A model generated the notes under the pieces. It had not been told where the DNA came from. It searched no databases and saw nothing but the letters and a program-made list of their open reading frames with translations. A stretch of DNA of 63,391 bases, filler included, from Candidatus Fermentibacterota bacterium (lineage in GTDB: Bacteria; JAFGKV01): the NCBI GenBank assembly GCA_016928395.1. It is 6 parts of 6 records of this genome, joined end to end, with 100 filler letters (N's around TTAATTAATTAA, not from the genome) between each part and the next. Parts side by side here need not be neighbours in the genome. Positions count along the whole stretch, not along the records: positions 1 to 18,534 come from JAFGKV010000212.1; positions 18,635 to 41,499 come from JAFGKV010000213.1; positions 41,600 to 52,570 come from JAFGKV010000215.1; positions 52,671 to 57,098 come from JAFGKV010000216.1; positions 57,199 to 59,914 come from JAFGKV010000218.1; positions 60,015 to 63,391 come from JAFGKV010000223.1. One strand, 5' to 3'. Below, one piece after another: positions 1 to 63,391 of this stretch. Both the position numbers and the translations under genes were made by a program. Position 1 is the first letter of the stretch; every line of letters starts with the position of its first letter.

Positions 1-108
1 GGGACACTGTGCCCGCCCGCTGCACTGTACTCTCAACCCTGAGAAATCTGAGGGAGCCCCGCGACCTCAGCGGCCGCACTGAACCCTGAACCCCGAACCC
101 TGAACCCT
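1..108. repeat. Composite intergenic repeat copy A: half REP-like hairpin, GTACTCTCAACC unit and four GAACCC(T/C) heptamers
   Basis: Near-identical to 18635-18722 and to the reverse complement of 63271-63391. Confidence 0.9.
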
Positions 109-111
109 TCC

Positions 112-1959
112 TCACGGCTTCCACCTCGATAGGGGATCCCACAGCCGGCCCGGCACCCTGAGCAGAAAACCCCAGCAATGGGTTGGCCCGCCCTGCCCCC
201 TCCACGCCTCCATCCATCCGGGGGGTGACTCGTAGAGGTAGGCAGCGCCATTATCTGTCACCGGCACGAACCCCTCCCAATCGTATTCATCACGGGTAAA
301 GAGGACATGGATCCCTTCCGGCGACTGCGACGGAACACTGTCAACGCGAGCGGCGTACAGCAACCAGGCATGTTTCCCGATGCCCCACTGGCCTTCGTCC
401 CGCCATGGGGGCACTATCAGTACCCGGTACAACAGATCGGCATTCTCAACGGCCTCTTGTTCGGTGGGAAACGAGACCATGGTCGCGCGGCCAAACTCGG
501 CGGCGCGGGTATCCGGCGGGCAATGCCTGGGAGGGAGAATGCCCGCCAGGCAGATGGCTATGAGACCCAGCCACCACCGGGGCAAAGGGATTCCCGAAGG
601 AACCAGAAAGAGGATCATGGCCGCCACGGGCGTCAGGTAATGAGGATGGCGTTTCGGCGAAAAGACGACTGCCACCAGATACGCCGCCAGGGCGAGATAG
701 ACGGCCCGTCTCTCCCCGTTGCGCCGGATATCGCGCAGGAATGCCGCGGCGAACACCAAAGGCGCGCCCGATGTCTGCACTAGCAATGTCCAGAGCTGTG
801 TCACGATCTGACGCCCACCAAGGCGTGAGGTGAATGTTCGCGTATGGTGGGCCAGGAAAGACGAAACGGTGAACTTGGTGGCCCCGGGAGGATTGGAGAG
901 GCGTTCCATAACGGTGCGGGCCAGGAGAATCCCGGCCAGCAGCCCCGCGGCGCGGAAGGCGAAGACCCGTGAATCCCTGCGGAGCATGCCCCCGCCCACC
1001 AGCAGCACGGCACACGGCATCCCCGCCGGCTGCCCTGTCACAGCAAAGGCTGCGGTCAGGGCAAACAGACCCAGCCTTCGCTGGAGCCACGCCCACACCA
1101 TGGTCAGGAGGCCCAGAGTGAAGAACAGGTCTGTGACCGTGGGTTCGGCGATGTCGGCGGCATAGGGCTCATAGGTGTAGTTGAGCCCCGAGGTCGCGAC
1201 TACCACCAGCGAAGCCGCCATCAGCGCACCGCGCATAAGGCCGCGGTGTCCCGCGCCGACCAGGGCCGCTAGGGCCGCGGCCAAGGGCAACACCGGCACT
1301 CGTGCCGCGGCCTCACTTTCGCCCAGCAGGGCGCTGGAAAGCTGCATGGGATAGGCAAAGCTCATGAATGCCGGGTAGAACCCCCATGTGCCGTTTTCCA
1401 GATCCCAGAAGGGCAGGAGCCGTGTGCGCAGGCTGGATGCAAAGCTGAACGCCTCGACTCCGTCGCCGTCGAAGCTCTGAACGGCAATCCGCGCCGGGCC
1501 GAAGACCGCCAGAACGCTTAAGCCGGCAAGGGCTGCAAGGACTTCACCTTTGGTGGGCCTCAGCCCCCGGAGATCGGCACGGCACACCCACAGCAACACC
1601 AGATCGGCGGTGGCCACCCCTGCCGCGGCAGGTATGGCCGACCGCGGGATCCCCAGGCAGTGAAGCACTGTATGCAGGAAGACCCAGATCACGGCGGACA
1701 GCGGCACCGCAAAGCCAAGCCGTACAAGCGAGGGCACTCTCAGAGCCGTGCTCAGGAGCCATCCGGGAAGTAGACCGTGGAGCATCAAGACCAACGCGAC
1801 AGCCCAGCGCAGCCCTGCCTGACCGGCGTCCACCGAGGGAAGCAGGCATACCCCCTCTCCCCAGGGGCAGGGTAGGGCAAGGGCTCGCGCCGCAGCCACC
1901 GCCGCGGCCAAGGTGCCGATCATGGCCGCAACGGAGTACGCGCGACCCGTCAACGCCAT
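112..1959 (-). CDS. Multi-pass membrane protein, putative GT-C (ArnT/PMT-like) glycosyltransferase
   Basis: Many hydrophobic segments with an acidic periplasmic loop (SFDGDGVE); last gene of a glycan operon; start moved to ATG 1959, overlapping the upstream stop. Confidence 0.6.
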   Translation of the reverse strand: MALTGRAYSVAAMIGTLAAAVAAARALALPCPWGEGVCLLPSVDAGQAGLRWAVALVLMLHGLLPGWLLSTALRVPSLVRLGFAVPLSAVIWVFLHTVLHCLGIPRSAIPAAAGVATADLVLLWVCRADLRGLRPTKGEVLAALAGLSVLAVFGPARIAVQSFDGDGVEAFSFASSLRTRLLPFWDLENGTWGFYPAFMSFAYPMQLSSALLGESEAAARVPVLPLAAALAALVGAGHRGLMRGALMAASLVVVATSGLNYTYEPYAADIAEPTVTDLFFTLGLLTMVWAWLQRRLGLFALTAAFAVTGQPAGMPCAVLLVGGGMLRRDSRVFAFRAAGLLAGILLARTVMERLSNPPGATKFTVSSFLAHHTRTFTSRLGGRQIVTQLWTLLVQTSGAPLVFAAAFLRDIRRNGERRAVYLALAAYLVAVVFSPKRHPHYLTPVAAMILFLVPSGIPLPRWWLGLIAICLAGILPPRHCPPDTRAAEFGRATMVSFPTEQEAVENADLLYRVLIVPPWRDEGQWGIGKHAWLLYAARVDSVPSQSPEGIHVLFTRDEYDWEGFVPVTDNGAAYLYESPPGWMEAWRGQGGPTHCWGFLLRVPGRLWDPLSRWKP

Positions 1960-2981
1960 GTAAGAAGACGGCAGTCCCGGCAGGTTGGGGACGACCGGTA
2001 GACCCGGCGAAACCGCCGGAAGCGCCGGGCATGCCAGATATCGTGGAGGGATTCGGTGAAGAGGTTCCCCATGATCAGCCTCGGAAGATGACAGCAGGGC
2101 GTCACATCGCCATCCATGGTGACATAGGCATAGCCCAGAAGCTGGGGGCATTCCAAACCGCGCCGGTGGAAAAACCGCGGCAAACCGAAGCGGTCAGCGA
2201 AGGTGCTCTGGATTCGGATACCCAGATCCCTGCCCTGACGATGCCACTGGCGGAACAGAGTGGCGCGACGGTCTTCCGGGATGGGCGCGATGGAAGAAAA
2301 ACGAGAGACCAGATTGATGATATTGACCCCGTCCATGCCGATCTGGGCCGCCTTGGCGATAATGCTGCCGATGGCCGGCGCGGACGAGGCGGACGCCACG
2401 ACGTTCCAAAGGATCTCCGGCGACGTCTGGCCCGCGCGGAAAGCCAGCAGTGCCTCCGTTCGTTCTATCACCGCCGACGCCGCCCGGTGAAGCGCGCCGG
2501 TGGAATCGCCGAACCCGTCATCGTCCACGGAGATGCGAATGTAGTCCAGCCCGGAGGAGAGAATCTTCTCGTTCACCTCATGGGAGAGAAGAACGCCATT
2601 GGTGGTGAAGGCAGCACGGAACCCTCGCCGTTTCACCTCGCGAACCATGGTGAAGGTGTCTTCATGGAGCAGCGGTTCGCCCAGGCCGAACAGCGTGATG
2701 AGGCTGGCCTGGGGCAGGGGGAGCCGCTCCATAATGCCCATGAACCTCTCCATGGGCATGTCTTCAGCCGGGAGTTTGTGGAGAACCCTGGGGCACATGG
2801 CGCAGGAGAAGTTGCAGCGATTCGTGGTCTCAATCTGGACCCAGGTGGGCATATCCGGTACGATGGCCAGGGTCTTGATCAGGGCCTGGAGCGCCGTCTC
2901 CGGTTGCGGCGGTGCGCCCAGACGCCGCAGCAGAGCCAGGGCATGCGTTGCCGCCGTCGTCCATACTCCTTGACGGATCAT
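1950..2981 (-). CDS. Radical SAM protein with SPASM/twitch domain
   Basis: CNFSCAMC (CxxxCxxC), GLGEPLLH, C-terminal CPQ...GDVTPCC...GN...CRDC; ATGA overlap with the flippase stop at 2978-2981. Confidence 0.88.
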   Translation of the reverse strand: MIRQGVWTTAATHALALLRRLGAPPQPETALQALIKTLAIVPDMPTWVQIETTNRCNFSCAMCPRVLHKLPAEDMPMERFMGIMERLPLPQASLITLFGLGEPLLHEDTFTMVREVKRRGFRAAFTTNGVLLSHEVNEKILSSGLDYIRISVDDDGFGDSTGALHRAASAVIERTEALLAFRAGQTSPEILWNVVASASSAPAIGSIIAKAAQIGMDGVNIINLVSRFSSIAPIPEDRRATLFRQWHRQGRDLGIRIQSTFADRFGLPRFFHRRGLECPQLLGYAYVTMDGDVTPCCHLPRLIMGNLFTESLHDIWHARRFRRFRRVYRSSPTCRDCRLLTWR

Positions 2982-4432
2982 CGCGAACCAAAACGCTCCC
3001 AGGCCGCCTGCCAGAGCTGGAGCACATGTGCCCTGTCCATCACGCATAGCCCGATGACATAGACGACCGCCATGAACACCAGATTCAAGGCGAGGCCGAA
3101 GGACAGTGGCGGAAACAACGGCCGGCACACAGCTCCCAGCAGTGCCGACGCCACCGCGGAGAGAATTGCAGGCCGGAGCAGCGACCAGAACCGTACGGGG
3201 TACTCTTTCTGGATCACGAGTACCGCCACGAGGATTGTCGAGCAGATAGTCAGGAACACCGCGGCCGCCATGCCCACGATCCCGGCCAGGCGCACGCCGG
3301 CGTATCCCAGCGACACGATGAGAACCGCATTGACCGCGGAGAGCATGGTGACGAGCCTGGTCCTTCCCCGGGAGATATAGAGATCAACCCAGTGGTTGAA
3401 CGTGCCGCGCACGGCCACCAAACCCATGAAGATCTTGAAGGGAACGGTGATGGGGATCCACTTGGGGCCGAAGAGGGCTATGACGATCTCATTGCCGCAG
3501 GCCAAGACCATGGCCACGGGCAGCAGCAGGAGATACGACGAGTAGCGGATGGCATACCCGTAGGCCCGGCACAGATGCTGTGTGTCGCGGATGGAGGAGA
3601 ACGCCGGATACACCATGGTGCTCATGGCGGTCTGAATCCTGAACCCGTAGTGCGGCAGGCGGAATGCCTTGCTGTAGAAACCTAACGTTGCGGTGCCAAG
3701 AGCCAGCTTCACGATGACGTCGTCGACGCTCCAGTAGAAGTAGGCCAAGGCCCCGCCTGCGGCCAGCGGAAGGCCGAACATGGCAATCTCCTTGATCACC
3801 GCCCCGTCGAATCGTGCGCGGGGACGGTAGGGCGCCATGATCCAGGCCAGCAGAGCCGATCCCATCTGGCCGGCCAGGGTACCGAGGATCAGGGCCCAAA
3901 GATGCAGACCCGCCAGTGCCAGCGCGATCTGAAACCCAATGGCTACCAGTACTTCCGAGAACGACACCAGGCTGGAGCGAAGGAAGTCCAGCCGCTTCTC
4001 CATGAGCACTTTGGGCAGCAGGAACGGCCCGACCAGAAGGCCCACCGCCGCCACCTGAAGCTCCCGTTCGAAAAACCATTCATGGGTCCCTCGCATGATG
4101 GGGCCAGCCAGAAGCACCGCGCCCGCGAAGGCGAGGCTCGAAAGGGTGAGTTCTAGAGCGAAGGCATTGTCGGCGATGCGGTGCACATTGCCTGAACGCT
4201 GAATCAGTATCCTGGCGGGCTGCAGCGAGGTGAACAGCTTGAACGTACCGATGATGACCAGGATGTACGCGGCTGCGCCGAAATCCTCCGGGCTCATGAT
4301 CCGCATCAGGACTACTTGCGCGGCAAGCTGGATCACCGCCGAGACTACGGTGCTGAGCGTGATTATCTGCGCGCCGCGAACCGAGCGGAGGAAGAGACTG
4401 GGCGGATCTTGCCGAGCCTTCGCCGGTATCAC
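2978..4432 (-). CDS. Wzx/WzxC-like polysaccharide flippase
   Basis: LMRIMSPEDFG, LGFYSKAFRL, LFGPKW motifs; many TM segments. Confidence 0.88.
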   Translation of the reverse strand: MIPAKARQDPPSLFLRSVRGAQIITLSTVVSAVIQLAAQVVLMRIMSPEDFGAAAYILVIIGTFKLFTSLQPARILIQRSGNVHRIADNAFALELTLSSLAFAGAVLLAGPIMRGTHEWFFERELQVAAVGLLVGPFLLPKVLMEKRLDFLRSSLVSFSEVLVAIGFQIALALAGLHLWALILGTLAGQMGSALLAWIMAPYRPRARFDGAVIKEIAMFGLPLAAGGALAYFYWSVDDVIVKLALGTATLGFYSKAFRLPHYGFRIQTAMSTMVYPAFSSIRDTQHLCRAYGYAIRYSSYLLLLPVAMVLACGNEIVIALFGPKWIPITVPFKIFMGLVAVRGTFNHWVDLYISRGRTRLVTMLSAVNAVLIVSLGYAGVRLAGIVGMAAAVFLTICSTILVAVLVIQKEYPVRFWSLLRPAILSAVASALLGAVCRPLFPPLSFGLALNLVFMAVVYVIGLCVMDRAHVLQLWQAAWERFGSR

Positions 4433-5952
4433 GCCTTCCTCCGGAACAGCAACAGGTAGTACCCCGAGATATGGGGCCGCCTGCTGACATATGCATCGGC
4501 GCTGAAGAGAAAACGGTACCGTTGGAGAAAGCGCTCGTCCTCAAATACGGCACGATCGATGGGGAAGCTGCTCCCAAATGCCTCCTTCGGATAGTCTGCA
4601 GCGCTGACCAGCACGAAAAACTCCGGATCAATGTCGAACAGATAGTCCGGCGAATAGCTCTTCTTCAGCCAACCTCCTGGTGCGGCCGCCACATGGGGGT
4701 CGGTGAGGCCCGTGATATCCACCACCCGTATGTTCGAGGAGTACCCGATGATGCCGATATCCATGAGGGCCACGGTGTCTTCCGGCTGTGCATTATCGCG
4801 CAACCAGGCGCCGATACGCTGGTGGGCATGGTGGTATCCGTCGGCCCACATGTCGGTGTGGAGCCGGAGATAGTGGGTCTGGTTGGCAATGTCGAAGACG
4901 ATAACGCCCATGAATCCCCAGATCACCGCCGAGGGCACAAACCCAAAACGCCCCGACCGGGGCAACAGCGAGCGGATCGAGAGCACGCCATCTTGCAGGG
5001 CCACCATCAGAAGGGGCATGATGGGAATGAGGAAACGGTAATGAGGTATCCAGTCTCCCCCTGCGGCGGCGACATAGGCGCAGAAGGCCAGCACGATCGC
5101 CAGCCCATGACTGCGGGCGCGATCCAGGGGCCAGTGGAGAAAGGGCAATGCGGCGATCAGATAGAGGGCCGGCTTGCCGTATTCGTTGACGAAGTTCTTC
5201 AGGTACTCCACTCCTCGAACGAGTTGCGGCAACCCTCCGCCGGTCTTGGCGCCGAGAGTATTGGGGACGAAGGAGCCGTAGTAGAAGAATCGCCACACCA
5301 GGTGAGGACAGGTCATCAGTAGTGCCAACGCCAAGGGTGCCAAGGACGCCCGGCGTCGTTGCCCCAGGTAGTAGTGGGCAAGTGTGACCAGGAGCAGGAG
5401 AGCCCCATCGGGACGCACCAAGGTTGAGACCGACACTGCGGCCACTGCCCCCATCAAGCGCCGGGACCGGTTCTCGGCGGTGGCATAGAGGAACACGCCC
5501 AAGGTGACAAGCACCGCGAACATCTGCGTCTCAAGACCATTCACCGCCGTGATGGCCACCGCGCCCGCTGATGCCCAGAAAATGCAGCCCAACGCGGCCA
5601 TGGGCACCCTTCCGTGGCCCCATGCGCGCCCCAAAGCCGCGATAAGCACCATGGTGCCTACGGCCGCGGCGATTCCAAGAACCTTGGAGAGCACTTCCGG
5701 GTCAAGCCCCCCGCGCAAACCCAAGGCATGCACAATGGTCCACAGGAAGTTAGTGTACCCTTCCACCCGCTCGCCGGGATTGAACACGAGGCCATGACCA
5801 TCCACCCAGTTGCGGGCATAGCGATAGCTGATGAACGCGTCGTCCACCGTGTAGCGGACCAGGAGAAGACAGTGGACGATGAGCCCGATACCCGCCATGA
5901 AGATGAGCAGGCGGTTGGTTAGGCGATCTCTCAAGACAGCCTCCGGCCACAT
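4429..5952 (-). CDS. GT-C membrane glycosyltransferase (AftB-like)
   Basis: DDAFISYRYARN..GHGLVFNPGERVEGYTNFLW, GLET, RPDG, GGDW..YRF motifs; start taken at ATG 5952. Confidence 0.78.
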   Translation of the reverse strand: MWPEAVLRDRLTNRLLIFMAGIGLIVHCLLLVRYTVDDAFISYRYARNWVDGHGLVFNPGERVEGYTNFLWTIVHALGLRGGLDPEVLSKVLGIAAAVGTMVLIAALGRAWGHGRVPMAALGCIFWASAGAVAITAVNGLETQMFAVLVTLGVFLYATAENRSRRLMGAVAAVSVSTLVRPDGALLLLVTLAHYYLGQRRRASLAPLALALLMTCPHLVWRFFYYGSFVPNTLGAKTGGGLPQLVRGVEYLKNFVNEYGKPALYLIAALPFLHWPLDRARSHGLAIVLAFCAYVAAAGGDWIPHYRFLIPIMPLLMVALQDGVLSIRSLLPRSGRFGFVPSAVIWGFMGVIVFDIANQTHYLRLHTDMWADGYHHAHQRIGAWLRDNAQPEDTVALMDIGIIGYSSNIRVVDITGLTDPHVAAAPGGWLKKSYSPDYLFDIDPEFFVLVSAADYPKEAFGSSFPIDRAVFEDERFLQRYRFLFSADAYVSRRPHISGYYLLLFRRKA

Positions 5953-7397
5953 GTAGCCAAGTGCCAGGAACCCAACCCCAGCAATACCACGGGTATGGCC
6001 AGTATGATGGGGCTCAAGCCGCCGGCCCACAAGGCAAACCACAGGATGTCCACATGACGATGCCGCCAGGTCACGGGAGGTTCCAAATCGCCGCCGCGCT
6101 CCAGCCCATCATCCACCGTACGCTTCAGGTAGGGCCCCACGAGCCGGGCATGCCAGATCACCGGGCTCAGGGCGGGCTCTCGTTGCACGTGGGCAACCCA
6201 CTCCCAGCCGCCGAAGCCTCTGGTTGTCTTGATCTCTTCGATAGCATCGTGGAAGTTCACCAGCACGCCCAGCAGCGCCACGACGACTCCCGCCGCTCCC
6301 AGCACCCCTGCCAGCCGCCAAGCCCGCCCGGAGAGAAACCCCAGCGCGGGCCACCACAGGATCATGGAGCTGAACATGTACCGGGGACCCCAGCACCATG
6401 TGGATGACCGGTCCAGGGCCACGTAAAGCGCCAGCATGGAAAAGCCGGCCGCATAGCCGATACCCAGCACCCGGTCTCGGGGTGGACAAAGGGCGCGGAC
6501 AAAGGCCACCGCCGCTACCGGGACAAACACGAAGAGCCCCTGCCCTGGAGACACGAGCAGCATCGCGGCGCGCGACGCCCAACGAAGAGGATTCAAGGCA
6601 GCGGCCTCCACCACGTCTGTCGCGCTCTGGGCCATGACCAGGCCTCCATACCCCATGTCGAAGGGCGAACCGAAACGCCACAGATTGTATGCACCCAACA
6701 CCACCACGACCGCAGCCCAGGGCGCAACGACTCCGACCCAACGCGCACCGCCCCGGGGAGGGGCAACCAGGAGCAGGCCGCCGCTCATCACCGCAGCAGG
6801 CGCCACGGTCTCATACTTCACAAGAAGCGCTCCCGCCAGGGCAGCCGAAAACACTGCATAGTCTCGGACTCTCCGATCGCCGCCCTGGAGGCGATAGAGC
6901 GTGAGGATTGCCGCCACCAAGAGGGCGGCCTGAAGCGGTTCGGCCCAGAAGTGTTTGGCATACGGAAAGGCCAGGGAGCCAAAGGCTGCCAGGAGAACCA
7001 GATGTAGCCGCCGTCGGGGCGCGATACCGGCACAACCCATGACTCGGTACAAGAGGATCATGAGCCACGCCACAACCGCTTGGTTGAGTAGCGAGCAGGC
7101 CGTCCGCTCTACGTGCTCCTGGTGGCTGGGCACAAGCCGCCCCGCGGCGTGTCCCGCCGCGAGAAGCGGGAGCACCGCCATGGATAAGCCCGGGGGGAAG
7201 TGACTCACTATCCTGCCGCCGGATCCCGTCACGCCATAGACGTAGGGCTTGTCGGGAAGCTCGGGCGAGAGGTGAAGCAGGAAGGACCGGGCAGCGTGGA
7301 ATCGGCTCCAGTCGTCTGCTGTGTAGAGATGACCACCGGCCATGGCGAGGTAGACCGCCAACAGCCCTACGAAAAGCCTCACGATGCCGGTACTCAT
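5931..7397 (-). CDS. GT-C-like membrane glycosyltransferase (GT39/PMT-like)
   Basis: N-terminal TADD, YAKHFWAEP, YNLWRFGSPF and WGPRY motifs; multi-TM. Confidence 0.7.
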   Translation of the reverse strand: MSTGIVRLFVGLLAVYLAMAGGHLYTADDWSRFHAARSFLLHLSPELPDKPYVYGVTGSGGRIVSHFPPGLSMAVLPLLAAGHAAGRLVPSHQEHVERTACSLLNQAVVAWLMILLYRVMGCAGIAPRRRLHLVLLAAFGSLAFPYAKHFWAEPLQAALLVAAILTLYRLQGGDRRVRDYAVFSAALAGALLVKYETVAPAAVMSGGLLLVAPPRGGARWVGVVAPWAAVVVVLGAYNLWRFGSPFDMGYGGLVMAQSATDVVEAAALNPLRWASRAAMLLVSPGQGLFVFVPVAAVAFVRALCPPRDRVLGIGYAAGFSMLALYVALDRSSTWCWGPRYMFSSMILWWPALGFLSGRAWRLAGVLGAAGVVVALLGVLVNFHDAIEEIKTTRGFGGWEWVAHVQREPALSPVIWHARLVGPYLKRTVDDGLERGGDLEPPVTWRHRHVDILWFALWAGGLSPIILAIPVVLLGLGSWHLATCGRRLS

Positions 7398-7606
7398 GCA
7401 CGTGTCTCATACTGCGGACGGAGTGAGCCGCGCCGTGCCGCAACCGTTCCCCGCATCCGCCGGGGCGTGAAACGGCGGGATACCGATGCGACGCTCGGCA
7501 AAATGAAACATGACATACGACAGTCCCGTCTCACGGTAGGGGTTGGCTTTTCCCGCTGCATGAGTGATGAGTGATCCTGCCGCAGCAGCCTCACTCCATC
7601 GCGCAA

Positions 7607-8274
7607 TTAGCTGGGGCTGGGGACGCCCGGCTCGCGCTTCTTCGACTCACGCTCAAGCAGCATAGCTCTGATCCTCGACACGACCAAGTCGATGGCCACA
7701 CGGTTATGAGCCCCCTTGGGGATGATCACATCCGCGTAGCGCTTTGACGGTTCAACAAAATCCAGATGCATGGGTTTCACGGTGCCCAGATACTGGTCTA
7801 TCACGGAACCGATGCTCCTGCCGCGATCATCGATATCCCGCCTCAGGCGGCGGATGAAGCGTTCGTCGCCGTCAGCGTCGATGAACAGCTTGATATCCAT
7901 GAGATCTCGGAGCGCCTTGCACTCCAGAACAAGAATCCCCTCCACCAAGAGCAGCGCAGAGGGCGCCAACCTTACTCCGGACGGGCGGCGGGAGTGAGTC
8001 GTGTAGTCATAGTCCGGCCGCTCCACTCGTTCCCCTGCGCGCAGTCCTTTCAAATGGTTGATGAGCAGTTCGGTGTCGAACGCCTTGGGATGGTCGTAGT
8101 TGATGCTCCTTCGTTCGTCTTCCGAGAGACCGCTGTAGTCATGGTAGTAGGAATCATGGCTCAAGATGACCGCAGTACCCTCGGGGAAGCATCGGGCGAT
8201 GATCCGAGCCACCGTGGTCTTGCCCGAGCCGGTACCTCCGGCCAGGCCGATGATGATGGGATCAGGCGCGGCCA

Positions 8275-8275
<1 letters not shown>
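7607..8275 (-). CDS. udk: Uridine kinase
   Basis: GLAGGTGSGKTT P-loop, NYDHPKAFD, VEGIL, EPSKRYAD; TGATG overlap with the glmS stop. Confidence 0.95.
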
Positions 8276-10082
<1,807 letters not shown>

Positions 10083-10098
<16 letters not shown>

Positions 10099-11456
10099 GG
10101 CAATGCCCCTCCTCCTACAAGCATGCGTTCTATCGTTTCGATTATCGACATAAGCTCTCCCCCGGCCGATCCCTCGGCAATGATGCGAACCACCGGCTCG
10201 GTGTTGGAGCGTCGAACATGCACCCACCGAGCAGGCCAATTGAGCCGGACACCATCCTGCGTGTCCACAGTGAAATCGCGAAACTCCCGTTCGAGCCTCC
10301 CAGGGAACGTGTCCCAGGTTTCGGGTGCGACTCGGACCTTCCGCTTGATCATGACGTATCGCGGGATTTGGTTCCAGAGGCCAGCCAAGGTCTGGCCGCG
10401 TTGGGCGAGATGGCTCAAAAGCACCGCGAGCCCGGCTGCGGCATCCCGGCCGTAGTGAACTCCGGGGATGATTACGCCCCCATTGCCTTCTCCCCCCAGA
10501 GTCGCCCCAAAGGCCTTCATGGCAGATACGACATGGGCCTCACCAACCGGCGTGCGAATGACCGGGACGCCGAAACGGCCCGCAACATCCTCCACCATCC
10601 GGCTCGTCGACAAGTTGGTGACCACTGGAGCGTCGTTCGGCCGAAGCAGGGCCGCGGCAACGCACGCCAGCGTGGCCTCCTCGGGAAGCAGCCCGTCAGT
10701 GGTGCACAAAGCGAGCCGGTCGCCATCGGGATCAATGGCGGCGCCGAGATCAGCCTGGTCTTCGCGGACCGCCTCGCGCAGCGCGCCGAGGTGCTCGGGC
10801 GATGGCTCCGGTGTATGGCAAAAGCGCCCTGTGGGTTCTTCGCCCAACACGTGGATCTCCAGATCCATAAGGCTTGCCATGGCACGGATCAAGGGGCCCG
10901 AGGCGCCGTGATTGCAGTCAACCACGAGGCGGAAGCCTCGCCGCCGAATGGCCGAGACGTCTACCAGCGGAGAATTGACGATTCGACGGATCTGCAGGAC
11001 GGTGATATCGGGGGCATCCGCCGGCGCCGGCCACCCATCCCAACCTCGCAGCACCATGCCACCAGCACGCGCCCGGGCAAACACCCCGTCCGCCTCCTCC
11101 GCGGTAATGAACGCCCCGTCCCCTCCGATGAACTTCAGCCCGTTCCAGGGTGCGGGGTTGTGGCTGGCGGTAATCATGATGCCACCAGCGAGGCCGAGAT
11201 CTTCCACCCCGATCTGTGCACCCGGGGTCGTACAGATGCCCGCCACCACGGGCGCGCATCCGACGGACGCCAGGCCGGCGCACACGGCCTGAGCAATCGC
11301 CGCTCCTGACGGACGCGAGTCCCGCGCCACCAGAATGCTCCCCCCCCGTTCATGACCGAAGGATGAGGCGAGACGACACGCCACTTCGGGAGTCAAGGTC
11401 TCACCCACGATTCCGCGAGCGCCGCTGACTCCCATGATCATGCCGCTGAAATCCAT
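10083..11456 (-). CDS. glmM: Phosphoglucosamine mutase (alpha-D-phosphohexomutase family)
   Basis: ITASHNP phosphoserine loop, DPDGDR, GGEGNGG, RRSNTEP; adjacent to glmS. Confidence 0.85.
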
Positions 11457-11592
11457 TGGTATCAGTTCCAATCGTCGTTGCCTGCGGTGCGCAGGCAGGT
11501 CAACTGCCCACCCGTCGACCCACGAGACCCCCACAACAGAAAACGCAGGGAGACTCCTGCAGGCGGGATGCGAAGCCGGCGTTCATCACCGG

Positions 11593-12750
11593 TCAGTAGT
11601 CGGTTCCCATCGGACTCAGGCGCCCCTCCAGCGAGGTCCTGCGGAGCCGTGCATAGCCGGGCTTGATAACCTCGTAGATGATTCGAAGGCGATCCTCATG
11701 GTGAATGAAGGCGCTCTTCATGGCATTGATGGTCAACTTTTCGAAATCGTTGAATCCCATGCCGAACTCGCGATGGGCCAGTTCCAGCTCGTCGGTGAGC
11801 GTCGTGCCACTCATGAGTCGATTGTCGGTATTGAGGGTGACGCGGAAACCGTACACATAGAACAGCCGAAAAGGATGGGCCTGGATGCTGCGGACTGCGC
11901 CGGTGTGAAGATTGCTGGAGATGCAAATCTCCAGGGGAATACGTTTGTCCAGCACGTACTGCGCCAGCCTGCCAACCTGGGTGACCCGGCCCTCCTCCAC
12001 CATCATGTCTTCGATCAGACGGACACCGTGCCCGATGCGATGGGCACCGCAGAGCTGGATGGCCTGCCAGATAGAATCCTTGCCGAACCCCTCACCGGCG
12101 TGAATCGTACTGTTGAAGTTCTCCTGCTGGATGAGGTGAAACGCCTCGACATGACGTTTGGCGGGGTACCCGCCCTCCTCGCCCGCCAGGTCAAACCCTA
12201 CAACGCCCTGGTCGCGAAAGGCCACGGCCAGCTGCGCAATCCGCAGGGAGTCCTTCATGTGACGCAACGAACAGATGATGAGCCCGAAGTCCACGCCAAA
12301 ATCCCGCGATCCTGCGTTCAGTCCGTCGAGAACGGCGCGGACCACTTCCTCCATGGAAAGGCCGCCGTTCATATGGAATACCGGGGCAAAACGCGTCTCC
12401 ACGTAGACGACGTTCTCCGCCTTCATATCTTCGATCATCTCATAGGCAACCCTAGAGAGATTCTCCTTTGTCTGCATGAGCGCGCAGGTATGGGCGAACC
12501 CCTCCAGGTAGACGGGAAGGCTCTTCTGGTTGGCGCCCCGGTGAAACCAGACGGCAAGCTCCGAAGGGTCATCGGTGGGGAGGCGGTCGTAGCCAACAGC
12601 CTTGGCCAGCTCGACAATGGTGGAAGGCCGTAAGCCGCCATCGAGATGATCGTGGAGAAGTACTTTGGGGAACTCGCGAAAGGGAAGGGATTCGGCAGTC
12701 AATGGACCTCCCGATAACTGGGTATCGTCGTGGGTTGGCTGACGAAACAA
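11593..12750 (-). CDS. add: Adenosine deaminase
   Basis: PKVLLHDHLDGGLRP, FDLAGEE, HAGE, RIGHG, LNTDN; exact start uncertain. Confidence 0.92.
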   Translation of the reverse strand: MFRQPTHDDTQLSGGPLTAESLPFREFPKVLLHDHLDGGLRPSTIVELAKAVGYDRLPTDDPSELAVWFHRGANQKSLPVYLEGFAHTCALMQTKENLSRVAYEMIEDMKAENVVYVETRFAPVFHMNGGLSMEEVVRAVLDGLNAGSRDFGVDFGLIICSLRHMKDSLRIAQLAVAFRDQGVVGFDLAGEEGGYPAKRHVEAFHLIQQENFNSTIHAGEGFGKDSIWQAIQLCGAHRIGHGVRLIEDMMVEEGRVTQVGRLAQYVLDKRIPLEICISSNLHTGAVRSIQAHPFRLFYVYGFRVTLNTDNRLMSGTTLTDELELAHREFGMGFNDFEKLTINAMKSAFIHHEDRLRIIYEVIKPGYARLRRTSLEGRLSPMGTDY

Positions 12751-13377
12751 TGCGCAGTTCGCGCCATGTCAACCGAAGGCCCTTAACTGCGTTGCTCAAG
12801 AAGCGCGGTGGGGGAGCTTCACTGGAGGTATCGTGCGGGCGGTTCCTGCCCTGACCATCACCGACACGCGACGACACGCGACGATCGTTGTTCGGATGGT
12901 GCGCGGGTGCCCTCGAACCCTCTTCGGAGACTGGCGACCGAAAGGCCTCCAGAGGTGTCGACCCTGACCTGCGATCGTGTTTGCGTCGCACTAGGTCATG
13001 CCATACATTGAAATATCGAATCGGAGGTGCTGGCTGCGATGCGAGTGCCGGGGTACCGTGTCACTCTCGAGCGCCCATGCACATGGATCGTGGAAGATGC
13101 CGCGGCCATCGGCGCCTTGGTGGTCTGCGGCACGGGAGGTGTGAGATCCAGGAGCTGTCAAGTACAGCGTCTCTCGGCCACCATCGTAGTGGCTTCGCTG
13201 TCATGCTCTCCCGCAGTCAAAGACGAGGCAGTAGGCACATGACGGCAGCGTTCAACACGCCTAGCATTTCGGTCTTGGTTGCGGGCACTGCGGATGCAAG
13301 GCGCCGCACGATGCCGAATGCTCGTTCGTGCAGTCTTCGGCCCAGCGAGATGTGCACTCGACAGAAGAGGTGAACCC

Positions 13378-14814
13378 ATGAAGAGCCGTTTCCCCATACA
13401 GTCGAAACTTTTTCTCAGTCACTTCATCGCGGTGGTGCTGGTGTCGGGAAGTGTGGGCTCCTACTTCTACTTCAGCGCCGTGGGGAGTCTTCTTCAGAAT
13501 CTTCAGCTTCGGCTTCAGAACACCGCCGCACTGGTGAGTCAAGTCGTCGATGCCCCAACGATACGGGATATCCGAACGGAAGCGGACATTGCTCGTCCGG
13601 AGTACGACGAGGCCTTGCTCAAGCTGAGGGATCTGAGGGAGACCAATCCCGACATCGCATTTCTTTACATCATGCGCCTTGAGAACGAGCGGATCTACTT
13701 TGTTGTCGATTCCGATGAGTCCGCGGAGCAGGCTCCCCCGGGTCGCGAGTATACCACCGTGATCCCATCTTTGCGCGCGGGCTTTAGCGGTGCCTCGGTT
13801 GATCGGCGGATCTGGACGGACGAATGGGGATCGTTCATGTCGGGGTATGCGCCTCTGAAGAACGGGCTGGGTGAGTTCCTGGTTGGAGTTGACATGCGGG
13901 CCGATGAAGTGGAGGAGAAGCTCGGTACGATCAGAGTGGCCGGGCTCATCTCCCTCTCCTGTTCTCTCATTCTCGCGTTTCTGTTCAGCCGGCTCCTCTC
14001 CAGCCAGTTCACGCGACCCGTCGGCATTCTCATCTCCCGATGCAACGCTGTGGCGGAGGGGCATCTGGAGGGAGAGGTTGACATTCACACCAACGATGAA
14101 CTCGATCACCTGGTGCAGGCGTTCAATACCATGTCCACCCGGCTGAAGCACAGCACAGAGGAACACCGTAAGGCATCCCATGCGCTGAAGAAGGCCAAGG
14201 AGGAGCTGGAATCACGGGTCACTGAACGGACGAAAGACCTCACCGAGGCCAACGAGAGGCTTGTCTACGAGATCCAGGAGCGAAAGCGCGCTGAAGAGGC
14301 GTTGGCCCTGGCCGCGCGGACGGATCCGCTGACCAATGTGCTCAACCGGCGGGCCATCGCGGAACATCTTCAGTACCAGCTCACCCGTACGGAGCGCAGC
14401 GGCGAGAGTTTTGCGTTGATTGTCGGCGATCTAGATTTTTTCAAGCGTGTGAACGACTCCTATGGGCATCCGGTGGGTGACGAGGTGCTCAAGGCGGTGG
14501 CCGAACGACTCAGGTCGGGCGTGAGGCGCCAGGATCTGGTGGCCCGTTGGGGAGGCGACGAGTTTCTTCTCCTTCTGCCGGAAACCAATCTGGAGGGTGC
14601 CAGGGTCGTGGCCGAGAAGCTACGAGAGCTGATCACCAAGGAGTCCTATCCCGGGGTAAAGAGAGATCCGCCGATCACCATGAGTTTCGGTGTGAGCGCA
14701 CACGTTGAGGGTCAAACTCCCGACGAATGCGTGAGACTGGCCGACGTCGCTCTGTACCGTGCCAAGGGTTTGGGGCGAAACCGCGTGGAGATCGGCGAGC
14801 CCCGTACCCGCTAG
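13378..14814 (+). CDS. Membrane diguanylate cyclase (sensor domain, HAMP, GGDEF)
   Basis: Two TM helices, HAMP (DELDHLVQAFNTM), TDPLT, RRQD I-site, RWGGDEF; AGAGGT RBS before ATG 13378. Confidence 0.93.
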   Translation: MKSRFPIQSKLFLSHFIAVVLVSGSVGSYFYFSAVGSLLQNLQLRLQNTAALVSQVVDAPTIRDIRTEADIARPEYDEALLKLRDLRETNPDIAFLYIMRLENERIYFVVDSDESAEQAPPGREYTTVIPSLRAGFSGASVDRRIWTDEWGSFMSGYAPLKNGLGEFLVGVDMRADEVEEKLGTIRVAGLISLSCSLILAFLFSRLLSSQFTRPVGILISRCNAVAEGHLEGEVDIHTNDELDHLVQAFNTMSTRLKHSTEEHRKASHALKKAKEELESRVTERTKDLTEANERLVYEIQERKRAEEALALAARTDPLTNVLNRRAIAEHLQYQLTRTERSGESFALIVGDLDFFKRVNDSYGHPVGDEVLKAVAERLRSGVRRQDLVARWGGDEFLLLLPETNLEGARVVAEKLRELITKESYPGVKRDPPITMSFGVSAHVEGQTPDECVRLADVALYRAKGLGRNRVEIGEPRTR

Positions 14815-14834
14815 GAAGTGAACGCCGGATAGAC

Positions 14835-15165
14835 GGATGATTCGATGATTGAAAAGATGGTGGGTTCATCGAACGTCCAACATCGAGCGGAGATTTGCAT
14901 CTGTGAGACAACATGGAAGGCTCGCACGTGTACTCCGACTCGAATGCCCGGCTCGTCGACTACGATTACGATTGCGACAACGACAACGATAGCGATACTG
15001 GCCCCGAACACGAGGCAGTAGTCAGCAGTAGGCAGTCAGCAGTAGGCAGTCCGGGGGCTTGAACTGAGAACTGAAGACTGTGACAACCAAGGACTGCGTA
15101 GCGTAGCGGAGCACGCAGTCCGGCCTGAATCCCGAAACCCCTCGCCCAGCGAGCCCCTGAACCCC
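14835..15165. repeat. Composite intergenic repeat copy B: mosaic of 8-, 7- and 6-mer tracts plus a GGACTGCGT...ACGCAGTCC hairpin
   Basis: 14902-15011 is homologous to 48157-48260; GTTCAGGCCGGACTGC junction shared with ~30274-30289. Confidence 0.8.
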
Positions 15166-15201
15166 GCTCGCAACGAGAGCCCAAGGAGGCGAAGCCGCAG
15201 C

Positions 15202-16887
15202 ATGAGTTCCGAGCCAAACAAGATCATCTACTCCATGGTCGGTGTGAGCAAGCACTTCGACAAGAAGCCGGTCCTGAAGGATATCTACCTCTCATACTTC
15301 TACGGTGCCAAGATCGGAGTCATCGGGCTGAATGGCTCTGGGAAGACATCCCTGCTCCGGATTCTCGCCGGAGTCGACACCTCATTCACCGGCCGAACCG
15401 TTCTTTCTCCGGGATACACGGTGGGGCACCTGGAGCAGGAACCGTTGCTTGACACGTCGAAGACGGTCGGGGAGATCGTGCGGGAGGGGGCGGCTGAGGC
15501 TTCGGAACTCCTGGAGGAATTCAACAGCATCAGCGGGCGGCTCGCGGAACCCGTGGATGACGACGAGATGACCACCTTGATCGAACGCCAGGGGATCGTG
15601 CAGGAACGGATCGACATGCTGGACGCGTGGGACTTGGACTCCCGGCTGGAGATGGCCATGGACGCCCTGCGATGCCCGCCGCAGGACACGCCGGTGTCGG
15701 TGATCTCCGGCGGTGAACGCCGCCGCGTCGCCTTGTGCCGTCTTCTCCTGCAGAAACCGGACATCCTGCTGCTCGATGAGCCGACCAATCACCTGGATGC
15801 CGAGACCGTTGCATGGCTCGAGCGACATCTCCGTCAGTATCCCGGCACCATCATCGCCGTAACCCATGACCGCTACTTCCTGGATAATGTCGCGGGATGG
15901 ATCCTGGAACTGGACCGGGGCCAGGGCATTCCATGGAAGGGAAACTACTCGTCGTGGCTGGAACAGAAGCGTACCCATCTACAGCAGGAGGAGAAACACG
16001 AGAGCGAACGGCAGCGAACCCTGCAGCGGGAGTTGGAGTGGATTCACATGTCCCCGAAGGGTCGCCACGCCAAGAGCAAGGCGCGTATCTCCTCGTATGA
16101 GAGCCTCCTTCGTCAGGAGTCGGAACAGCGCGCCAAGGACTTGGAGATCTTCATTCCACCCGGTCCCCGGCTGGGCGACCTCGTGATCAAGGCGGGCAAT
16201 GTCGCCAAGGCGTACGGCGAGAAGGTTCTGGTTGACGGCATGAGCTTCTCCCTGCCTCCCGGGGGCATCGTCGGCATTATCGGCCCGAACGGTGCGGGCA
16301 AGACGACGCTGTTCCGCATGATCGTGGGGCAGGAAAGACCTGATTCGGGCACGATTCGTGTCGGCGAGAGCGTGAAGCTGGCCTATGTCGATCAAAGTCG
16401 CGATGTCCTCGATCCGAACAAATCGGTCTGGGAGATGATCTCCGGGGGACAGGACATCATCCTACTCGGAACACGCGAGGTGAATTCGCGAGCCTACGTG
16501 GCCCGGTTCAATTTCACTGGAACCGACCAGCAGAAGAAGGTCGGCTCCCTCTCCGGCGGAGAGCGCAACAGAGTGCACCTGGCCAGGATGCTGACCCAGG
16601 GCGCCAATGTGCTCCTCTTGGACGAGCCGACCAATGATTTGGACGTCAACACTCTGCGGGCTCTCGAAGAGGCCTTGGAGAGCTTCGCCGGTTGCGCGGT
16701 CGTGATCAGCCACGACAGGTGGTTTCTCGACCGCATCGCCACCCACATCCTCGCCTTTGAAGGCGACAGCACCGTCAAATGGTACGAAGGCAACTGGTCT
16801 GAGTATGAAGCCGACCGCAAAGCACGGCTCGGCGCCACCGCAGACCAGCCGCACCGTATCAAGTACCGCCCGCTCACCCGGGCCTAA
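15202..16887 (+). CDS. ettA: Energy-dependent translational throttle protein (ABC-F)
   Basis: IIYSMVGVSK..LKDIYLSYFYGAKIG, two ABC domains, LEIFIPPGPRLG, C-terminal PHRIKYRPL. Confidence 0.97.
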   Translation: MSSEPNKIIYSMVGVSKHFDKKPVLKDIYLSYFYGAKIGVIGLNGSGKTSLLRILAGVDTSFTGRTVLSPGYTVGHLEQEPLLDTSKTVGEIVREGAAEASELLEEFNSISGRLAEPVDDDEMTTLIERQGIVQERIDMLDAWDLDSRLEMAMDALRCPPQDTPVSVISGGERRRVALCRLLLQKPDILLLDEPTNHLDAETVAWLERHLRQYPGTIIAVTHDRYFLDNVAGWILELDRGQGIPWKGNYSSWLEQKRTHLQQEEKHESERQRTLQRELEWIHMSPKGRHAKSKARISSYESLLRQESEQRAKDLEIFIPPGPRLGDLVIKAGNVAKAYGEKVLVDGMSFSLPPGGIVGIIGPNGAGKTTLFRMIVGQERPDSGTIRVGESVKLAYVDQSRDVLDPNKSVWEMISGGQDIILLGTREVNSRAYVARFNFTGTDQQKKVGSLSGGERNRVHLARMLTQGANVLLLDEPTNDLDVNTLRALEEALESFAGCAVVISHDRWFLDRIATHILAFEGDSTVKWYEGNWSEYEADRKARLGATADQPHRIKYRPLTRA

Positions 16888-16894
16888 AGGAACG

Positions 16895-17060
16895 GTGGAA
16901 TGGATGGATGGATGAATGGACGGCTCCCTTCGCGAGCAGGCTCGGGGGTTCAGGGTTCGGGGTTCAGTCGATCATCGGATGAGCGTCGACTGCCGCTCCT
17001 CCCTTTCGCAAAGGGATTTCCCCTTGAATGGATGGGACGGTGGAATGATGGGGATAGGGG
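16895..17060. repeat. Composite intergenic repeat copy C: GGAATGGA-type 8-mers and GGGTTC(A/G) heptamers
   Basis: Same modules as at 30220-30435. Confidence 0.75.
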
Positions 17061-17126
17061 GATGATGCGAGCGATTTGCGCACTAGTAGTGCCGGTGAAG
17101 ATGCCCAACGCTCCCGCTGAGGCGTC

Positions 17127-18044
17127 ATGACCGTTCCCGTGCTGCATGACTGCTGGGAAGCCTACTCCCTGCTGGACTCCGGCCACCGTCGCAAGCTGGA
17201 ACGCTTCGGTGACTCGGTGGTGGTGCGCGATGAGCCCAAGGCCTGGTGGTCACCTGATCTACCCGAAAGCACCTGGAACGCCGCGGGTGCGCGGTGTGAC
17301 GCAGAGGGTCGATGGCATCTCGCCAAAGACCAGGCCCGGGAGTGGATTCTAGGATTCGACGGGCTGACCCTTGAGGCAAGGGTGGCCGACACGTCCCGGC
17401 ATGTGGGCGTCTTTCCCGAACAGTCAGCCCACTGGCGCTGGATCGGTCAGCGCGGCCGGGCGGCGGCCGGCTCCCAGCCGACCATGCTCAGTCTGTTTGG
17501 CTATACCGGCGTAGCCACTCTTTACGCTGCATCCCTCGGGTTCGCCGTCACCCATGTCGATGCGTCAAAGCCCGCGCTTTCATGGGCCCGGCGCAATCAG
17601 GAGCTTTCAGGCCTCACGGATGCCCCCATCCGGTGGATCCTGGATGATGCCCTGAAGTTCGTGAGGCGGGAGCATCGCCGTGGGCGGCGTTACGACGCCA
17701 TCGTGCTGGACCCTCCTTCATTCGGACGAGGCCCGTCGGGCGAAGTGTGGAAGGTGGAGCTGGGGTTGCCCGAACTCCTCCATACCTGCAGCCTTCTCCT
17801 CGCAGACGATGCACGCTTCGTGATCTTGACCCTCTACAACCTTGACGCGTCATCGCTCATGATCGCCAATCTCATGCGGGAATCATTGGGCGACAGGGGT
17901 GGCCGGCTGGAGGCCGGCGAGCTGGCCCTGCGTCATGCGCACTCCTCCAAGCTCCTGCCCCTGGCTCTGTTCGGGCGATGGGCACAAGAGCCGTGCCCCA
18001 AGTCGAAACCCACCAACACTCCTGCCCCGAGCGCTGCCGGGTGA
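17127..18044 (+). CDS. Class I SAM-dependent methyltransferase (RlmI/RlmK-like)
   Basis: YSLLDSG..KLERFG, GVFPEQ, LSLFGYTG, VDAS, LDPPSFGRGP. Confidence 0.88.
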   Translation: MTVPVLHDCWEAYSLLDSGHRRKLERFGDSVVVRDEPKAWWSPDLPESTWNAAGARCDAEGRWHLAKDQAREWILGFDGLTLEARVADTSRHVGVFPEQSAHWRWIGQRGRAAAGSQPTMLSLFGYTGVATLYAASLGFAVTHVDASKPALSWARRNQELSGLTDAPIRWILDDALKFVRREHRRGRRYDAIVLDPPSFGRGPSGEVWKVELGLPELLHTCSLLLADDARFVILTLYNLDASSLMIANLMRESLGDRGGRLEAGELALRHAHSSKLLPLALFGRWAQEPCPKSKPTNTPAPSAAG

Positions 18045-18160
18045 ACAATACGCTCTCTGCGGGAGTACACTTGTTCCGAACTGCCCCGGTGGCGCAGGAT
18101 CGAAGCATGCGCACGAGGCCTGTATGGCGACACGGTGGCTTCACGTACGTGGGAGGTGAT

Positions 18161-18388
18161 ATGCCTGGGTCTTCGAATGGAACGGTTCCCTGGATTCTAT
18201 GGCCCTTCTGGGCGGTGTGGAAGCTGGTAGCGGGCATCATCGTGGTGACTGGACGGATCGTGGGCGCTGTCCTGGGCCTGGTGCTCATGATTGCGGGCGT
18301 CGCGCTCTCCCTTACGGTGGTGGGCGCCATTGTCGGCGTGCCGCTGGTCTTGCTCGGGCTGCTGCTCATGGCACGCAGTATGTTCTGA
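18161..18388 (+). CDS. Small two-TM membrane protein
   Basis: GGAGGT RBS before ATG 18161; 75-aa hydrophobic ORF (LSLTVVGAIVGVPL). Confidence 0.72.
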   Translation: MPGSSNGTVPWILWPFWAVWKLVAGIIVVTGRIVGAVLGLVLMIAGVALSLTVVGAIVGVPLVLLGLLLMARSMF

Positions 18389-18534
18389 GAGCGCCCGCGT
18401 GGCCGTCGACCACACCCAACTGCCCGGCGCACGTCCTGCTACCACTATTCTAATATTAGCCCAAGTTGAGCGATTGTGAGCTAGGGTTCTCCCACCTGTT
18501 GGTTTATCTTGTTGTGGTACAAGGACAAACAAGA

Positions 18535-18634
18535 NNNNNNNNNNNNNNNNNNNNNNNNNNNNNNNNNNNNNNNNNNNNTTAATTAATTAANNNNNNNNNN
18601 NNNNNNNNNNNNNNNNNNNNNNNNNNNNNNNNNN
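18535..18634. other. Artificial contig spacer
   Basis: 100-nt N run containing TTAATTAATTAA (stops in all six frames). Confidence 0.99.
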
Positions 18635-18722
18635 CCGATTTGCCACTGTGTAGCGTACTCTCAACCCTGAGAATTCTGAGGGAGCCCCGCACCCTCAGAG
18701 GCCGCACTGAACCCTGAACCCT
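18635..18722. repeat. Composite intergenic repeat copy D: GTACTCTCAACC unit plus heptamers
   Basis: Matches 27-95 and the reverse complement of 63271-63358. Confidence 0.9.
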
Positions 18723-18750
18723 TTGAACTGCTCGCGCAGTGATCTGGGGC

Positions 18751-19965
18751 TTAGCCCGCCGAGGCGAGACCGCGGCGCACTGTCCCGAACACTTTGTCCC
18801 GCAGACCCAAAGGCCCCTCCAGCAGTATGGCAAAGCTGGCTACGCGACCATCCGGTAGATCGAGATACCCCCCCAGACACGTAATACCACTGAGGGTGCC
18901 CGTCTTGGCCCTCACGCCATCGTGGAGGGGCAGCAACGATCCCGCGCCGTGGCTACGAAGGTAGCGGAGTACTGCGACCACCTGGCGGGGTGTCATTCGA
19001 TTTCCCCGCGACAAGCCGGACCCCTCTAGCACCTCGAACCCTGACAATCCCAGCTCGTCGGCGAGAAAACCCCTCAGAAGCGCAGTCCCATCTGCCATAC
19101 CCACCGGTCGGCCGAAGTGGCGCGAGGCCGCGCTGAGGAGGAGCATATTGGCGATCACGTTGTTTGAGTATTCCATCATAGCCGCGGCGGTGCCCGCCAC
19201 GGTCTGCAGACTATGGTGACGATAGACAAGAGCCGACTCCCCACGGCACGGGGCGAGCGCCATACTGTCAACCACCGTCACGCCGCGCTCACGCAACAGC
19301 TCGCGTAGCAGTTCTAGCCCGTAGAGAGGCGCCGCCGTCACGCCGTCCCGGATGGGAAGCCGGTGCACTCCTGGCCGGCCCACACGTCGGCCCATCTCCC
19401 TGGCCATGGGGGTCAAAGGTGTCTCCCACTCTCCGGGCCCCACGCCACCCGCATCATCAATGGACACGACAACGGTGTTGAAGTTGGCTGAGAAGGCGGA
19501 AATCCCCGCATCGTATGGGTTACTACTGGCTCCCCTTCCGTCCACCCTGAGGGGTTGAACAAAAAGGCCTGCATCGGCCGTCATGTGCGCAACTTCGGCG
19601 ACCCCGCGAGCCACCAGAGAATCCGCTGCCCTGCCCAGCGATTCGCTCACGAGAAAGGGATCTCCCCCACCGATCACACAAAGACGGCATGATGTCGGAT
19701 CATACGCGAAATCGGTGGCAATCCGGGTTTCCGGCCCCAACTCGTGCAATGCCGCCGCTGCTGTGGCCAGTTTCAGTACCGATGCGGGAATCCGGAGATC
19801 ATCGCTGTGCCAGGAGACCAGCACTGCCCCTTTGTCATCCTCGACGTGGACGCCGCCTACGGCCACCACCTGCGCAATGTCGCGCTCAATGGGGCTTGCC
19901 GAAGCCGCCAAGACGAAAACCGCAGCCAGGATCAAGGAAACAGATCCAAATTGTGTTCGGCCCAC
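18751..19965 (-). CDS. dacB: D-alanyl-D-alanine carboxypeptidase/endopeptidase (PBP4, peptidase S13)
   Basis: Signal peptide; PASVLK (SxxK), GGGDP, YSNN (SxN), EGSGLSR, KTGTL. Confidence 0.9.
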   Translation of the reverse strand: MGRTQFGSVSLILAAVFVLAASASPIERDIAQVVAVGGVHVEDDKGAVLVSWHSDDLRIPASVLKLATAAAALHELGPETRIATDFAYDPTSCRLCVIGGGDPFLVSESLGRAADSLVARGVAEVAHMTADAGLFVQPLRVDGRGASSNPYDAGISAFSANFNTVVVSIDDAGGVGPGEWETPLTPMAREMGRRVGRPGVHRLPIRDGVTAAPLYGLELLRELLRERGVTVVDSMALAPCRGESALVYRHHSLQTVAGTAAAMMEYSNNVIANMLLLSAASRHFGRPVGMADGTALLRGFLADELGLSGFEVLEGSGLSRGNRMTPRQVVAVLRYLRSHGAGSLLPLHDGVRAKTGTLSGITCLGGYLDLPDGRVASFAILLEGPLGLRDKVFGTVRRGLASAG

Positions 19966-20954
19966 CGGAAGATGGCCTCGACACCATCGTCAACCCCCAT
20001 CTGCGGCCTCCACCCCAGCACCTCCTTGGCCTTGGCGATGCAGCTTATGTAGACCTTCTGATCTCCCCAACGCCACGGCCCATAGTCCACGGACACCGGA
20101 GGCGTGCCGCGGGCTGAGGCCATGTCAAGCACCGCCTGAATAGGAATGGCCTGAGACGGCCCACCCCCGATATTGAGGATAAGACCGGGCGCCGAAGGCG
20201 CCACGTCCCGGGCACGAAGCAACGCGGCGACCAGGTCGCCCACATAGAGAATGTCGCGGACCTGGCGGCCGTCGCCATATACGTTGATGGGCCGGCGCTT
20301 GAGACATGATGCCGCGAAGTGCATCACCCACCCCTGGTCTTCATTGCCGAACTGATGAGGGCCGTAGATGCACGACATCCGAAACACGACACTGGGGATG
20401 CCAAAGATCCTCGCGTAATCGCGCACATACTGGTCGGCACAACCCTTGGAACAGCCGTAGGGGCTGTGGAAGTCGAGGAGCGTATCCTCCGTAAGCCCCT
20501 GGGGTAGTGACGGGATACGCCAGCGATCACCCGAGTCGACCACCTCATACTGCTCCAAACCGCCATACACCTTGTTGGTGGACGTAAACACCACTGCCGG
20601 ATGAGAAGACTGAAGGCGGCATGCCTCCAGCACATTGAGCGTTCCCAAGGCATTGACTTCGAAATCAGCCCGGGGGTCGGTGATGCTGGTCGTCACGGCT
20701 ACCTGGGCCGCCAGATGGAACACCGCGTCGTTACCGGGCATGATTCGGGCCAGGAGGGCGGCATCTCGGATGTCGCCCTGGACAAACGAAAAGCGCCGTG
20801 AATCAAGCCCCTGTAGCCATTTCAGATTATGCTCCGTGCCTCGGCGGCTCAGATTGTCGATACCGATCACGTCCTCGCCGCGCGCCAGCAATTCCGCAGC
20901 GAGATTGGTCCCGACAAACCCCGCAACGCCGGTCACCAGGTTCCGCATGGACAT
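19932..20954 (-). CDS. rfbE: NAD-dependent sugar epimerase, CDP-paratose 2-epimerase-like
   Basis: TGVAGFVG, HLAAQVAVTTS, STNKVYG, SPYGCSKG, FRMSCIYG..QFGNEDQGWV. Confidence 0.85.
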   Translation of the reverse strand: MSMRNLVTGVAGFVGTNLAAELLARGEDVIGIDNLSRRGTEHNLKWLQGLDSRRFSFVQGDIRDAALLARIMPGNDAVFHLAAQVAVTTSITDPRADFEVNALGTLNVLEACRLQSSHPAVVFTSTNKVYGGLEQYEVVDSGDRWRIPSLPQGLTEDTLLDFHSPYGCSKGCADQYVRDYARIFGIPSVVFRMSCIYGPHQFGNEDQGWVMHFAASCLKRRPINVYGDGRQVRDILYVGDLVAALLRARDVAPSAPGLILNIGGGPSQAIPIQAVLDMASARGTPPVSVDYGPWRWGDQKVYISCIAKAKEVLGWRPQMGVDDGVEAIFRWAEHNLDLFP

Positions 20955-20958
20955 CCTC

Positions 20959-22377
20959 CTATCCCAGGCGCAGCATGCGCGTCATCACACCGCGAACCCG
21001 CCGCGCCCATCCCCGAGGTCTTCCCCCAACTGCCCGCCGTTCCCATTCCCGGTACGCAAGCTTCAGGAAGTCCTCCAGTTCCTCAGCTTTCAGCGCGTCG
21101 GTCCGAACCACTGACCGCGAGTACCCGTCATACAATGACCAGTCATCGGTCACCAGATACCCACCGCGATTCAGCTCGTCGTAGAAGCTTGAGCCGGGAA
21201 AGGGAGTCGCCAAGGAAAACTGCACGGTGTCTGGGGCAAGCTCCAGCGCCAAATCGATGGTACGGCGGGCGCTGTCGTGCGTCTCGCCCGGCAAGCCAAA
21301 CATGAAGGTCAGATGCGTACGGATCCCCAGAGACCTACAGGTTGCCATCACGCTTCGGACCCTCGCCAAGTCGAGACCCTTGCCGCACCTTTCAACAATG
21401 CTCTGATCGGCAGACTCCACCCCAAACTTGGCCACCGACAGCCCGACGCGGCGCAGCGCCTCATACATCCGGTCGCTGCAGGTATCCGCCCGGGCCATGA
21501 TACCCCAGGGCGCTGTCCACTCAGCCTCAGTCAAGAGCTCGGCAAAGCGCGCCATGCGTCGATCACCGACATTGAAGACATCATCGTCGAAGTACACGGA
21601 GGCGAATCCCTTGTCTCTTCCGTCTTCCACCATCTCCCTGACCACCTTGGCAGGATCTCTGGCTCGGTACTTTCCCGGCGCATACATGATCTGCGGCCAC
21701 GCACAGAAGGAGCAGCGATGGGGGCACCCCCTGCTGGCCCACATCTGAAGGCACGGCTGGGGAAGATCCAGCAAGCCGTCAACATAGCGTTCCATGGGCA
21801 ACTGGGCTCGGTGGGGCCAGGGCAGGGAATCGAGATCCGCACAAAGCGGTCGATCCTGTTCGACGACCACTCCTCCCCCGCTCCGCCAGGCGATGCCGGG
21901 AATACCATTGAGATCGGCCCCTTGCCGCATACGGAGGGCTATGTCCAGTAGAGAGCCCTCATACTCCCCGCGGGCGGTGGCCAGTACTTCCGGTCGCGCC
22001 TGAAAGAACGCCGGGTCGAACATGAATGCATGGATGCCGCCCAGCACGATGGAGGACCGCAGGTGAGCCTCCCGGATGCGCCGGATCACTCGACTATCAG
22101 TGTCCCAACTGGGCGTGGAGACTTCGAGAAAAACCAGATCAGGGTCTTCGGCGACGATGCGGGTGATGAACGCGTCCTCTGTCATCCGTTCCACGACCCC
22201 GTCCAGAAGCCGCACCTCGAACCCGTGTCGCTGGAGCAGAGACGCCGCATAGCCCATGAAAAAGGGATAGGGGTAGTATCGCGCCTCATTGCGCTCGAAA
22301 TGGGGCCATCGCGACCCCGCGCGCACGCCATAGTGGCCGTCACGGTACCACGGTGCATTGCCGATGAGAACGTTCAC
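20959..22377 (-). CDS. B12-binding radical SAM protein (HpnJ-like)
   Basis: N-terminal GVRAGSRWP, cobalamin-binding domain, SRGCPHRCSFC, YFDDDVF, FGVES, GLPGET; GTGA overlap with the upstream stop. Confidence 0.87.
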   Translation of the reverse strand: MNVLIGNAPWYRDGHYGVRAGSRWPHFERNEARYYPYPFFMGYAASLLQRHGFEVRLLDGVVERMTEDAFITRIVAEDPDLVFLEVSTPSWDTDSRVIRRIREAHLRSSIVLGGIHAFMFDPAFFQARPEVLATARGEYEGSLLDIALRMRQGADLNGIPGIAWRSGGGVVVEQDRPLCADLDSLPWPHRAQLPMERYVDGLLDLPQPCLQMWASRGCPHRCSFCAWPQIMYAPGKYRARDPAKVVREMVEDGRDKGFASVYFDDDVFNVGDRRMARFAELLTEAEWTAPWGIMARADTCSDRMYEALRRVGLSVAKFGVESADQSIVERCGKGLDLARVRSVMATCRSLGIRTHLTFMFGLPGETHDSARRTIDLALELAPDTVQFSLATPFPGSSFYDELNRGGYLVTDDWSLYDGYSRSVVRTDALKAEELEDFLKLAYREWERRAVGGRPRGWARRVRGVMTRMLRLG

Positions 22378-23636
22378 GCGTCGCTCCTGGGGATCATGCC
22401 AAAGATGGAAAGGTAATGGGCTTCGACCGTTGTGCGCCACGAAAACGTCAGTGCCCGTTCTCGAGCCGCCTGTGACATACGGAGCCAGAGGCCGTCATCA
22501 TTGAGGAGTGTCGCCACTCGATCCGCAAGGCTTTCGACATCACCAGGTGTTACCACAAGCCCGCTGACTCCGTCCTCCACGAGGTTCGCCAGCCCACCGA
22601 TGCGGTGAACCACCACCGGCACACCACTGGCCATGGCCTCCAGGGCGATCAACCCGAAGGGTTCCGGCCACATCGTGGGTACGACCACGACACGCGATGA
22701 GCGAAGCAGGGCGGGCATGTCATGGTACGGCACCCATCCGGCACTCCGGATATGAGGGCTGTTGCCGTCATAGCGAGGGTCGGTCACCATGGCTCGCAGC
22801 GAGACGCCCCGCTTTACAAGCCGGTGAACCATTTCCCTGAACACGGCGTAGCCCTTGCGGGGATCCTCAACCCGTCCCGGCATCAGCACACAGGGCTCGC
22901 CCGAAGGCCGGCCGGGTGAAAAGCGCCCAACATCAACCCCTCCCGGTACCACGGTGACTTTGGACGACCAGCGATGCAGAATGCCTGCCGTGAACTCATT
23001 TGAGACCAGAATGCGGTGGGCCACGTCGAAGGCTTTCCCCACCGCCTTGTGGTAGCCCGGCAGCCATCCGCCGCTGGCCACATACTCGTGGCTGAACGGG
23101 TTCATCCAGCGGGGCAGAAGTTCTCTCCCGATTCCCCGGAGGGCACAGGCTGTACAGGCCCACGGCGAGGTCAGATAGTTGCGGTTGCAGATCTCGGCCC
23201 GCGGGTTGGAGAGCGCCCACTGCCCTACCTTTCCCTTGGGCCACAGTGACATATAGAACGGGCACAGAATCTCATACCCATAGATTCTCAGGAGAACGGG
23301 CAGATCCCGAAAAACCCTCGCTACCCACGGCGCCATGGCGAATGTGTTGGTGATCATCACGAAGTCCGGGCGCCACGCCCGCACGCGAGACTCCAGGATC
23401 CTCGGAAGAGCGAGAGCCGTGAACTGATGCAGGGATACGGGTACCTGCTCGACCTCCACGGGCGGGGCTTCCGTGATGTGTCCCCGCCGTAAGCCGCCGG
23501 TGTCAACCCGTGGGACCACGATGCGGACAGCCGCGCCATGATCGGCCAATTCAGATGCGATATGGGCGACGTCGACCCACGATCCTCCGGTAGGAGGCCA
23601 ATGAAAGCTGAGGTCGACGATGGCGATGCGGGGCAT
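22374..23636 (-). CDS. GT4 family glycosyltransferase with Cys-rich insert
   Basis: PPTGGS, GR..PRKG, WPEPFGLIALEAMASGVPVV. Confidence 0.92.
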   Translation of the reverse strand: MPRIAIVDLSFHWPPTGGSWVDVAHIASELADHGAAVRIVVPRVDTGGLRRGHITEAPPVEVEQVPVSLHQFTALALPRILESRVRAWRPDFVMITNTFAMAPWVARVFRDLPVLLRIYGYEILCPFYMSLWPKGKVGQWALSNPRAEICNRNYLTSPWACTACALRGIGRELLPRWMNPFSHEYVASGGWLPGYHKAVGKAFDVAHRILVSNEFTAGILHRWSSKVTVVPGGVDVGRFSPGRPSGEPCVLMPGRVEDPRKGYAVFREMVHRLVKRGVSLRAMVTDPRYDGNSPHIRSAGWVPYHDMPALLRSSRVVVVPTMWPEPFGLIALEAMASGVPVVVHRIGGLANLVEDGVSGLVVTPGDVESLADRVATLLNDDGLWLRMSQAARERALTFSWRTTVEAHYLSIFGMIPRSDA

Positions 23637-23885
23637 GCATTCCTCGGGAGTGCTCTGATCGGAGAAACAAGAATCGGCCAATTAACACCGAAATTGAGGT
23701 TCCTCCACCCCTGCGCGATCCAGGGTGGCCGATGCGGATCCTCTCGCTATCTTGTACCGGCGTTGCGGCGAAGAAAGCACGAGCCGGTTTCCCCTGCAGG
23801 AGATCGACGGCGATGCCAGGTGCGCGAACGTCGCCAGCACTACAGTGTTCGCCATTCGTCCAAGCAACCCCACTGAGGAGGCACC

Positions 23886-25703
23886 ATGGCCACACGTTTG
23901 CAGATACCTCCGGCGGGTACCCGCCTGCTACTCACCGGTAACCAAGCCTGCGCGCTTGCCGCTGCCACGTTCGGGTGCAATCTCGGTGTGGGGTATCCAG
24001 GCACACCCAGTAGCGAGATCCTGGATGCCTTGGTGCGCATCGAGGGTTCCCACAGAACCCAGTGGGAGACAAACGAAAAGACCGCAGTGGAAAAGGCCAT
24101 TGGTGCCTCCATGGCCGGAGCTCGGGTCATAGCGACCATGAAGCATGTGGGTGTCAATGTCGCGGCCGATCCATTGCTGAGCTTCGCCTCGACATTCAAC
24201 GGCGGGCTGGTGGTGGTTGTGGGGGATGATCCAGGCGCGCATAGCTCGCAGAACGAGCAGGACACTCGGATGTTCATGGGTCTGTTCGCCAATCTGCCCA
24301 TCTTCGCACCGGCCGACAGCCAGGAGGTGTATGACTTTCTGGGCGAGGCCTTCGAGGTATCCCAGCGATTCAAGACTGCGGCTATTGTGCGCATGACCAC
24401 CAATGTGTGCCATTCGGAGACCGTCGTAGTGACGGCCGAACCGATGACGCATACGCCCGGAGGGTATGCCAACGATTTCGCCAACAACGTGGTGTTGCCC
24501 GCCAACTTCAGGAAACTCAGGCGTCGGTCACTGCACGAACGGCTTCCCGCCCTCCGAGACTACGCGGAGACGAGCCCGCTGACCAGGGAAGAAGGGGGCG
24601 CAACACCCGAGTTCGGCATCATCACCGAGGGCGTGACCTATGGCCATGTGAAGGAGATTACCGGCGACACAATCCCGATCCTGAAGCTCGGCATCGTCTT
24701 TCCCCTGCCGTTGACCCGTATCGCCGATTTTGTCTCCCACCATCCCAAGACGGTGGTCTGTGAGGAACTGGAACCCTATATCGAACTGCAGGCCAGAGCG
24801 GAAGGCATACCGCTGATCGGGGGAAAGGCATTCTTCTCCCGTGAAGGGGAGCTTTCGGCGGGCCGCGTGGCCGAGGGTTTGGCCGCCGCAGGATTTCCCG
24901 GTGTCCACCCCGTGGCGAGTCGGGAACCTCTGGCCGGCGTGCCGCGCCCGCCAACCCTATGCCCAGGCTGTCCTCACCGGGCGACCTTCTATGTGCTAAA
25001 CCGGATGAAGGCCAATGTCTTTGGAGACATCGGCTGCTATACTCTGGGTGGCCTGGCGCCACTGAGCGCGCTCCATGCCTGCATCTGCATGGGCGCCAGC
25101 ATAGGAATGGCCGCTGGTGTCGCCACGGTCTCCACGCCGGAAAACCCCGTGGTCGCCGTCATCGGTGACTCGACCTTCCTTCACTCGGGCATCACGCCCT
25201 TGCTGGGTGCCCGGTGGAACGGTGCAAGCATCACTGTTATCATCCTGGATAACGGCATCACGGCCATGACCGGCGGCCAGCCCAATCCGGGGGTAGAGGG
25301 AACCCTGGAAGGGACGGCCACTCCCAAGGTAGACCTGGAAGGGCTGGTGCGCGCTTTGGGCGTCGAGCATGTGACCGTGGCCGATGCCTATGACCTCGCC
25401 CAAATCAAGGAGGCCTTGACCCACGCCGTGGAACACCCGGGCGTATCGGTGGTTATCTCGCGGAGGCCATGTGCGCTCATGCCCACGAAACGCCACTACA
25501 AAGTCCTTCGGGTGGATCATGCGAAATGCATCGGGTGCCACACCTGCGTGAGGGTCGGCTGCCCGGCCATCAGCCTGGCGGAGGAGACCACCGACAAGGG
25601 CCGCCACAAATCGTTCATCGATCCCCGTGTGTGCATCGGTTGCACCGTATGCCAACAGGTCTGCCCTGTAGGCGCCATCGTAGATCTGGAGGCACCTGCA
25701 TGA
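23886..25703 (+). CDS. iorA: Indolepyruvate ferredoxin oxidoreductase alpha subunit
   Basis: GYPGTPSSEI, MKHVG, SSQNEQD, CPGCPHR, GDIGCY, GDSTFLHSG, two C-terminal CxxCxxC..CP ferredoxin motifs. Confidence 0.96.
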   Translation: MATRLQIPPAGTRLLLTGNQACALAAATFGCNLGVGYPGTPSSEILDALVRIEGSHRTQWETNEKTAVEKAIGASMAGARVIATMKHVGVNVAADPLLSFASTFNGGLVVVVGDDPGAHSSQNEQDTRMFMGLFANLPIFAPADSQEVYDFLGEAFEVSQRFKTAAIVRMTTNVCHSETVVVTAEPMTHTPGGYANDFANNVVLPANFRKLRRRSLHERLPALRDYAETSPLTREEGGATPEFGIITEGVTYGHVKEITGDTIPILKLGIVFPLPLTRIADFVSHHPKTVVCEELEPYIELQARAEGIPLIGGKAFFSREGELSAGRVAEGLAAAGFPGVHPVASREPLAGVPRPPTLCPGCPHRATFYVLNRMKANVFGDIGCYTLGGLAPLSALHACICMGASIGMAAGVATVSTPENPVVAVIGDSTFLHSGITPLLGARWNGASITVIILDNGITAMTGGQPNPGVEGTLEGTATPKVDLEGLVRALGVEHVTVADAYDLAQIKEALTHAVEHPGVSVVISRRPCALMPTKRHYKVLRVDHAKCIGCHTCVRVGCPAISLAEETTDKGRHKSFIDPRVCIGCTVCQQVCPVGAIVDLEAPA

Positions 25704-26287
25704 CTGCGACAACCAATATCAGACTTGCCACGGTAGGCGGCCAGGGCGGTATTCTGGCATCCTCGGTCATCGCGCAAACGGCGTTTGACGCGCGGTTCGT
25801 GGTGAAGAAGCGGGAAGTCCACGGCATGAGCCAACGCGGCGGTGTCGTGACCAGCGATGTGCGCTTCGGTGCGACGGTGCACTCGCCCATGGTGCCGGAA
25901 GGCGCCGTAGACATCCTGCTAGGCTTCGAGCAGGGCGAGGCATTGCGGGCCGTGCATGATCTCAAGCCGGAAGGGATAGTGATCGTGAATACTCAGATCA
26001 TCGTGCCGCCCATCGTGGCCACGGGCAAGGCATCCTATCCCGAGAACCCTCTGGAGGCGCTCCGTAGGTCTGTTGCCCGGGTCTACGCTCTGGACGCATT
26101 GCGCCTTGCCGAAGAGGCAGGGTCTGCCAAGGCGGTAAGCACCGTCATGGTCGGTGCATTGTCGGCGTTTTTGGATTTCCCCGAGGATGCCTGGCTTACG
26201 GCGATCCGGTCAAAGGTGCCACCCAAGACCATCGCGGTGAATGAGCGTGCGTTTGCTGCCGGCCGCGCGGCAATGGAACCCGCCTGA
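25700..26287 (+). CDS. iorB: Indolepyruvate ferredoxin oxidoreductase beta subunit
   Basis: VGGQGGILAS, EVHGMSQRGG; ATGA overlap with iorA. Confidence 0.95.
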   Translation: MTATTNIRLATVGGQGGILASSVIAQTAFDARFVVKKREVHGMSQRGGVVTSDVRFGATVHSPMVPEGAVDILLGFEQGEALRAVHDLKPEGIVIVNTQIIVPPIVATGKASYPENPLEALRRSVARVYALDALRLAEEAGSAKAVSTVMVGALSAFLDFPEDAWLTAIRSKVPPKTIAVNERAFAAGRAAMEPA

Positions 26288-26435
26288 GTGCACACTCGGG
26301 TTCGCGGATTACGCATTCCCCGAGCGCCGACACTCTGGCATGCTTCAACACCCGTGCGGCCTTCTCCTCGGGAGAAGCCGGGAGAGGCTCCAGCCCCGGT
26401 ATTGGTCGCCCCTTTCGGCCGGGTAAGACTCGACC

Positions 26436-27197
26436 GTGTCCCGAAACAAGAGCAGTAAGGAAGTCCTCCCTGTGACCTCAGAACGTGCCGGCCCAAGTCT
26501 CTCTGTCGTCATCCCGGCCTACAATGAGGCTGAGAACATCGCCGGGATGCTGCGCGACGTTCTCCGCGCGGTGCGCGGCCTCTGTAGCGACTTCGAGATT
26601 ATCGTGGTGGATGACGGCAGTGCGGATACGACTGCCCACACGGTGAGAGAGCTTGGTCGCCTCCATCGGGAGATTCGCCTGGTGCAGCATGCCCAGAACA
26701 AGGGCTATGGGGCGGCAGTCTTCGATGGCCTGGTCGGCGCCACAAAGGAACTTGTCTTTTTCACCGACGGTGATCGCCAGTTCGATGTCGCGGAAATGGA
26801 GGATCTCCTGGCCCGGATCGAGGGGTCCGATCTGGTGGTGGGCTACCGATCCCCCCGCCGCGATCCGTTCATGCGCCGTCTCAACGGCAAGGGGTGGAGC
26901 CTTCTGATCACGCTCCTCTTCGGCTACACGGCCCGCGACATCGATTGCGCCTTCAAGCTCATGCGCCGGTCGGTCATCGAGCGGTTGAGGGACGAAGTAC
27001 AATCCCGGGGAGCCACCTTCAGCGCCGAGTTTCTGGTTCGCGCGAAACGAGCCGGATTCCGCATCGCGGAGGTCCCCGTCCGAGGGCATCGTCCCCGGGT
27101 GGCGGGCAACCCGTCCGGCGCGAAACCCTCGGTCATCGTTCGCGCGTTCCGGGAGTTGATTCGTTTCCGGCTGCGTCTCTGGAAGGAGTCTTCATGA
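26436..27197 (+). CDS. GT2 glycosyltransferase (polyprenol-phosphate glycosyltransferase-like)
   Basis: [36 protein letters not shown]; start may be GTG 26472. Confidence 0.9.
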
Positions 27198-27216
27198 CTG
27201 TTCTGCGGAATCACGT

Positions 27217-28791
27217 ATGCCGCGTATCGCGCTGATCATAGGAGCCGGCCCCGCAGGGCTGACTGCGGCCTACGAGTTGGCTCGCCGCACTGATGTCACA
27301 CCCATAGTGCTGGAGGCTACGGCCGATATCGGCGGCATCTCCAAGACGGTGAACCACCGCGGCAACCGATTGGATATCGGTGGCCATCGCTTCTTCTCCA
27401 AGTCAGACCGCGTGATGCGATGGTGGCAGAATATCCTCCCATTGCAGGGGCAACCGTCCTGGGATGACAAACTTCTCAACCGTGCAGTGCCTCTCTCCAG
27501 TACTCCCGGTGCGCCTGACCCGGAGACAGAGGATCGGGTACTTCTGGCCCGCGGCCGGGTGTCACGTATCCTCTACGGCAGGAAGTTCTACGATTATCCC
27601 TTGAGCCTGAAGCCGGCCACCGTGTCCAACCTTGGACTTGCGCGCATGGCAAGGATCGCGGCGGGCTACACCCGGGCTAGACTGGCCCCTATCCGGCCTG
27701 AGCGCTCCCTGGAAGACTTCTTCGTGAATCGATTCGGTCATGAGCTCTATGCAACCTTCTTCCGGGATTATACGGCGAAGGTGTGGGGCGTGCCGTGCTC
27801 TCAGATCAGCCCGGAGTGGGGCGGTCAACGCGTGAAGGGACTCTCGGTGGGGAAGGCAGTCACCGATGGGCTGAGGGGTCTCCTGACACGGAACCGGTCC
27901 CTGGCCCAGCACGGCGTCGAGACCAGTCTGATCCGGCAGTTCCTCTATCCCAAACTGGGGCCGGGCCAGATGTGGGAGGAGGTGGCCGGTCTCGTTCGCT
28001 CCATGGGCGGCGAGGTTCGGCTTCACCACGAGGTACTCGAGCTGAGGGCCGATGACGATGACCGGGTGCGTACGCTGGTTGTCCGCGACTCACGCACGAA
28101 TGAGACGATTAGCATCACCGGAGACCTCGTCATTTCCACCATGCCCGTCAGGGACTTGGTCGGCGGACTCCGCGCGGACGTACCCTCCGAAGTACGCCGC
28201 GTGGCGGGCGGGCTCGTCTATCGTGATTTCGTCACCGTTGGTCTCTTGCTGTCCCGGCTCTTGGTCTGCAACAGGAGCCGCGTGCCAACACCCTATAACG
28301 TAATTCCCGATACCTGGATCTACGTGCAGGAACCGGATGTTCGTCTGGGCCGGATCCAGGTGTTCAACAACTGGAGCCCATATCTGGTGGCGGACCCGCG
28401 CACGGTCTGGCTCGGCCTGGAGTACTTCTGCACGGAGAATGACGAGTTCTGGAATATGCCCGATACCAGCATCGCTGCCAGTGCCGCCGACGAGATGGAG
28501 AAGCTGGGAATCATCTCGCGGTCCGACATCCTCGACTCCGTGGTGGTTCGTGTGCCGAAAACCTATCCGGCGTATTTCGGCACCTATGCCCAGTTCGAGG
28601 TGGTCCGGCACTACCTTGACCGGTTCCCGAACCTGTTCCTGATCGGCCGCAACGGCATGCACCGCTACAACAACCAGGATCATTCCATGCTGTCCGCCAT
28701 GACCGCGGTGGACAATCTGATTGCCGGGCGAGTATCCAGGGACAATATCTGGGCGACGAACACCGAAGACGACTACCATGAGGAAGGCTGA
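27217..28791 (+). CDS. FAD-dependent oxidoreductase (protoporphyrinogen oxidase/UDP-galactopyranose mutase-like)
   Basis: [43 protein letters not shown]. Confidence 0.88.
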
Positions 28792-28854
28792 GCGAGCACT
28801 GGAGGGGCCTTTTCAGCAGAATCCACGGGTGCCGGTTCACGGCGTCCCCGGCGG

Positions 28855-29457
28855 GTGATGACACGGAAGGAAGGCGAGATGACCTGTCCAGATTCTGATT
28901 CCACTCCCGCGACCGTGCAGTTCATTTTCGAGGTTGGCCAGCTCCGCCGTGAGACCCGCCACGGGTGGCTGCGGATCGGAGAGCGCCCCGAGAGTGTCGC
29001 GGAGCATTCGTTTCGCGCCGCTGTTCTTGGATACCTCGTGGCGTGCAGGGAGGGGTTTTCAGACCCGAACCAAGTCGCGACCATGATCCTCTTCCACGAT
29101 ATGCATGAAGCACGCACCGGCGATGCCGATACCGTGCAGCGGCGCTACGTTACGCTGGATGAGCGTCGCGCCGCTGCTGATCAGGTCGCAAAGCTCGGTG
29201 AGCCGGGCCGCATGATCCTGGGCATGTGGGACGAAGTCGAGCATGCGTCGACGGTCGCTGGGAGAATCGCCAAGGACGCAGAGATTCTCGAACTGGCGTA
29301 TACTGCGCGGGAATTGGTGGTGCGCGGGAATACCGATGCGCAGCACTGGATTGACAGTGTCCGCACTCGCATCACGACGGCTTCGGCTCGCGCCATGCTC
29401 GACGTGATAGCCGTCGCCGACCCCTCGGCGTGGTGGAAGTCACTTCCATCGCGCTAG
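28855..29457 (+). CDS. HD domain phosphohydrolase (YfbR/HDDC2-like)
   Basis: RHGW, ESVAEHSFR, FHDMHEARTGD, KDAE. Confidence 0.88.
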   Translation: MMTRKEGEMTCPDSDSTPATVQFIFEVGQLRRETRHGWLRIGERPESVAEHSFRAAVLGYLVACREGFSDPNQVATMILFHDMHEARTGDADTVQRRYVTLDERRAAADQVAKLGEPGRMILGMWDEVEHASTVAGRIAKDAEILELAYTARELVVRGNTDAQHWIDSVRTRITTASARAMLDVIAVADPSAWWKSLPSR

Positions 29458-29509
29458 GCTCAGCGGATCACGGAGTGCTCCTCGCGCTACGGCCAAGGGC
29501 CTGCGTCCG

Positions 29510-29896
29510 GTGAATGACTCGCCACGCTCCGTGGTGCAGCGCAAACTGACCCAGATCTTTCGTGACAATGCATCACGGGTGCAAGCCGAGGCGATCCTCC
29601 ACCGTCACAGCCTGGAACCGCAGCAGACCGGAGGTGACCGCGTACTCCTGGCGATCCTCAAGCTCAGCGACGGCGACCTGGAGAAGCTCCGTCGCGTGGC
29701 AGCGATCGCCATGTCTGACTGGCGCGACGTAGTTGCCATGGCGGAGTATCCCGAAATGCTGCGAATCGGCGCGGGGATAGGCCAGTTGGACAGCCAGACC
29801 AGACGGGCCATCAGAAATCGCGACCTACGGCAGTACCACCGCTGGCTTCACGGGAAGGGGAACCCTGAAGCGGCTGCAGGATCTGTGGATCCATGA
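29510..29896 (+). CDS. Hypothetical protein
   Basis: 128-aa ORF fitting the operon (RVLLAILKLSDGD..DWRDV..AEYP); ATGA overlap downstream. Confidence 0.7.
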   Translation: MNDSPRSVVQRKLTQIFRDNASRVQAEAILHRHSLEPQQTGGDRVLLAILKLSDGDLEKLRRVAAIAMSDWRDVVAMAEYPEMLRIGAGIGQLDSQTRRAIRNRDLRQYHRWLHGKGNPEAAAGSVDP

Positions 29897-30210
29897 GAGA
29901 ATCCTTGGGCGGTGCCACCGACTCCGCGAAGGCAGTAGAATGCCGTGCCGGATGCGGGGCCTGTTGCATCGCCCTGTCCATCTCATCACCCATTCCCGGA
30001 ATGCCCGGGGGCAAGCCTGCGGGAATGCGCTGCATACACCTGACGACAGAGAATTTCTGCGGGCTCATGGGGCGGCCTGAGCGACCCGCAGTCTGTGTCA
30101 GCCTCCGACCGAGCCCACAGATGTGCGGCGATTCCTTCGAGGAAGCCTACGCATGGCTTGCCGCGCTGGAGCGTGCCACCTCTCCTGAAGGAGATGGAGC
30201 GAAGAGATAG
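29893..30210 (+). CDS. YkgJ-family cysteine-cluster (Zn/Fe-chelating) protein
   Basis: CRAGCGACCIALSISSPIPGMPGGKPAGMRC...C...RPAVC...MCG. Confidence 0.88.
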   Translation: MRESLGGATDSAKAVECRAGCGACCIALSISSPIPGMPGGKPAGMRCIHLTTENFCGLMGRPERPAVCVSLRPSPQMCGDSFEEAYAWLAALERATSPEGDGAKR

Positions 30211-30219
30211 CGTGAGGGG

Positions 30220-30435
30220 GTCCGCTTCGCTTCGCAGGCGACAGGGTTCAGGGTTCGGGGTTCAGGGTTCGGGGTTCAGGCCGGACTGCCGACTCGCTCT
30301 CTTCTTCACCTCTTCACCTCTTTACTTCTTTGCCCCTTTGAGTCCTCTGTGCCTCTGTGGTGAGCTTCGCTTCGCTCGCAGGCGACAGGGTTCGGGGTTA
30401 GAATGCTGGAATGCTGGAACGATGAATGAATGGGC
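30220..30435. repeat. Composite intergenic repeat copy E: CTTCG 5-mers, five GGGTTC(A/G), CTTCACCT 8-mers, CTCTGTG 9-mers, GAATGCTG 8-mers
   Basis: Read directly; the CGCTTCGCTCGCAGG-CAGGGTTC junction recurs at ~63250-63285. Confidence 0.85.
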
Positions 30436-30563
30436 CTTCTGGATTCTGTATACTGCCCAAGGCTGATTGCTGACTGCCCAACTCTTGCGCGGCGCACTGG
30501 GGGTTCATATTCTTCTCTCTTTGTATCCGTAAGATTGTCTACCCGACACTCAATGGAGCAGCT

Positions 30564-30767
30564 ATGGAGTGCCGCAAATCCCAGAACGTCACCCGCTGCA
30601 ACTGCAGCTATGAACCGTGCTCCCGCAAGGGCATCTGTTGCGAGTGCATTGCCTATCACCTTAGGATGCGCGAACTGCCTGCCTGCTGCTTCCCCGATGA
30701 TGCGGAGCGTACGTGGGACCGGTCTTTCGAACATTTTTCCCGCCTCGTACAGGCGGGGGTGATCTAA
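30564..30767 (+). CDS. Small Cys-rich cytosolic protein (DUF6485-like)
   Basis: [21 protein letters not shown]...LPACCFP...DRS; GGAG RBS. Confidence 0.8.
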
Positions 30768-30870
30768 ATACTGGCGGGGGTGAGTGTCCTCGACTCCACC
30801 GCCCGGATTCCTACACCCATCGCATGTCGGACTCGTGTCGTGGGGCATGCGGTATCCTTGGAGGTGGTCC

Positions 30871-31980
30871 ATGAACGCAGCACGGTCTCTCGTGCATCGC
30901 GTCCTGATTGTCCTGCTTCTGCCGCTTGTGCTGGTTTCGATTGCCAATGCCGCCAAGCCCGGCGACCCCACCTTAGGCCAGCAAGCCACCCAGGCACTGA
31001 CAGACCGTGACTATGACGTCGCGGTGTCGTTGTTCGAGCGATGGCTTGAGGCCGATCCGAATCAGGCGGTAGACTGGTACAACTTCAGTTGCGCCCTGGC
31101 GCTCCGCGGGGAGAACGGTCGCGCCATTGAGGCCCTGCATCATGCCATGGCGGCCGGCTACCACAATAGGGAGTGGACATCCAAGGACCCCGATCTCGAA
31201 TCCCTTCATGAGATTCCTGGGTTCACCCAGATCCTCGACGAGATGGCGCTGCGTGCCGACGATGAGAATGCTGCCCGAGCCGGCCGCCGGCATCTCGCCC
31301 AGGCGAGGCTGGGAACCTACCTCCTGCGCCTCCCCGAGCATCAGCCGGAGAGTGGCCTATGCCCCCTGGTCGTGCTCCTCCATGGCCGGGGCGGTCATCC
31401 GGATCGTTTCATCACGATGGCCGAGCGTCTCGGACTGCCTGGCGTGATCTATGCGGCGCCCCAGGCTGCCTATCCCGTGCCCGGCATGCAGGATGGGTTC
31501 CAGTATTGGCCCGAAGAACTCCGGGGCGATACCTCCGCTCCCGAGGCCGTCCTCGCTTCCCATCTCTACGCCCAGTGGTTGCGTGAGATGATAGACGAAA
31601 TCGCACGGGGCGAACCGGTAGACACCACCAAGATCTTCCTCATCGGCTTCAGCCAGGGTGCGGCCATGACCTACGTCGCCGCGCTGGAGCATCCCGGGAT
31701 CTATGCCGGGATCGCTCCCTTGGGAGGATGGATACCCGACAGCCATCGTGACCCCGCGCGCATGAAGGCCCTGGCCGACCATCATGTGTCACTCTTCATC
31801 GGTCATGGAGAGGGGGATGGCGCCGTGCAACCGGAGGCCGCCGAGGCTGCCCGGCGTCTTGCATCCGAGGCGGGTGTCGACCACCGCCTGATGATATACT
31901 CCGTTGGCCACGAGATCCCCGACCCGATGGTCGCTGACCTGCGGGCATGGATCGGGGAAGTGTGCGGGCGCAGGCCGTAG
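30871..31980 (+). CDS. Secreted phospholipase/carboxylesterase with N-terminal TPR
   Basis: Signal peptide, TPR (WYNFSCALAL), LLHGRG, GFSQG nucleophile, GHGEGD, GHEI. Confidence 0.85.
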   Translation: MNAARSLVHRVLIVLLLPLVLVSIANAAKPGDPTLGQQATQALTDRDYDVAVSLFERWLEADPNQAVDWYNFSCALALRGENGRAIEALHHAMAAGYHNREWTSKDPDLESLHEIPGFTQILDEMALRADDENAARAGRRHLAQARLGTYLLRLPEHQPESGLCPLVVLLHGRGGHPDRFITMAERLGLPGVIYAAPQAAYPVPGMQDGFQYWPEELRGDTSAPEAVLASHLYAQWLREMIDEIARGEPVDTTKIFLIGFSQGAAMTYVAALEHPGIYAGIAPLGGWIPDSHRDPARMKALADHHVSLFIGHGEGDGAVQPEAAEAARRLASEAGVDHRLMIYSVGHEIPDPMVADLRAWIGEVCGRRP

Positions 31981-31990
31981 GGCAGTTGCG

Positions 31991-33083
31991 GTGTCTCGCC
32001 TCAGTCGTGCCGCGACCGCCATTGCGTTGGTGTGCGGGTGCGTACTGACCCTCGGTGAGGCGATTGCCCGTGTCGCCCACCTGCCAGGCGGGCGACTTCA
32101 GGATCCCGTGGTCTTCCGCTGCCCCGCTCTTCGGGATACCCGTTGGCATATCCGGTGGCATCCGGACTATCTCTGGACCCTGAAGCCCTCAGCTACACTC
32201 CGATCGTGGGATTCAGAACCACCCGGCACCGAACTATTGACCGATGAACGGGGATTTCGCTGTACCGCGTGGGCTCCGTCACCGGACAGGCCGCGGAGCG
32301 AGCGGTCGGGGGGGGAGAGAGATCCGTTGGGCGTTTGTCGGTGATTCCATGGTCTTCGCCGGCCAGGCCCGTACCGGCTGGGCATTCCCTGATGCCACGG
32401 TCGGGTACATTGCGGCACATCACCCTGATCTCCGCATGGTGGCCTTCAATTTGGGTGTTCCTGCCCATACCTCCTTCCAGACGCTTCGTGTACTGAAGGG
32501 AGAGTTCGCCAGGACCGATCCTGACATCGTTGTGTACTGGGGCGCGAGCAGTGACAATTCCCCAGCCAGCGGGTACAGCGACCGGGTCTTTGCGCTGCTC
32601 CACGGCGGGTCCATGTATGCGGTCCGCAGAGCTGTGGACCGCAGTGCCTTCATCCGCTGGACCAGAACGCTGCATGGCCCCGAGACCGAACCGGCCATCG
32701 TGCGCCCCCCGACGACTTCGCTTTCCTATCCCCGTAGAGTCGATCCTGATCACTATGAGCGCAATGTCCGCGAGATGGCCCGTTGGTGCTCGGCGCACGG
32801 CGCCCACTTCCTGGCTCTCACCAGGCAACACGCGAAGTCTGACCGTGGGCCAAAGCTCTACAACGAGAGACTCGAGCAGCTCGCCGGGGTAGGGCTACCG
32901 CTCCTCGATGTCAGGGACATGTATCCAACTGCTGCGCGGGATAGCCTCATGTCTGGTTACCCAGAGGACAAGGTGCACTTCAACGAGAAGGGCTACAGGC
33001 TGGTGGCGGAACGAACCGCGCGGCGTATCATGCAGGAGGGCTGGATCGACAGCCTGCGCGCCCGGTCTCTCCAGATGCCTTGA
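31991..33083 (+). pseudogene. SGNH/GDSL hydrolase split by a one-base frameshift at a G8 tract (32308-32315)
   Basis: 5' frame has the TM anchor, W..KP and TDERGFR; 3' frame has FVGDS, NLGVP and DKVH; deleting one base fuses them. Confidence 0.72.
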
Positions 33084-33236
33084 TCGCGGGATTCGGTGGG
33101 CTCCCGTCCACCGGTGCGGCGCACCGCAACGATCTGGCGTGTTCGCGAGAATACCGGCAGCTGGCGGTAGAAGGTCGGCATCGTCAATGATGATGCCGAG
33201 AGCAACTCCCTGATCCCGCGACCCCACTCCCGGGAG

Positions 33237-33707
33237 CTACTCGCCCCAAAGCCTCAGCTCTTTCTCATCCTGGACGGCGTTCTTCACTGGCCCACCGCAT
33301 GAGGGGCATTTCTCCGCGTACCAGGAAAACGGCTCGACGCACGCGGGGCATGACCAGCGGGCACGCTGCTCCTCGCACCAGGCCCTGCCTCCAATAACCG
33401 CGATCCGTTCGAGGTTGTGCACCACGATGGAGTGATGGGGGGCCTTATCATCCCGAAACGCGAGCAATGCCTTGCATGGATAGTCGCCGCATTCCGAGCA
33501 GAACTCCACGCCCTTTTCCCGGGCACAGGCTCGAAACGTGCAGTCCCGGCAGTACACTGCCAACACATCGGTCTTGCAACCGTCGCAGCGTAACTCCTCC
33601 TCGCTCCTCCCCCACTCCCTGGCCACATCGGCCACGGTGCCTCTCCGGTTGGCCGCCATGACCTCACAGGCGCCGCAGTAGAGCCCGCAGTATGCATCCG
33701 GTCTCAT
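33237..33707 (-). CDS. DUF3795-type Cys-rich protein
   Basis: AYCGLYCGAC, CDGC, C..RACA..KGVEFCSECGDYPC, C-terminal CPAC..CPSC. Confidence 0.85.
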   Translation of the reverse strand: MRPDAYCGLYCGACEVMAANRRGTVADVAREWGRSEEELRCDGCKTDVLAVYCRDCTFRACAREKGVEFCSECGDYPCKALLAFRDDKAPHHSIVVHNLERIAVIGGRAWCEEQRARWSCPACVEPFSWYAEKCPSCGGPVKNAVQDEKELRLWGE

Positions 33708-33743
33708 CGTGCCCTCCTGGCGGCGCGCAGACGCCGCGGATCC

Positions 33744-34850
33744 TCACCTCTCACGAATCCCAGGAGACGGCCGCCCTTCCGCCAGCTCCCGGATGATGTC
33801 GATGGCCTGCAGTACCTGCGCGCGGGATATGTCCAAATGCGTCACCGCCCGGACCCTGCTCTTCTCCATGTAGGAGACTCTCACGCTCTGCTGCAGAAGC
33901 CGATCATGGAAGATCTCGGCCGTCATCCCCAGGCCTGAGACATCGAAGAAAACCATGTTGGTCTCGACCGGTTCGACGGTGATGCCCCCTATGGACTGCA
34001 GGCCTTCCGCCAGAACGCTCGCATGTGCGTGATCCTCGGCCAGTCGTTCCACGTGATGATCCAGGGCATACAATGCTCCCGCGGCGATGATGCCCGCCTG
34101 ACGCATGCCTCCCCCAAATTGGAGCTTCCACCGCCATGCATCCCGGATAAACTCCTCTGAACCGGCCAGGGCGGCTCCTACCGGTGCGCCGAGCCCCTTG
34201 CTGAAGTCGATCCAGATCGAGTCGAAGTGTGCTGCCCATTCGCTGGCCGGTATGGCCGTCGCGACCACGGCATTGAGGAGCCGTGCGCCATCCATGTGGC
34301 AGGCCAGCCCGTGCCCGTGCGCCAGGTCGCATACCTCCTTCACCGTCGCAATCGGCCAGATGGTGCCTCCTCCCATGTTGGAGGTCTGCTCCACCAGAAC
34401 CACTCGCGACCTGGGGAAGTGATCATCCCCCACCGGCCGGATGGCATCAGCAACCTTCGCCGCGTCGAACACCCCTCGCCTCCCCTCCACCGTGTACGTG
34501 CTTGCGCCGCTCAGGGCCGCAGGCCCGCCTGTCTCGAAGTGGCGGGTATGGGCGGTGGTATCCATGATGATCTCATCTCCGGGCCGGCACCACACGCGAA
34601 ACGCAACCTGATTGCACATGGTGCCCGATGGCAGGAAGATGGCATCCTCCTTGCCCAGCAACTCCGCTACCCGTTCGGTAAGAAGGTTCACCGTCGGATC
34701 CGCCCGCTCCTTCTCGTCGCCGACCTCGGCCTGCGCCATGGCCTGACGCATACGCGCGGTCGGTCTCGTTACCGTGTCGCTGTAGAGGTCGATCGATACG
34801 GTGTGATTCATGTAGTCGCTCCCGCGTGAGGCACTCAGGCTATCCGCCAT
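33744..34850 (-). CDS. ltaE: Low-specificity L-threonine aldolase
   Basis: SDTVTRPT, PSGTMCN, HMDGARLLNA, FSKGLGAPVG, GGGMRQAG; start may be the second Met. Confidence 0.9.
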   Translation of the reverse strand: MADSLSASRGSDYMNHTVSIDLYSDTVTRPTARMRQAMAQAEVGDEKERADPTVNLLTERVAELLGKEDAIFLPSGTMCNQVAFRVWCRPGDEIIMDTTAHTRHFETGGPAALSGASTYTVEGRRGVFDAAKVADAIRPVGDDHFPRSRVVLVEQTSNMGGGTIWPIATVKEVCDLAHGHGLACHMDGARLLNAVVATAIPASEWAAHFDSIWIDFSKGLGAPVGAALAGSEEFIRDAWRWKLQFGGGMRQAGIIAAGALYALDHHVERLAEDHAHASVLAEGLQSIGGITVEPVETNMVFFDVSGLGMTAEIFHDRLLQQSVRVSYMEKSRVRAVTHLDISRAQVLQAIDIIRELAEGRPSPGIRER

Positions 34851-34969
34851 CCATTGAAGTTGCCGGAGGAATTATCCATCGTGGCCGCAGCAACTCAAAG
34901 TCCCTTTGCTCGCATCTGTTGCCACGACCCCATCCGCATTGCCGCTTCTCACCCGCGCTCAAGGCTGCT

Positions 34970-35010
34970 TCATATATAGGACTCGTCCTATATATGATCA
35001 GTCCTATATG
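34970..35010. promoter_or_regulatory. Perfect palindrome TCATATATAGGAC-TC-GTCCTATATATGA plus a third half-site; putative operator
   Basis: 13-bp arms at 34970-34997 and GTCCTATAT repeated at 35001; about 120 nt upstream of ltaE. Confidence 0.55.
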
Positions 35011-35049
35011 CCGTATCAGCTTCCTTGCTCGAAGAATCATGGCGGGCGG

Positions 35050-36039
35050 CTACTTTGTCTCGTAACCCCGGAGGCTGAAGATGACCTTGCTGCCGTCGCG
35101 CTCAAGATGAAAGGGCAGTTCCCGCAGTTCAGGCAGTGCCTGCCGCACCTGGTCCTGGAGCGGCCCCGGCACATAGAGCAACAAGAACCCGCCTCCGCCG
35201 GCCCCGGCGATCTTCCCACCCACAGCGCCGGCTTTCATCGCACGTTGTACGAGCTGGTCAAGACTGGAGTCAGTGATGCCTGAGGCGAGCGCGCGCTTTA
35301 CATCCCAGCTCTCCCTCAGCGCCCAACCGACCGCGTCGGCCTCACCTCTCTCAAGACTCTCCGCCAGTTCCAGCGCGATCGCCTTGAGCCTGTCAAGTAG
35401 ACCCTTGTTGGCATTCACCCTTGCCTTCTGCTCCTCAAGGATCGATGCGGATGAGCGCGTGCGCCCCGTATAGAACAGCAGCAGGTTTCCACCCAATTTC
35501 CGCCTTAGGGATTCACTCATGCCCAGCCGGCGTGCACTGACCGCTCCGCCCGGCTCAAACACCACGAGTCGTAGGTGCCCAAAGGCCGCGATATACTGGT
35601 CTTGAACGCCTATGGGCTTCTGTGCTCTGTCAATCTCGATCTCACATGCTTCCCGAGCCAGACGCTCCGCGTCGACCAGAGTGCCGCGATAGGCATGGCA
35701 TGCATGAAGCAAACCGACGGTTACGCTGCTGGACGACCCAAGACCGCTTCCCTGGGATGGGATATCCGCCAGCGTCGTGATCTCTACGCCGTGGGATATG
35801 CCAGTCATCTCCATGGCGCCCCGCACCAGCTCATGTTGCACATCCCCCACAGTCTCGCGAATCTCCTTCTTGGAGTAGTTGACGATGATGAGCTCATCGA
35901 ACCTCTCCTTGATGATCACGTAGACATACTTGTCGATTGCAGAACTGACCACCGCTCCCCCATGTTGCAGGTAGTGATCTCGAAAATCGGTTCCGCCTCC
36001 GGCGAGACTGATCCGCAACGGGGTCTGCGTTATGATCAT
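35050..36039 (-). CDS. GHMP sugar kinase (HddA/heptose-7-phosphate kinase-like)
   Basis: MIITQTPLRISLAGGGTD, GSGLGSSS, PIGVQDQY, GAGGGGF; ATGA overlap with the upstream stop. Confidence 0.88.
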   Translation of the reverse strand: MIITQTPLRISLAGGGTDFRDHYLQHGGAVVSSAIDKYVYVIIKERFDELIIVNYSKKEIRETVGDVQHELVRGAMEMTGISHGVEITTLADIPSQGSGLGSSSSVTVGLLHACHAYRGTLVDAERLAREACEIEIDRAQKPIGVQDQYIAAFGHLRLVVFEPGGAVSARRLGMSESLRRKLGGNLLLFYTGRTRSSASILEEQKARVNANKGLLDRLKAIALELAESLERGEADAVGWALRESWDVKRALASGITDSSLDQLVQRAMKAGAVGGKIAGAGGGGFLLLYVPGPLQDQVRQALPELRELPFHLERDGSKVIFSLRGYETK

Positions 36040-37289
36040 GGCGCGAATGTCTCCAATCTGAATTGGGCGTTCTTGAGGGCCGTCTCCGGCCCGACCTTTC
36101 CTGCAAGCACTTCTTGAAGTGCATCGATGATCGCGTTGGATGCCGCGCTCCATCCCCTACCGCCGGGAACTGAGCGGCAATGACCTAATGACCACGCCAC
36201 AGCCGACCCCAGTTCCTCTTCGACCCAGGCGACCCCCTCCGAAATCGTCGGTAGCCAGCCGTGATCGATAAGCTTCTGACGCTGGTGGGAACCTGAGAAG
36301 AGCGTCGCCAGAAGAGGGGCCGCGACGGCTGTCCTCTGGATGTCCGAGGTAGTGAACCCGAAGGCCCACCCATCCGCACACGTGACGATGCGTCCCCCGT
36401 CCAGCACAGGCAGCGGCGCCTGCGCAATCGTCGCTGCAAAGGCACTGTTGTCCCGTATCATCGAGATCTCCCATGAACCGCCCTCCGCCATGGCGAACCG
36501 GCCGGATACGACACCTTGGTACACATCTGCCTGTTCCAGAGTGTGCAGATCCGGTGGGGCAACCTCGAGGGAGTCCACCAGCGCCGCGTAGATACCCATG
36601 GCTCGAGCTATCGCCGGTTGGTCGACGACCCATCTGTCAGCGAGGGGCAGCTCTGCTCCCAAGGCCCATGCCCAAGGAAGGAACTGGGCCACTGTGCTCT
36701 GCGAGCGCGCCCCGGGTGCTGCGAATCCCCAGACATCAACGGAACCATCACCATTAGCGTCGTTAGTAAGCGCTTGGGCAAGGGTGATGAACTCGTCGTA
36801 CGTCCAGCCGGTCTGAGGCGCAGGAAGACCCGTGGAGTCAACGAGATCGGTTCGATAGTGAATCAACCGGACATCCATGTCATACGGTACGGCCCACACA
36901 CGCCCGTTGCTGCTCACCACAGGCACTAGGATGCCAAGGCAATTCTCCTTCACCGCCTCTGCCAACTCAGGAGGCAGTGGCGTGAGAATCCCCCGGGAAA
37001 CCAAATCCATAGTCCACGCCGTCTTGAACATGATGATATCCGGAAGGTGGCCCTCCTTTGCCATCAGGAGGAGCTTCTCCAGGAGCAGATTCGCCTTGCC
37101 AGGGCCAAAGCGGAGGGACAGCGCGGGGTATTTCGCACGATACTCATCAAACACGCGTTGTATGGAAGGATGCGAGGCGTCCGGGGAAAACCACGGGGGC
37201 AGCATCACCTCGAGTTCCCCTGAGTGCCGCCCGCAGCCTGCTGCCACGCAGGCCAAGACGAACGCAACAATACCGATGCGCATCACCAA
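36036..37289 (-). CDS. Sugar ABC transporter substrate-binding lipoprotein
   Basis: Lipobox VAAGC, AVPY..IHYRTDL, WTYDEF, SGRFAM..GSW. Confidence 0.87.
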   Translation of the reverse strand: MVMRIGIVAFVLACVAAGCGRHSGELEVMLPPWFSPDASHPSIQRVFDEYRAKYPALSLRFGPGKANLLLEKLLLMAKEGHLPDIIMFKTAWTMDLVSRGILTPLPPELAEAVKENCLGILVPVVSSNGRVWAVPYDMDVRLIHYRTDLVDSTGLPAPQTGWTYDEFITLAQALTNDANGDGSVDVWGFAAPGARSQSTVAQFLPWAWALGAELPLADRWVVDQPAIARAMGIYAALVDSLEVAPPDLHTLEQADVYQGVVSGRFAMAEGGSWEISMIRDNSAFAATIAQAPLPVLDGGRIVTCADGWAFGFTTSDIQRTAVAAPLLATLFSGSHQRQKLIDHGWLPTISEGVAWVEEELGSAVAWSLGHCRSVPGGRGWSAASNAIIDALQEVLAGKVGPETALKNAQFRLETFAP

Positions 37290-38137
37290 TGTAGTTTCCT
37301 CTCGGAGGAGTGTCCGCGGGCCAGTGGGGCCAGCGCCGCGACAAGCATTCGGGGAAACACCAGAAGGAGCGGGAGGCTCACCACAAGGGTGAACGCCATC
37401 AATGGCCCCGGTTCAACGGCGTATCCCGACAGGAACCGATCAATGCCCAACGACACGGTCATGCGCCGCTGGCTGCTCATGAAAAGGAGGGGAAGTAAGA
37501 AGCTGTTCCAGGCTGACGCAAATTCAAGTAGGAACGCCGCAGCGATGCCGGGCGCGGAAAGGGGCAGAGTCACCCGCAGTGCTACCTGCCAGGGAGAGAA
37601 TCCATCCAACAGTGCCGCCTGCTCCAGACTCCTTGGCACCCCATCGATGGCTGCCTTCATGAGCCACACGGACAGAAGCACGCCGCCACCTCGTACAAGG
37701 GCAACGGCTACGGGATTGTCGAGCAGGCCCGCCATGCTCACCAGGTGATAGTATGCCGCCATGGCCGGCATCTTGGGCTGCATCCGGACCATGAGAAGCG
37801 CCGAGAGGACAACCGGCTTCCATCGCGACCTGGATCGTGCCAGCACATAGGCGGCGGGAAATCCCAGCACCGTGCCCATGAGCGCGGAGAGGCAGGCGAC
37901 GGACGCGCTGTTCGCGAAACAGGTAAGAGCCCGGCCACGTTCGATTGCCACGCGCAGGTTGTCCAAGGAGATGACGCGCGGGTAGGCGATGGGCCCCAAA
38001 AAGGCGGGTTCACCCCGGGGGGATAGTGCCACCGCCATGGCGACCGCCACCGGGAAAACCAGGTACACGAAAACCACGATGAGACCGATGGTCCACATCA
38101 GGCGACGTGCCCTCATGCTGCCGCGGCCCCGGCCCAT
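37283..38137 (-). CDS. Carbohydrate ABC transporter permease (MalG-like)
   Basis: FANS, AAYVLAR, EAA loop PRSLEQAALLDG, WNSFLLPL. Confidence 0.88.
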   Translation of the reverse strand: MGRGRGSMRARRLMWTIGLIVVFVYLVFPVAVAMAVALSPRGEPAFLGPIAYPRVISLDNLRVAIERGRALTCFANSASVACLSALMGTVLGFPAAYVLARSRSRWKPVVLSALLMVRMQPKMPAMAAYYHLVSMAGLLDNPVAVALVRGGGVLLSVWLMKAAIDGVPRSLEQAALLDGFSPWQVALRVTLPLSAPGIAAAFLLEFASAWNSFLLPLLFMSSQRRMTVSLGIDRFLSGYAVEPGPLMAFTLVVSLPLLLVFPRMLVAALAPLARGHSSERKLHW

Positions 38138-38961
38138 CGCAGACGCCAGACAACGATGCCAACCAAGACGAACGCTGCCAGCACCACGCTGCCGCCTGCA
38201 GCGGCGATGGCGGGCGTCGGATCGATGAGGAGTCGTTCCAGCAGGTAGGTGCTGGCCATGGTCGTCGTATGCATGGGGCCGCCCATGGTGAGCCTGGCAG
38301 GAAGGGCGAACTGCCCCGCCGACCGCATGGCCACCGCCACGAAACCGGCTGCCAACGCGGGCGTGAGCAGGGGAAGTTCAAGACAGACCAGTGTTCTACA
38401 GGATCCGAGACCGCTCACCGACGCGGCCCGATAGAGGTTGCGCGGTATCGCTGACAGCGCACCCAACAGAAACAGAGTGGTAAAACCGATACCCTGCCAC
38501 GTGGCCACAATGACGAGAGCAGGCAGGGCGGTCCTTGACCCCGCCAGAAGCCGCAACGAGGGCAGCCCCAGCGTGTGAACCCAACGGTCAAGGTGTCCCA
38601 CATCCGCCATCAGGATGCCTCGCCAGAGCACGACCGACGCCATCTCCGACATGAGCCACGGGGCCAGCAAGACCATAAACCACCAGGTCTGAGCCTTCCG
38701 CGAAAGATGGCTGATCGCCCTGGCCAGAGCCAGCCCCACCGCGATTTGAAACACCGCACTCCCCAAGGAGAACAGCGCGGTATTGAGAAGAGATCGAGCA
38801 AATACGGAATCCCGAAGGATAACGCGGTACGCACCTGCATGCGAGCCCCGAACGGGCGAGAAGCTCATGGCAATCACGTACAACGACGGCAGGACATCGG
38901 TGATTGCCACCAAAGCCAGGGCGCCCAATGCGAGGGCATACAATCGCCTGTCGCCCCTCAT
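38113..38961 (-). CDS. Carbohydrate ABC transporter permease (MalF-like)
   Basis: SLLNT, LLAPW, IPRNLYRAASVSG, TMGGP. Confidence 0.85.
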   Translation of the reverse strand: MRGDRRLYALALGALALVAITDVLPSLYVIAMSFSPVRGSHAGAYRVILRDSVFARSLLNTALFSLGSAVFQIAVGLALARAISHLSRKAQTWWFMVLLAPWLMSEMASVVLWRGILMADVGHLDRWVHTLGLPSLRLLAGSRTALPALVIVATWQGIGFTTLFLLGALSAIPRNLYRAASVSGLGSCRTLVCLELPLLTPALAAGFVAVAMRSAGQFALPARLTMGGPMHTTTMASTYLLERLLIDPTPAIAAAGGSVVLAAFVLVGIVVWRLRWAGAAAA

Positions 38962-39986
38962 GCCAGGCGTCTTCCCGAAACCTGGTCAAACACGTGGAGC
39001 CTGCCGTGGGGCAGTGAGAGCCGGTAGCCCTCGCCCTCCAGGGGCTTTCCCCGCTTCAAACGAGCAGTAAGCCGCACGGTCGATGTCTGGAACATCAGCA
39101 CTTGCTCGTGTCCCTGAATCTGGCGGGACACCAGGTGCGCGGGGCCTCCCGGCTCGACATGCACATCTTCGGGACGGAATCCGATAACCACGGGGCCAGC
39201 TCCAAAGGACTCCAGGTCGGGCAGGACGATTCCCAGATCCTTGGGCATATCCTCGCGCCGAATCAGGTTCATCGGGGGAAACCCCACGAAACCCGCCACG
39301 AACAGATCCGCAGGCTCGTCATAGATCTCGCCTGGCGTACCCACCTGCCTGATTCGCCCATCGCACACGACAACGACCTTGGTTCCCATGGTGAGTGCTT
39401 CGCTTTGGTCGTGGGTCACATGGATGAACGGGGCGCCGACACGCTCGTGAATATCCAAGACTTCCTGACCCATTCGGTGGCGAAGGGCCGGATCCAGCGA
39501 TGCGAAGGGCTCGTCAAGCACATAGAGATCGGGTTCCCGTACGAGCGCACGGGCGATAGCCACCCGTTGCCGTTCCCCGCCGGACATTGCGGCGGGCCTT
39601 CGAGCCACGATCTGCTCGATACCCATCAGTTCGGCGATTCGTTGCACCCGTCTGTCGCGATCGTCGCGCGAAAGCCGCGCGGCTTTCAGGGGCAACTCGA
39701 TGTTTTGACGACCCGTGAGGTGGGGAAAGAGCGCGCCATCCTGAAAGACCATGGAGATTCGGCGTTTCCCGGGTGGAAGCTTCTCGATTCTCCTGCCTCC
39801 CAGCCCAATGGCGCCTCGCACAAGTGGAACAAGACCGCACAGCGCCAACAGGAGCGTTGTCTTCCCACTTCCCGATGGCCCAAGGATCACCACCCGATCA
39901 TCCCGTTGCGCACACAAGCAGAACCCATCGAGGGCGGGTGTGTCCCCATAGGTGACCGTCAGGTCCCTAATGTCAATATAGGACAC
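38958..39986 (-). CDS. Sugar ABC transporter ATP-binding protein (MalK-like)
   Basis: GPSGSGKTT, MVFQ..ALFPH, MSGGERQRVA, LDEP, VTHDQ, GFRPED. Confidence 0.93.
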   Translation of the reverse strand: MSYIDIRDLTVTYGDTPALDGFCLCAQRDDRVVILGPSGSGKTTLLLALCGLVPLVRGAIGLGGRRIEKLPPGKRRISMVFQDGALFPHLTGRQNIELPLKAARLSRDDRDRRVQRIAELMGIEQIVARRPAAMSGGERQRVAIARALVREPDLYVLDEPFASLDPALRHRMGQEVLDIHERVGAPFIHVTHDQSEALTMGTKVVVVCDGRIRQVGTPGEIYDEPADLFVAGFVGFPPMNLIRREDMPKDLGIVLPDLESFGAGPVVIGFRPEDVHVEPGGPAHLVSRQIQGHEQVLMFQTSTVRLTARLKRGKPLEGEGYRLSLPHGRLHVFDQVSGRRLA

Positions 39987-40086
39987 TATGCGAGGCTCCC
40001 TTCGTCAAGACAGTTGACACTCAGGCCAGCGACATGCAAGAATGACGCCCCGGATGTGGTTTTCGGCAACTCGAAGGAGGTAGAAG

Positions 40087-41466
40087 ATGCATCATCGCGT
40101 CGTCGTCGTCATCCTTATGCTTTCTCTCGGCATCGGAGCGGCGTGGGGCTCTGGTTTTGAGATTCCGGAGGTGGGCTCGCGCGCCATGTCGGTGGCCGTG
40201 GCCTTCACAGGCCTCGCCGATGACCCCAGTGCCGTATGGTTCAATCCCGCAGGCATCACATTCCTCAAGGGTCATCAGAGCACGGTCGGGTTCACCGCGA
40301 TATCCGTACCGGGCACCAAGTTCACGGGCACGAATTCCGGAAGTCTCACCGCAGAGGTGAGCGAAGAAGCCAAGGACGACATCTTCATGCCGGTGCACAT
40401 GTACTTCGTCAGCGACCTCGGCATGGAGAAGCTGCGCCTGGGTCTGGGAATCAACTCGCCTTTCGGCTTGGCCAAGCGCTGGCCCGCCGGTTCCACCTTC
40501 GCCAGCGATGTCATGGTCATGGGCTTGAGCCCCTTGTTTGTGAATCCCAACATCGCCTATCAGGTCATGCCATGCATGTCGGTAGCCGCAGGATTTACCT
40601 TCGCCAGGGCAAACGTGTCTCTTATGAAGGCGCCCTATAACTACTATGTCGACCTTGATGGCAACCCGACCCAGTTCGAGGGTGACAAGCTGTTTACACT
40701 CGATATGGAGGGCTCGGGTACCGGTATGGGATTCAACGGCGCCCTCATGGGCCGTCTAATGGAAGAGAAACTCGGTATCGGCGTGAGTTACCGCAGTGAG
40801 ATCGAGATCGATTTCGAGGGAGATGCCAGCTTCGCCAACATCAGCAGGGGAACACTCCCCTACGATGCCAATGGCGATGGCACTCCTGATGCATTCCTGC
40901 CTGTCTCCAGGATGCTCTTCGGCTCGGAGACACCCATCAGCAACGCCATGGATGAGGGATCGACGACCCTTACCCTGCCCGCGACCCTGAAGCTCGGTGT
41001 CTCGTACAAGGTCATGCCGTCTCTCACCCTCACCGCCGACTATGATATAACCATGTGGTCAAGCTATGACACGCTCTCCGTGGTCTTTGACACGTTTACC
41101 GCGCTGAACAAACCGCAGGCGAAAGACTGGGAGGACACCCAGGCGATACGAGTCGGTGCCCTGTACAAGTTCGCCCCGTGGCTGGAACTGGGCGCAGGAT
41201 TCCTGACCGACAAGAATCCCATTCCTGACTCAACCATCGGCGCCGAACTGCCCGACACCGACCGAACCGGTATCACTTTGGGCGCGACCATCGGCCAGGG
41301 CCCGTCGTCATTGAGCATCGGCTTCCTGCACCTCATGATGGATGACCGCGATGTGGACAATCTTGTCATGCCCAGCGCGGCCACAGGAGGCTCGGCATCC
41401 TACCAGACGGGAACCTTCGAGAACTCCGCGACGCTGTTCGGGGTTACCCTCTCCCACGCCTTCTAA
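40087..41466 (+). CDS. OmpP1/FadL-family outer-membrane transporter
   Basis: Signal peptide, GF...DDPSAVWFNPAG hatch, SPFGL, LPDTDR, C-terminal Phe. Confidence 0.9.
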   Translation: MHHRVVVVILMLSLGIGAAWGSGFEIPEVGSRAMSVAVAFTGLADDPSAVWFNPAGITFLKGHQSTVGFTAISVPGTKFTGTNSGSLTAEVSEEAKDDIFMPVHMYFVSDLGMEKLRLGLGINSPFGLAKRWPAGSTFASDVMVMGLSPLFVNPNIAYQVMPCMSVAAGFTFARANVSLMKAPYNYYVDLDGNPTQFEGDKLFTLDMEGSGTGMGFNGALMGRLMEEKLGIGVSYRSEIEIDFEGDASFANISRGTLPYDANGDGTPDAFLPVSRMLFGSETPISNAMDEGSTTLTLPATLKLGVSYKVMPSLTLTADYDITMWSSYDTLSVVFDTFTALNKPQAKDWEDTQAIRVGALYKFAPWLELGAGFLTDKNPIPDSTIGAELPDTDRTGITLGATIGQGPSSLSIGFLHLMMDDRDVDNLVMPSAATGGSASYQTGTFENSATLFGVTLSHAF

Positions 41467-41499
41467 GCGAATCATCCTGCGCTTCTGACGGCCCCGGCC

Positions 41500-41599
41500 N
41501 NNNNNNNNNNNNNNNNNNNNNNNNNNNNNNNNNNNNNNNNNNNTTAATTAATTAANNNNNNNNNNNNNNNNNNNNNNNNNNNNNNNNNNNNNNNNNNNN
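41500..41599. other. Artificial contig spacer
   Basis: N run with TTAATTAATTAA. Confidence 0.99.
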
Positions 41600-44500
41600 A
41601 GAGGAAGATACCATCAGTGTTATTGCCGGAGATGACATTCCGGCTTCCAGGTGTCGTGCCGCCGATGATGTTGTTGCTCTGCCCGCCCTCAATGCGGATT
41701 CCCGTGGTCGTGTTCCCGCGGTCGAGCGTACCCGTGATATCGGTACCGATGTAATTCCCCTCGATGAGGTGGCCGGCACCGGTTCCATTGATGAAAATAC
41801 CATTTCCCGGGAAGCGATTGATGACCAAGCCCCTGATCACGCAGTTGCTTACATTGTTCAGTTGGATGCCGCGACCCGTGGCACCACCGTTGCCGCGGAG
41901 TTCAACGGTCAGCACGGCATTCGACGTGTCGGGTGCCGCCACGGTGTTGAGTTGCGCACCCAGCTGCGTGTAGCCATCAATCATCACCCCCTGGTTGATC
42001 GTGGGGAGATTGCTGGCAGGGGCGATGGACCAGTAGGCCGGCGGACCGGCAACGTAGCCCGGGTCCGACGTCGGGATGTCGAAGGTGATGGTATCCATCC
42101 CCGCGATGCTGTTGGCCATGGTGATGGCCTCGCGAAGCGACCCTGGTCCACTGTCACTGGTAGTGATGACAACGAAGGGATCAGTCACCATGACGCACTG
42201 CGAGAATTCCGACGTGTTCCCGCCGGGATCGGTGGCCGTCGCTGCTATGTACCAACCGATCGCCACTGCCGTGGAGATAGTTGTGGTGAAGGAGACGTCT
42301 CCATTGACATCCGTGGTGACACCCGCCGTTCCCACCCAGGTTGCCCCTTCGCCGTATCCGGTGGGATCGGCGGCAGCGCTGGCGTAGAAGTCTAGAGTGA
42401 ACGCCGTGCTAGGCGTGCTGTTGAGGGCGCCCTGTACACGGGTGGTCGATCCCGCCGGATACGCTGAGCTCAGCACGGGGTGGTTCTGGACATTGTTGGG
42501 CCCGGTATCGACGTCTGCCGAGTCATTGACGCTCACGCCGTCGTCATTCAGGTCAATGCCGAGGCCGGCATTGTCTAGTATCGAGTTGCCTCGAATGGTG
42601 TTCCCCGTGGCTGAATGGATGCCGACGCCAGCATTTCCACTGTTGGCGATGATGTTGGCTTCCCCTGCTCCGGTGCCCCCGATGGTGTTGTTGCTGGGGT
42701 CAAGGAATAGCCAGATCCCACGGTTTGCGTTGCCCAGCGCCGACGTGCCGGTCACATCGACGCCGATGAAGTTACCTTTGATCGAGTTGTTCGATGCTGT
42801 GGCAGAAACAAGCCAAATGCCATGATTGCTATTGCCCGAAATGATATTGCGGTCACCGGGTGAGGCTCCGCCAAGGGTGTTGGTGCCGCTCATGACGACG
42901 ATGCCATCAGTCCCATTCCCGAGATCGCTGGTTCCGCTCACGTCAGTGCCTATGTAGCAGCCCCTTATGTGAGCACCGCCAGGGGTGTTGATCAGGATAC
43001 CCGGAGATCCGTAGCGGTTGATGACCAGGCCCTGCGCCACACAGCCGCCTGCAGACACTTCCAGGCCGGTTGTCGATCCTCCCGCACTGGATCCGTCGAG
43101 TTCAATCTTCAGCGCGGCATTCGACGCTCCCGGAGCAGGTGTCGTGTTCGGCTGAGCTCCCGGTTGGGAATAGCCATCGATTATCACTGTATCGCTCAGA
43201 ACCGGCAACGCCGAGTCGGGCTGAATCGACCAGTAAGAGGGAGGGCCGACCACGTACCCCGGGTCACTGGTGGGAATGTCGAACAGGATGGTGTCAGGTC
43301 CTGCCGAGGCGTTGGCATACAGGAGCGCCTGTCGTAACGAGCCCGTGCCGGCGTCGTTGGTGTTCACCACCGTCAGGGTCAGCTTGCTGACCTCTCTGTT
43401 CGCGCCGAATTCGGAGGTGTTGGCGTCTGGATCGGTCGCGGTCGCACACACATACGAACCCAGCGTCAAGGGTGGTGAATACGTGACGCTGAATGCCGCG
43501 TCACCGTTGCCATCCGTGGTCACCATGGTGTCCCGAAGCCAGGTCGTTCCTTCACCGTAGTTCGTTGGATCAGGGGTGGGGTTGGAGTAGAACTGCAGGT
43601 AGAAGGTCGTGCTGGGCGTGCTGTTGAGGGTGCCCTCCATGACCGTCAGGGCGGCATTGCTCTTCGCGCTGGTGATGACCGGGTAGTTCTGCAGGTAGTT
43701 TGAGTCAAAATCGGGATCCTGGTAGTCATTGTAGGTCCAGCCGCTGGCAGGGTCGCCCGACTTGGCGAGATCGATGCCCAACCGGCCGTTTGAGTGGATC
43801 GAATTCCCCATAACCCCGTTGAAGTATGCCCAGAAGATCCCGACGCCACAAGAGTCGTTGAACGCGATGGTGTTCCAATACCCGCTCGAGCTACCTCCAA
43901 TCTCTGTGTGGTTGCTATTCACATAGACCCCATGGCCACCATTACCGACATCGGCGGTTCCCGCGACGTCAGTCCCGATTCGATTACCCCGTATCAGTGT
44001 GTACTCGCTGTTTCGCAGCCGTATGCCGCTCCACGAATTGCCGGAAATCGTATTGCCCTCGCCTGACCCCGTGCCGCCGACAGAGGTGGCATCGCTCAGG
44101 AGCAGGCCTATGCCGTCCTGGCTGTTGGCAAGGGCACCCGACCCCGCGGCATTGATCCCGACGTAGTTGCCCTGAATGACCACGTCATTGATTCCATACG
44201 CAAAGACTCCACACCCGTCGTTCCCGGAGATGACATTGCCGGCTCCTGAACTCGGGCCGCCGATCACCGCGTCCGTTGATCCGCCCGGGCTTGTCTTGTA
44301 CATCAGATAGACACCGTGACGGGTATTGCCGAGATCGGCGATCCCATCCGCGTGTGTGCCGATGTAGTTGCCACTGATAATGGTGCCAGTGGACCGCTGC
44401 GAGAGCACGATACCGTCACCGTTGTTGCCGGAGATGAGATTCCGGGCTGCGGCCGTCGTGCCTCCGATGAGGTGGTTCTGACCATAATCGATGGATATGC

Positions 44501-45245
44501 CATACCCCGTGCCGGAGCCGTTCGCCAGGGCGGTTATGCCGCTGGCCCGGGTGCCGATGTAGTTGCCCTGCACGGTAATCTCGGCCGTCAAGCCTGCCGA
44601 ACCGATCTGGATTCCTCCGGTTGTGTTGCCGGAGATCACGTTCCGTGCGGCAGGTGTCGTACCGCCGATGGTATGCGTACCGTGGGGGGCATCGATGCCG
44701 ATGGCATTTCCGTAGGCAGTGACCCCATTTGCATTGGTGCCGATGTAGTTGCCCTCGACTACCGTGGGACCGCCGACCAGATAAATGCCGGCGCCGCTCC
44801 AACTATTGATCACCAAACCGCGTACCGTGGAACTGCCGAGCAGGTGCAATCCGTTGGCGGATGCGCCCGCGTTGACGCCGCTCAGTACGATCCTGAGGAG
44901 CGCGTCGGTCGCGCCCGGAGAGGCAACGGTGTTGGGCTGTGCGCTTGGTTGCGTATATCCATCGATGAGCACGTCATCAAACAAAGACAGTGTCGAGGCA
45001 CTCGGCCTGATAATCCATCGGCTGGGAGGTCCCGGCGTATATGCCGAATCACTGGTGGGGATGTTGAAGTAGACTGAATCGAAGCCTGCATGTCCCTCGG
45101 CATCCCATAGTGCCTGAGCCAACGATCCCGGTCCGCTGTCTCGGGTGTTGATCACCGTGTAGATCGTGGCCTGACTCTGCCCCGGATTCTGGACGAGCAC
45201 GAGCACAACGACCAGAAGGGCTGACCGCGCGAGGTTACTGGACAT
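41600..45245 (-). CDS. Giant secreted right-handed beta-helix repeat protein (3' end truncated by the contig end)
   Basis: Signal peptide; repeated GNYIGT and RNVISGN; three modules each starting V.NT.DSG.GSLR.A; GGAGG RBS. Confidence 0.88.
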
Positions 45246-45503
45246 GGAAGACCTCCGTTGGTTGGGTGACCGGGGTTGATGGAGTGAGGCAGATCTGGTA
45301 AGATGTGATGAACGGCTTGACGGAACGGCCCGTCACTCACAGGGGGAGCACCCCGAGGGAGCGAGTCAGGCATAGAGGGGTGGGGTGCCCGGCAGCCTGA
45401 TGCCGTGGACGCACAAGATACGCAGAGAACGGGGAGCGGGGCTCCTGTGGCATGACGCAATCCTCATGAGCGGGCGGACTGCCAAGCCGTCCTATGGAGG
45501 ATT

Positions 45504-45531
45504 AGTATACTACAGCGCACCACCCTGTCAA
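45504..45531 (-). promoter_or_regulatory. Sigma70-like promoter TTGACA-N16-TATACT
   Basis: Near-consensus hexamers about 255 nt upstream of the beta-helix gene start. Confidence 0.6.
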
Positions 45532-45646
45532 GGAGACTGCAACAAATCGGATCAGCGTAGCAGATGGGAACTGCCCCCTTGGTGAGACGAGACACATGTA
45601 CTGTGCCGCGGCACCGGCAGATGCCCGCCCGATTCGGTTCTCCTTT

Positions 45647-45929
45647 CAGTAAGGCCTCTGGATGCGACTGCACCCAGGTCTTTCGAGGTGGAGGGTACGG
45701 CCGGCAGTTGGCTATCGGCTGTCAGTTATCGGCTGTCAGCTGTCAGCTATCGGCTGTCAGCTATCGGCTGTCAGCTATCAGGCCCGCCCAGGGCTACGGG
45801 AAACCGTTGCCGGGGTAGGGCGACCGTCTCTGGTCGCCCGCGGGAGGACGGGGTTCGGAGTCGGTATCGGTATCGCTCTCGAGAGGCGTACCTCCGAGTA
45901 CGAGTGCGTGGGTATACTCTCAAACGAGG
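45647..45929 (+). repeat. Composite intergenic repeat copy F: CAGTAAGGCC...GAGGGTAC unit, ten GCT(A/G)TC(A/G) heptamers, GTAG-REP, CGGTAT hexamers, TACTCTCAAAC
   Basis: Colinear with the reverse complement of ~60127-60360; partial copies at 48250-48360 and 52382-52570. Confidence 0.9.
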
Positions 45930-46258
45930 CGGTTGAGAAGGCCGGGCTGTACTCAATCCCACATACCAGCCCCTTCAGGTTGGCGGCGATGGCGCGTCCA
46001 GGTTCGCGGCCTCAGCCTGCTGTTCGCGCAGCGTCGTGCTGAGCCGCTGCCATCAACCAAGCGTCACGTCTGGTGCAACCGGAGAGGCGTCGGGTGCTGG
46101 AGCGGTTAGAGGCTGCGGGCATTCGTCGCGGAAGCCACGAGAGGGGCAGACGAAGGACGGCAGGCTCCCCCTCCGAAGTCTCCGACCCAGGCGTGTGTAA
46201 GAACAGCGGGGCGGTCGTGATACTCGCCGCCCGGGCCTATTCCCGATTCTCGGGTGGC

Positions 46259-47176
46259 CTACAAGCCTCCTGCGAACCGGTCAAAGATGAGGCCGTGGCG
46301 GAGGCCGCGGTCGCTGACCAGGAGGTGGTCAACATCAAGATAACGCAGGATGGACAAGACGATGGAGGCGCCGGCGAGGATGATGTCGGCCCGTTTGGGA
46401 TGGAGGCCGACAATAGCCCGACGCTCGGCCAGTGAGGCCTCCTGATAGCGCGTCACCTGGGATTCGATGTCGACGCGCGTGAGCATGGAGCCGTGAACCT
46501 GCTCGGGATCATACGCCCCCAGTTCCAGCTTCACCGCCGCCATGGACGTCAGCGTGCCGCCCATGCCCACCACGGTAAACCTCTTGCCGGGAGGAGTCAG
46601 CGGGCTCAGCGAACGGACCAGATGCGCATGCAATGCCGACAGCTCGTCGGGCAAGACCGGGTCAGACAGAAGGAACTCCTGGGTGAGCGCAACCGCTCCC
46701 AGGTTCAGGCTGAAACGCCGCTGGATTGCGCTGCCGCGACCCACGATGAACTCGGTGCTACCCCCGCCGGTATCGAAGGCAACGACACCCTGGGGAAGCG
46801 GCAAGCCGGAGATGATCGCCATGTACGAGAGGCGGGCCTCTTCCTCGCCGTCGATCACTTCGATGGACAGATCCAGCCGCGCCTCGACTGCCCCGATGAA
46901 CTCGGCCGCATTGCCGGCTTCGCGCAAGCACATGGTGCCGACCGCGGCGATGTGTTCGACCCGGAGCCCGCGGGCCTCGTTCACGAATCGCCCCAAGACA
47001 TCCAGCGTCCGCTCCATGGCCGCCTGTGTGATAACGCCGGTATTTTTGAGGCCTTCGCCGAGGCGGGTGATCTCTGTTCGATCGCAGAGGACCCGCCAGC
47101 CCGGGCCGTCGCCCAGCTCAGCGACATGGAGCTTGACTGAATTGGAGCCGACGTCGATGGAGGCCACGCGCATCAC
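46259..47176 (-). CDS. ppx: Ppx/GppA family phosphatase
   Basis: IDVGSNSVKL, TRLGEGL, GEEEARL, DTGGGSTE, GMGGT, RADII.AG, GLRHG. Confidence 0.88.
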   Translation of the reverse strand: MMRVASIDVGSNSVKLHVAELGDGPGWRVLCDRTEITRLGEGLKNTGVITQAAMERTLDVLGRFVNEARGLRVEHIAAVGTMCLREAGNAAEFIGAVEARLDLSIEVIDGEEEARLSYMAIISGLPLPQGVVAFDTGGGSTEFIVGRGSAIQRRFSLNLGAVALTQEFLLSDPVLPDELSALHAHLVRSLSPLTPPGKRFTVVGMGGTLTSMAAVKLELGAYDPEQVHGSMLTRVDIESQVTRYQEASLAERRAIVGLHPKRADIILAGASIVLSILRYLDVDHLLVSDRGLRHGLIFDRFAGGL

Positions 47177-47177
47177 G

Positions 47178-47762
47178 CTATGCCTCCCAGCCTTTGAGGC
47201 GCTTCAAGCCGCGGATGTAGTTGACATTCTCCCGACCTTCCAGCCCGAGCATGTGCACGGTCAAACCGACCAGCCTTGGGTTCTCGTGTTCCACCGCCAC
47301 GGTGCGGATGGGTGCGCCGTCCACCGTGAGGTCGGCGATCTCGGCCTTGCAGCCGTTCACCGAGTGACACGCGCGCTGCTTTGTCACGTGCACCGCCAGG
47401 AGGTCCCCCTCGGGCCTCACCAGCTCCAGCAGCCCCTCCAGCGAAAACGGACCTGTCAGAGGTTGAGTCGGCGGTACCCGCAGAAGCCGCAGCGCCTCCG
47501 CCAGCGCCTCCGCATCCAGCGGGAAGAGCGCCTTGAGCGCGGGAGTCCACTGCTCCAGCCCCTCCTCGTTTGTCTGTAGAAGGACCTTCACGTTCAAGAC
47601 GCCCGCCCGGATCTTGACATTGACGCCACTGCGTTTCGACAGAATGTAGAACTCCTCGCTGTCTACCGCGCGGGTCTGCTCAGCCGCGGCGATACGGGCC
47701 TCGGCCCCGCCAAAATCACTCCCAAAGGATCGCCATTCCCAGCGGGGGACGATGTCAGTCAT
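47178..47762 (-). CDS. Hypothetical protein, CYTH-like
   Basis: PRWEWRSFG (ExR-type), NVKIR...K, K.R, AVE, NY pattern; stop lies 1 nt before the ppx start. Confidence 0.65.
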   Translation of the reverse strand: MTDIVPRWEWRSFGSDFGGAEARIAAAEQTRAVDSEEFYILSKRSGVNVKIRAGVLNVKVLLQTNEEGLEQWTPALKALFPLDAEALAEALRLLRVPPTQPLTGPFSLEGLLELVRPEGDLLAVHVTKQRACHSVNGCKAEIADLTVDGAPIRTVAVEHENPRLVGLTVHMLGLEGRENVNYIRGLKRLKGWEA

Positions 47763-47831
47763 AACGTGCCTCGCTTCGCTCGGCGTTTACAGTGTAAGGT
47801 ATACGGTTCACGGGGGGGAGCTACACTTCAT

Positions 47832-48145
47832 GCTGTCGGCTGTCGGCTCTCAGCTGTCCGGCCTCTGATGGGGCGGCGAGATCAGGCTTCTCGGGTCTGA
47901 GAGAACATCGTGAATCATCTGCTCTCAAAGAGGCGAGAATGTCATCACACGCTCTATGCGGGTGATCCAGATCTTGCATCCTAATTCTCGGACTGGATTG
48001 CCCGAACCAGTCGGGCAATGACATCAACAGAACCATGTACTCGCAAACATGTCTCCTTCGTCTCGCGTGCTTCGAGTGTAGGATCTCGCTCCAGACTGCC
48101 GATTTTGAACCGCCAACTGCTGACCTGCAACTCATGGCTCATCCC
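47832..48145 (-). pseudogene. Possible decayed four-helix-bundle cassette flanked by heptamer arrays
   Basis: Heptamer tracts at 47832-47862 and ~48095-48142 bracket a lower-GC stretch encoding SLPDWFGQSS (cf. SLxDQxRRSS) and EARET; similarity is weak. Confidence 0.25.
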
Positions 48146-48156
48146 CTGAACCCTTG

Positions 48157-48408
48157 TGTGAGAGAACATGCAAAGCTCGTACACGTCCTCGTGCGCGACT
48201 GCCCGGCGCGTCGACTGCGACTATGATTACGACAACGATAGCGATACCGACCCCGAGCACTCTCCCGGGCGGGCGACCAGGGACGGTCGCCCCTACGAGG
48301 CAACGGTTCCTCGCAGAGCTGGGCGGGCCGATAGCTGACAGCCGATAGCCAACTGCCGTTTGTACTCTCAACCCCGAACCCCGAACCCCGAACCCTGAAC
48401 CCTGTAGC
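48157..48408 (-). repeat. Composite intergenic repeat copy G: GGGTTC(A/G) x5, GAGAGTAC, heptamers, GTAG-REP, hexamers, B-type module
   Basis: Shares modules with copies B, F, H and I. Confidence 0.9.
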
Positions 48409-48419
48409 CTGCCTCCAGG

Positions 48420-49319
48420 CTACACCACTTCCAGCATTCGCTCGATGGGGGCACGGGCCCGCTCGGCGATATCCTCAGGGACTGTGATCTCATACTCCAT
48501 GTCACTGAGTGACCAGAAGATCTTCTCCAGAGTCGTGAGTTTCATGTTGGGGCAGTCAGATAGCTCCGTCGCGGGGTAGAATCTCTTGCTCGGGTTCTCC
48601 TTCTTCAGCCGGTGGAGCAGGCCCAGTTCGGTGCCGATGATGAACTCGTCGGCATCTGACTCCCGGCAGTAGCGCAGAATCCCCGACGTACTGCCGACAT
48701 GGTCCGCCATGGCAATGGTCTCAGGCATGCATTCCGGATGAACGGTAACCTTGGCCGCGGGGTGCGCGTTTCGGGCTTCCTGGATGTCCCGCGGCCTAAT
48801 GCGCCGGTGGGTAGGGCAAAAACCCGGCCACAGGTGCAGCTTCTTACCCAATTGGGTCTGTACATAGTGACCAAGATACTGATCAGGCACGAAAAGAATC
48901 TCGGCGTTACCCATCGATTGCACGACCTTCACGGCATTCGCCGACGTGCAGCAGATATCGCTCATGGCCTTGATGGCTGCGGTGCTGTTGACATAGGTGA
49001 CGACCTTCACTCCCGGAAGCTCAGCCTTGCGGGCCGCCAGCTCCTTCGGCGTGATCATATTGGCCATGGGGCAACCTGCGAACGCATCAGGCATGAGTAC
49101 GGTCTTTCCCGGATTCAGGATTGCGGCAGTCTCGGCCATGAAGTGAACCCCGCAGAACACGATGATATCTGCCGTGGTGGCAGTGACCTTCCGCGCCAAC
49201 TCCAGGGAATCGCCAAGGAAGTCAGCGATGTCCTGCACGTCGCCCAGGGTGTAGTTGTGGGCCAGAATCACTGCATTGCGCCGGGCTTTCAGCGAGGCGA
49301 TCTCTCGAGCGAGATCCAT
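48420..49319 (-). CDS. nadA: Quinolinate synthase
   Basis: ILAHNY, GDSL, FCGVHFMAETA, AGCPMA, YVNS, CTSANA, CPTH, HPEC, CPNMK. Confidence 0.97.
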   Translation of the reverse strand: MDLAREIASLKARRNAVILAHNYTLGDVQDIADFLGDSLELARKVTATTADIIVFCGVHFMAETAAILNPGKTVLMPDAFAGCPMANMITPKELAARKAELPGVKVVTYVNSTAAIKAMSDICCTSANAVKVVQSMGNAEILFVPDQYLGHYVQTQLGKKLHLWPGFCPTHRRIRPRDIQEARNAHPAAKVTVHPECMPETIAMADHVGSTSGILRYCRESDADEFIIGTELGLLHRLKKENPSKRFYPATELSDCPNMKLTTLEKIFWSLSDMEYEITVPEDIAERARAPIERMLEVV

Positions 49320-49670
49320 CGGGCAGACCTCCAGGGATGGCATGCACGTATCGGGGACAAGGTCGTTTGACCTGACGGCGGCAAGATAGCACGATCGCGC
49401 CGCCGGTCTACCGTTTCCACCCGGGGCGACGCTGAGCGCCGGGGGAGGTGAATGAGTGAAGAGGTAGGGGGGCCTGCGGGATTCGGGGGCGCGACGGGAC
49501 GGTCGAGAGAGGCTGGCCAGGAGCGAATGAGCTCGCGCCCGGGGGTGAGCCGGGCCGTGGTGAGGCTTGACGCGGGGCGGTATCTTCCCTAATCAAGTGC
49601 ATGGCACTGGGTGTCGGGGTCGTCGGGATCTCGCCGGCACGCCCGTGCATCCACGCCCAAGGGAGGCTCT

Positions 49671-50072
49671 ATGAAGCTTACGTCGCGTAGTGAATACGCG
49701 CTGCTGGCCTTGGTGTATTTGGCACGAGAAAACCAGGACGGGTTCATCCCTTCCGAGGTAATCGCCACCGCTCAGGGCATACCGCCCAAGTTCCTGGAGC
49801 AGATCATGTTGGCCCTCAAGCGAGGCAGATATCTGCGGAGCTCCAAGGGCGTGCACGGTGGCTACCGCCTGGCCAAGCCTCCGGGAAAAATCACTCTGGC
49901 CGAGATTATCAGATTCCTGGATGGCGCCCTGGCGCCTACCGAATCGGTCAGCGAGTACTTCTACGAGAAGACACCCATTGCGCGAGAACAGAACCTGATG
50001 GGCGTGTTCCGTCGGATCCGCGATTATGTCTCCACTACTCTGGAGAGCACGACCCTGGCTGACGTGTGTTAG
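49671..50072 (+). CDS. Rrf2-family transcriptional regulator, no Cys ligands (CymR-like)
   Basis: MKLTSRSEYALLAL, FLEQI, S.KG..GGY.LA, LDG.LAP; GGGAGG RBS. Confidence 0.92.
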   Translation: MKLTSRSEYALLALVYLARENQDGFIPSEVIATAQGIPPKFLEQIMLALKRGRYLRSSKGVHGGYRLAKPPGKITLAEIIRFLDGALAPTESVSEYFYEKTPIAREQNLMGVFRRIRDYVSTTLESTTLADVC

Positions 50073-50102
50073 CGGCCGGGCCGCGGGGATGCGGGCGGAT
50101 CG

Positions 50103-50858
50103 ATGACCGTCGCCGCTCTCCGGCCGTACTTCGCGCCCCATGCCGGTTACTTCCGGGTCGTGGCAGAAGCGGATCTCCTCGTGGTGCTGGATCTCGTGCA
50201 GTTTCCCCGGGGGACGACGTGGATCACCAGAAACCGATTCAAGAACGCCGATGGCGAGCTGTGGTTGACGGTGCCGGTGTGGAAGAAGGGCCTCGGCCTC
50301 CAGCGAATCGCCGATGTCAAAATCTGCGATGAGGGAAAATGGCGTCACAAACATGTACAGAGCCTCAAGGCCGCCTATGCCCACGCGCCGTTCTTCCTCG
50401 ACCACCTGCCTTTCTTGGAAGATCTCTATGACGGCCCTCATGATCACATCGCATCCTTCAACACCGCCCTGATCGCGTACATAGTGGGTAGGTTGGGACT
50501 TACCGTTCAGATGATCCTGCAGTCGGAAATGGGCATCGAAGGAACGGGCAGCAGCCTTCTGGCAGACCTGATCCGTCATGTGGGCGCCGACGAGATCGTG
50601 GTGCCCGGGGGTGCGGAGAAGCACCTGGATGACACTGTGCTCCGCCACGCCGGCGCAAGGCTCCGGCTGATTCAGACCAGGCCCCCAACCTATCCTCAAC
50701 TCTGGGGGCCATTTCTGCCCGACCTATCTGTGCTGGACATTCTGTTCACCTGTGGATCCCGCGCCCGCCGTATCCTCAGAATCGACTCGGGCGTATGCGC
50801 AGGCGGGTCCGACGCCACAAACCATGCCGAAGGAGTATCTCATGACCGACCGCATTGA
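50103..50858 (+). CDS. WbqC-family protein
   Basis: PYFAP..GYF, LD.VQF, RNRFK, WLTVPV, YPQLWGPF..DLSVLD.LF. Confidence 0.88.
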   Translation: MTVAALRPYFAPHAGYFRVVAEADLLVVLDLVQFPRGTTWITRNRFKNADGELWLTVPVWKKGLGLQRIADVKICDEGKWRHKHVQSLKAAYAHAPFFLDHLPFLEDLYDGPHDHIASFNTALIAYIVGRLGLTVQMILQSEMGIEGTGSSLLADLIRHVGADEIVVPGGAEKHLDDTVLRHAGARLRLIQTRPPTYPQLWGPFLPDLSVLDILFTCGSRARRILRIDSGVCAGGSDATNHAEGVSHDRPH

Positions 50859-51831
50859 AGCCGCATACGGCGGCGCCGGCTGGTCGCCCCGCACGCAGTC
50901 GACGGGGGACGAATTGGGCCGAATCTGGCGCACCTGCGGCATTGACTCGGAATGGAGGCCGTTGCGGGCGGTGTTGCTCCACTGCCCGGGGCCAGAGTGG
51001 GCTGCGATCGACGACCCAAATCTGGCGCAGATGCTGGAGCGTCCCTATCCCGAAGTCGCGCGTGCAGAACACCATGCGCTGGCGGAGGCATACCGTTCCG
51101 AGGGAGTGATGGTTCACTTGGTGGAACCCGCCGCGACGCCCCCGCCTAATCTCCTCTTCGTGGCCGACCTGCTGTTTTCCACGCCCGAAGGGATCATTCT
51201 CGGCAGACCGGCCTCCACGGTGCGCGCCGGGGAGGAGTGCGTTGTTGCGCAGCGCCTGGGGCAGCTTGGCATCCCGGTGGTCGGCATGGTGCACGGAACC
51301 GGGGTATTCGAAGGGGCGGACGCCATGTGGATTGACCCGAAGACCGTGATACTATCCACAGGGTTGCGCACCAACGACGAGGGGGCAGGACAGGTGATCA
51401 GAATCCTCCAGGAGATGGATGTAAACACGGTGGTGGTAGGCTTGCCGTTCGGCGCCATGCACCTGATGGGCACCTTCCGCATCGTCGACTGCGATCTTGC
51501 GTTCGTCTGGTCGAATCGCGTACCGTTCAAGGTCGTAGAGACGCTCCGCGCCAAGGGGTTTGACGTGCGCTTCATGCCCGATGAACGGGAGCTGATCGAG
51601 GGTTCCGCGTTGAACCTCGTGGTCGCGGGCCCCCGCCGCGTGCTCATGCCCGCGGGGTGTCCCGTGAGTCAGTCCTTTTACAGGGAGGCCGGAGTCACCT
51701 GCATCCCGGTGGAGGTGGGCGAGCTGAGAAAGGCTGCGGGTAGCATCGGGTGCATGACAGGGGTCCTGGAACGGGAGAGAACCCAGAGTCCCAGGCACCC
51801 AGACTCGGTATCTTCGTACTGGATTACCTGA
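50842..51831 (+). CDS. Amidinotransferase/arginine deiminase (pentein) family protein
   Basis: SEW..LRAVLLH.PG, RAGEE, FEGAD, MHL, C-terminal EL.KAAGSIGCMT; AAGGAG RBS. Confidence 0.85.
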   Translation: MTDRIEAAYGGAGWSPRTQSTGDELGRIWRTCGIDSEWRPLRAVLLHCPGPEWAAIDDPNLAQMLERPYPEVARAEHHALAEAYRSEGVMVHLVEPAATPPPNLLFVADLLFSTPEGIILGRPASTVRAGEECVVAQRLGQLGIPVVGMVHGTGVFEGADAMWIDPKTVILSTGLRTNDEGAGQVIRILQEMDVNTVVVGLPFGAMHLMGTFRIVDCDLAFVWSNRVPFKVVETLRAKGFDVRFMPDERELIEGSALNLVVAGPRRVLMPAGCPVSQSFYREAGVTCIPVEVGELRKAAGSIGCMTGVLERERTQSPRHPDSVSSYWIT

Positions 51832-51847
51832 AGCGAAAGGAACGCGG

Positions 51848-52270
51848 ATGTCAGGACTCATCAAGATCAGTGACGCGGCTTCTCTGGGCCTCCATGCGGC
51901 AGTGCTGCTTGCCACCCGCAGGGACTCCTTTGTTCCGACGGTTCGGATAGCCGAAGACCTACGCGTATCGCAGGCCCATCTGGCAAAGGTGCTGCAATGG
52001 CTGGCCCGGGCCGGCCTCGTGCGATCGGTCCGTGGCCCCCATGGGGGATTCACTTTGACCCGTGATCCCTCCGCTATCAGCCTTGCCCAGGTGTTTGAGG
52101 CCATCGAGGGCCCCCTCAGCCCCAGCGGCTGCCTGCTGGGAAGGCCGGCCTGTGATGGGACCACCTGCATCTTCGGCGATGTCATCGCCAGGGTGGAAGC
52201 TGAGCTGATGCGCTATCTGTCTACAACGACCCTGGCCCAGTTCGCCGGTATGCGGTTTTCGTCTGATTGA
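51848..52270 (+). CDS. Rrf2-family transcriptional regulator with three Cys
   Basis: HLAKVLQ.L, SVRGPHGGF.L, GCLLGRPACDGTTCIF. Confidence 0.92.
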   Translation: MSGLIKISDAASLGLHAAVLLATRRDSFVPTVRIAEDLRVSQAHLAKVLQWLARAGLVRSVRGPHGGFTLTRDPSAISLAQVFEAIEGPLSPSGCLLGRPACDGTTCIFGDVIARVEAELMRYLSTTTLAQFAGMRFSSD

Positions 52271-52327
52271 AAATCCCCGAACGCATCGATATGGTCGTCG
52301 TGAACACCGCATGACAGCCGGAGACAC

Positions 52328-52570
52328 CTCTCAACCCCGACAATCCCTGGCTGAATTCGATCCACACATGAACTCAGACACCAGTAAGGCCTCTGGATGC
52401 GGGAGCACCCAGGTCTTTCGAGGTGGAGAGTACGGCCGCAGTTGGCTATCGGCTGTTGGCTATCGGCTGTCAGCTATCGGCTATCGGGCCCGACCAGCAT
52501 CCAGAGGTGCCCAGCGGCGTGCGGGAGGGCAGAGACGCCCTCCCCTACGGAGGCCTGCGAGGAACCGTTG
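52328..52570 (+). repeat. Composite intergenic repeat copy H: TIR-bounded ~103-bp unit, six heptamers, inserted GTAG-REP
   Basis: 52382-52490 matches 45647-45790; imperfect TIR pair 52328-52340 / 52418-52430. Confidence 0.85.
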
Positions 52571-52670
52571 NNNNNNNNNNNNNNNNNNNNNNNNNNNNNN
52601 NNNNNNNNNNNNNNTTAATTAATTAANNNNNNNNNNNNNNNNNNNNNNNNNNNNNNNNNNNNNNNNNNNN
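52571..52670. other. Artificial contig spacer
   Basis: N run with TTAATTAATTAA. Confidence 0.99.
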
Positions 52671-52745
52671 AAGACGGAATCGTTACCACCGGTAGGTCGT
52701 CAGCCTGAGCCGACACCCCATCAAGACCCCAAAGTGCCAAAGTCC

Positions 52746-52783
52746 AGACACTGGCAGCTTGCCTGCCAGTGTCTATGCCCCAC
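52746..52783 (-). repeat. REP-like hairpin AGACACTGGCAG-N5-CTGCCAGTGTCT with a GTGG tail
   Basis: Perfect 12-bp stem at 52746-52774; a different REP type from contigs 1-3 and 6. Confidence 0.55.
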
Positions 52784-53270
52784 GCGCCCACCGGAGGGAC
52801 CGCACGGGTGGGCAAGCCGCCTTCGGTTCCATGCCACAAGCCAGGCTTCATTCGGAGGAGACTTCCAGGCGCGAGGCGTCCCCACATCTCGCCGCCCTGT
52901 TGCGCGGCGGCAACATGCGACGATGTTGCCGTGAGAATCGCGGCAAGTCCAGTTGTTACATCTAGTTACGGGTGGCGAGCGAGATCCGCCCCCTGGTGCA
53001 GCGCATTACGGGCAGGCACGTCGACACAATCAACCCGAGCCGGACATCCCGCACAGGTTGCCAACTCGGCCAAACGAAGCCGAATGGGTGGTACCCCACG
53101 GCCCGTGCGTGCCGGTGTAAGGCATGACCTGACAAGTACTTACGCTGCGTAGAACGGAGAAGGTAGACGCGTGTGACTGGTCCGGCCTCACGATGGCATA
53201 GGGCTTGCCCACCTTGTGGGCTGGAGAGCTAACGGGGGGAGACAGAGGGGAACCTGGGAGGGAGAGAGCG

Positions 53271-53588
53271 ATGTGGCGAGCAGCGTGCCGACGAATCGGC
53301 ATCCTTTGTTTGGCGGCAATCGGACTCAGCAGTGGCTGTTCGGTCGGCACGCCTCGCGACATCGAGATCCCAGCGACGGCGGACCTACTGCTCGGTCACG
53401 ATCGCTCGGCGGCTTTGGCGACTCGAATCGGGCGCAGCGATTGGCCCGCGACATACGGACCCCTTGAAGGGCCTGAGGATACGATCTACGTCGAATACTA
53501 TCGGGACTATCAGGGCAACGGCTATGCCGAACGGAGCAATCCGCGTCGCTTGTTTAGAAGCTATCGCATCGGTACTCAGCACCGCTGA
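53271..53588 (+). CDS. Hypothetical lipoprotein
   Basis: Lipobox LSSGC after a basic and hydrophobic leader; GGGAG RBS. Confidence 0.7.
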   Translation: MWRAACRRIGILCLAAIGLSSGCSVGTPRDIEIPATADLLLGHDRSAALATRIGRSDWPATYGPLEGPEDTIYVEYYRDYQGNGYAERSNPRRLFRSYRIGTQHR

Positions 53589-53798
53589 TGTGCACGGCCC
53601 CTTGGGAGGCGGGCCTGCACGCCGATGCGATCCCATACAACTGTCGTAAGCTCCTTTCTGCACAACGTGCCCGATCGCCAGGGGCTGGCGATCGGGCACG
53701 GTTCTTTCCAGATTGAGCGCAAAAATAATGCGAGGCCGAGATGGCGTTCCGGTACACGCCAGCACGGCCTCACACTGCAAGAGAGAGAACGGTCGGGC

Positions 53799-54263
53799 CT
53801 ACTTGCCCGATAGCAGGCACCGCTGGAGTTCCTCCTTGAGGAGGCGCATGTCTCCATCGGTACCCCGTCGGCTGTCCCAGAAGGCCTGGATGTCCCTGCC
53901 ATCGACTTGCCCGTCGCCGTTGTAGTCGCAACTGACGGACTCCGCCGTCGTTGGGACCGGTTCGACGACAGCGGGCGACTCCGGTTTTACGAGGGTGTCG
54001 CTGCCAGGGCCATTCTCGGCCACTTTGTGAACGGCCCGAGGACCCCACAGGCTGGGGCCGACAAACAGGACGGCGACAGCCGCCGCGGCCGCCAATGGAG
54101 CCGCCACACGCGCCCAAGCGAAGCGCCGGTGCGTGAGGCACGAGGCCTCAGGCTCAGCGGTTCGCCAGGGATATCGTGTCGCGTCTCCAGAGAACACACC
54201 CTCGCGATGGGCTTCCCCCAGCTTCGCGAGCACGTGTTTCATGTTGTCGGTTTGCCGACTCAT
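53799..54263 (-). CDS. Putative single-TM anti-sigma factor with a C-terminal dockerin/EF-hand-like motif
   Basis: Directly downstream of an ECF sigma; TM PLAAAAAVAVLFV; CDYNGDGQVDGRDIQAF. Confidence 0.68.
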   Translation of the reverse strand: MSRQTDNMKHVLAKLGEAHREGVFSGDATRYPWRTAEPEASCLTHRRFAWARVAAPLAAAAAVAVLFVGPSLWGPRAVHKVAENGPGSDTLVKPESPAVVEPVPTTAESVSCDYNGDGQVDGRDIQAFWDSRRGTDGDMRLLKEELQRCLLSGK

Positions 54264-54280
54264 GCCTGCTTCCTCACCTC

Positions 54281-54883
54281 TTATTGCTCCTCCTCAGCCC
54301 CCTGCGCAGGGAAAAGTTGCGAAAAACGGATGCCTTTTTTCTCCAGACAACGTCGCAGGGCCTTGAAGACCGCGGGAAGACGGACCTCCCGAAGTGTGGA
54401 CTCTGGGATGCTAACTTCTTGTGCCACATGACGTAACGTGCATTCATCAAAGAACCGCATCCGCACGATCCGGGCATCCTGCGGATCCAGCCGGTTGACG
54501 CAATCGTTCAGTTGCGCCAGCAACTCGGCCTCGGCGGCGATGGTCTCCGGGGTCTGCTCCTCCACCTGGCTCGCGGGGCCGTCCATCACGTCGGGGGCCC
54601 GGTCGAGCGTGGTCTGGGATCTGCGGCAGTGCTCACGATACACGTTCTGGAGAATGCCTGCGAACCAGACGGCGAAGGGTCGGCCCGGGTCATAGACCTT
54701 CCGGAGCCGGAACGAACGGCACCAAGTCTCACTGACGAGGTCATCGACCCAATCCGGCCGGTGCGACACGCGCCACGCCATCAGGCGGGCCTGTTGCTGA
54801 TAACGGTCGTAGATCTGCTCAAAGGCCTGATCGTCCCCGGCCAGGACGGCCTCGAATAGCTCTCTCTCCGAGCGGTCAGCCAT
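54281..54883 (-). CDS. ECF RNA polymerase sigma-70 factor
   Basis: GDDQAFEQIYDRY, DDLVSETW, YDPGRPF..WF..I, region 4 HTH (LRHVAQEVSIPEST). Confidence 0.88.
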   Translation of the reverse strand: MADRSERELFEAVLAGDDQAFEQIYDRYQQQARLMAWRVSHRPDWVDDLVSETWCRSFRLRKVYDPGRPFAVWFAGILQNVYREHCRRSQTTLDRAPDVMDGPASQVEEQTPETIAAEAELLAQLNDCVNRLDPQDARIVRMRFFDECTLRHVAQEVSIPESTLREVRLPAVFKALRRCLEKKGIRFSQLFPAQGAEEEQ

Positions 54884-55090
54884 GTAGCCTTGACTCTCCG
54901 AATGACCCACCGGGCCCCGCCACAACCTACCCCGGCCCCCATTGGCAGCACGGTACTGTGGACAGCGCCGGCGCGAGACACCAGAAGCAGATCCTAGCAA
55001 ATGCGCCCCGGCAGTGCTGACGCGGACGGTATGTCCATGCTACAGTCCTGGGGGACCACAGGCTAGACGCCTGCGCCGCAGCTCCGATAG

Positions 55091-55188
55091 CAGACCGTGG
55101 CGTGACTGTGGCACCAGCGCCAAAGCCTGTCTTCTCACGGTCAGGAACGGCGATTCCGAACCGCTGTTTTACCTTTCACCACGGGCTG
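55091..55188 (+). mobile_element. ~98-bp MITE with CAG(A/C)CCGTGG...CCACGGGCTG TIRs and ATAG 4-bp direct repeats
   Basis: ATAG at 55087-55090 and 55189-55192; about 84% identical by manual count to the reverse complement of 56492-56590. Confidence 0.72.
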
Positions 55189-55345
55189 ATAGCCCCGCGG
55201 GCGGGACGGCAAGCCGATTCGAGTGGTGAAGGGATGTTCGCGGAGCTGTCGACAATTGTGTCGGAGCCGTCTCCACGCTATCGTTCAGCCCGCAGAGGCT
55301 CTTGCGGCACCCGCGAGCCTGCGCATCCCAGCGGGGGAGCATACA

Positions 55346-56284
55346 ATGAGTCGCACAGCCTATTACTGGGACCCGATCAGCCTTGAGCACGACACAGGTG
55401 CGCACGCGGAGCACATGCTCCGCGCCGATCGCCTCAGGCCCGAGAAGATCGCCCACGCGATCGACGGAGTGGCCTTCCGGCCGGTCGAACCTCACGACAC
55501 CGCCGAGTGGATCTGCCGCATTCACGATCGACAATACCACGATTGGGTGAAGGAGGTTTGCCGCAGCGGCGGGGGGCTCCTGGACGGCGGCGACACACCC
55601 GCCAGTGCCCGCAGCTACGATGCCGCGCTCGCCTCGGTCGATGCGGTCTTGACCGCCGCGGACGCGATCATGGCGGGCGAGCTGGACACCGCCTTCTCCG
55701 CCATGAGGCCGCCGGGCCACCACGCCCTGCCGCCCCGGGCGATGGGATTCTGCATCTTCAGCAACGTGGGGATTCTCGTTCGCTACCTTGAAGAGAAATA
55801 CCGTATCGGCCGCCTGGCTGTCGTCGATTTCGACGTCCACCACGGCAACGGCACGCAACACGTCTTCTGGCGCGACCCGGACGTGCTTTACGTCTCGCTC
55901 CATCAGTTTCCGCTCTTCCCGGGCACGGGCGCCGCGCGCGACGAGGGCGACGGGCCCGGTCTGGGCACAACCTTGAACATCCCCTTCTCGCCGGGAACCA
56001 CGGAGGGAGAATACCTGGCGAAGTTCGAGGCCAAGGTCTTGCCCGCCGTGGACGCCTTCGGCCCGGAGTTCCTGATCATCTCCGCCGGGTTCGATGGCCA
56101 CGTCGCGGACCCGCTGGCCGACTTGAGGCTCACGGAGGACGGCTATGCCTGGATGACCCGCGAGTTGAAGTCGCTCGCCACCGAGTGGTGCCAGGGCCGC
56201 ATCATCAGCGTCCTCGAAGGCGGCTACAACCTGGACGCGCTCGTGCGCTGCGTCGCAGCGCATGTCCAGGCGCTGAGGGGATAG
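55346..56284 (+). CDS. Histone deacetylase-family (AcuC/AphA-like) Zn amidohydrolase
   Basis: RPPGHHA, MGFCIFSN, DFDVHHGNGTQ, FPGTG, SAGFD, LEGGY. Confidence 0.95.
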   Translation: MSRTAYYWDPISLEHDTGAHAEHMLRADRLRPEKIAHAIDGVAFRPVEPHDTAEWICRIHDRQYHDWVKEVCRSGGGLLDGGDTPASARSYDAALASVDAVLTAADAIMAGELDTAFSAMRPPGHHALPPRAMGFCIFSNVGILVRYLEEKYRIGRLAVVDFDVHHGNGTQHVFWRDPDVLYVSLHQFPLFPGTGAARDEGDGPGLGTTLNIPFSPGTTEGEYLAKFEAKVLPAVDAFGPEFLIISAGFDGHVADPLADLRLTEDGYAWMTRELKSLATEWCQGRIISVLEGGYNLDALVRCVAAHVQALRG

Positions 56285-56491
56285 GCAAACCTGAGATCAT
56301 GTGTCTGTCTGACGTGCCCGCCGGCGTCGCGCCGGCAAGGGCGTTGGAATCTCTCGACTCAGATCGCCGGTGCCGAGGTGGCGGGAGGGGATGTACTTGT
56401 CTTCTCGCTGGTCGCCTGCGCCTTCCTCAACAGTGCCTCAAGTCTCTTCTTGAGTTGCGAGAGGATCCTTTCAATGTCAGGATCAAGCTTG

Positions 56492-56590
56492 CAGCCCGTG
56501 GTAAAAGGGAAATCAGCGGTTCGGAAACGCCGATCCTGACCGTGGAAACCACCGGCTTTGGCGCCGGTTCCACAGTTTCTCCACGGGCTG
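56492..56590 (-). mobile_element. ~99-bp MITE, second copy (inverted)
   Basis: TIRs CAGCCCGTGG / CCACGGGCTG; flanks CTTG and CTAG. Confidence 0.72.
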
Positions 56591-56690
56591 CTAGTATAGA
56601 GAACCGATCGTTCCGCATGCACGCGATGGCTATCCAGGACGTTGTCCGCTTCAAGGCGTTAACAGTAGGATCACAACCGAGAGTAGTCTA

Positions 56691-57098
56691 ATGCTCCACC
56701 AAGCTCTCTTGCTGAAATGCCCTGCTTGTGAATACTCGCTCATCGGTCTCCCATGCGAACACCGATGCCCTGAGTGCGGTTTTGAATACGACGTCTACAC
56801 CCGTCTCTGGCAATCCTCCCCAAGGTGGCGGGCTGGCAGGATTGCTGTGTCATTGTGCTCTCCTATGCTGTATGCCTTGTGGTGGTTTGTGTCAATCCAG
56901 AATACGCCGTGGTGGATTCAACATGCTTACCTTGCGAGTGGGCTAGCGCTGTGTGTACTGTCTCTGCGCCGGATTCTCGGTGTTCACCGCGAGTTTGTTG
57001 CGGTCACCCCCAACCCGGATTATTCATACTTCCTGAGTCGAGCCACGCGGGGCGGTCCTCCGGAGGGTAGTGGCCCATTGCTGTTGGCCGAGCGCACA
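56691..57098 (+). CDS. Hypothetical membrane protein with N-terminal zinc ribbon (runs into the contig end)
   Basis: CPACEYSLIGLP..RCPECG followed by two hydrophobic segments; lower GC. Confidence 0.55.
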
Positions 57099-57198
57099 NN
57101 NNNNNNNNNNNNNNNNNNNNNNNNNNNNNNNNNNNNNNNNNNTTAATTAATTAANNNNNNNNNNNNNNNNNNNNNNNNNNNNNNNNNNNNNNNNNNNN
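57099..57198. other. Artificial contig spacer
   Basis: N run with TTAATTAATTAA. Confidence 0.99.
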
Positions 57199-57539
57199 AG
57201 AAGTCCGGCTGCGGGCGCCAGTTCAGCGCCGGCTCTGCCCGACAACGCCTCGAAGCCGACGAGCAGCAGGGCGTATCCGCATGCAGGCCTCCAGGACAGG
57301 TCCGCAAGGCAATCGTACAGCGCATCCCAGTTCCTGCCGAAGTAGGAGGGGAAGTGAAGAGCGGCCGCGAATGCCGCAAGGAGGTCCGCTCCAGTATTCG
57401 CCGCGCCCAGGTCGATTCGGATGAAATCCAGCCCGTTGCGCTCGGAGATAAGCCGGACCACATCCTCTTCGAAGGCGGCTGCGACGGGGTAGATACCGGA
57501 ACTTAGATATGAACTGAGCGCTACTGTCCAGTCGTGCAT
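57199..57539 (-). CDS. Barstar-family ribonuclease inhibitor (3' truncated)
   Basis: LHFPSYFGRNWDALYDCLADLSW signature; immediately downstream of an RNase. Confidence 0.9.
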
Positions 57540-57542
57540 GCT

Positions 57543-57992
57543 TCACTCCACAATCCGCTTGAAGCTACTGTAGTGATCATCCGTGTAGTAGCGCTCGCCG
57601 CTTGCGCCCGCGACGATGCGCCGCGCACCCCGGTCGGAGGCTCCCGGGGTGAGGACGGTGTACTCCAGATAGTAGCCATCATCCTGCACGGGCAGGAGCC
57701 CCTCGTAGTTGTGAAAGACCGCCCCGTCTCTTGAGTATGGGAAGGGACCACCACTCTCTATCAATTCCAGCGTGGCCCTCGCCTCAGGCGGCAGTTCGTC
57801 GACTCCGATAACGACAGCGTCAGGTTTGACGACGGTCACCCCGGAGTCAGCAGGAGCATTGTCATCGGAGGCGGGAGGGAGCCACTCAAAGCTCGGGAGA
57901 AGTCCGCCACAGCCAGCCAGGGGCAACAACAGGCACGCGACCGCCAGGATGGCGAGTGACGCCCCCATGCGCTTCAAGACACTGGTCCTCAT
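57543..57992 (-). CDS. Guanyl-specific ribonuclease (RNase Sa/barnase family), lipoprotein
   Basis: Lipobox LAGC; LPPEA..GGPFPYSRDG.VF.N.EG.LP...GYY.EYTV.TPG..RG.RRIV...YYT.DHY. Confidence 0.92.
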   Translation of the reverse strand: MRTSVLKRMGASLAILAVACLLLPLAGCGGLLPSFEWLPPASDDNAPADSGVTVVKPDAVVIGVDELPPEARATLELIESGGPFPYSRDGAVFHNYEGLLPVQDDGYYLEYTVLTPGASDRGARRIVAGASGERYYTDDHYSSFKRIVE

Positions 57993-58313
57993 TTGTTCAC
58001 ACCGCTTCCCGTTCGCGCTGCAACGCAATGATGCCCACTAACCACGCGCCGCCGCATGGCGCACAAGGCCCAACGAGAGCAGTGGAGCGCGGCATACTAC
58101 TTACAAGGCGGTGAGCGATACCCGTTTTCCCGCAGTGCGCACTGCCCGAATGGCCGCTTGCAGGAGAGGCGTCCCGCTACGTCCCACTCCAGTCTCATTT
58201 CGGACTGGAATCCGAACTTCCCTTGTGAGAGGTTGCACCATTCACACGGTGGAAGAACGGTGCAGCGCACATCGGGCCTTGAGATGCCGCCAGTTTCGGC
58301 CGGCCCGCCGTGA

Positions 58314-58529
58314 TTACTTGAGTTCGTCTTTCGATACCCTCAGAACGACCTCATCGCCAAACTGATCGATCTTGTCCAGACCAACCACAACCTTCTTGAA
58401 GAGCCCCATCTTGACCACGATATAGCCGACCGTCCACGTCGAAGTGTCGATATCGATGTCGGCCACCTTCCCAACCACCATTGCATCCCGGTCCAGCACT
58501 TTCTTTCCCATTATCTCACTGGCATTCAT
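58314..58529 (-). CDS. PRC-barrel domain protein
   Basis: ASEIMGKKVLD....VGKVADIDID....V..IVV, GDEVVL; GGAGG RBS. Confidence 0.85.
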   Translation of the reverse strand: MNASEIMGKKVLDRDAMVVGKVADIDIDTSTWTVGYIVVKMGLFKKVVVGLDKIDQFGDEVVLRVSKDELK

Positions 58530-58931
58530 TCTTCCTCCACAGACCCCGGCAACCTGATGCCCCTATCGGCTAAGTCTCATCGAAGCCTCGGTGATGACCA
58601 TACAATACTCCTCTCCAGTCAACAAGACACTGGCTGCTCGGTTGGTCACCGCGAGGACTCGCGGAAAGACTTCGCCGGCCAAGCGCTCGGTCATGGGCCC
58701 TTCAAGACCCTCGGCGGACTGCCGGCATGGGCGCTGTCCGCGGAGGACATGGGCCCGCTTGAACATTTCACATGTCGGGTCCAGAATCAGGGCAGAGAAG
58801 CCCACCGACAAGGAGATAGGCCGATGCGGGCAGGATTGAGGCAGTTGTTATTCGGTTCATGGGAGCCTGTGTGCGAAGCCGCACCCTCCTGCGAAATCCC
58901 GGAGACTGCCAGCGAGTGTGAGACCCTGTAC

Positions 58932-59914
58932 ATGGCCGCAAGCCAAGGACGGCCAAGCCGCAGGGTCGACGCAGGACGCAGACGCAGACCTCAGACGGCA
59001 CGCTCGGGCGGACGTCCACGAGCCCAGGCACCCCAGCGCAGGCGAGAGTCCGCCGGCAGCGGCGAAACAGTAAGTACCCTCGGTTCCGGCGGGTCTGGAG
59101 GAATCACGAGCGGGTCCGGTCCTGGTGGCGGCAGCGGGCTGCCGTTCAACATAGGCAAGGGTGGCCGTTCAGGCTGTCTGACAGCAATCGTGGTCATCAT
59201 CATAGTAGTGGTCGCCGCCATCTGGCTCTTCGGCGGAGGGCTCGACACGGGAGGCGGTTCTCCTCTGCCAACCGAGAGCCCTACGACCGCCTACGGTTCC
59301 GGTCAGTTGTCAGGTGTGACCCCGGCCGCCGACTTCGCGACCAACTATCCCGCGGTAACAGGCGCGACCCAGGGCACGAGCGGCCAGACCTGGCTGGTCA
59401 TGCTCTACCAGGACGCCGATGACAAAGTACTCGAGAAGGACATCTACCTCGACCTGAACGAGGCCGAGAAGGCGGGATCATCCGACAGGGTGACAGTTGT
59501 GGCGCAGATAGACCGCTACAACGGAGGGTATACTGGCGACGGCAACTGGACGGGCGCCAAGCGCTTCGTCGTCGTCGCTGACGACGACCTTTCACGGGTG
59601 TCTTCTCAGGTGGCCGAAGACCTCGGCGAGGTCAACATGGCATCAGCACAGACGCTCCATGACTTCGTCATCTGGGCGATGGCGAACTTTCCCGCCGACA
59701 AGTACGCCCTGATTCTCTCCGACCATGGTATGGGTTGGCCGGGAGGCTGGACCGACCCGACGCCGAAGTCTGCCACGGATACCAGCAGTCCTCTGTCTGC
59801 CCGCCTGGGCAACCTTCTCTTCCTCAACGAGATGGGGGAAGCCTTGAGTGCCATACGGTCCACAACCGGGCTGGACAAGTTTGAACTCATCGGGCTGGAC
59901 GCGTGCCTGATGGG
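58932..59914 (+). CDS. Membrane-anchored clostripain-family (C11) cysteine peptidase (3' truncated)
   Basis: Arg/Gly-rich N-terminus, TM, WLVMLYQDADD..LE, GEVNM, SDHG.GW, LDACLM. Confidence 0.88.
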
Positions 59915-60014
59915 NNNNNNNNNNNNNNNNNNNNNNNNNNNNNNNNNNNNNNNNNNNNTTAATTAATTAANNNNNNNNNNNNNNNNNNNNNNNNNNNNNN
60001 NNNNNNNNNNNNNN
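59915..60014. other. Artificial contig spacer
   Basis: N run with TTAATTAATTAA. Confidence 0.99.
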
Positions 60015-60360
60015 CACAGAGGCTCGCCTGAACCCCGAACCCTGAACCCTGAACCCTAACCTGTAGCTCCACGCCACGGCACCGGAAGTTGCACCACGTA
60101 TCGTCCGGGCGAGCCCGGGGCCCCCACTCGTTTGAGAGTACATCCACGCACTGGTACTCGGAGGTACGCCTCTGGATACCGATACCGATACCGACTCCGA
60201 GCCCCGCCCTCCCGCGGGCGACCAGGGACGGTCGCCCCTACCACGGCAACGGTTTCTCGTAGCGCTGGGCGGGCCTGAGAGCTCACAGCCGATAGCCACC
60301 AGCCGGCCGTACTCTCCACCTCGAAAGACCTGGGTGCGGCCGCCTCCAGAGGCCTTACTG
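60015..60360 (-). repeat. Composite intergenic repeat copy I: reverse complement of copy F plus GGGTTC(A/G) x4
   Basis: Colinear with 45647-45929; REP at 60216-60241. Confidence 0.9.
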
Positions 60361-60389
60361 ACAATTGATGACTTCCCGCGACGCGAGCC

Positions 60390-61280
60390 CTATCCCGGTG
60401 ACGATCTCCGGCTCGTGACCTGGAGCGCGATCCCTGTGAGGATCAGGGTAAGCCCCGCGAGTGTGGAAGGTGCAATCGGTTCGGCCAAGACAAAGCGTAC
60501 GAGCACCAATGACAGACACGGCGAAAGAAAGACCAGATTGCTGATGCGCGCAGTGCGATCGATGAGGCTGAGCGCTTTGAGCCACAGGGCAAAGGTGACG
60601 CCCATCTCAAACAACCCCACATAGAACGCTCCTGCCAGGCCCTTCCAGGGAAGCGCACGAAACCCGCATCCGGTGATGTGCGCGATGATCAAATAGCACA
60701 GACCGAAGAGGAAGCTCTGCAGGAGTTTCGTTGCGCCATCCCGTCGGTCTCGCACATTGAGGATCCAGTACAGAGCCCAGATCACCGACGACCCTGCCGC
60801 CAGCATAATGCCCACGGGATCTTGGAATCGAAGGCTGGCCAGATCACCCCTGGTCCCGATCACAATGACGCCGACGAAACTCAAGGCCAGGGCTCCCAGG
60901 CTCCGTGGTCCCAGCCGCTGCCCCAAGAACGGCACGGCGAGTAAGGCCAGCACGATGGGCCACAGGTAGTTGAGCACCAACGCTTCTTGGGCGGGAAGCC
61001 GGCGATAGGCAGCGAAAAGCACGCGGTAGTAGGCGAAGGGATTCAGAAATCCCGCGACCGCCGAACAGAGGAGCATCCGCGGAGTCCATGCAGAAGCGCC
61101 GCGCAGCTTCCCCGTGGCAGCAGCATGCACCAGAAGAAAGGCCACGGCGGTGGCTACTGCGCAGAGCTGCAGCTCGGCGGGGTCCAGAAAGCGAAGGGCA
61201 AGTTTGAACGCTGAGGCCGCAGTGGACCACAGCAGCACGGCGGCCAGACCGTAGGCATACGCTCTGAGGTGACCTGGCAC
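60390..61280 (-). CDS. DMT/EamA family transporter
   Basis: AVLLWSTAASAFK, NPFAYY..LF.AY..LPAQEA..LNYLWP, GLFEMG; about 10 TM. Confidence 0.9.
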   Translation of the reverse strand: MPGHLRAYAYGLAAVLLWSTAASAFKLALRFLDPAELQLCAVATAVAFLLVHAAATGKLRGASAWTPRMLLCSAVAGFLNPFAYYRVLFAAYRRLPAQEALVLNYLWPIVLALLAVPFLGQRLGPRSLGALALSFVGVIVIGTRGDLASLRFQDPVGIMLAAGSSVIWALYWILNVRDRRDGATKLLQSFLFGLCYLIIAHITGCGFRALPWKGLAGAFYVGLFEMGVTFALWLKALSLIDRTARISNLVFLSPCLSLVLVRFVLAEPIAPSTLAGLTLILTGIALQVTSRRSSPG

Positions 61281-61425
61281 GTACGACTCCTATCTTGTCG
61301 GGAACTATCTGGAGATCTCTGGTCTCAGGCCTGTGCAATATGGGGCGTCCTGGGCGGGCGTCGAGGGGCGTGGCATGCACGCCGGTTGCGCGGCGAGAGC
61401 TCGAAACACGGCGCGGAGGTGAGCC

Positions 61426-62628
61426 ATCACTCGCTACACGGTTGCAGTTGTCGGCGGAGGAATCGTTGGTGCGGCAACGGCCATGAGCCTGCTGGATCCG
61501 CCCGGTTCCACGGTGATCCTGCTGGAGGCCGAGGATCGGCTGGCGGCCCATCAAACCGGCAACAACAGCGGAGTGATTCACTCCGGTCTCTACTACAGGC
61601 CCGGCTCGCTCAAGGCCGCCAATTGTGTGAAGGGCCGTGAGCGGCTCTACCGGTTCTGCAGGGAGTACGGGGTGCCCCATGAGCGATGCGGCAAGATTGT
61701 GGTGGCGACTCGCCAGGATGAGCTCTTGCGCCTGGACGAGCTGTTCCGTCGGGGCACGGCCAACGGATTGACCGGCATCAGGCGCATCGGCCCTGACGAG
61801 ATCCCCGCCTATGAACCTCACGCAGCCGGGATCGCGGCGCTCGTGGTGCCAGATACCGGTATCGTCGATTACGCTGCGGTGACCGAGGCCATGGCGGCCC
61901 GCATCCGGGGCGCCGGCGGCGAGATCAGGCTCTCATCACGGGTCATCGGGTGCCGCCGCGAGGGAACCGAGCTGGTACTGGAGACCGGCAGCGGCATTAT
62001 CCGGTGCATGAATCTCATCAACTGTGCCGGATTGCAGTCCGACCGACTGTCCCGCATCTGCGGCGTAGAACCGGGCGTGGCCATCATCCCGTTCCGGGGT
62101 GAGTACTACACCCTGCTCCCCCACCGCGCACATCTGGTTGGGAACCTCATCTATCCGGTGCCTGACCCACGGTTCCCCTTCTTGGGGGTACACTTCACCC
62201 GCATGATTGGCGGTGGGGTCGAAGCCGGGCCCAATGCGGTCCTTGCCTTGAAGCGCGAGGGATATCGCCGGACTGACGTCTCTCTGCGCGACTGCCTGGG
62301 CTTCGTGCGCTTCCCGGGATTCTGGCGCATGGGCTTGCGGCACTGGCGGATGGGGCTGGGAGAGGGATATCGCTCGCTGTCAAAGAGAGCATTCGTGCAG
62401 GCGCTTCGGCGATTGGTCCCGGATCTGACGGCGGCCGATGTGGCACCCGGTGGTGCCGGTGTCCGCGCCCAGGCGCTGGCCCCTGACGGCGCCCTGCTGG
62501 ATGACTTCAAGATCGTGCAGGCGCCAAGAATGATTCATGTGCTGAACGCGCCGTCGCCGGCGGCCACGGCAGCCTTGGCCATTGGCGACTCCCTCGCCCG
62601 TATTGCCAGGGAGCAGTTTGACGTATGA
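61426..62628 (+). CDS. lhgO: L-2-hydroxyglutarate oxidase, apparent non-canonical ATC start
   Basis: VAVVGGGIVG lies upstream of the first ATG; HQTGNNSGVIHSG.YY, PFRGEYY, PFLGVH, GVRAQA, NAPSPAAT. Confidence 0.9.
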   Translation: MTRYTVAVVGGGIVGAATAMSLLDPPGSTVILLEAEDRLAAHQTGNNSGVIHSGLYYRPGSLKAANCVKGRERLYRFCREYGVPHERCGKIVVATRQDELLRLDELFRRGTANGLTGIRRIGPDEIPAYEPHAAGIAALVVPDTGIVDYAAVTEAMAARIRGAGGEIRLSSRVIGCRREGTELVLETGSGIIRCMNLINCAGLQSDRLSRICGVEPGVAIIPFRGEYYTLLPHRAHLVGNLIYPVPDPRFPFLGVHFTRMIGGGVEAGPNAVLALKREGYRRTDVSLRDCLGFVRFPGFWRMGLRHWRMGLGEGYRSLSKRAFVQALRRLVPDLTAADVAPGGAGVRAQALAPDGALLDDFKIVQAPRMIHVLNAPSPAATAALAIGDSLARIAREQFDV

Positions 62629-62671
62629 GAAATCAGAGAACAAAGATGCCCCCTCAGCGCATGGAGACGAC

Positions 62672-63088
62672 ATGACCCCCGGCGTCGTCACCCCGGCCAA
62701 GCGGGAAGAACTGGCGGCGCGGATGGAGCGCCTTGGCATGCGAGAAGAAGACATAGAGGAATCCTTCGTTCGCGGTTCCGGGCCAGGCGGACAGAAGATC
62801 AACAAGACCTCGGTGTGCGTGGTGCTGACCCATCGCCCCAGCGGCCTCATGGTGCGATGCCAGGAGACGCGATCCCGAGAGTTGAATCGCTTTCTCGCGC
62901 GCCGTCGGCTTGCCGACAAGCTAGCGGAAACCATCGAAGGCGAACAGAGCCAGAGGAAGCAGCAGGCAGAGAAGATCAGGCGCCAGAAACGTCGCCGCTC
63001 GCGGCGCGCCAAGGAAAAGATGCTCAGCGACAAGCACGAGCAGGCGCGCAAGAAGGAGGCCCGGGGAGCCGTCGCGCCGGAGGAGTAG
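62672..63088 (+). CDS. Peptide chain release factor-like protein (RF-1 domain, ArfB-like)
   Basis: FVRGSGPGGQKINKTS, CQETRSRELN, basic C-terminal tail; GGAG RBS. Confidence 0.88.
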   Translation: MTPGVVTPAKREELAARMERLGMREEDIEESFVRGSGPGGQKINKTSVCVVLTHRPSGLMVRCQETRSRELNRFLARRRLADKLAETIEGEQSQRKQQAEKIRRQKRRRSRRAKEKMLSDKHEQARKKEARGAVAPEE

Positions 63089-63204
63089 GACCGGCGCCCG
63101 AGACCTTGGTGAGATGTCAACATGGGCTGGATCCACAGGCGCAGGTTCCGAAGGTGCCGAACGAGAATTGGCGCATGTGGAGTGGGCACGTAGCCGCTGC
63201 GCGG

Positions 63205-63391
63205 CAGCTCTCAGCTATCAGCTTTCAGCCAGCCGACCGCCGCCCCATCTCCGCTTCGCTCGCAGGTGCCAGGGTTCAGGGTTCAGTGCGGCCTCTGAGG
63301 ACGCCGGGCTCCCTCAGAATTCTCAGGGTTGAGAGTACGCTACACAGTGGCAAATCGGTCGCCCTTCGCTGCACGGGCGGGCACAGAGTCC
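63205..63391 (+). repeat. Composite intergenic repeat copy J: GCT(A/C/T)TCA heptamers, CTTCG, GGGTTCA x2, GGTTGAGAGTAC unit, half REP
   Basis: Reverse complement of copies A and D. Confidence 0.9.

Follow-up and report, generated by a model that had tools for sequence, protein, structure and literature searches.

PATEs derived from IS200/IS605, and MITEs, are small, non-coding, multi-copy elements with a hairpin near each end, and elements that transpose as single strands are expected to leave no target duplication and to hold their wobble pairs on one strand. In cyanobacteria, Elhai et al. are said to have described in 2008 (Genome Res 18:1484) both STRR, which are heptanucleotide tandem repeats of various sequences dispersed between genes, and very small hairpin repeats seated inside other repeats. 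The small dispersed repeats of cyanobacteria reportedly measure ~21-27 nt, as against 82 nt for the hairpin unit described here.

We analysed a window of 63,391 nt made up of six MAG contigs from an uncultured sediment bacterium, joined by N44-TTAATTAATTAA-N44 spacers, and compared it with two related genomes, G001 (Candidatus Eisenbacteria) and G002. The repeat family found in it resembles PATEs and MITEs in being small, non-coding and multi-copy, with two hairpins, no target duplication seen and wobble pairs confined largely to one strand. Unlike the situation with PATEs, TnpB is without a match in G001 and G002, no TnpA lies beside any copy, no autonomous parent was found, and the left hairpin arises from a perfect inverted repeat of 10 bp with cargo between its arms. 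With cyanobacterial STRR the family shares dispersed heptamer tracts and hairpin repeats in intergenic DNA, although it belongs to another phylum and has other sequences, at a GC content of ~62%.

The family is also like the REP, REPIN, RAYT and BIME systems of E. coli, Pseudomonas and Stenotrophomonas, which two reports describe as short GTAG-tagged, GC-rich intergenic palindromes forming composite, modular and species-specific structures (PMC2817692, PMC3116915). An inverted REP doublet, as in REPINs, occurs in G001, and Y1 transposase genes, as in REP/RAYT systems, occur in the related genomes. However, the REPs here are one part only, lodged inside another palindromic unit; those of the window are single and do not alternate regularly, and the best-conserved parts (the arms, hairpin 2 and the heptamer tail) lack the GTAG tag. 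The original prediction that no described element nests all of these parts was too strong: mosaic intergenic regions have been published (PMC2817692), and a further source describes REP dimers inserted in larger palindromes (GTAG-15 of Anabaena variabilis and CGTC-1 of Halothiobacillus neapolitanus) as well as mosaic intergenic regions that in Neisseria interleave members of separate repeat families (PMC3733652). As in GTAG-15 and CGTC-1, the REP dimer here occupies a fixed place in a longer, likewise repeated palindrome (PMC3733652), but the host unit is also found bare (26 matches in G002, one in the window) and has, in addition, hairpin 2 and a tail of heptamers.

Anatomy of the hairpin unit and contents of its first loop

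The basic unit is ~82 nt long. It starts with CTTGTT and hairpin 1, an 8-10-bp stem of TTGAGAGTAC and GTACTCTCAA, continues with hairpin 2, whose stem is rich in GC and has an invariant foot, CTGA...TCAG, and ends with AGGCCGCACTG, which merges into a tail of 7-nt repeats; the minimal unit of G002 has, in order, a GAGAGTAC/GTACTCTC hairpin, the second hairpin and AGGCCGCACTG running into (AACCCTG)n. Among 100 related genomes, a model built from 11 near-identical 82-96-nt copies, all from G002, matched 26 places in G002, two in G001 and one, marginally, in G052, with no match in the other 97. In the window it matched seven places at E<0.01, including a complete minimal two-hairpin unit at 47854-47933 on the minus strand (37 bits, E 1.2e-8, with G002 copies alone in the model). 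With its GCTGTCG heptamers at 47832-47858, this unit forms an eleventh locus (47832-47933) beyond the ten of the original prediction.

Hairpin 2 was aligned in 29 copies (28 distinct rows counted), six from the window, 10 from G001, 11 from G002 and two from metagenome contigs. In this alignment 87% of cells pair, as compared with 28-54% when the 3' partners are slid, and two-sided changes affect four of nine pairs (29 cells), a value that none of 500 shuffles reached. Because these compensatory changes separate subfamilies, they represent few independent events, and they would also fit a functional RNA. Wobble in the outer seven pairs (10 G-T versus one A-C) points to one strand. The arms of hairpin 1 showed no compensatory changes among decayed copies, which is compatible with a terminal repeat without proving one.

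Heptamers lie to the right of all 17 G002 units whose flanks were compared and to the left of 11, and no direct duplication was seen at these flanks. Type A units are mostly followed by AACCCYG, and type B units in G001 by NNNACTG units in three of four copies. The neighbours are ordinary genes, encoding ABC ATPases, DUF362 proteins, methyltransferases and ECF sigma factors, and no ORF lies between the arms in any copy found.

Nesting takes place at one fixed position, the loop of hairpin 1, which across the window, G001 and G002 accommodates unrelated inserts of 14 to ~170 nt. In G001 the loop contains a GTAG-REP doublet in all 11 copies, the doublet being 31-70 nt upstream of the right module in 11 of 11 and the left arm 100-117 nt upstream in nine of 11, and in the window it contains a period-6 tract, one GTAG REP and GCTATCG heptamers.

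Mosaic loci of the window

All ten mosaic loci, A to J, contain the parts ascribed to them (self-BLAST, TRF and motif counts), and five of the 12 contig ends indeed fall inside repeats (1, 18635, 52570, 60015 and 63391). Self-BLAST of the window found parts common to the loci. Three copies of the type-A unit (27-93, 18655-18721 and, as reverse complement, 63272-63338) are 94-97% identical, and the type-B unit and a composite of ~240-280 nt connect loci F, H and I: 45646-45722 of F matches the reverse complement of 60285-60361 of I at 92% identity, 45760-45928 of F that of 60127-60296 of I at 91%, and 45647-45753 of F matches 52382-52487 of H at 91%. Loci F and I have all modules in common, in identical order and at 91-92% identity, the heptamers of F being 49 nt longer. 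Loci G and B are related to this composite in part. The motif GTACTCTCMACC, at no more than one mismatch, occurs eight times in the window versus 0.29 expected, and none of 100 shuffles reached eight.

Locus I contains the full composite (60130-60360, plus strand): left arm GTTTGAGAGTAC at 60130-60141, period-6 GATACC tract at 60175-60200, GTAG REP at 60216-60241 (minus), three heptamers at ~60271-60300 and right module type B at 60309-60360, with five CCTGAAC heptamers at the contig start (60027-60061, plus). In locus F, right module type B (45647-45698, minus) is followed by about ten GCTATCG/GCTGTCA heptamers at 45711-45781, which account for the additional 49 nt, by a GTAG-tagged REP palindrome (GTAGGGCGACCGTCTCTGGTCGCC, 45815-45838, plus) and, on the minus strand, by a period-6 tract at 45861-45875 and a left arm at 45912-45925 (reverse complement of GTTTGAGAGTATAC). 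Locus H consists of right module type B (52382-52433, minus), GCTATCG heptamers at 52441-52487 and a variant GTAG REP at 52523-52548 (minus), and is cut by the contig end at 52570. The composite of locus G (within 48156-48373, plus) runs from a left-arm-like GTGTGAGAGAAC through a period-6 tract, a REP at 48271-48296 (minus) and heptamers at 48327-48358 to the right arm GTACTCTCAACC at 48362-48373; in the adjoining part (48370-48423), CCCGAAC heptamers follow straight after, without hairpin 2, and then a second GTAG palindrome (48401-48423, minus) overlaps the NadA stop. Locus B, on the plus strand, opens like the composite with a left-arm-like CTGTGAGACAAC (14901-14912) and continues with a period-6/18 tract (CGACAA/CGATAG, 14957-14997), heptamers of period 7/14 (GGCAGTA/GTCAGCA, 15015-15051) and, at 15091-15165, a hairpin with a 9-bp stem, GGACTGCGT..ACGCAGTCC, and decayed CCTGAAY heptamers.

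Right module type A (GTACTCTCAACC, hairpin 2, AGCGGCCGCACTG) lies in locus A at 27-81 (plus), the contig starting 26 nt upstream of it within the element, and its heptamer tail (CTGAACC x4.3, 79-108, plus) abuts the stop of the gene at 112-2151 (minus). Locus D (18655-18722, plus) has the same module at 18655-18709 and heptamers at 18707-18722, and again the contig start, 18635, falls within the element. In locus J, CAGCTAT heptamers, linker CCGCTTCGCTCGCAGGTGC and CAGGGTT heptamers (63205-63286) adjoin right module type A at 63284-63338, which extends with its upstream part into the contig end (63284-63391, minus). Locus E (30221-30419, plus) combines a linker, GCTTCGCTTCGC..AGGCGAC x2, with GGGTTCR x5.6 and three period-8 tracts (TCTTCACC, CCTCTGTG and GAATGCTG), as found by TRF and self-BLAST. 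Locus C, downstream of EttA (16898-16967, plus), consists of a period-4/8 tract (GAATGGAT) and GGGTTCA x3, without a hairpin unit. Metatranscriptome contigs matching contig 1 do not extend over its elements, a result that carries no weight either way.

The proposed swapping of modules at a fixed junction is real, as GTACTCTCAACC is followed by the hairpin unit in A, D, J, F, H and I and directly by CCCGAAC heptamers in G. TRF placed period-7 tracts of three kinds (GGGTTCA, GCTATCG/GCTGTCA and CAGCAGT), and those of periods 6 and 8, where they had been predicted. The supposed period-9 tract of CTCTGTGCC is instead two copies of period 8 (CCTCTGTG), and the period-5 CTTCG tract amounts to ~2 copies, with no TRF call. 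Five perfect GTAG-tagged palindromes are present, in F, G (two), H and I; as a class, GTAG-tagged hairpins are not enriched in the window (10 of 300 GTAG sites versus 1.3-3% for nine control tags).

Orthologous spacers, mobility and origin of the mosaic

Comparison with a related genome, suggested beforehand, revealed that the orthologous spacers of G001, whose EttA is 79% identical to that of the window, are empty or differently filled. Upstream of EttA, the window has a 388-nt spacer that includes locus B, and G001 one of 120 nt that lacks the element; downstream of EttA, the window has the modules of locus C and G001, in their place, a full unit. The spacer downstream of NadA is 557 nt in the window and far shorter in G001, where two flanking matches are 63 nt apart, the NadA stop is ~140 nt from a GCTGTCG tract and these heptamers alone are common to both; downstream of Rrf2, G001 has no repeat. 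Locus J and a non-syntenic G001 contig have in common, at 79% identity, a 174-nt composite made up of unit A, heptamers, the linker and heptamers again, which we take to suggest mobility as a block. On a contig from another sediment sample, locus B is longer by 14 nt, that is, two heptamers at 15123. Within one species we saw this change of heptamer number and no presence/absence polymorphism of a whole unit, so that the case for mobility rests on two species compared through spacers that no longer give good alignments.

We consider it reasonably probable that the loci represent a lineage-restricted, non-coding and non-autonomous selfish repeat family whose mosaic arose through nesting and microsatellite slippage. 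They are best read as nested selfish DNA of a known sort, akin to REP, REPIN and BIME, with no new mechanism. Small elements, chiefly RAYT-type GTAG-tagged REP palindromes, and short tandem tracts would have lodged in the loop of hairpin 1, and the composite would then have been amplified as a block, each species having its own. The tracts of 6, 7 and 8 nt would lengthen and shorten through slippage, and copies would decay and probably recombine at common modules, which could explain why modules swap at fixed junctions. The units would move rather than be made in place, and two subterminal hairpins, the lack of a duplicated target and the one-sided wobble pairing suggest an enzyme of the HUH/Y1 type acting in trans on single-stranded hairpins. 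Any influence on neighbouring transcripts would be a by-product.

It was correctly stated that no cognate enzyme lies in the window (best E 0.011 when five Y1 proteins were searched by tblastn). G001 has three Y1_Tnp genes and G002 four, one of which is a classic RAYT with its own GTAG REPs on its flanks. Unlike in REP/RAYT systems, no RAYT flanked by the REPs described here was found at these seven loci, and no REP doublet, arm or hairpin-2 tail lies within ~1.5 kb of them. The earlier proposal of non-autonomous units that target one another at gene 3' ends stands in part: nesting agrees with units that are bare in G002, hold a REP doublet in G001 and tract, REP and heptamers in the window loop, and with the empty or otherwise filled G001 spacers, but a location at gene 3' ends is no rule.

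Functional and enzymatic alternatives

With rather low probability, selection would maintain the units as elements acting in cis on transcripts, in the role of terminators, stabilisers of 3' ends or tails able to form G-quadruplexes; however they spread, their effect on the upstream gene would then be the reason for their retention. Five of the six window units point towards the 3' end of a gene convergent with them, and there, as at the GGGTTCA tracts in C, E and G, the sense strand reads stop, (GGGTTCA)n, hairpin 2; in three genomes, however, 18 of 31 units are so oriented and 13 are not (six versus eight in G002 alone), by crude gene calls. Locus I folds better on the gene-sense strand (z -2.6 versus -1.3), and four of seven GGGTTCA-type tracts have at least four G3 runs, making a quadruplex possible by sequence alone, but hairpin 2 has its wobble pairs on the other strand (10 versus 1). 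At G002 locus L093, the best terminator-like site of that locus is a 10-bp GC-rich hairpin followed by TTTTT on the opposite strand of hairpin 2, while none of the window units passed the terminator scan. One account places REPs mostly 3' of genes (PMC3733652). Against a role in cis, the orthologous G001 genes lack the element. We regard as less likely still a multi-copy family of small structured RNA genes, for example regulatory or guide-like RNAs. Two conserved hairpins, compensatory changes in the second, the one-strand wobble bias and a minimal unit with predicted folds better than those of shuffles (z -2.4 on one strand and -3.9 on the other) would suit such a family, and the order of long-stem hairpin, UUGAAAAA and GC hairpin may recall single-guide RNA layouts. 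Against it, Rfam gave no match at gathering scores or above chance (at E<=1, two chance-level matches in 45500-48500 of the window and none in the G002 unit locus), neither TnpB nor IscB was matched in either G001 or G002, promoter-like sites are not conspicuous, copies decay freely with uncompensated hairpin 1 arms, and the hairpin 1 loop takes its 14 to ~170 nt of unrelated inserts.

A coding role for the period-6 tract, as part of a short Asp-rich peptide (49-57 aa, ..VDxDYDxDNDSDT.PEH..) specified by loci B and G, is the least credible of these alternatives. The ATG of both loci lies just past the left-arm-like motif and the frame is open through the tract, but F and I lack a start codon and their frame through the common REP is a different one, B and G differ by many amino acids at 77% DNA identity (translations read by eye), and the codon model calls no gene at either; reading frames are not conserved between copies, and other lineages have unrelated inserts at the equivalent position. 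Only slightly less improbable is that one enzyme system (a reverse transcriptase, telomerase-like enzyme or primase-polymerase) writes or extends the tracts with the hairpin unit as template or primer. Heptamers following all 17 G002 units, a tract type that tends to track unit type (A with AACCCYG, B with NNNACTG), many periods within one genome and the presence of dispersed tracts and units in the same genomes speak for it. The original prediction had likewise offered a single system that writes periodic DNA, but RVT_1 was found in none of five possibly incomplete genomes (G001, G002 and G078, which bear tracts, and G003 and G004), and the one tract seen to differ between populations has gained exactly two heptamers, as is typical of slippage. 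Moreover, tracts far outnumber units in G002, with 94 pattern matches to (GAACCCY)n versus 26, and the unrelated genomes G078, G062 and G054 have heptamer tracts without the unit. Dispersed (GAACCCY)n tracts gave four matches in G001 and none in controls, and any match at all in five of 100 genomes, with none in 95. Among the genomes searched, one has mixed STRR-like heptamer runs (L126), one of which is (GGGTTCA)12.

A mosaic repeat family among ordinary genes

The mosaic elements of the window are real; they form a lineage-restricted family of non-coding repeats nested in one another, and they involve no new mechanism. They lie between ordinary housekeeping genes, among others those for GlmS, a GGDEF protein, EttA, an rRNA methyltransferase, a PBP4-like protein, NadA, an Rrf2 regulator and a DMT transporter. 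The six contigs (1-18534, 18635-41499, 41600-52570, 52671-57098, 57199-59914 and 60015-63391), of about 0.56-0.65 GC, are joined by spacers of the form N44-TTAATTAATTAA-N44. The original prediction held that ten loci share one list of parts (A, 1-108; B, 14835-15165; C, 16895-17060; D, 18635-18722; E, 30220-30435; F, 45647-45929; G, 48157-48408; H, 52328-52570; I, 60015-60360; J, 63205-63391), and the sharing was confirmed by self-BLAST, TRF and motif counts against shuffles. In self-BLAST, a type-A unit recurs three times at 94-97% identity (27-93, 18655-18721 and, as reverse complement, 63272-63338), while F, H and I share a type-B unit and a long composite (91-92% identity), to which G and B give partial matches. 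The motif GTACTCTCMACC, allowing up to one mismatch, occurs eight times against 0.29 expected, a count reached by none of 100 shuffles. TRF found the tracts of period 6, 7 and 8 where they had been described; the supposed period-9 tract is really two copies of period 8, and the period-5 tract is present, yet with only about two copies.

Alignment of I, F, H, G and B revealed a common module order and upheld the proposed swapping of modules at fixed junctions. The heptamer stretch is 49 nt longer in F than in I, and the composite of H carries a different REP (GTAG-tagged palindrome); G is devoid of hairpin 2, with GTACTCTCAACC leading directly into heptamers, and B differs from the other composites in both its heptamers and its hairpin. 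At 47832-47933 lies a further locus, absent from the initial list: a complete minimal unit of two hairpins, next to which are GCTGTCG heptamers.

Five of the twelve contig ends in the window fall inside elements, as had been noticed, and the repeats break assembly of genomes of this lineage. Read depth of the source run in the bin 1-618 was 307.8, compared with about 12-15 nearby, a value that fits a multi-copy repeat, although it should not be taken as a copy number. A second practical effect is that spurious ORFs are called across the elements: ORFs of 100-126 aa run through them at 47821-48135 (-), 45662-46042 (+) and 59967-60364 (-), had no family match where tested, were not called by a codon model, and are likely spurious products of the repeats. 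Another repeat of about 100 nt, 84% identical and inverted (55088-55188 and 56492-56593), flanks a histone-deacetylase-family gene (55223-56284), and no kinship with the mosaic family was apparent. Within a 1215-aa beta-helix/NosD-like gene, itself truncated by the contig start, a direct repeat of 76 nt (79%; 41600-41675 and 44402-44477) is probably an internal protein repeat.

The two-hairpin unit and the REPs nested in it

A scan of species-representative genomes with a 19-mer of unit A matched a single contig, from a related Candidatus Eisenbacteria MAG (G001), the closest public genome reached (79% DNA identity to the window in EttA). Exact GTACTCTCMACC occurs eight times in G001 and not at all in controls, and among 40 relatives its enrichment was confined to G001 and a second genome, G002, with eight copies each. 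G002 has a lower GC content, and a DNA-level match to the EttA region of the window is absent from it; it carries the simplest form of the unit seen. This form reads (CTGAACC)n, CTT, GTTTGAGAGTAC, a 14-27-nt loop and GTACTCTC(AACC/TGCC), followed by TTGAAAAATCTGA-stem-loop-stem-TCAG, AGGCCGCACTG and (AACCCTG)n; that is, hairpin 1 with its left arm, loop and right arm, then hairpin 2 and a heptamer tail. Folding of the minimal unit gives two hairpins of -28 to -30 kcal/mol, with z-scores of -2.4 for one strand and -3.9 for the other. When 11 copies from G002 were turned into a covariance model, it gave 26 matches in G002, two in G001 and one marginal match elsewhere among 100 related genomes, with nothing in the other 97 under stricter filters. 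Applied to the window with filters off, it recovered six right modules (right arm onward) and the complete minimal unit at 47854-47933 (-), the latter at 37 bits (E 1.2e-8). Metagenome contigs scanned with a 19-mer of the unit end yielded six matches, of which three were real copies (L056, L059 and L061) and three were due to chance. The pairing of GTTTGAGAGTAC..GTACTCTCAA, which may resemble a CRISPR repeat/anti-repeat duplex, has no partner gene, and that reading was dropped.

Beside many G002 units (L047, L048, L052, L070, L073, L078, L083 and L090) lies a second repeat, an inverted-repeat element of the form ..ATTCTTCGGTCGCTTCGCTCCCTCAGAATGACA..(~35 nt)..TGTCATTCTGAGCGA..GGAGCGAAGAATCTC... 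The linker GCTTCGCTTCGC..AGGCGAC of loci E and J may be a relic of its end.

The conserved part of the unit was examined in 29 right modules (six from the window, 10 from G001, 11 from G002 and two from metagenomes), counted as 28 distinct rows. In the nine-pair stem of hairpin 2, 87% of cells pair, compared with 28-54% when the partners are slid; four of the nine pairs show changes on both sides (29 cells), and none of 500 shuffles matched either this cell count or the covariation score. Judged from this alignment, hairpin 2 is conserved as a structure. The changes distinguish subfamilies (CTGAGGG/CCCTCAG, CTGGGTGC/GCACCCAG and CTGATGGCGC/GCGCCATCAG) and therefore represent a small number of independent changes. 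Among the outer seven pairs, wobbles are one-stranded, with 10 G-T against one A-C, although these are not independent. In the arms of hairpin 1, decayed copies showed no compensatory change.

Five perfect GTAG-tagged palindromes occur in F, G (two), H and I, at 45815, 48271, 48401, 52523 and 60216, with 7-9-bp stems and 4-5-nt loops. Three are copies of one REP (GTAGGGGCGACC..), one is a variant and one is another REP; as a class, GTAG-tagged hairpins are no commoner in the window than hairpins after nine control tags. G001 instead carries a doublet of inverted REPs of the form CTGTAG-stem..stem-CTACAG, namely CTGTAG-CCCCGGCGC..GCGCCGGG and CACGCCGC..GCGGCGTGG-CTACAG. This doublet lies 31-70 nt upstream of the right module in all 11 G001 copies, and the left arm is kept 100-117 nt upstream in nine of the 11. 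The doublet therefore sits within the hairpin-1 loop, and amplification has involved the entire composite. The doublet is also found alone at many G001 places. REPs are typically numerous, often with more than 100 copies per genome; when a 261-nt query was run against G001, BLAST returned 42 matches at E<=1, of which 25 reached E<1e-3, and the REP-doublet part of the query accounted for most. In the window copies, the hairpin-1 loop is occupied by a tract of period 6, a single GTAG REP and heptamers of the GCTATCG type; in two further loci (L086 and L059) it holds other short tandem tracts.

Heptamer tracts and orthologous sites

The right flank consists of AACNCTG repeats in 17 of 17 G002 units, and the left flank is heptamer-like in 11 of them; no direct (target-site) duplication was found in the flanks of these 17 copies. 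TRF located three heptamer families at 12 or more places in the window. The dispersed pattern (GAACCCY)n, searched as (GAACCCY)2.7, gave 94 matches in G002, four in G001 and none in controls. Among 100 genomes it occurred in only three others, in one as a single long array and in one as a single match. Two of these three, G054 and G078, were not taken for Eisenbacteria because their tract loci bear GCGATCGC motifs and mixed STRR-like heptamer runs, respectively. In the latter, a 46%-GC genome from the set of relatives, three other heptamer runs come immediately after (GGGTTCA)12 (L126, G078:C1), making an STRR-like multi-tract array without the hairpin unit. A contig from another sediment sample differs from 15115-15357 by three substitutions and by a 14-nt insertion behind 15123 that is exactly two heptamers, so that heptamer number varies from one population to another. 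Tandem heptamers of several families, dispersed between genes, make up the STRR-type pattern, a name defined for heterocystous cyanobacteria, and the likeness is one of pattern only. We know of no explanation for the origin of such bacterial tracts; the three genomes may bear on whether heptamer tracts arise from hairpin elements.

Orthologous sites were compared as had been suggested, and the spacers on the EttA, NadA and Rrf2 sides proved to be empty or otherwise filled in G001. The GGDEF-EttA-methyltransferase synteny is kept there. Before EttA, the spacer is 388 nt long in the window, where it includes locus B, and 120 nt long in G001, which lacks the element at this site; after EttA, the window has only heptamers and other modules, and G001 a full, reversed unit. 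The G001 contig C116 is syntenic with 46275-52243. After NadA, the window spacer of 557 nt holds locus G, the minimal unit and heptamers, whereas the G001 stretch is far shorter (flanking matches 63 nt apart; about 140 nt from the NadA stop to the heptamer tract) and has only the GCTGTCG heptamers of 47832-47933 in common with it, the minimal unit being absent from this G001 spacer. No repeat follows Rrf2 in G001. A 174-nt composite from locus J has a 79% identical counterpart at a G001 place whose flanks are unrelated.

Kinship with known repeats, mobility and function

Proteobacteria, Neisseria and cyanobacteria are known to carry intergenic repeats of mosaic type. Among the full-text matches listed for 'Eisenbacteria' and 'repeat', none concerned genomic repeats by title or abstract, and as far as those matches go, such repeats were previously undescribed in this candidate phylum, of which little is known. 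Among known kinds, the family comes closest to REPs, REPINs and BIMEs, to REP dimers inside larger palindromes and to the cyanobacterial STRR tracts with small dispersed repeats. The present family adds a bare unit, a fixed nesting site, a hairpin 2 conserved in structure and a connection with heptamer tracts. Its three related genomes represent three stages (the bare unit; unit and REP doublet; unit, REP and microsatellites), a clean natural series for asking how BIME-type composite repeats are assembled.

REPs of the GTAG superfamily are described as 20-40-bp palindromes with an unpaired GTAG tag at one end (PMC3733652), and both the window palindromes and the G001 doublet carry stem and tag. 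The REPIN form, an amplified inverted pair with a short spacer, is present in 11 of 11 G001 units, whereas the window elements are single-REP. BIMEs comprise REPs that alternate in orientation at regular spacing and are joined by conserved linker motifs (PMC2817692); the window composites have one REP each, and the two palindromes of locus G differ in sequence and sit on the same strand. That no described element nests such parts, as the original prediction had it, goes too far: REP dimers within larger palindromes in Anabaena variabilis and Halothiobacillus neapolitanus, as well as mosaic regions in Neisseria, are described by Di Nocera et al. (PMC3733652). These authors report that a REP-free host palindrome was not found in A. 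variabilis and H. neapolitanus (PMC3733652), whereas in the present family the bare host unit does exist.

The unit was compared with several kinds of mobile element. A MITE of the DDE-transposase type would have terminal inverted repeats, a target-site duplication and a related autonomous IS; the 10-bp inverted repeat of the unit brackets hairpin 1 only, leaving hairpin 2 and the tail outside, and no autonomous parent copy was found. A non-autonomous element of the IS200/IS605 type would show subterminal hairpins, no duplication, a sequence-specific target and a Y1 TnpA recognising the hairpins; the unit has two hairpins, heptamer flanks without a duplication, and one-strand wobble. Y1_Tnp matches (three in G001, four in G002) are unlinked to the family, with no module within about 1.5 kb of any of the seven loci in these incomplete MAGs; nor do the REPs of the family flank any of these genes, as cognate REPs would flank the RAYT gene of a REP system. 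The predicted absence of a cognate enzyme from the window was borne out for Y1 transposase. TnpB (PF07282) and IscB (NF040563) gave no match in G001 and G002, nor did RVT_1 reverse transcriptase in five genomes, all possibly incomplete, and the recurrent neighbours of units belong only to common, ordinary families. We consider it unlikely that the unit belongs, as a non-autonomous derivative, to a single-strand transposition system (HUH-type or other) that has yet to be described. Such a unit would land in register within 7-nt microsatellites, and its 3'-terminal heptamer would seed and extend them. If this were true, STRR-kind heptamer tracts would be by-products of such elements, and REPINs and other small repeats would hitch-hike in the hairpin-1 loop as in a safe harbour.

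As to function, hairpin 2 might serve as an intrinsic terminator, which is a GC-rich hairpin followed by a run of T and oriented like the gene before it. Its G002 bottom strand, followed by TTTTT, has the shape of one, but no window unit passes a terminator scan, and orientation is mixed. Five of six window units do face the 3' end of a convergent gene; the proposed rule of placement at gene 3' ends was nevertheless dropped with better gene calls, 18 of 31 units in three genomes facing and 13 not. Rfam gave no match over the window at the gathering threshold; at E<=1, the G002 unit locus gave none either, and 45500-48500 only matches at chance level. A tRNA/tmRNA scan of the window was also negative. 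Metatranscriptome contigs of the source study (X4) match this organism exactly only at 5635-5799 and 15609-15863, with none over loci A, B and C, and are uninformative. A small Asp-rich peptide was considered and rejected, as the units are not coding and the codon model calls no gene.

Several observations stand beside these. A 187-aa RAYT-like Y1 transposase (L066, G002:C200) has its own GTAG REPs on both sides (GTAGGTCGGGTTAGCG..CCCGAC), of a family different from the mosaic REPs. Three proteins of 325-352 aa in G001 and G002 (L063, L064 and L065) combine an N-terminal Y1_Tnp domain with a long C-terminal extension, and L064 is bracketed by its own inverted repeats of about 19 nt. Finally, a perfect 16-bp GC-rich hairpin with 12 G-C pairs, a loop of 3 and a T-rich tail, at 53666-53700, is the top terminator-like site of its 20-kb scan.
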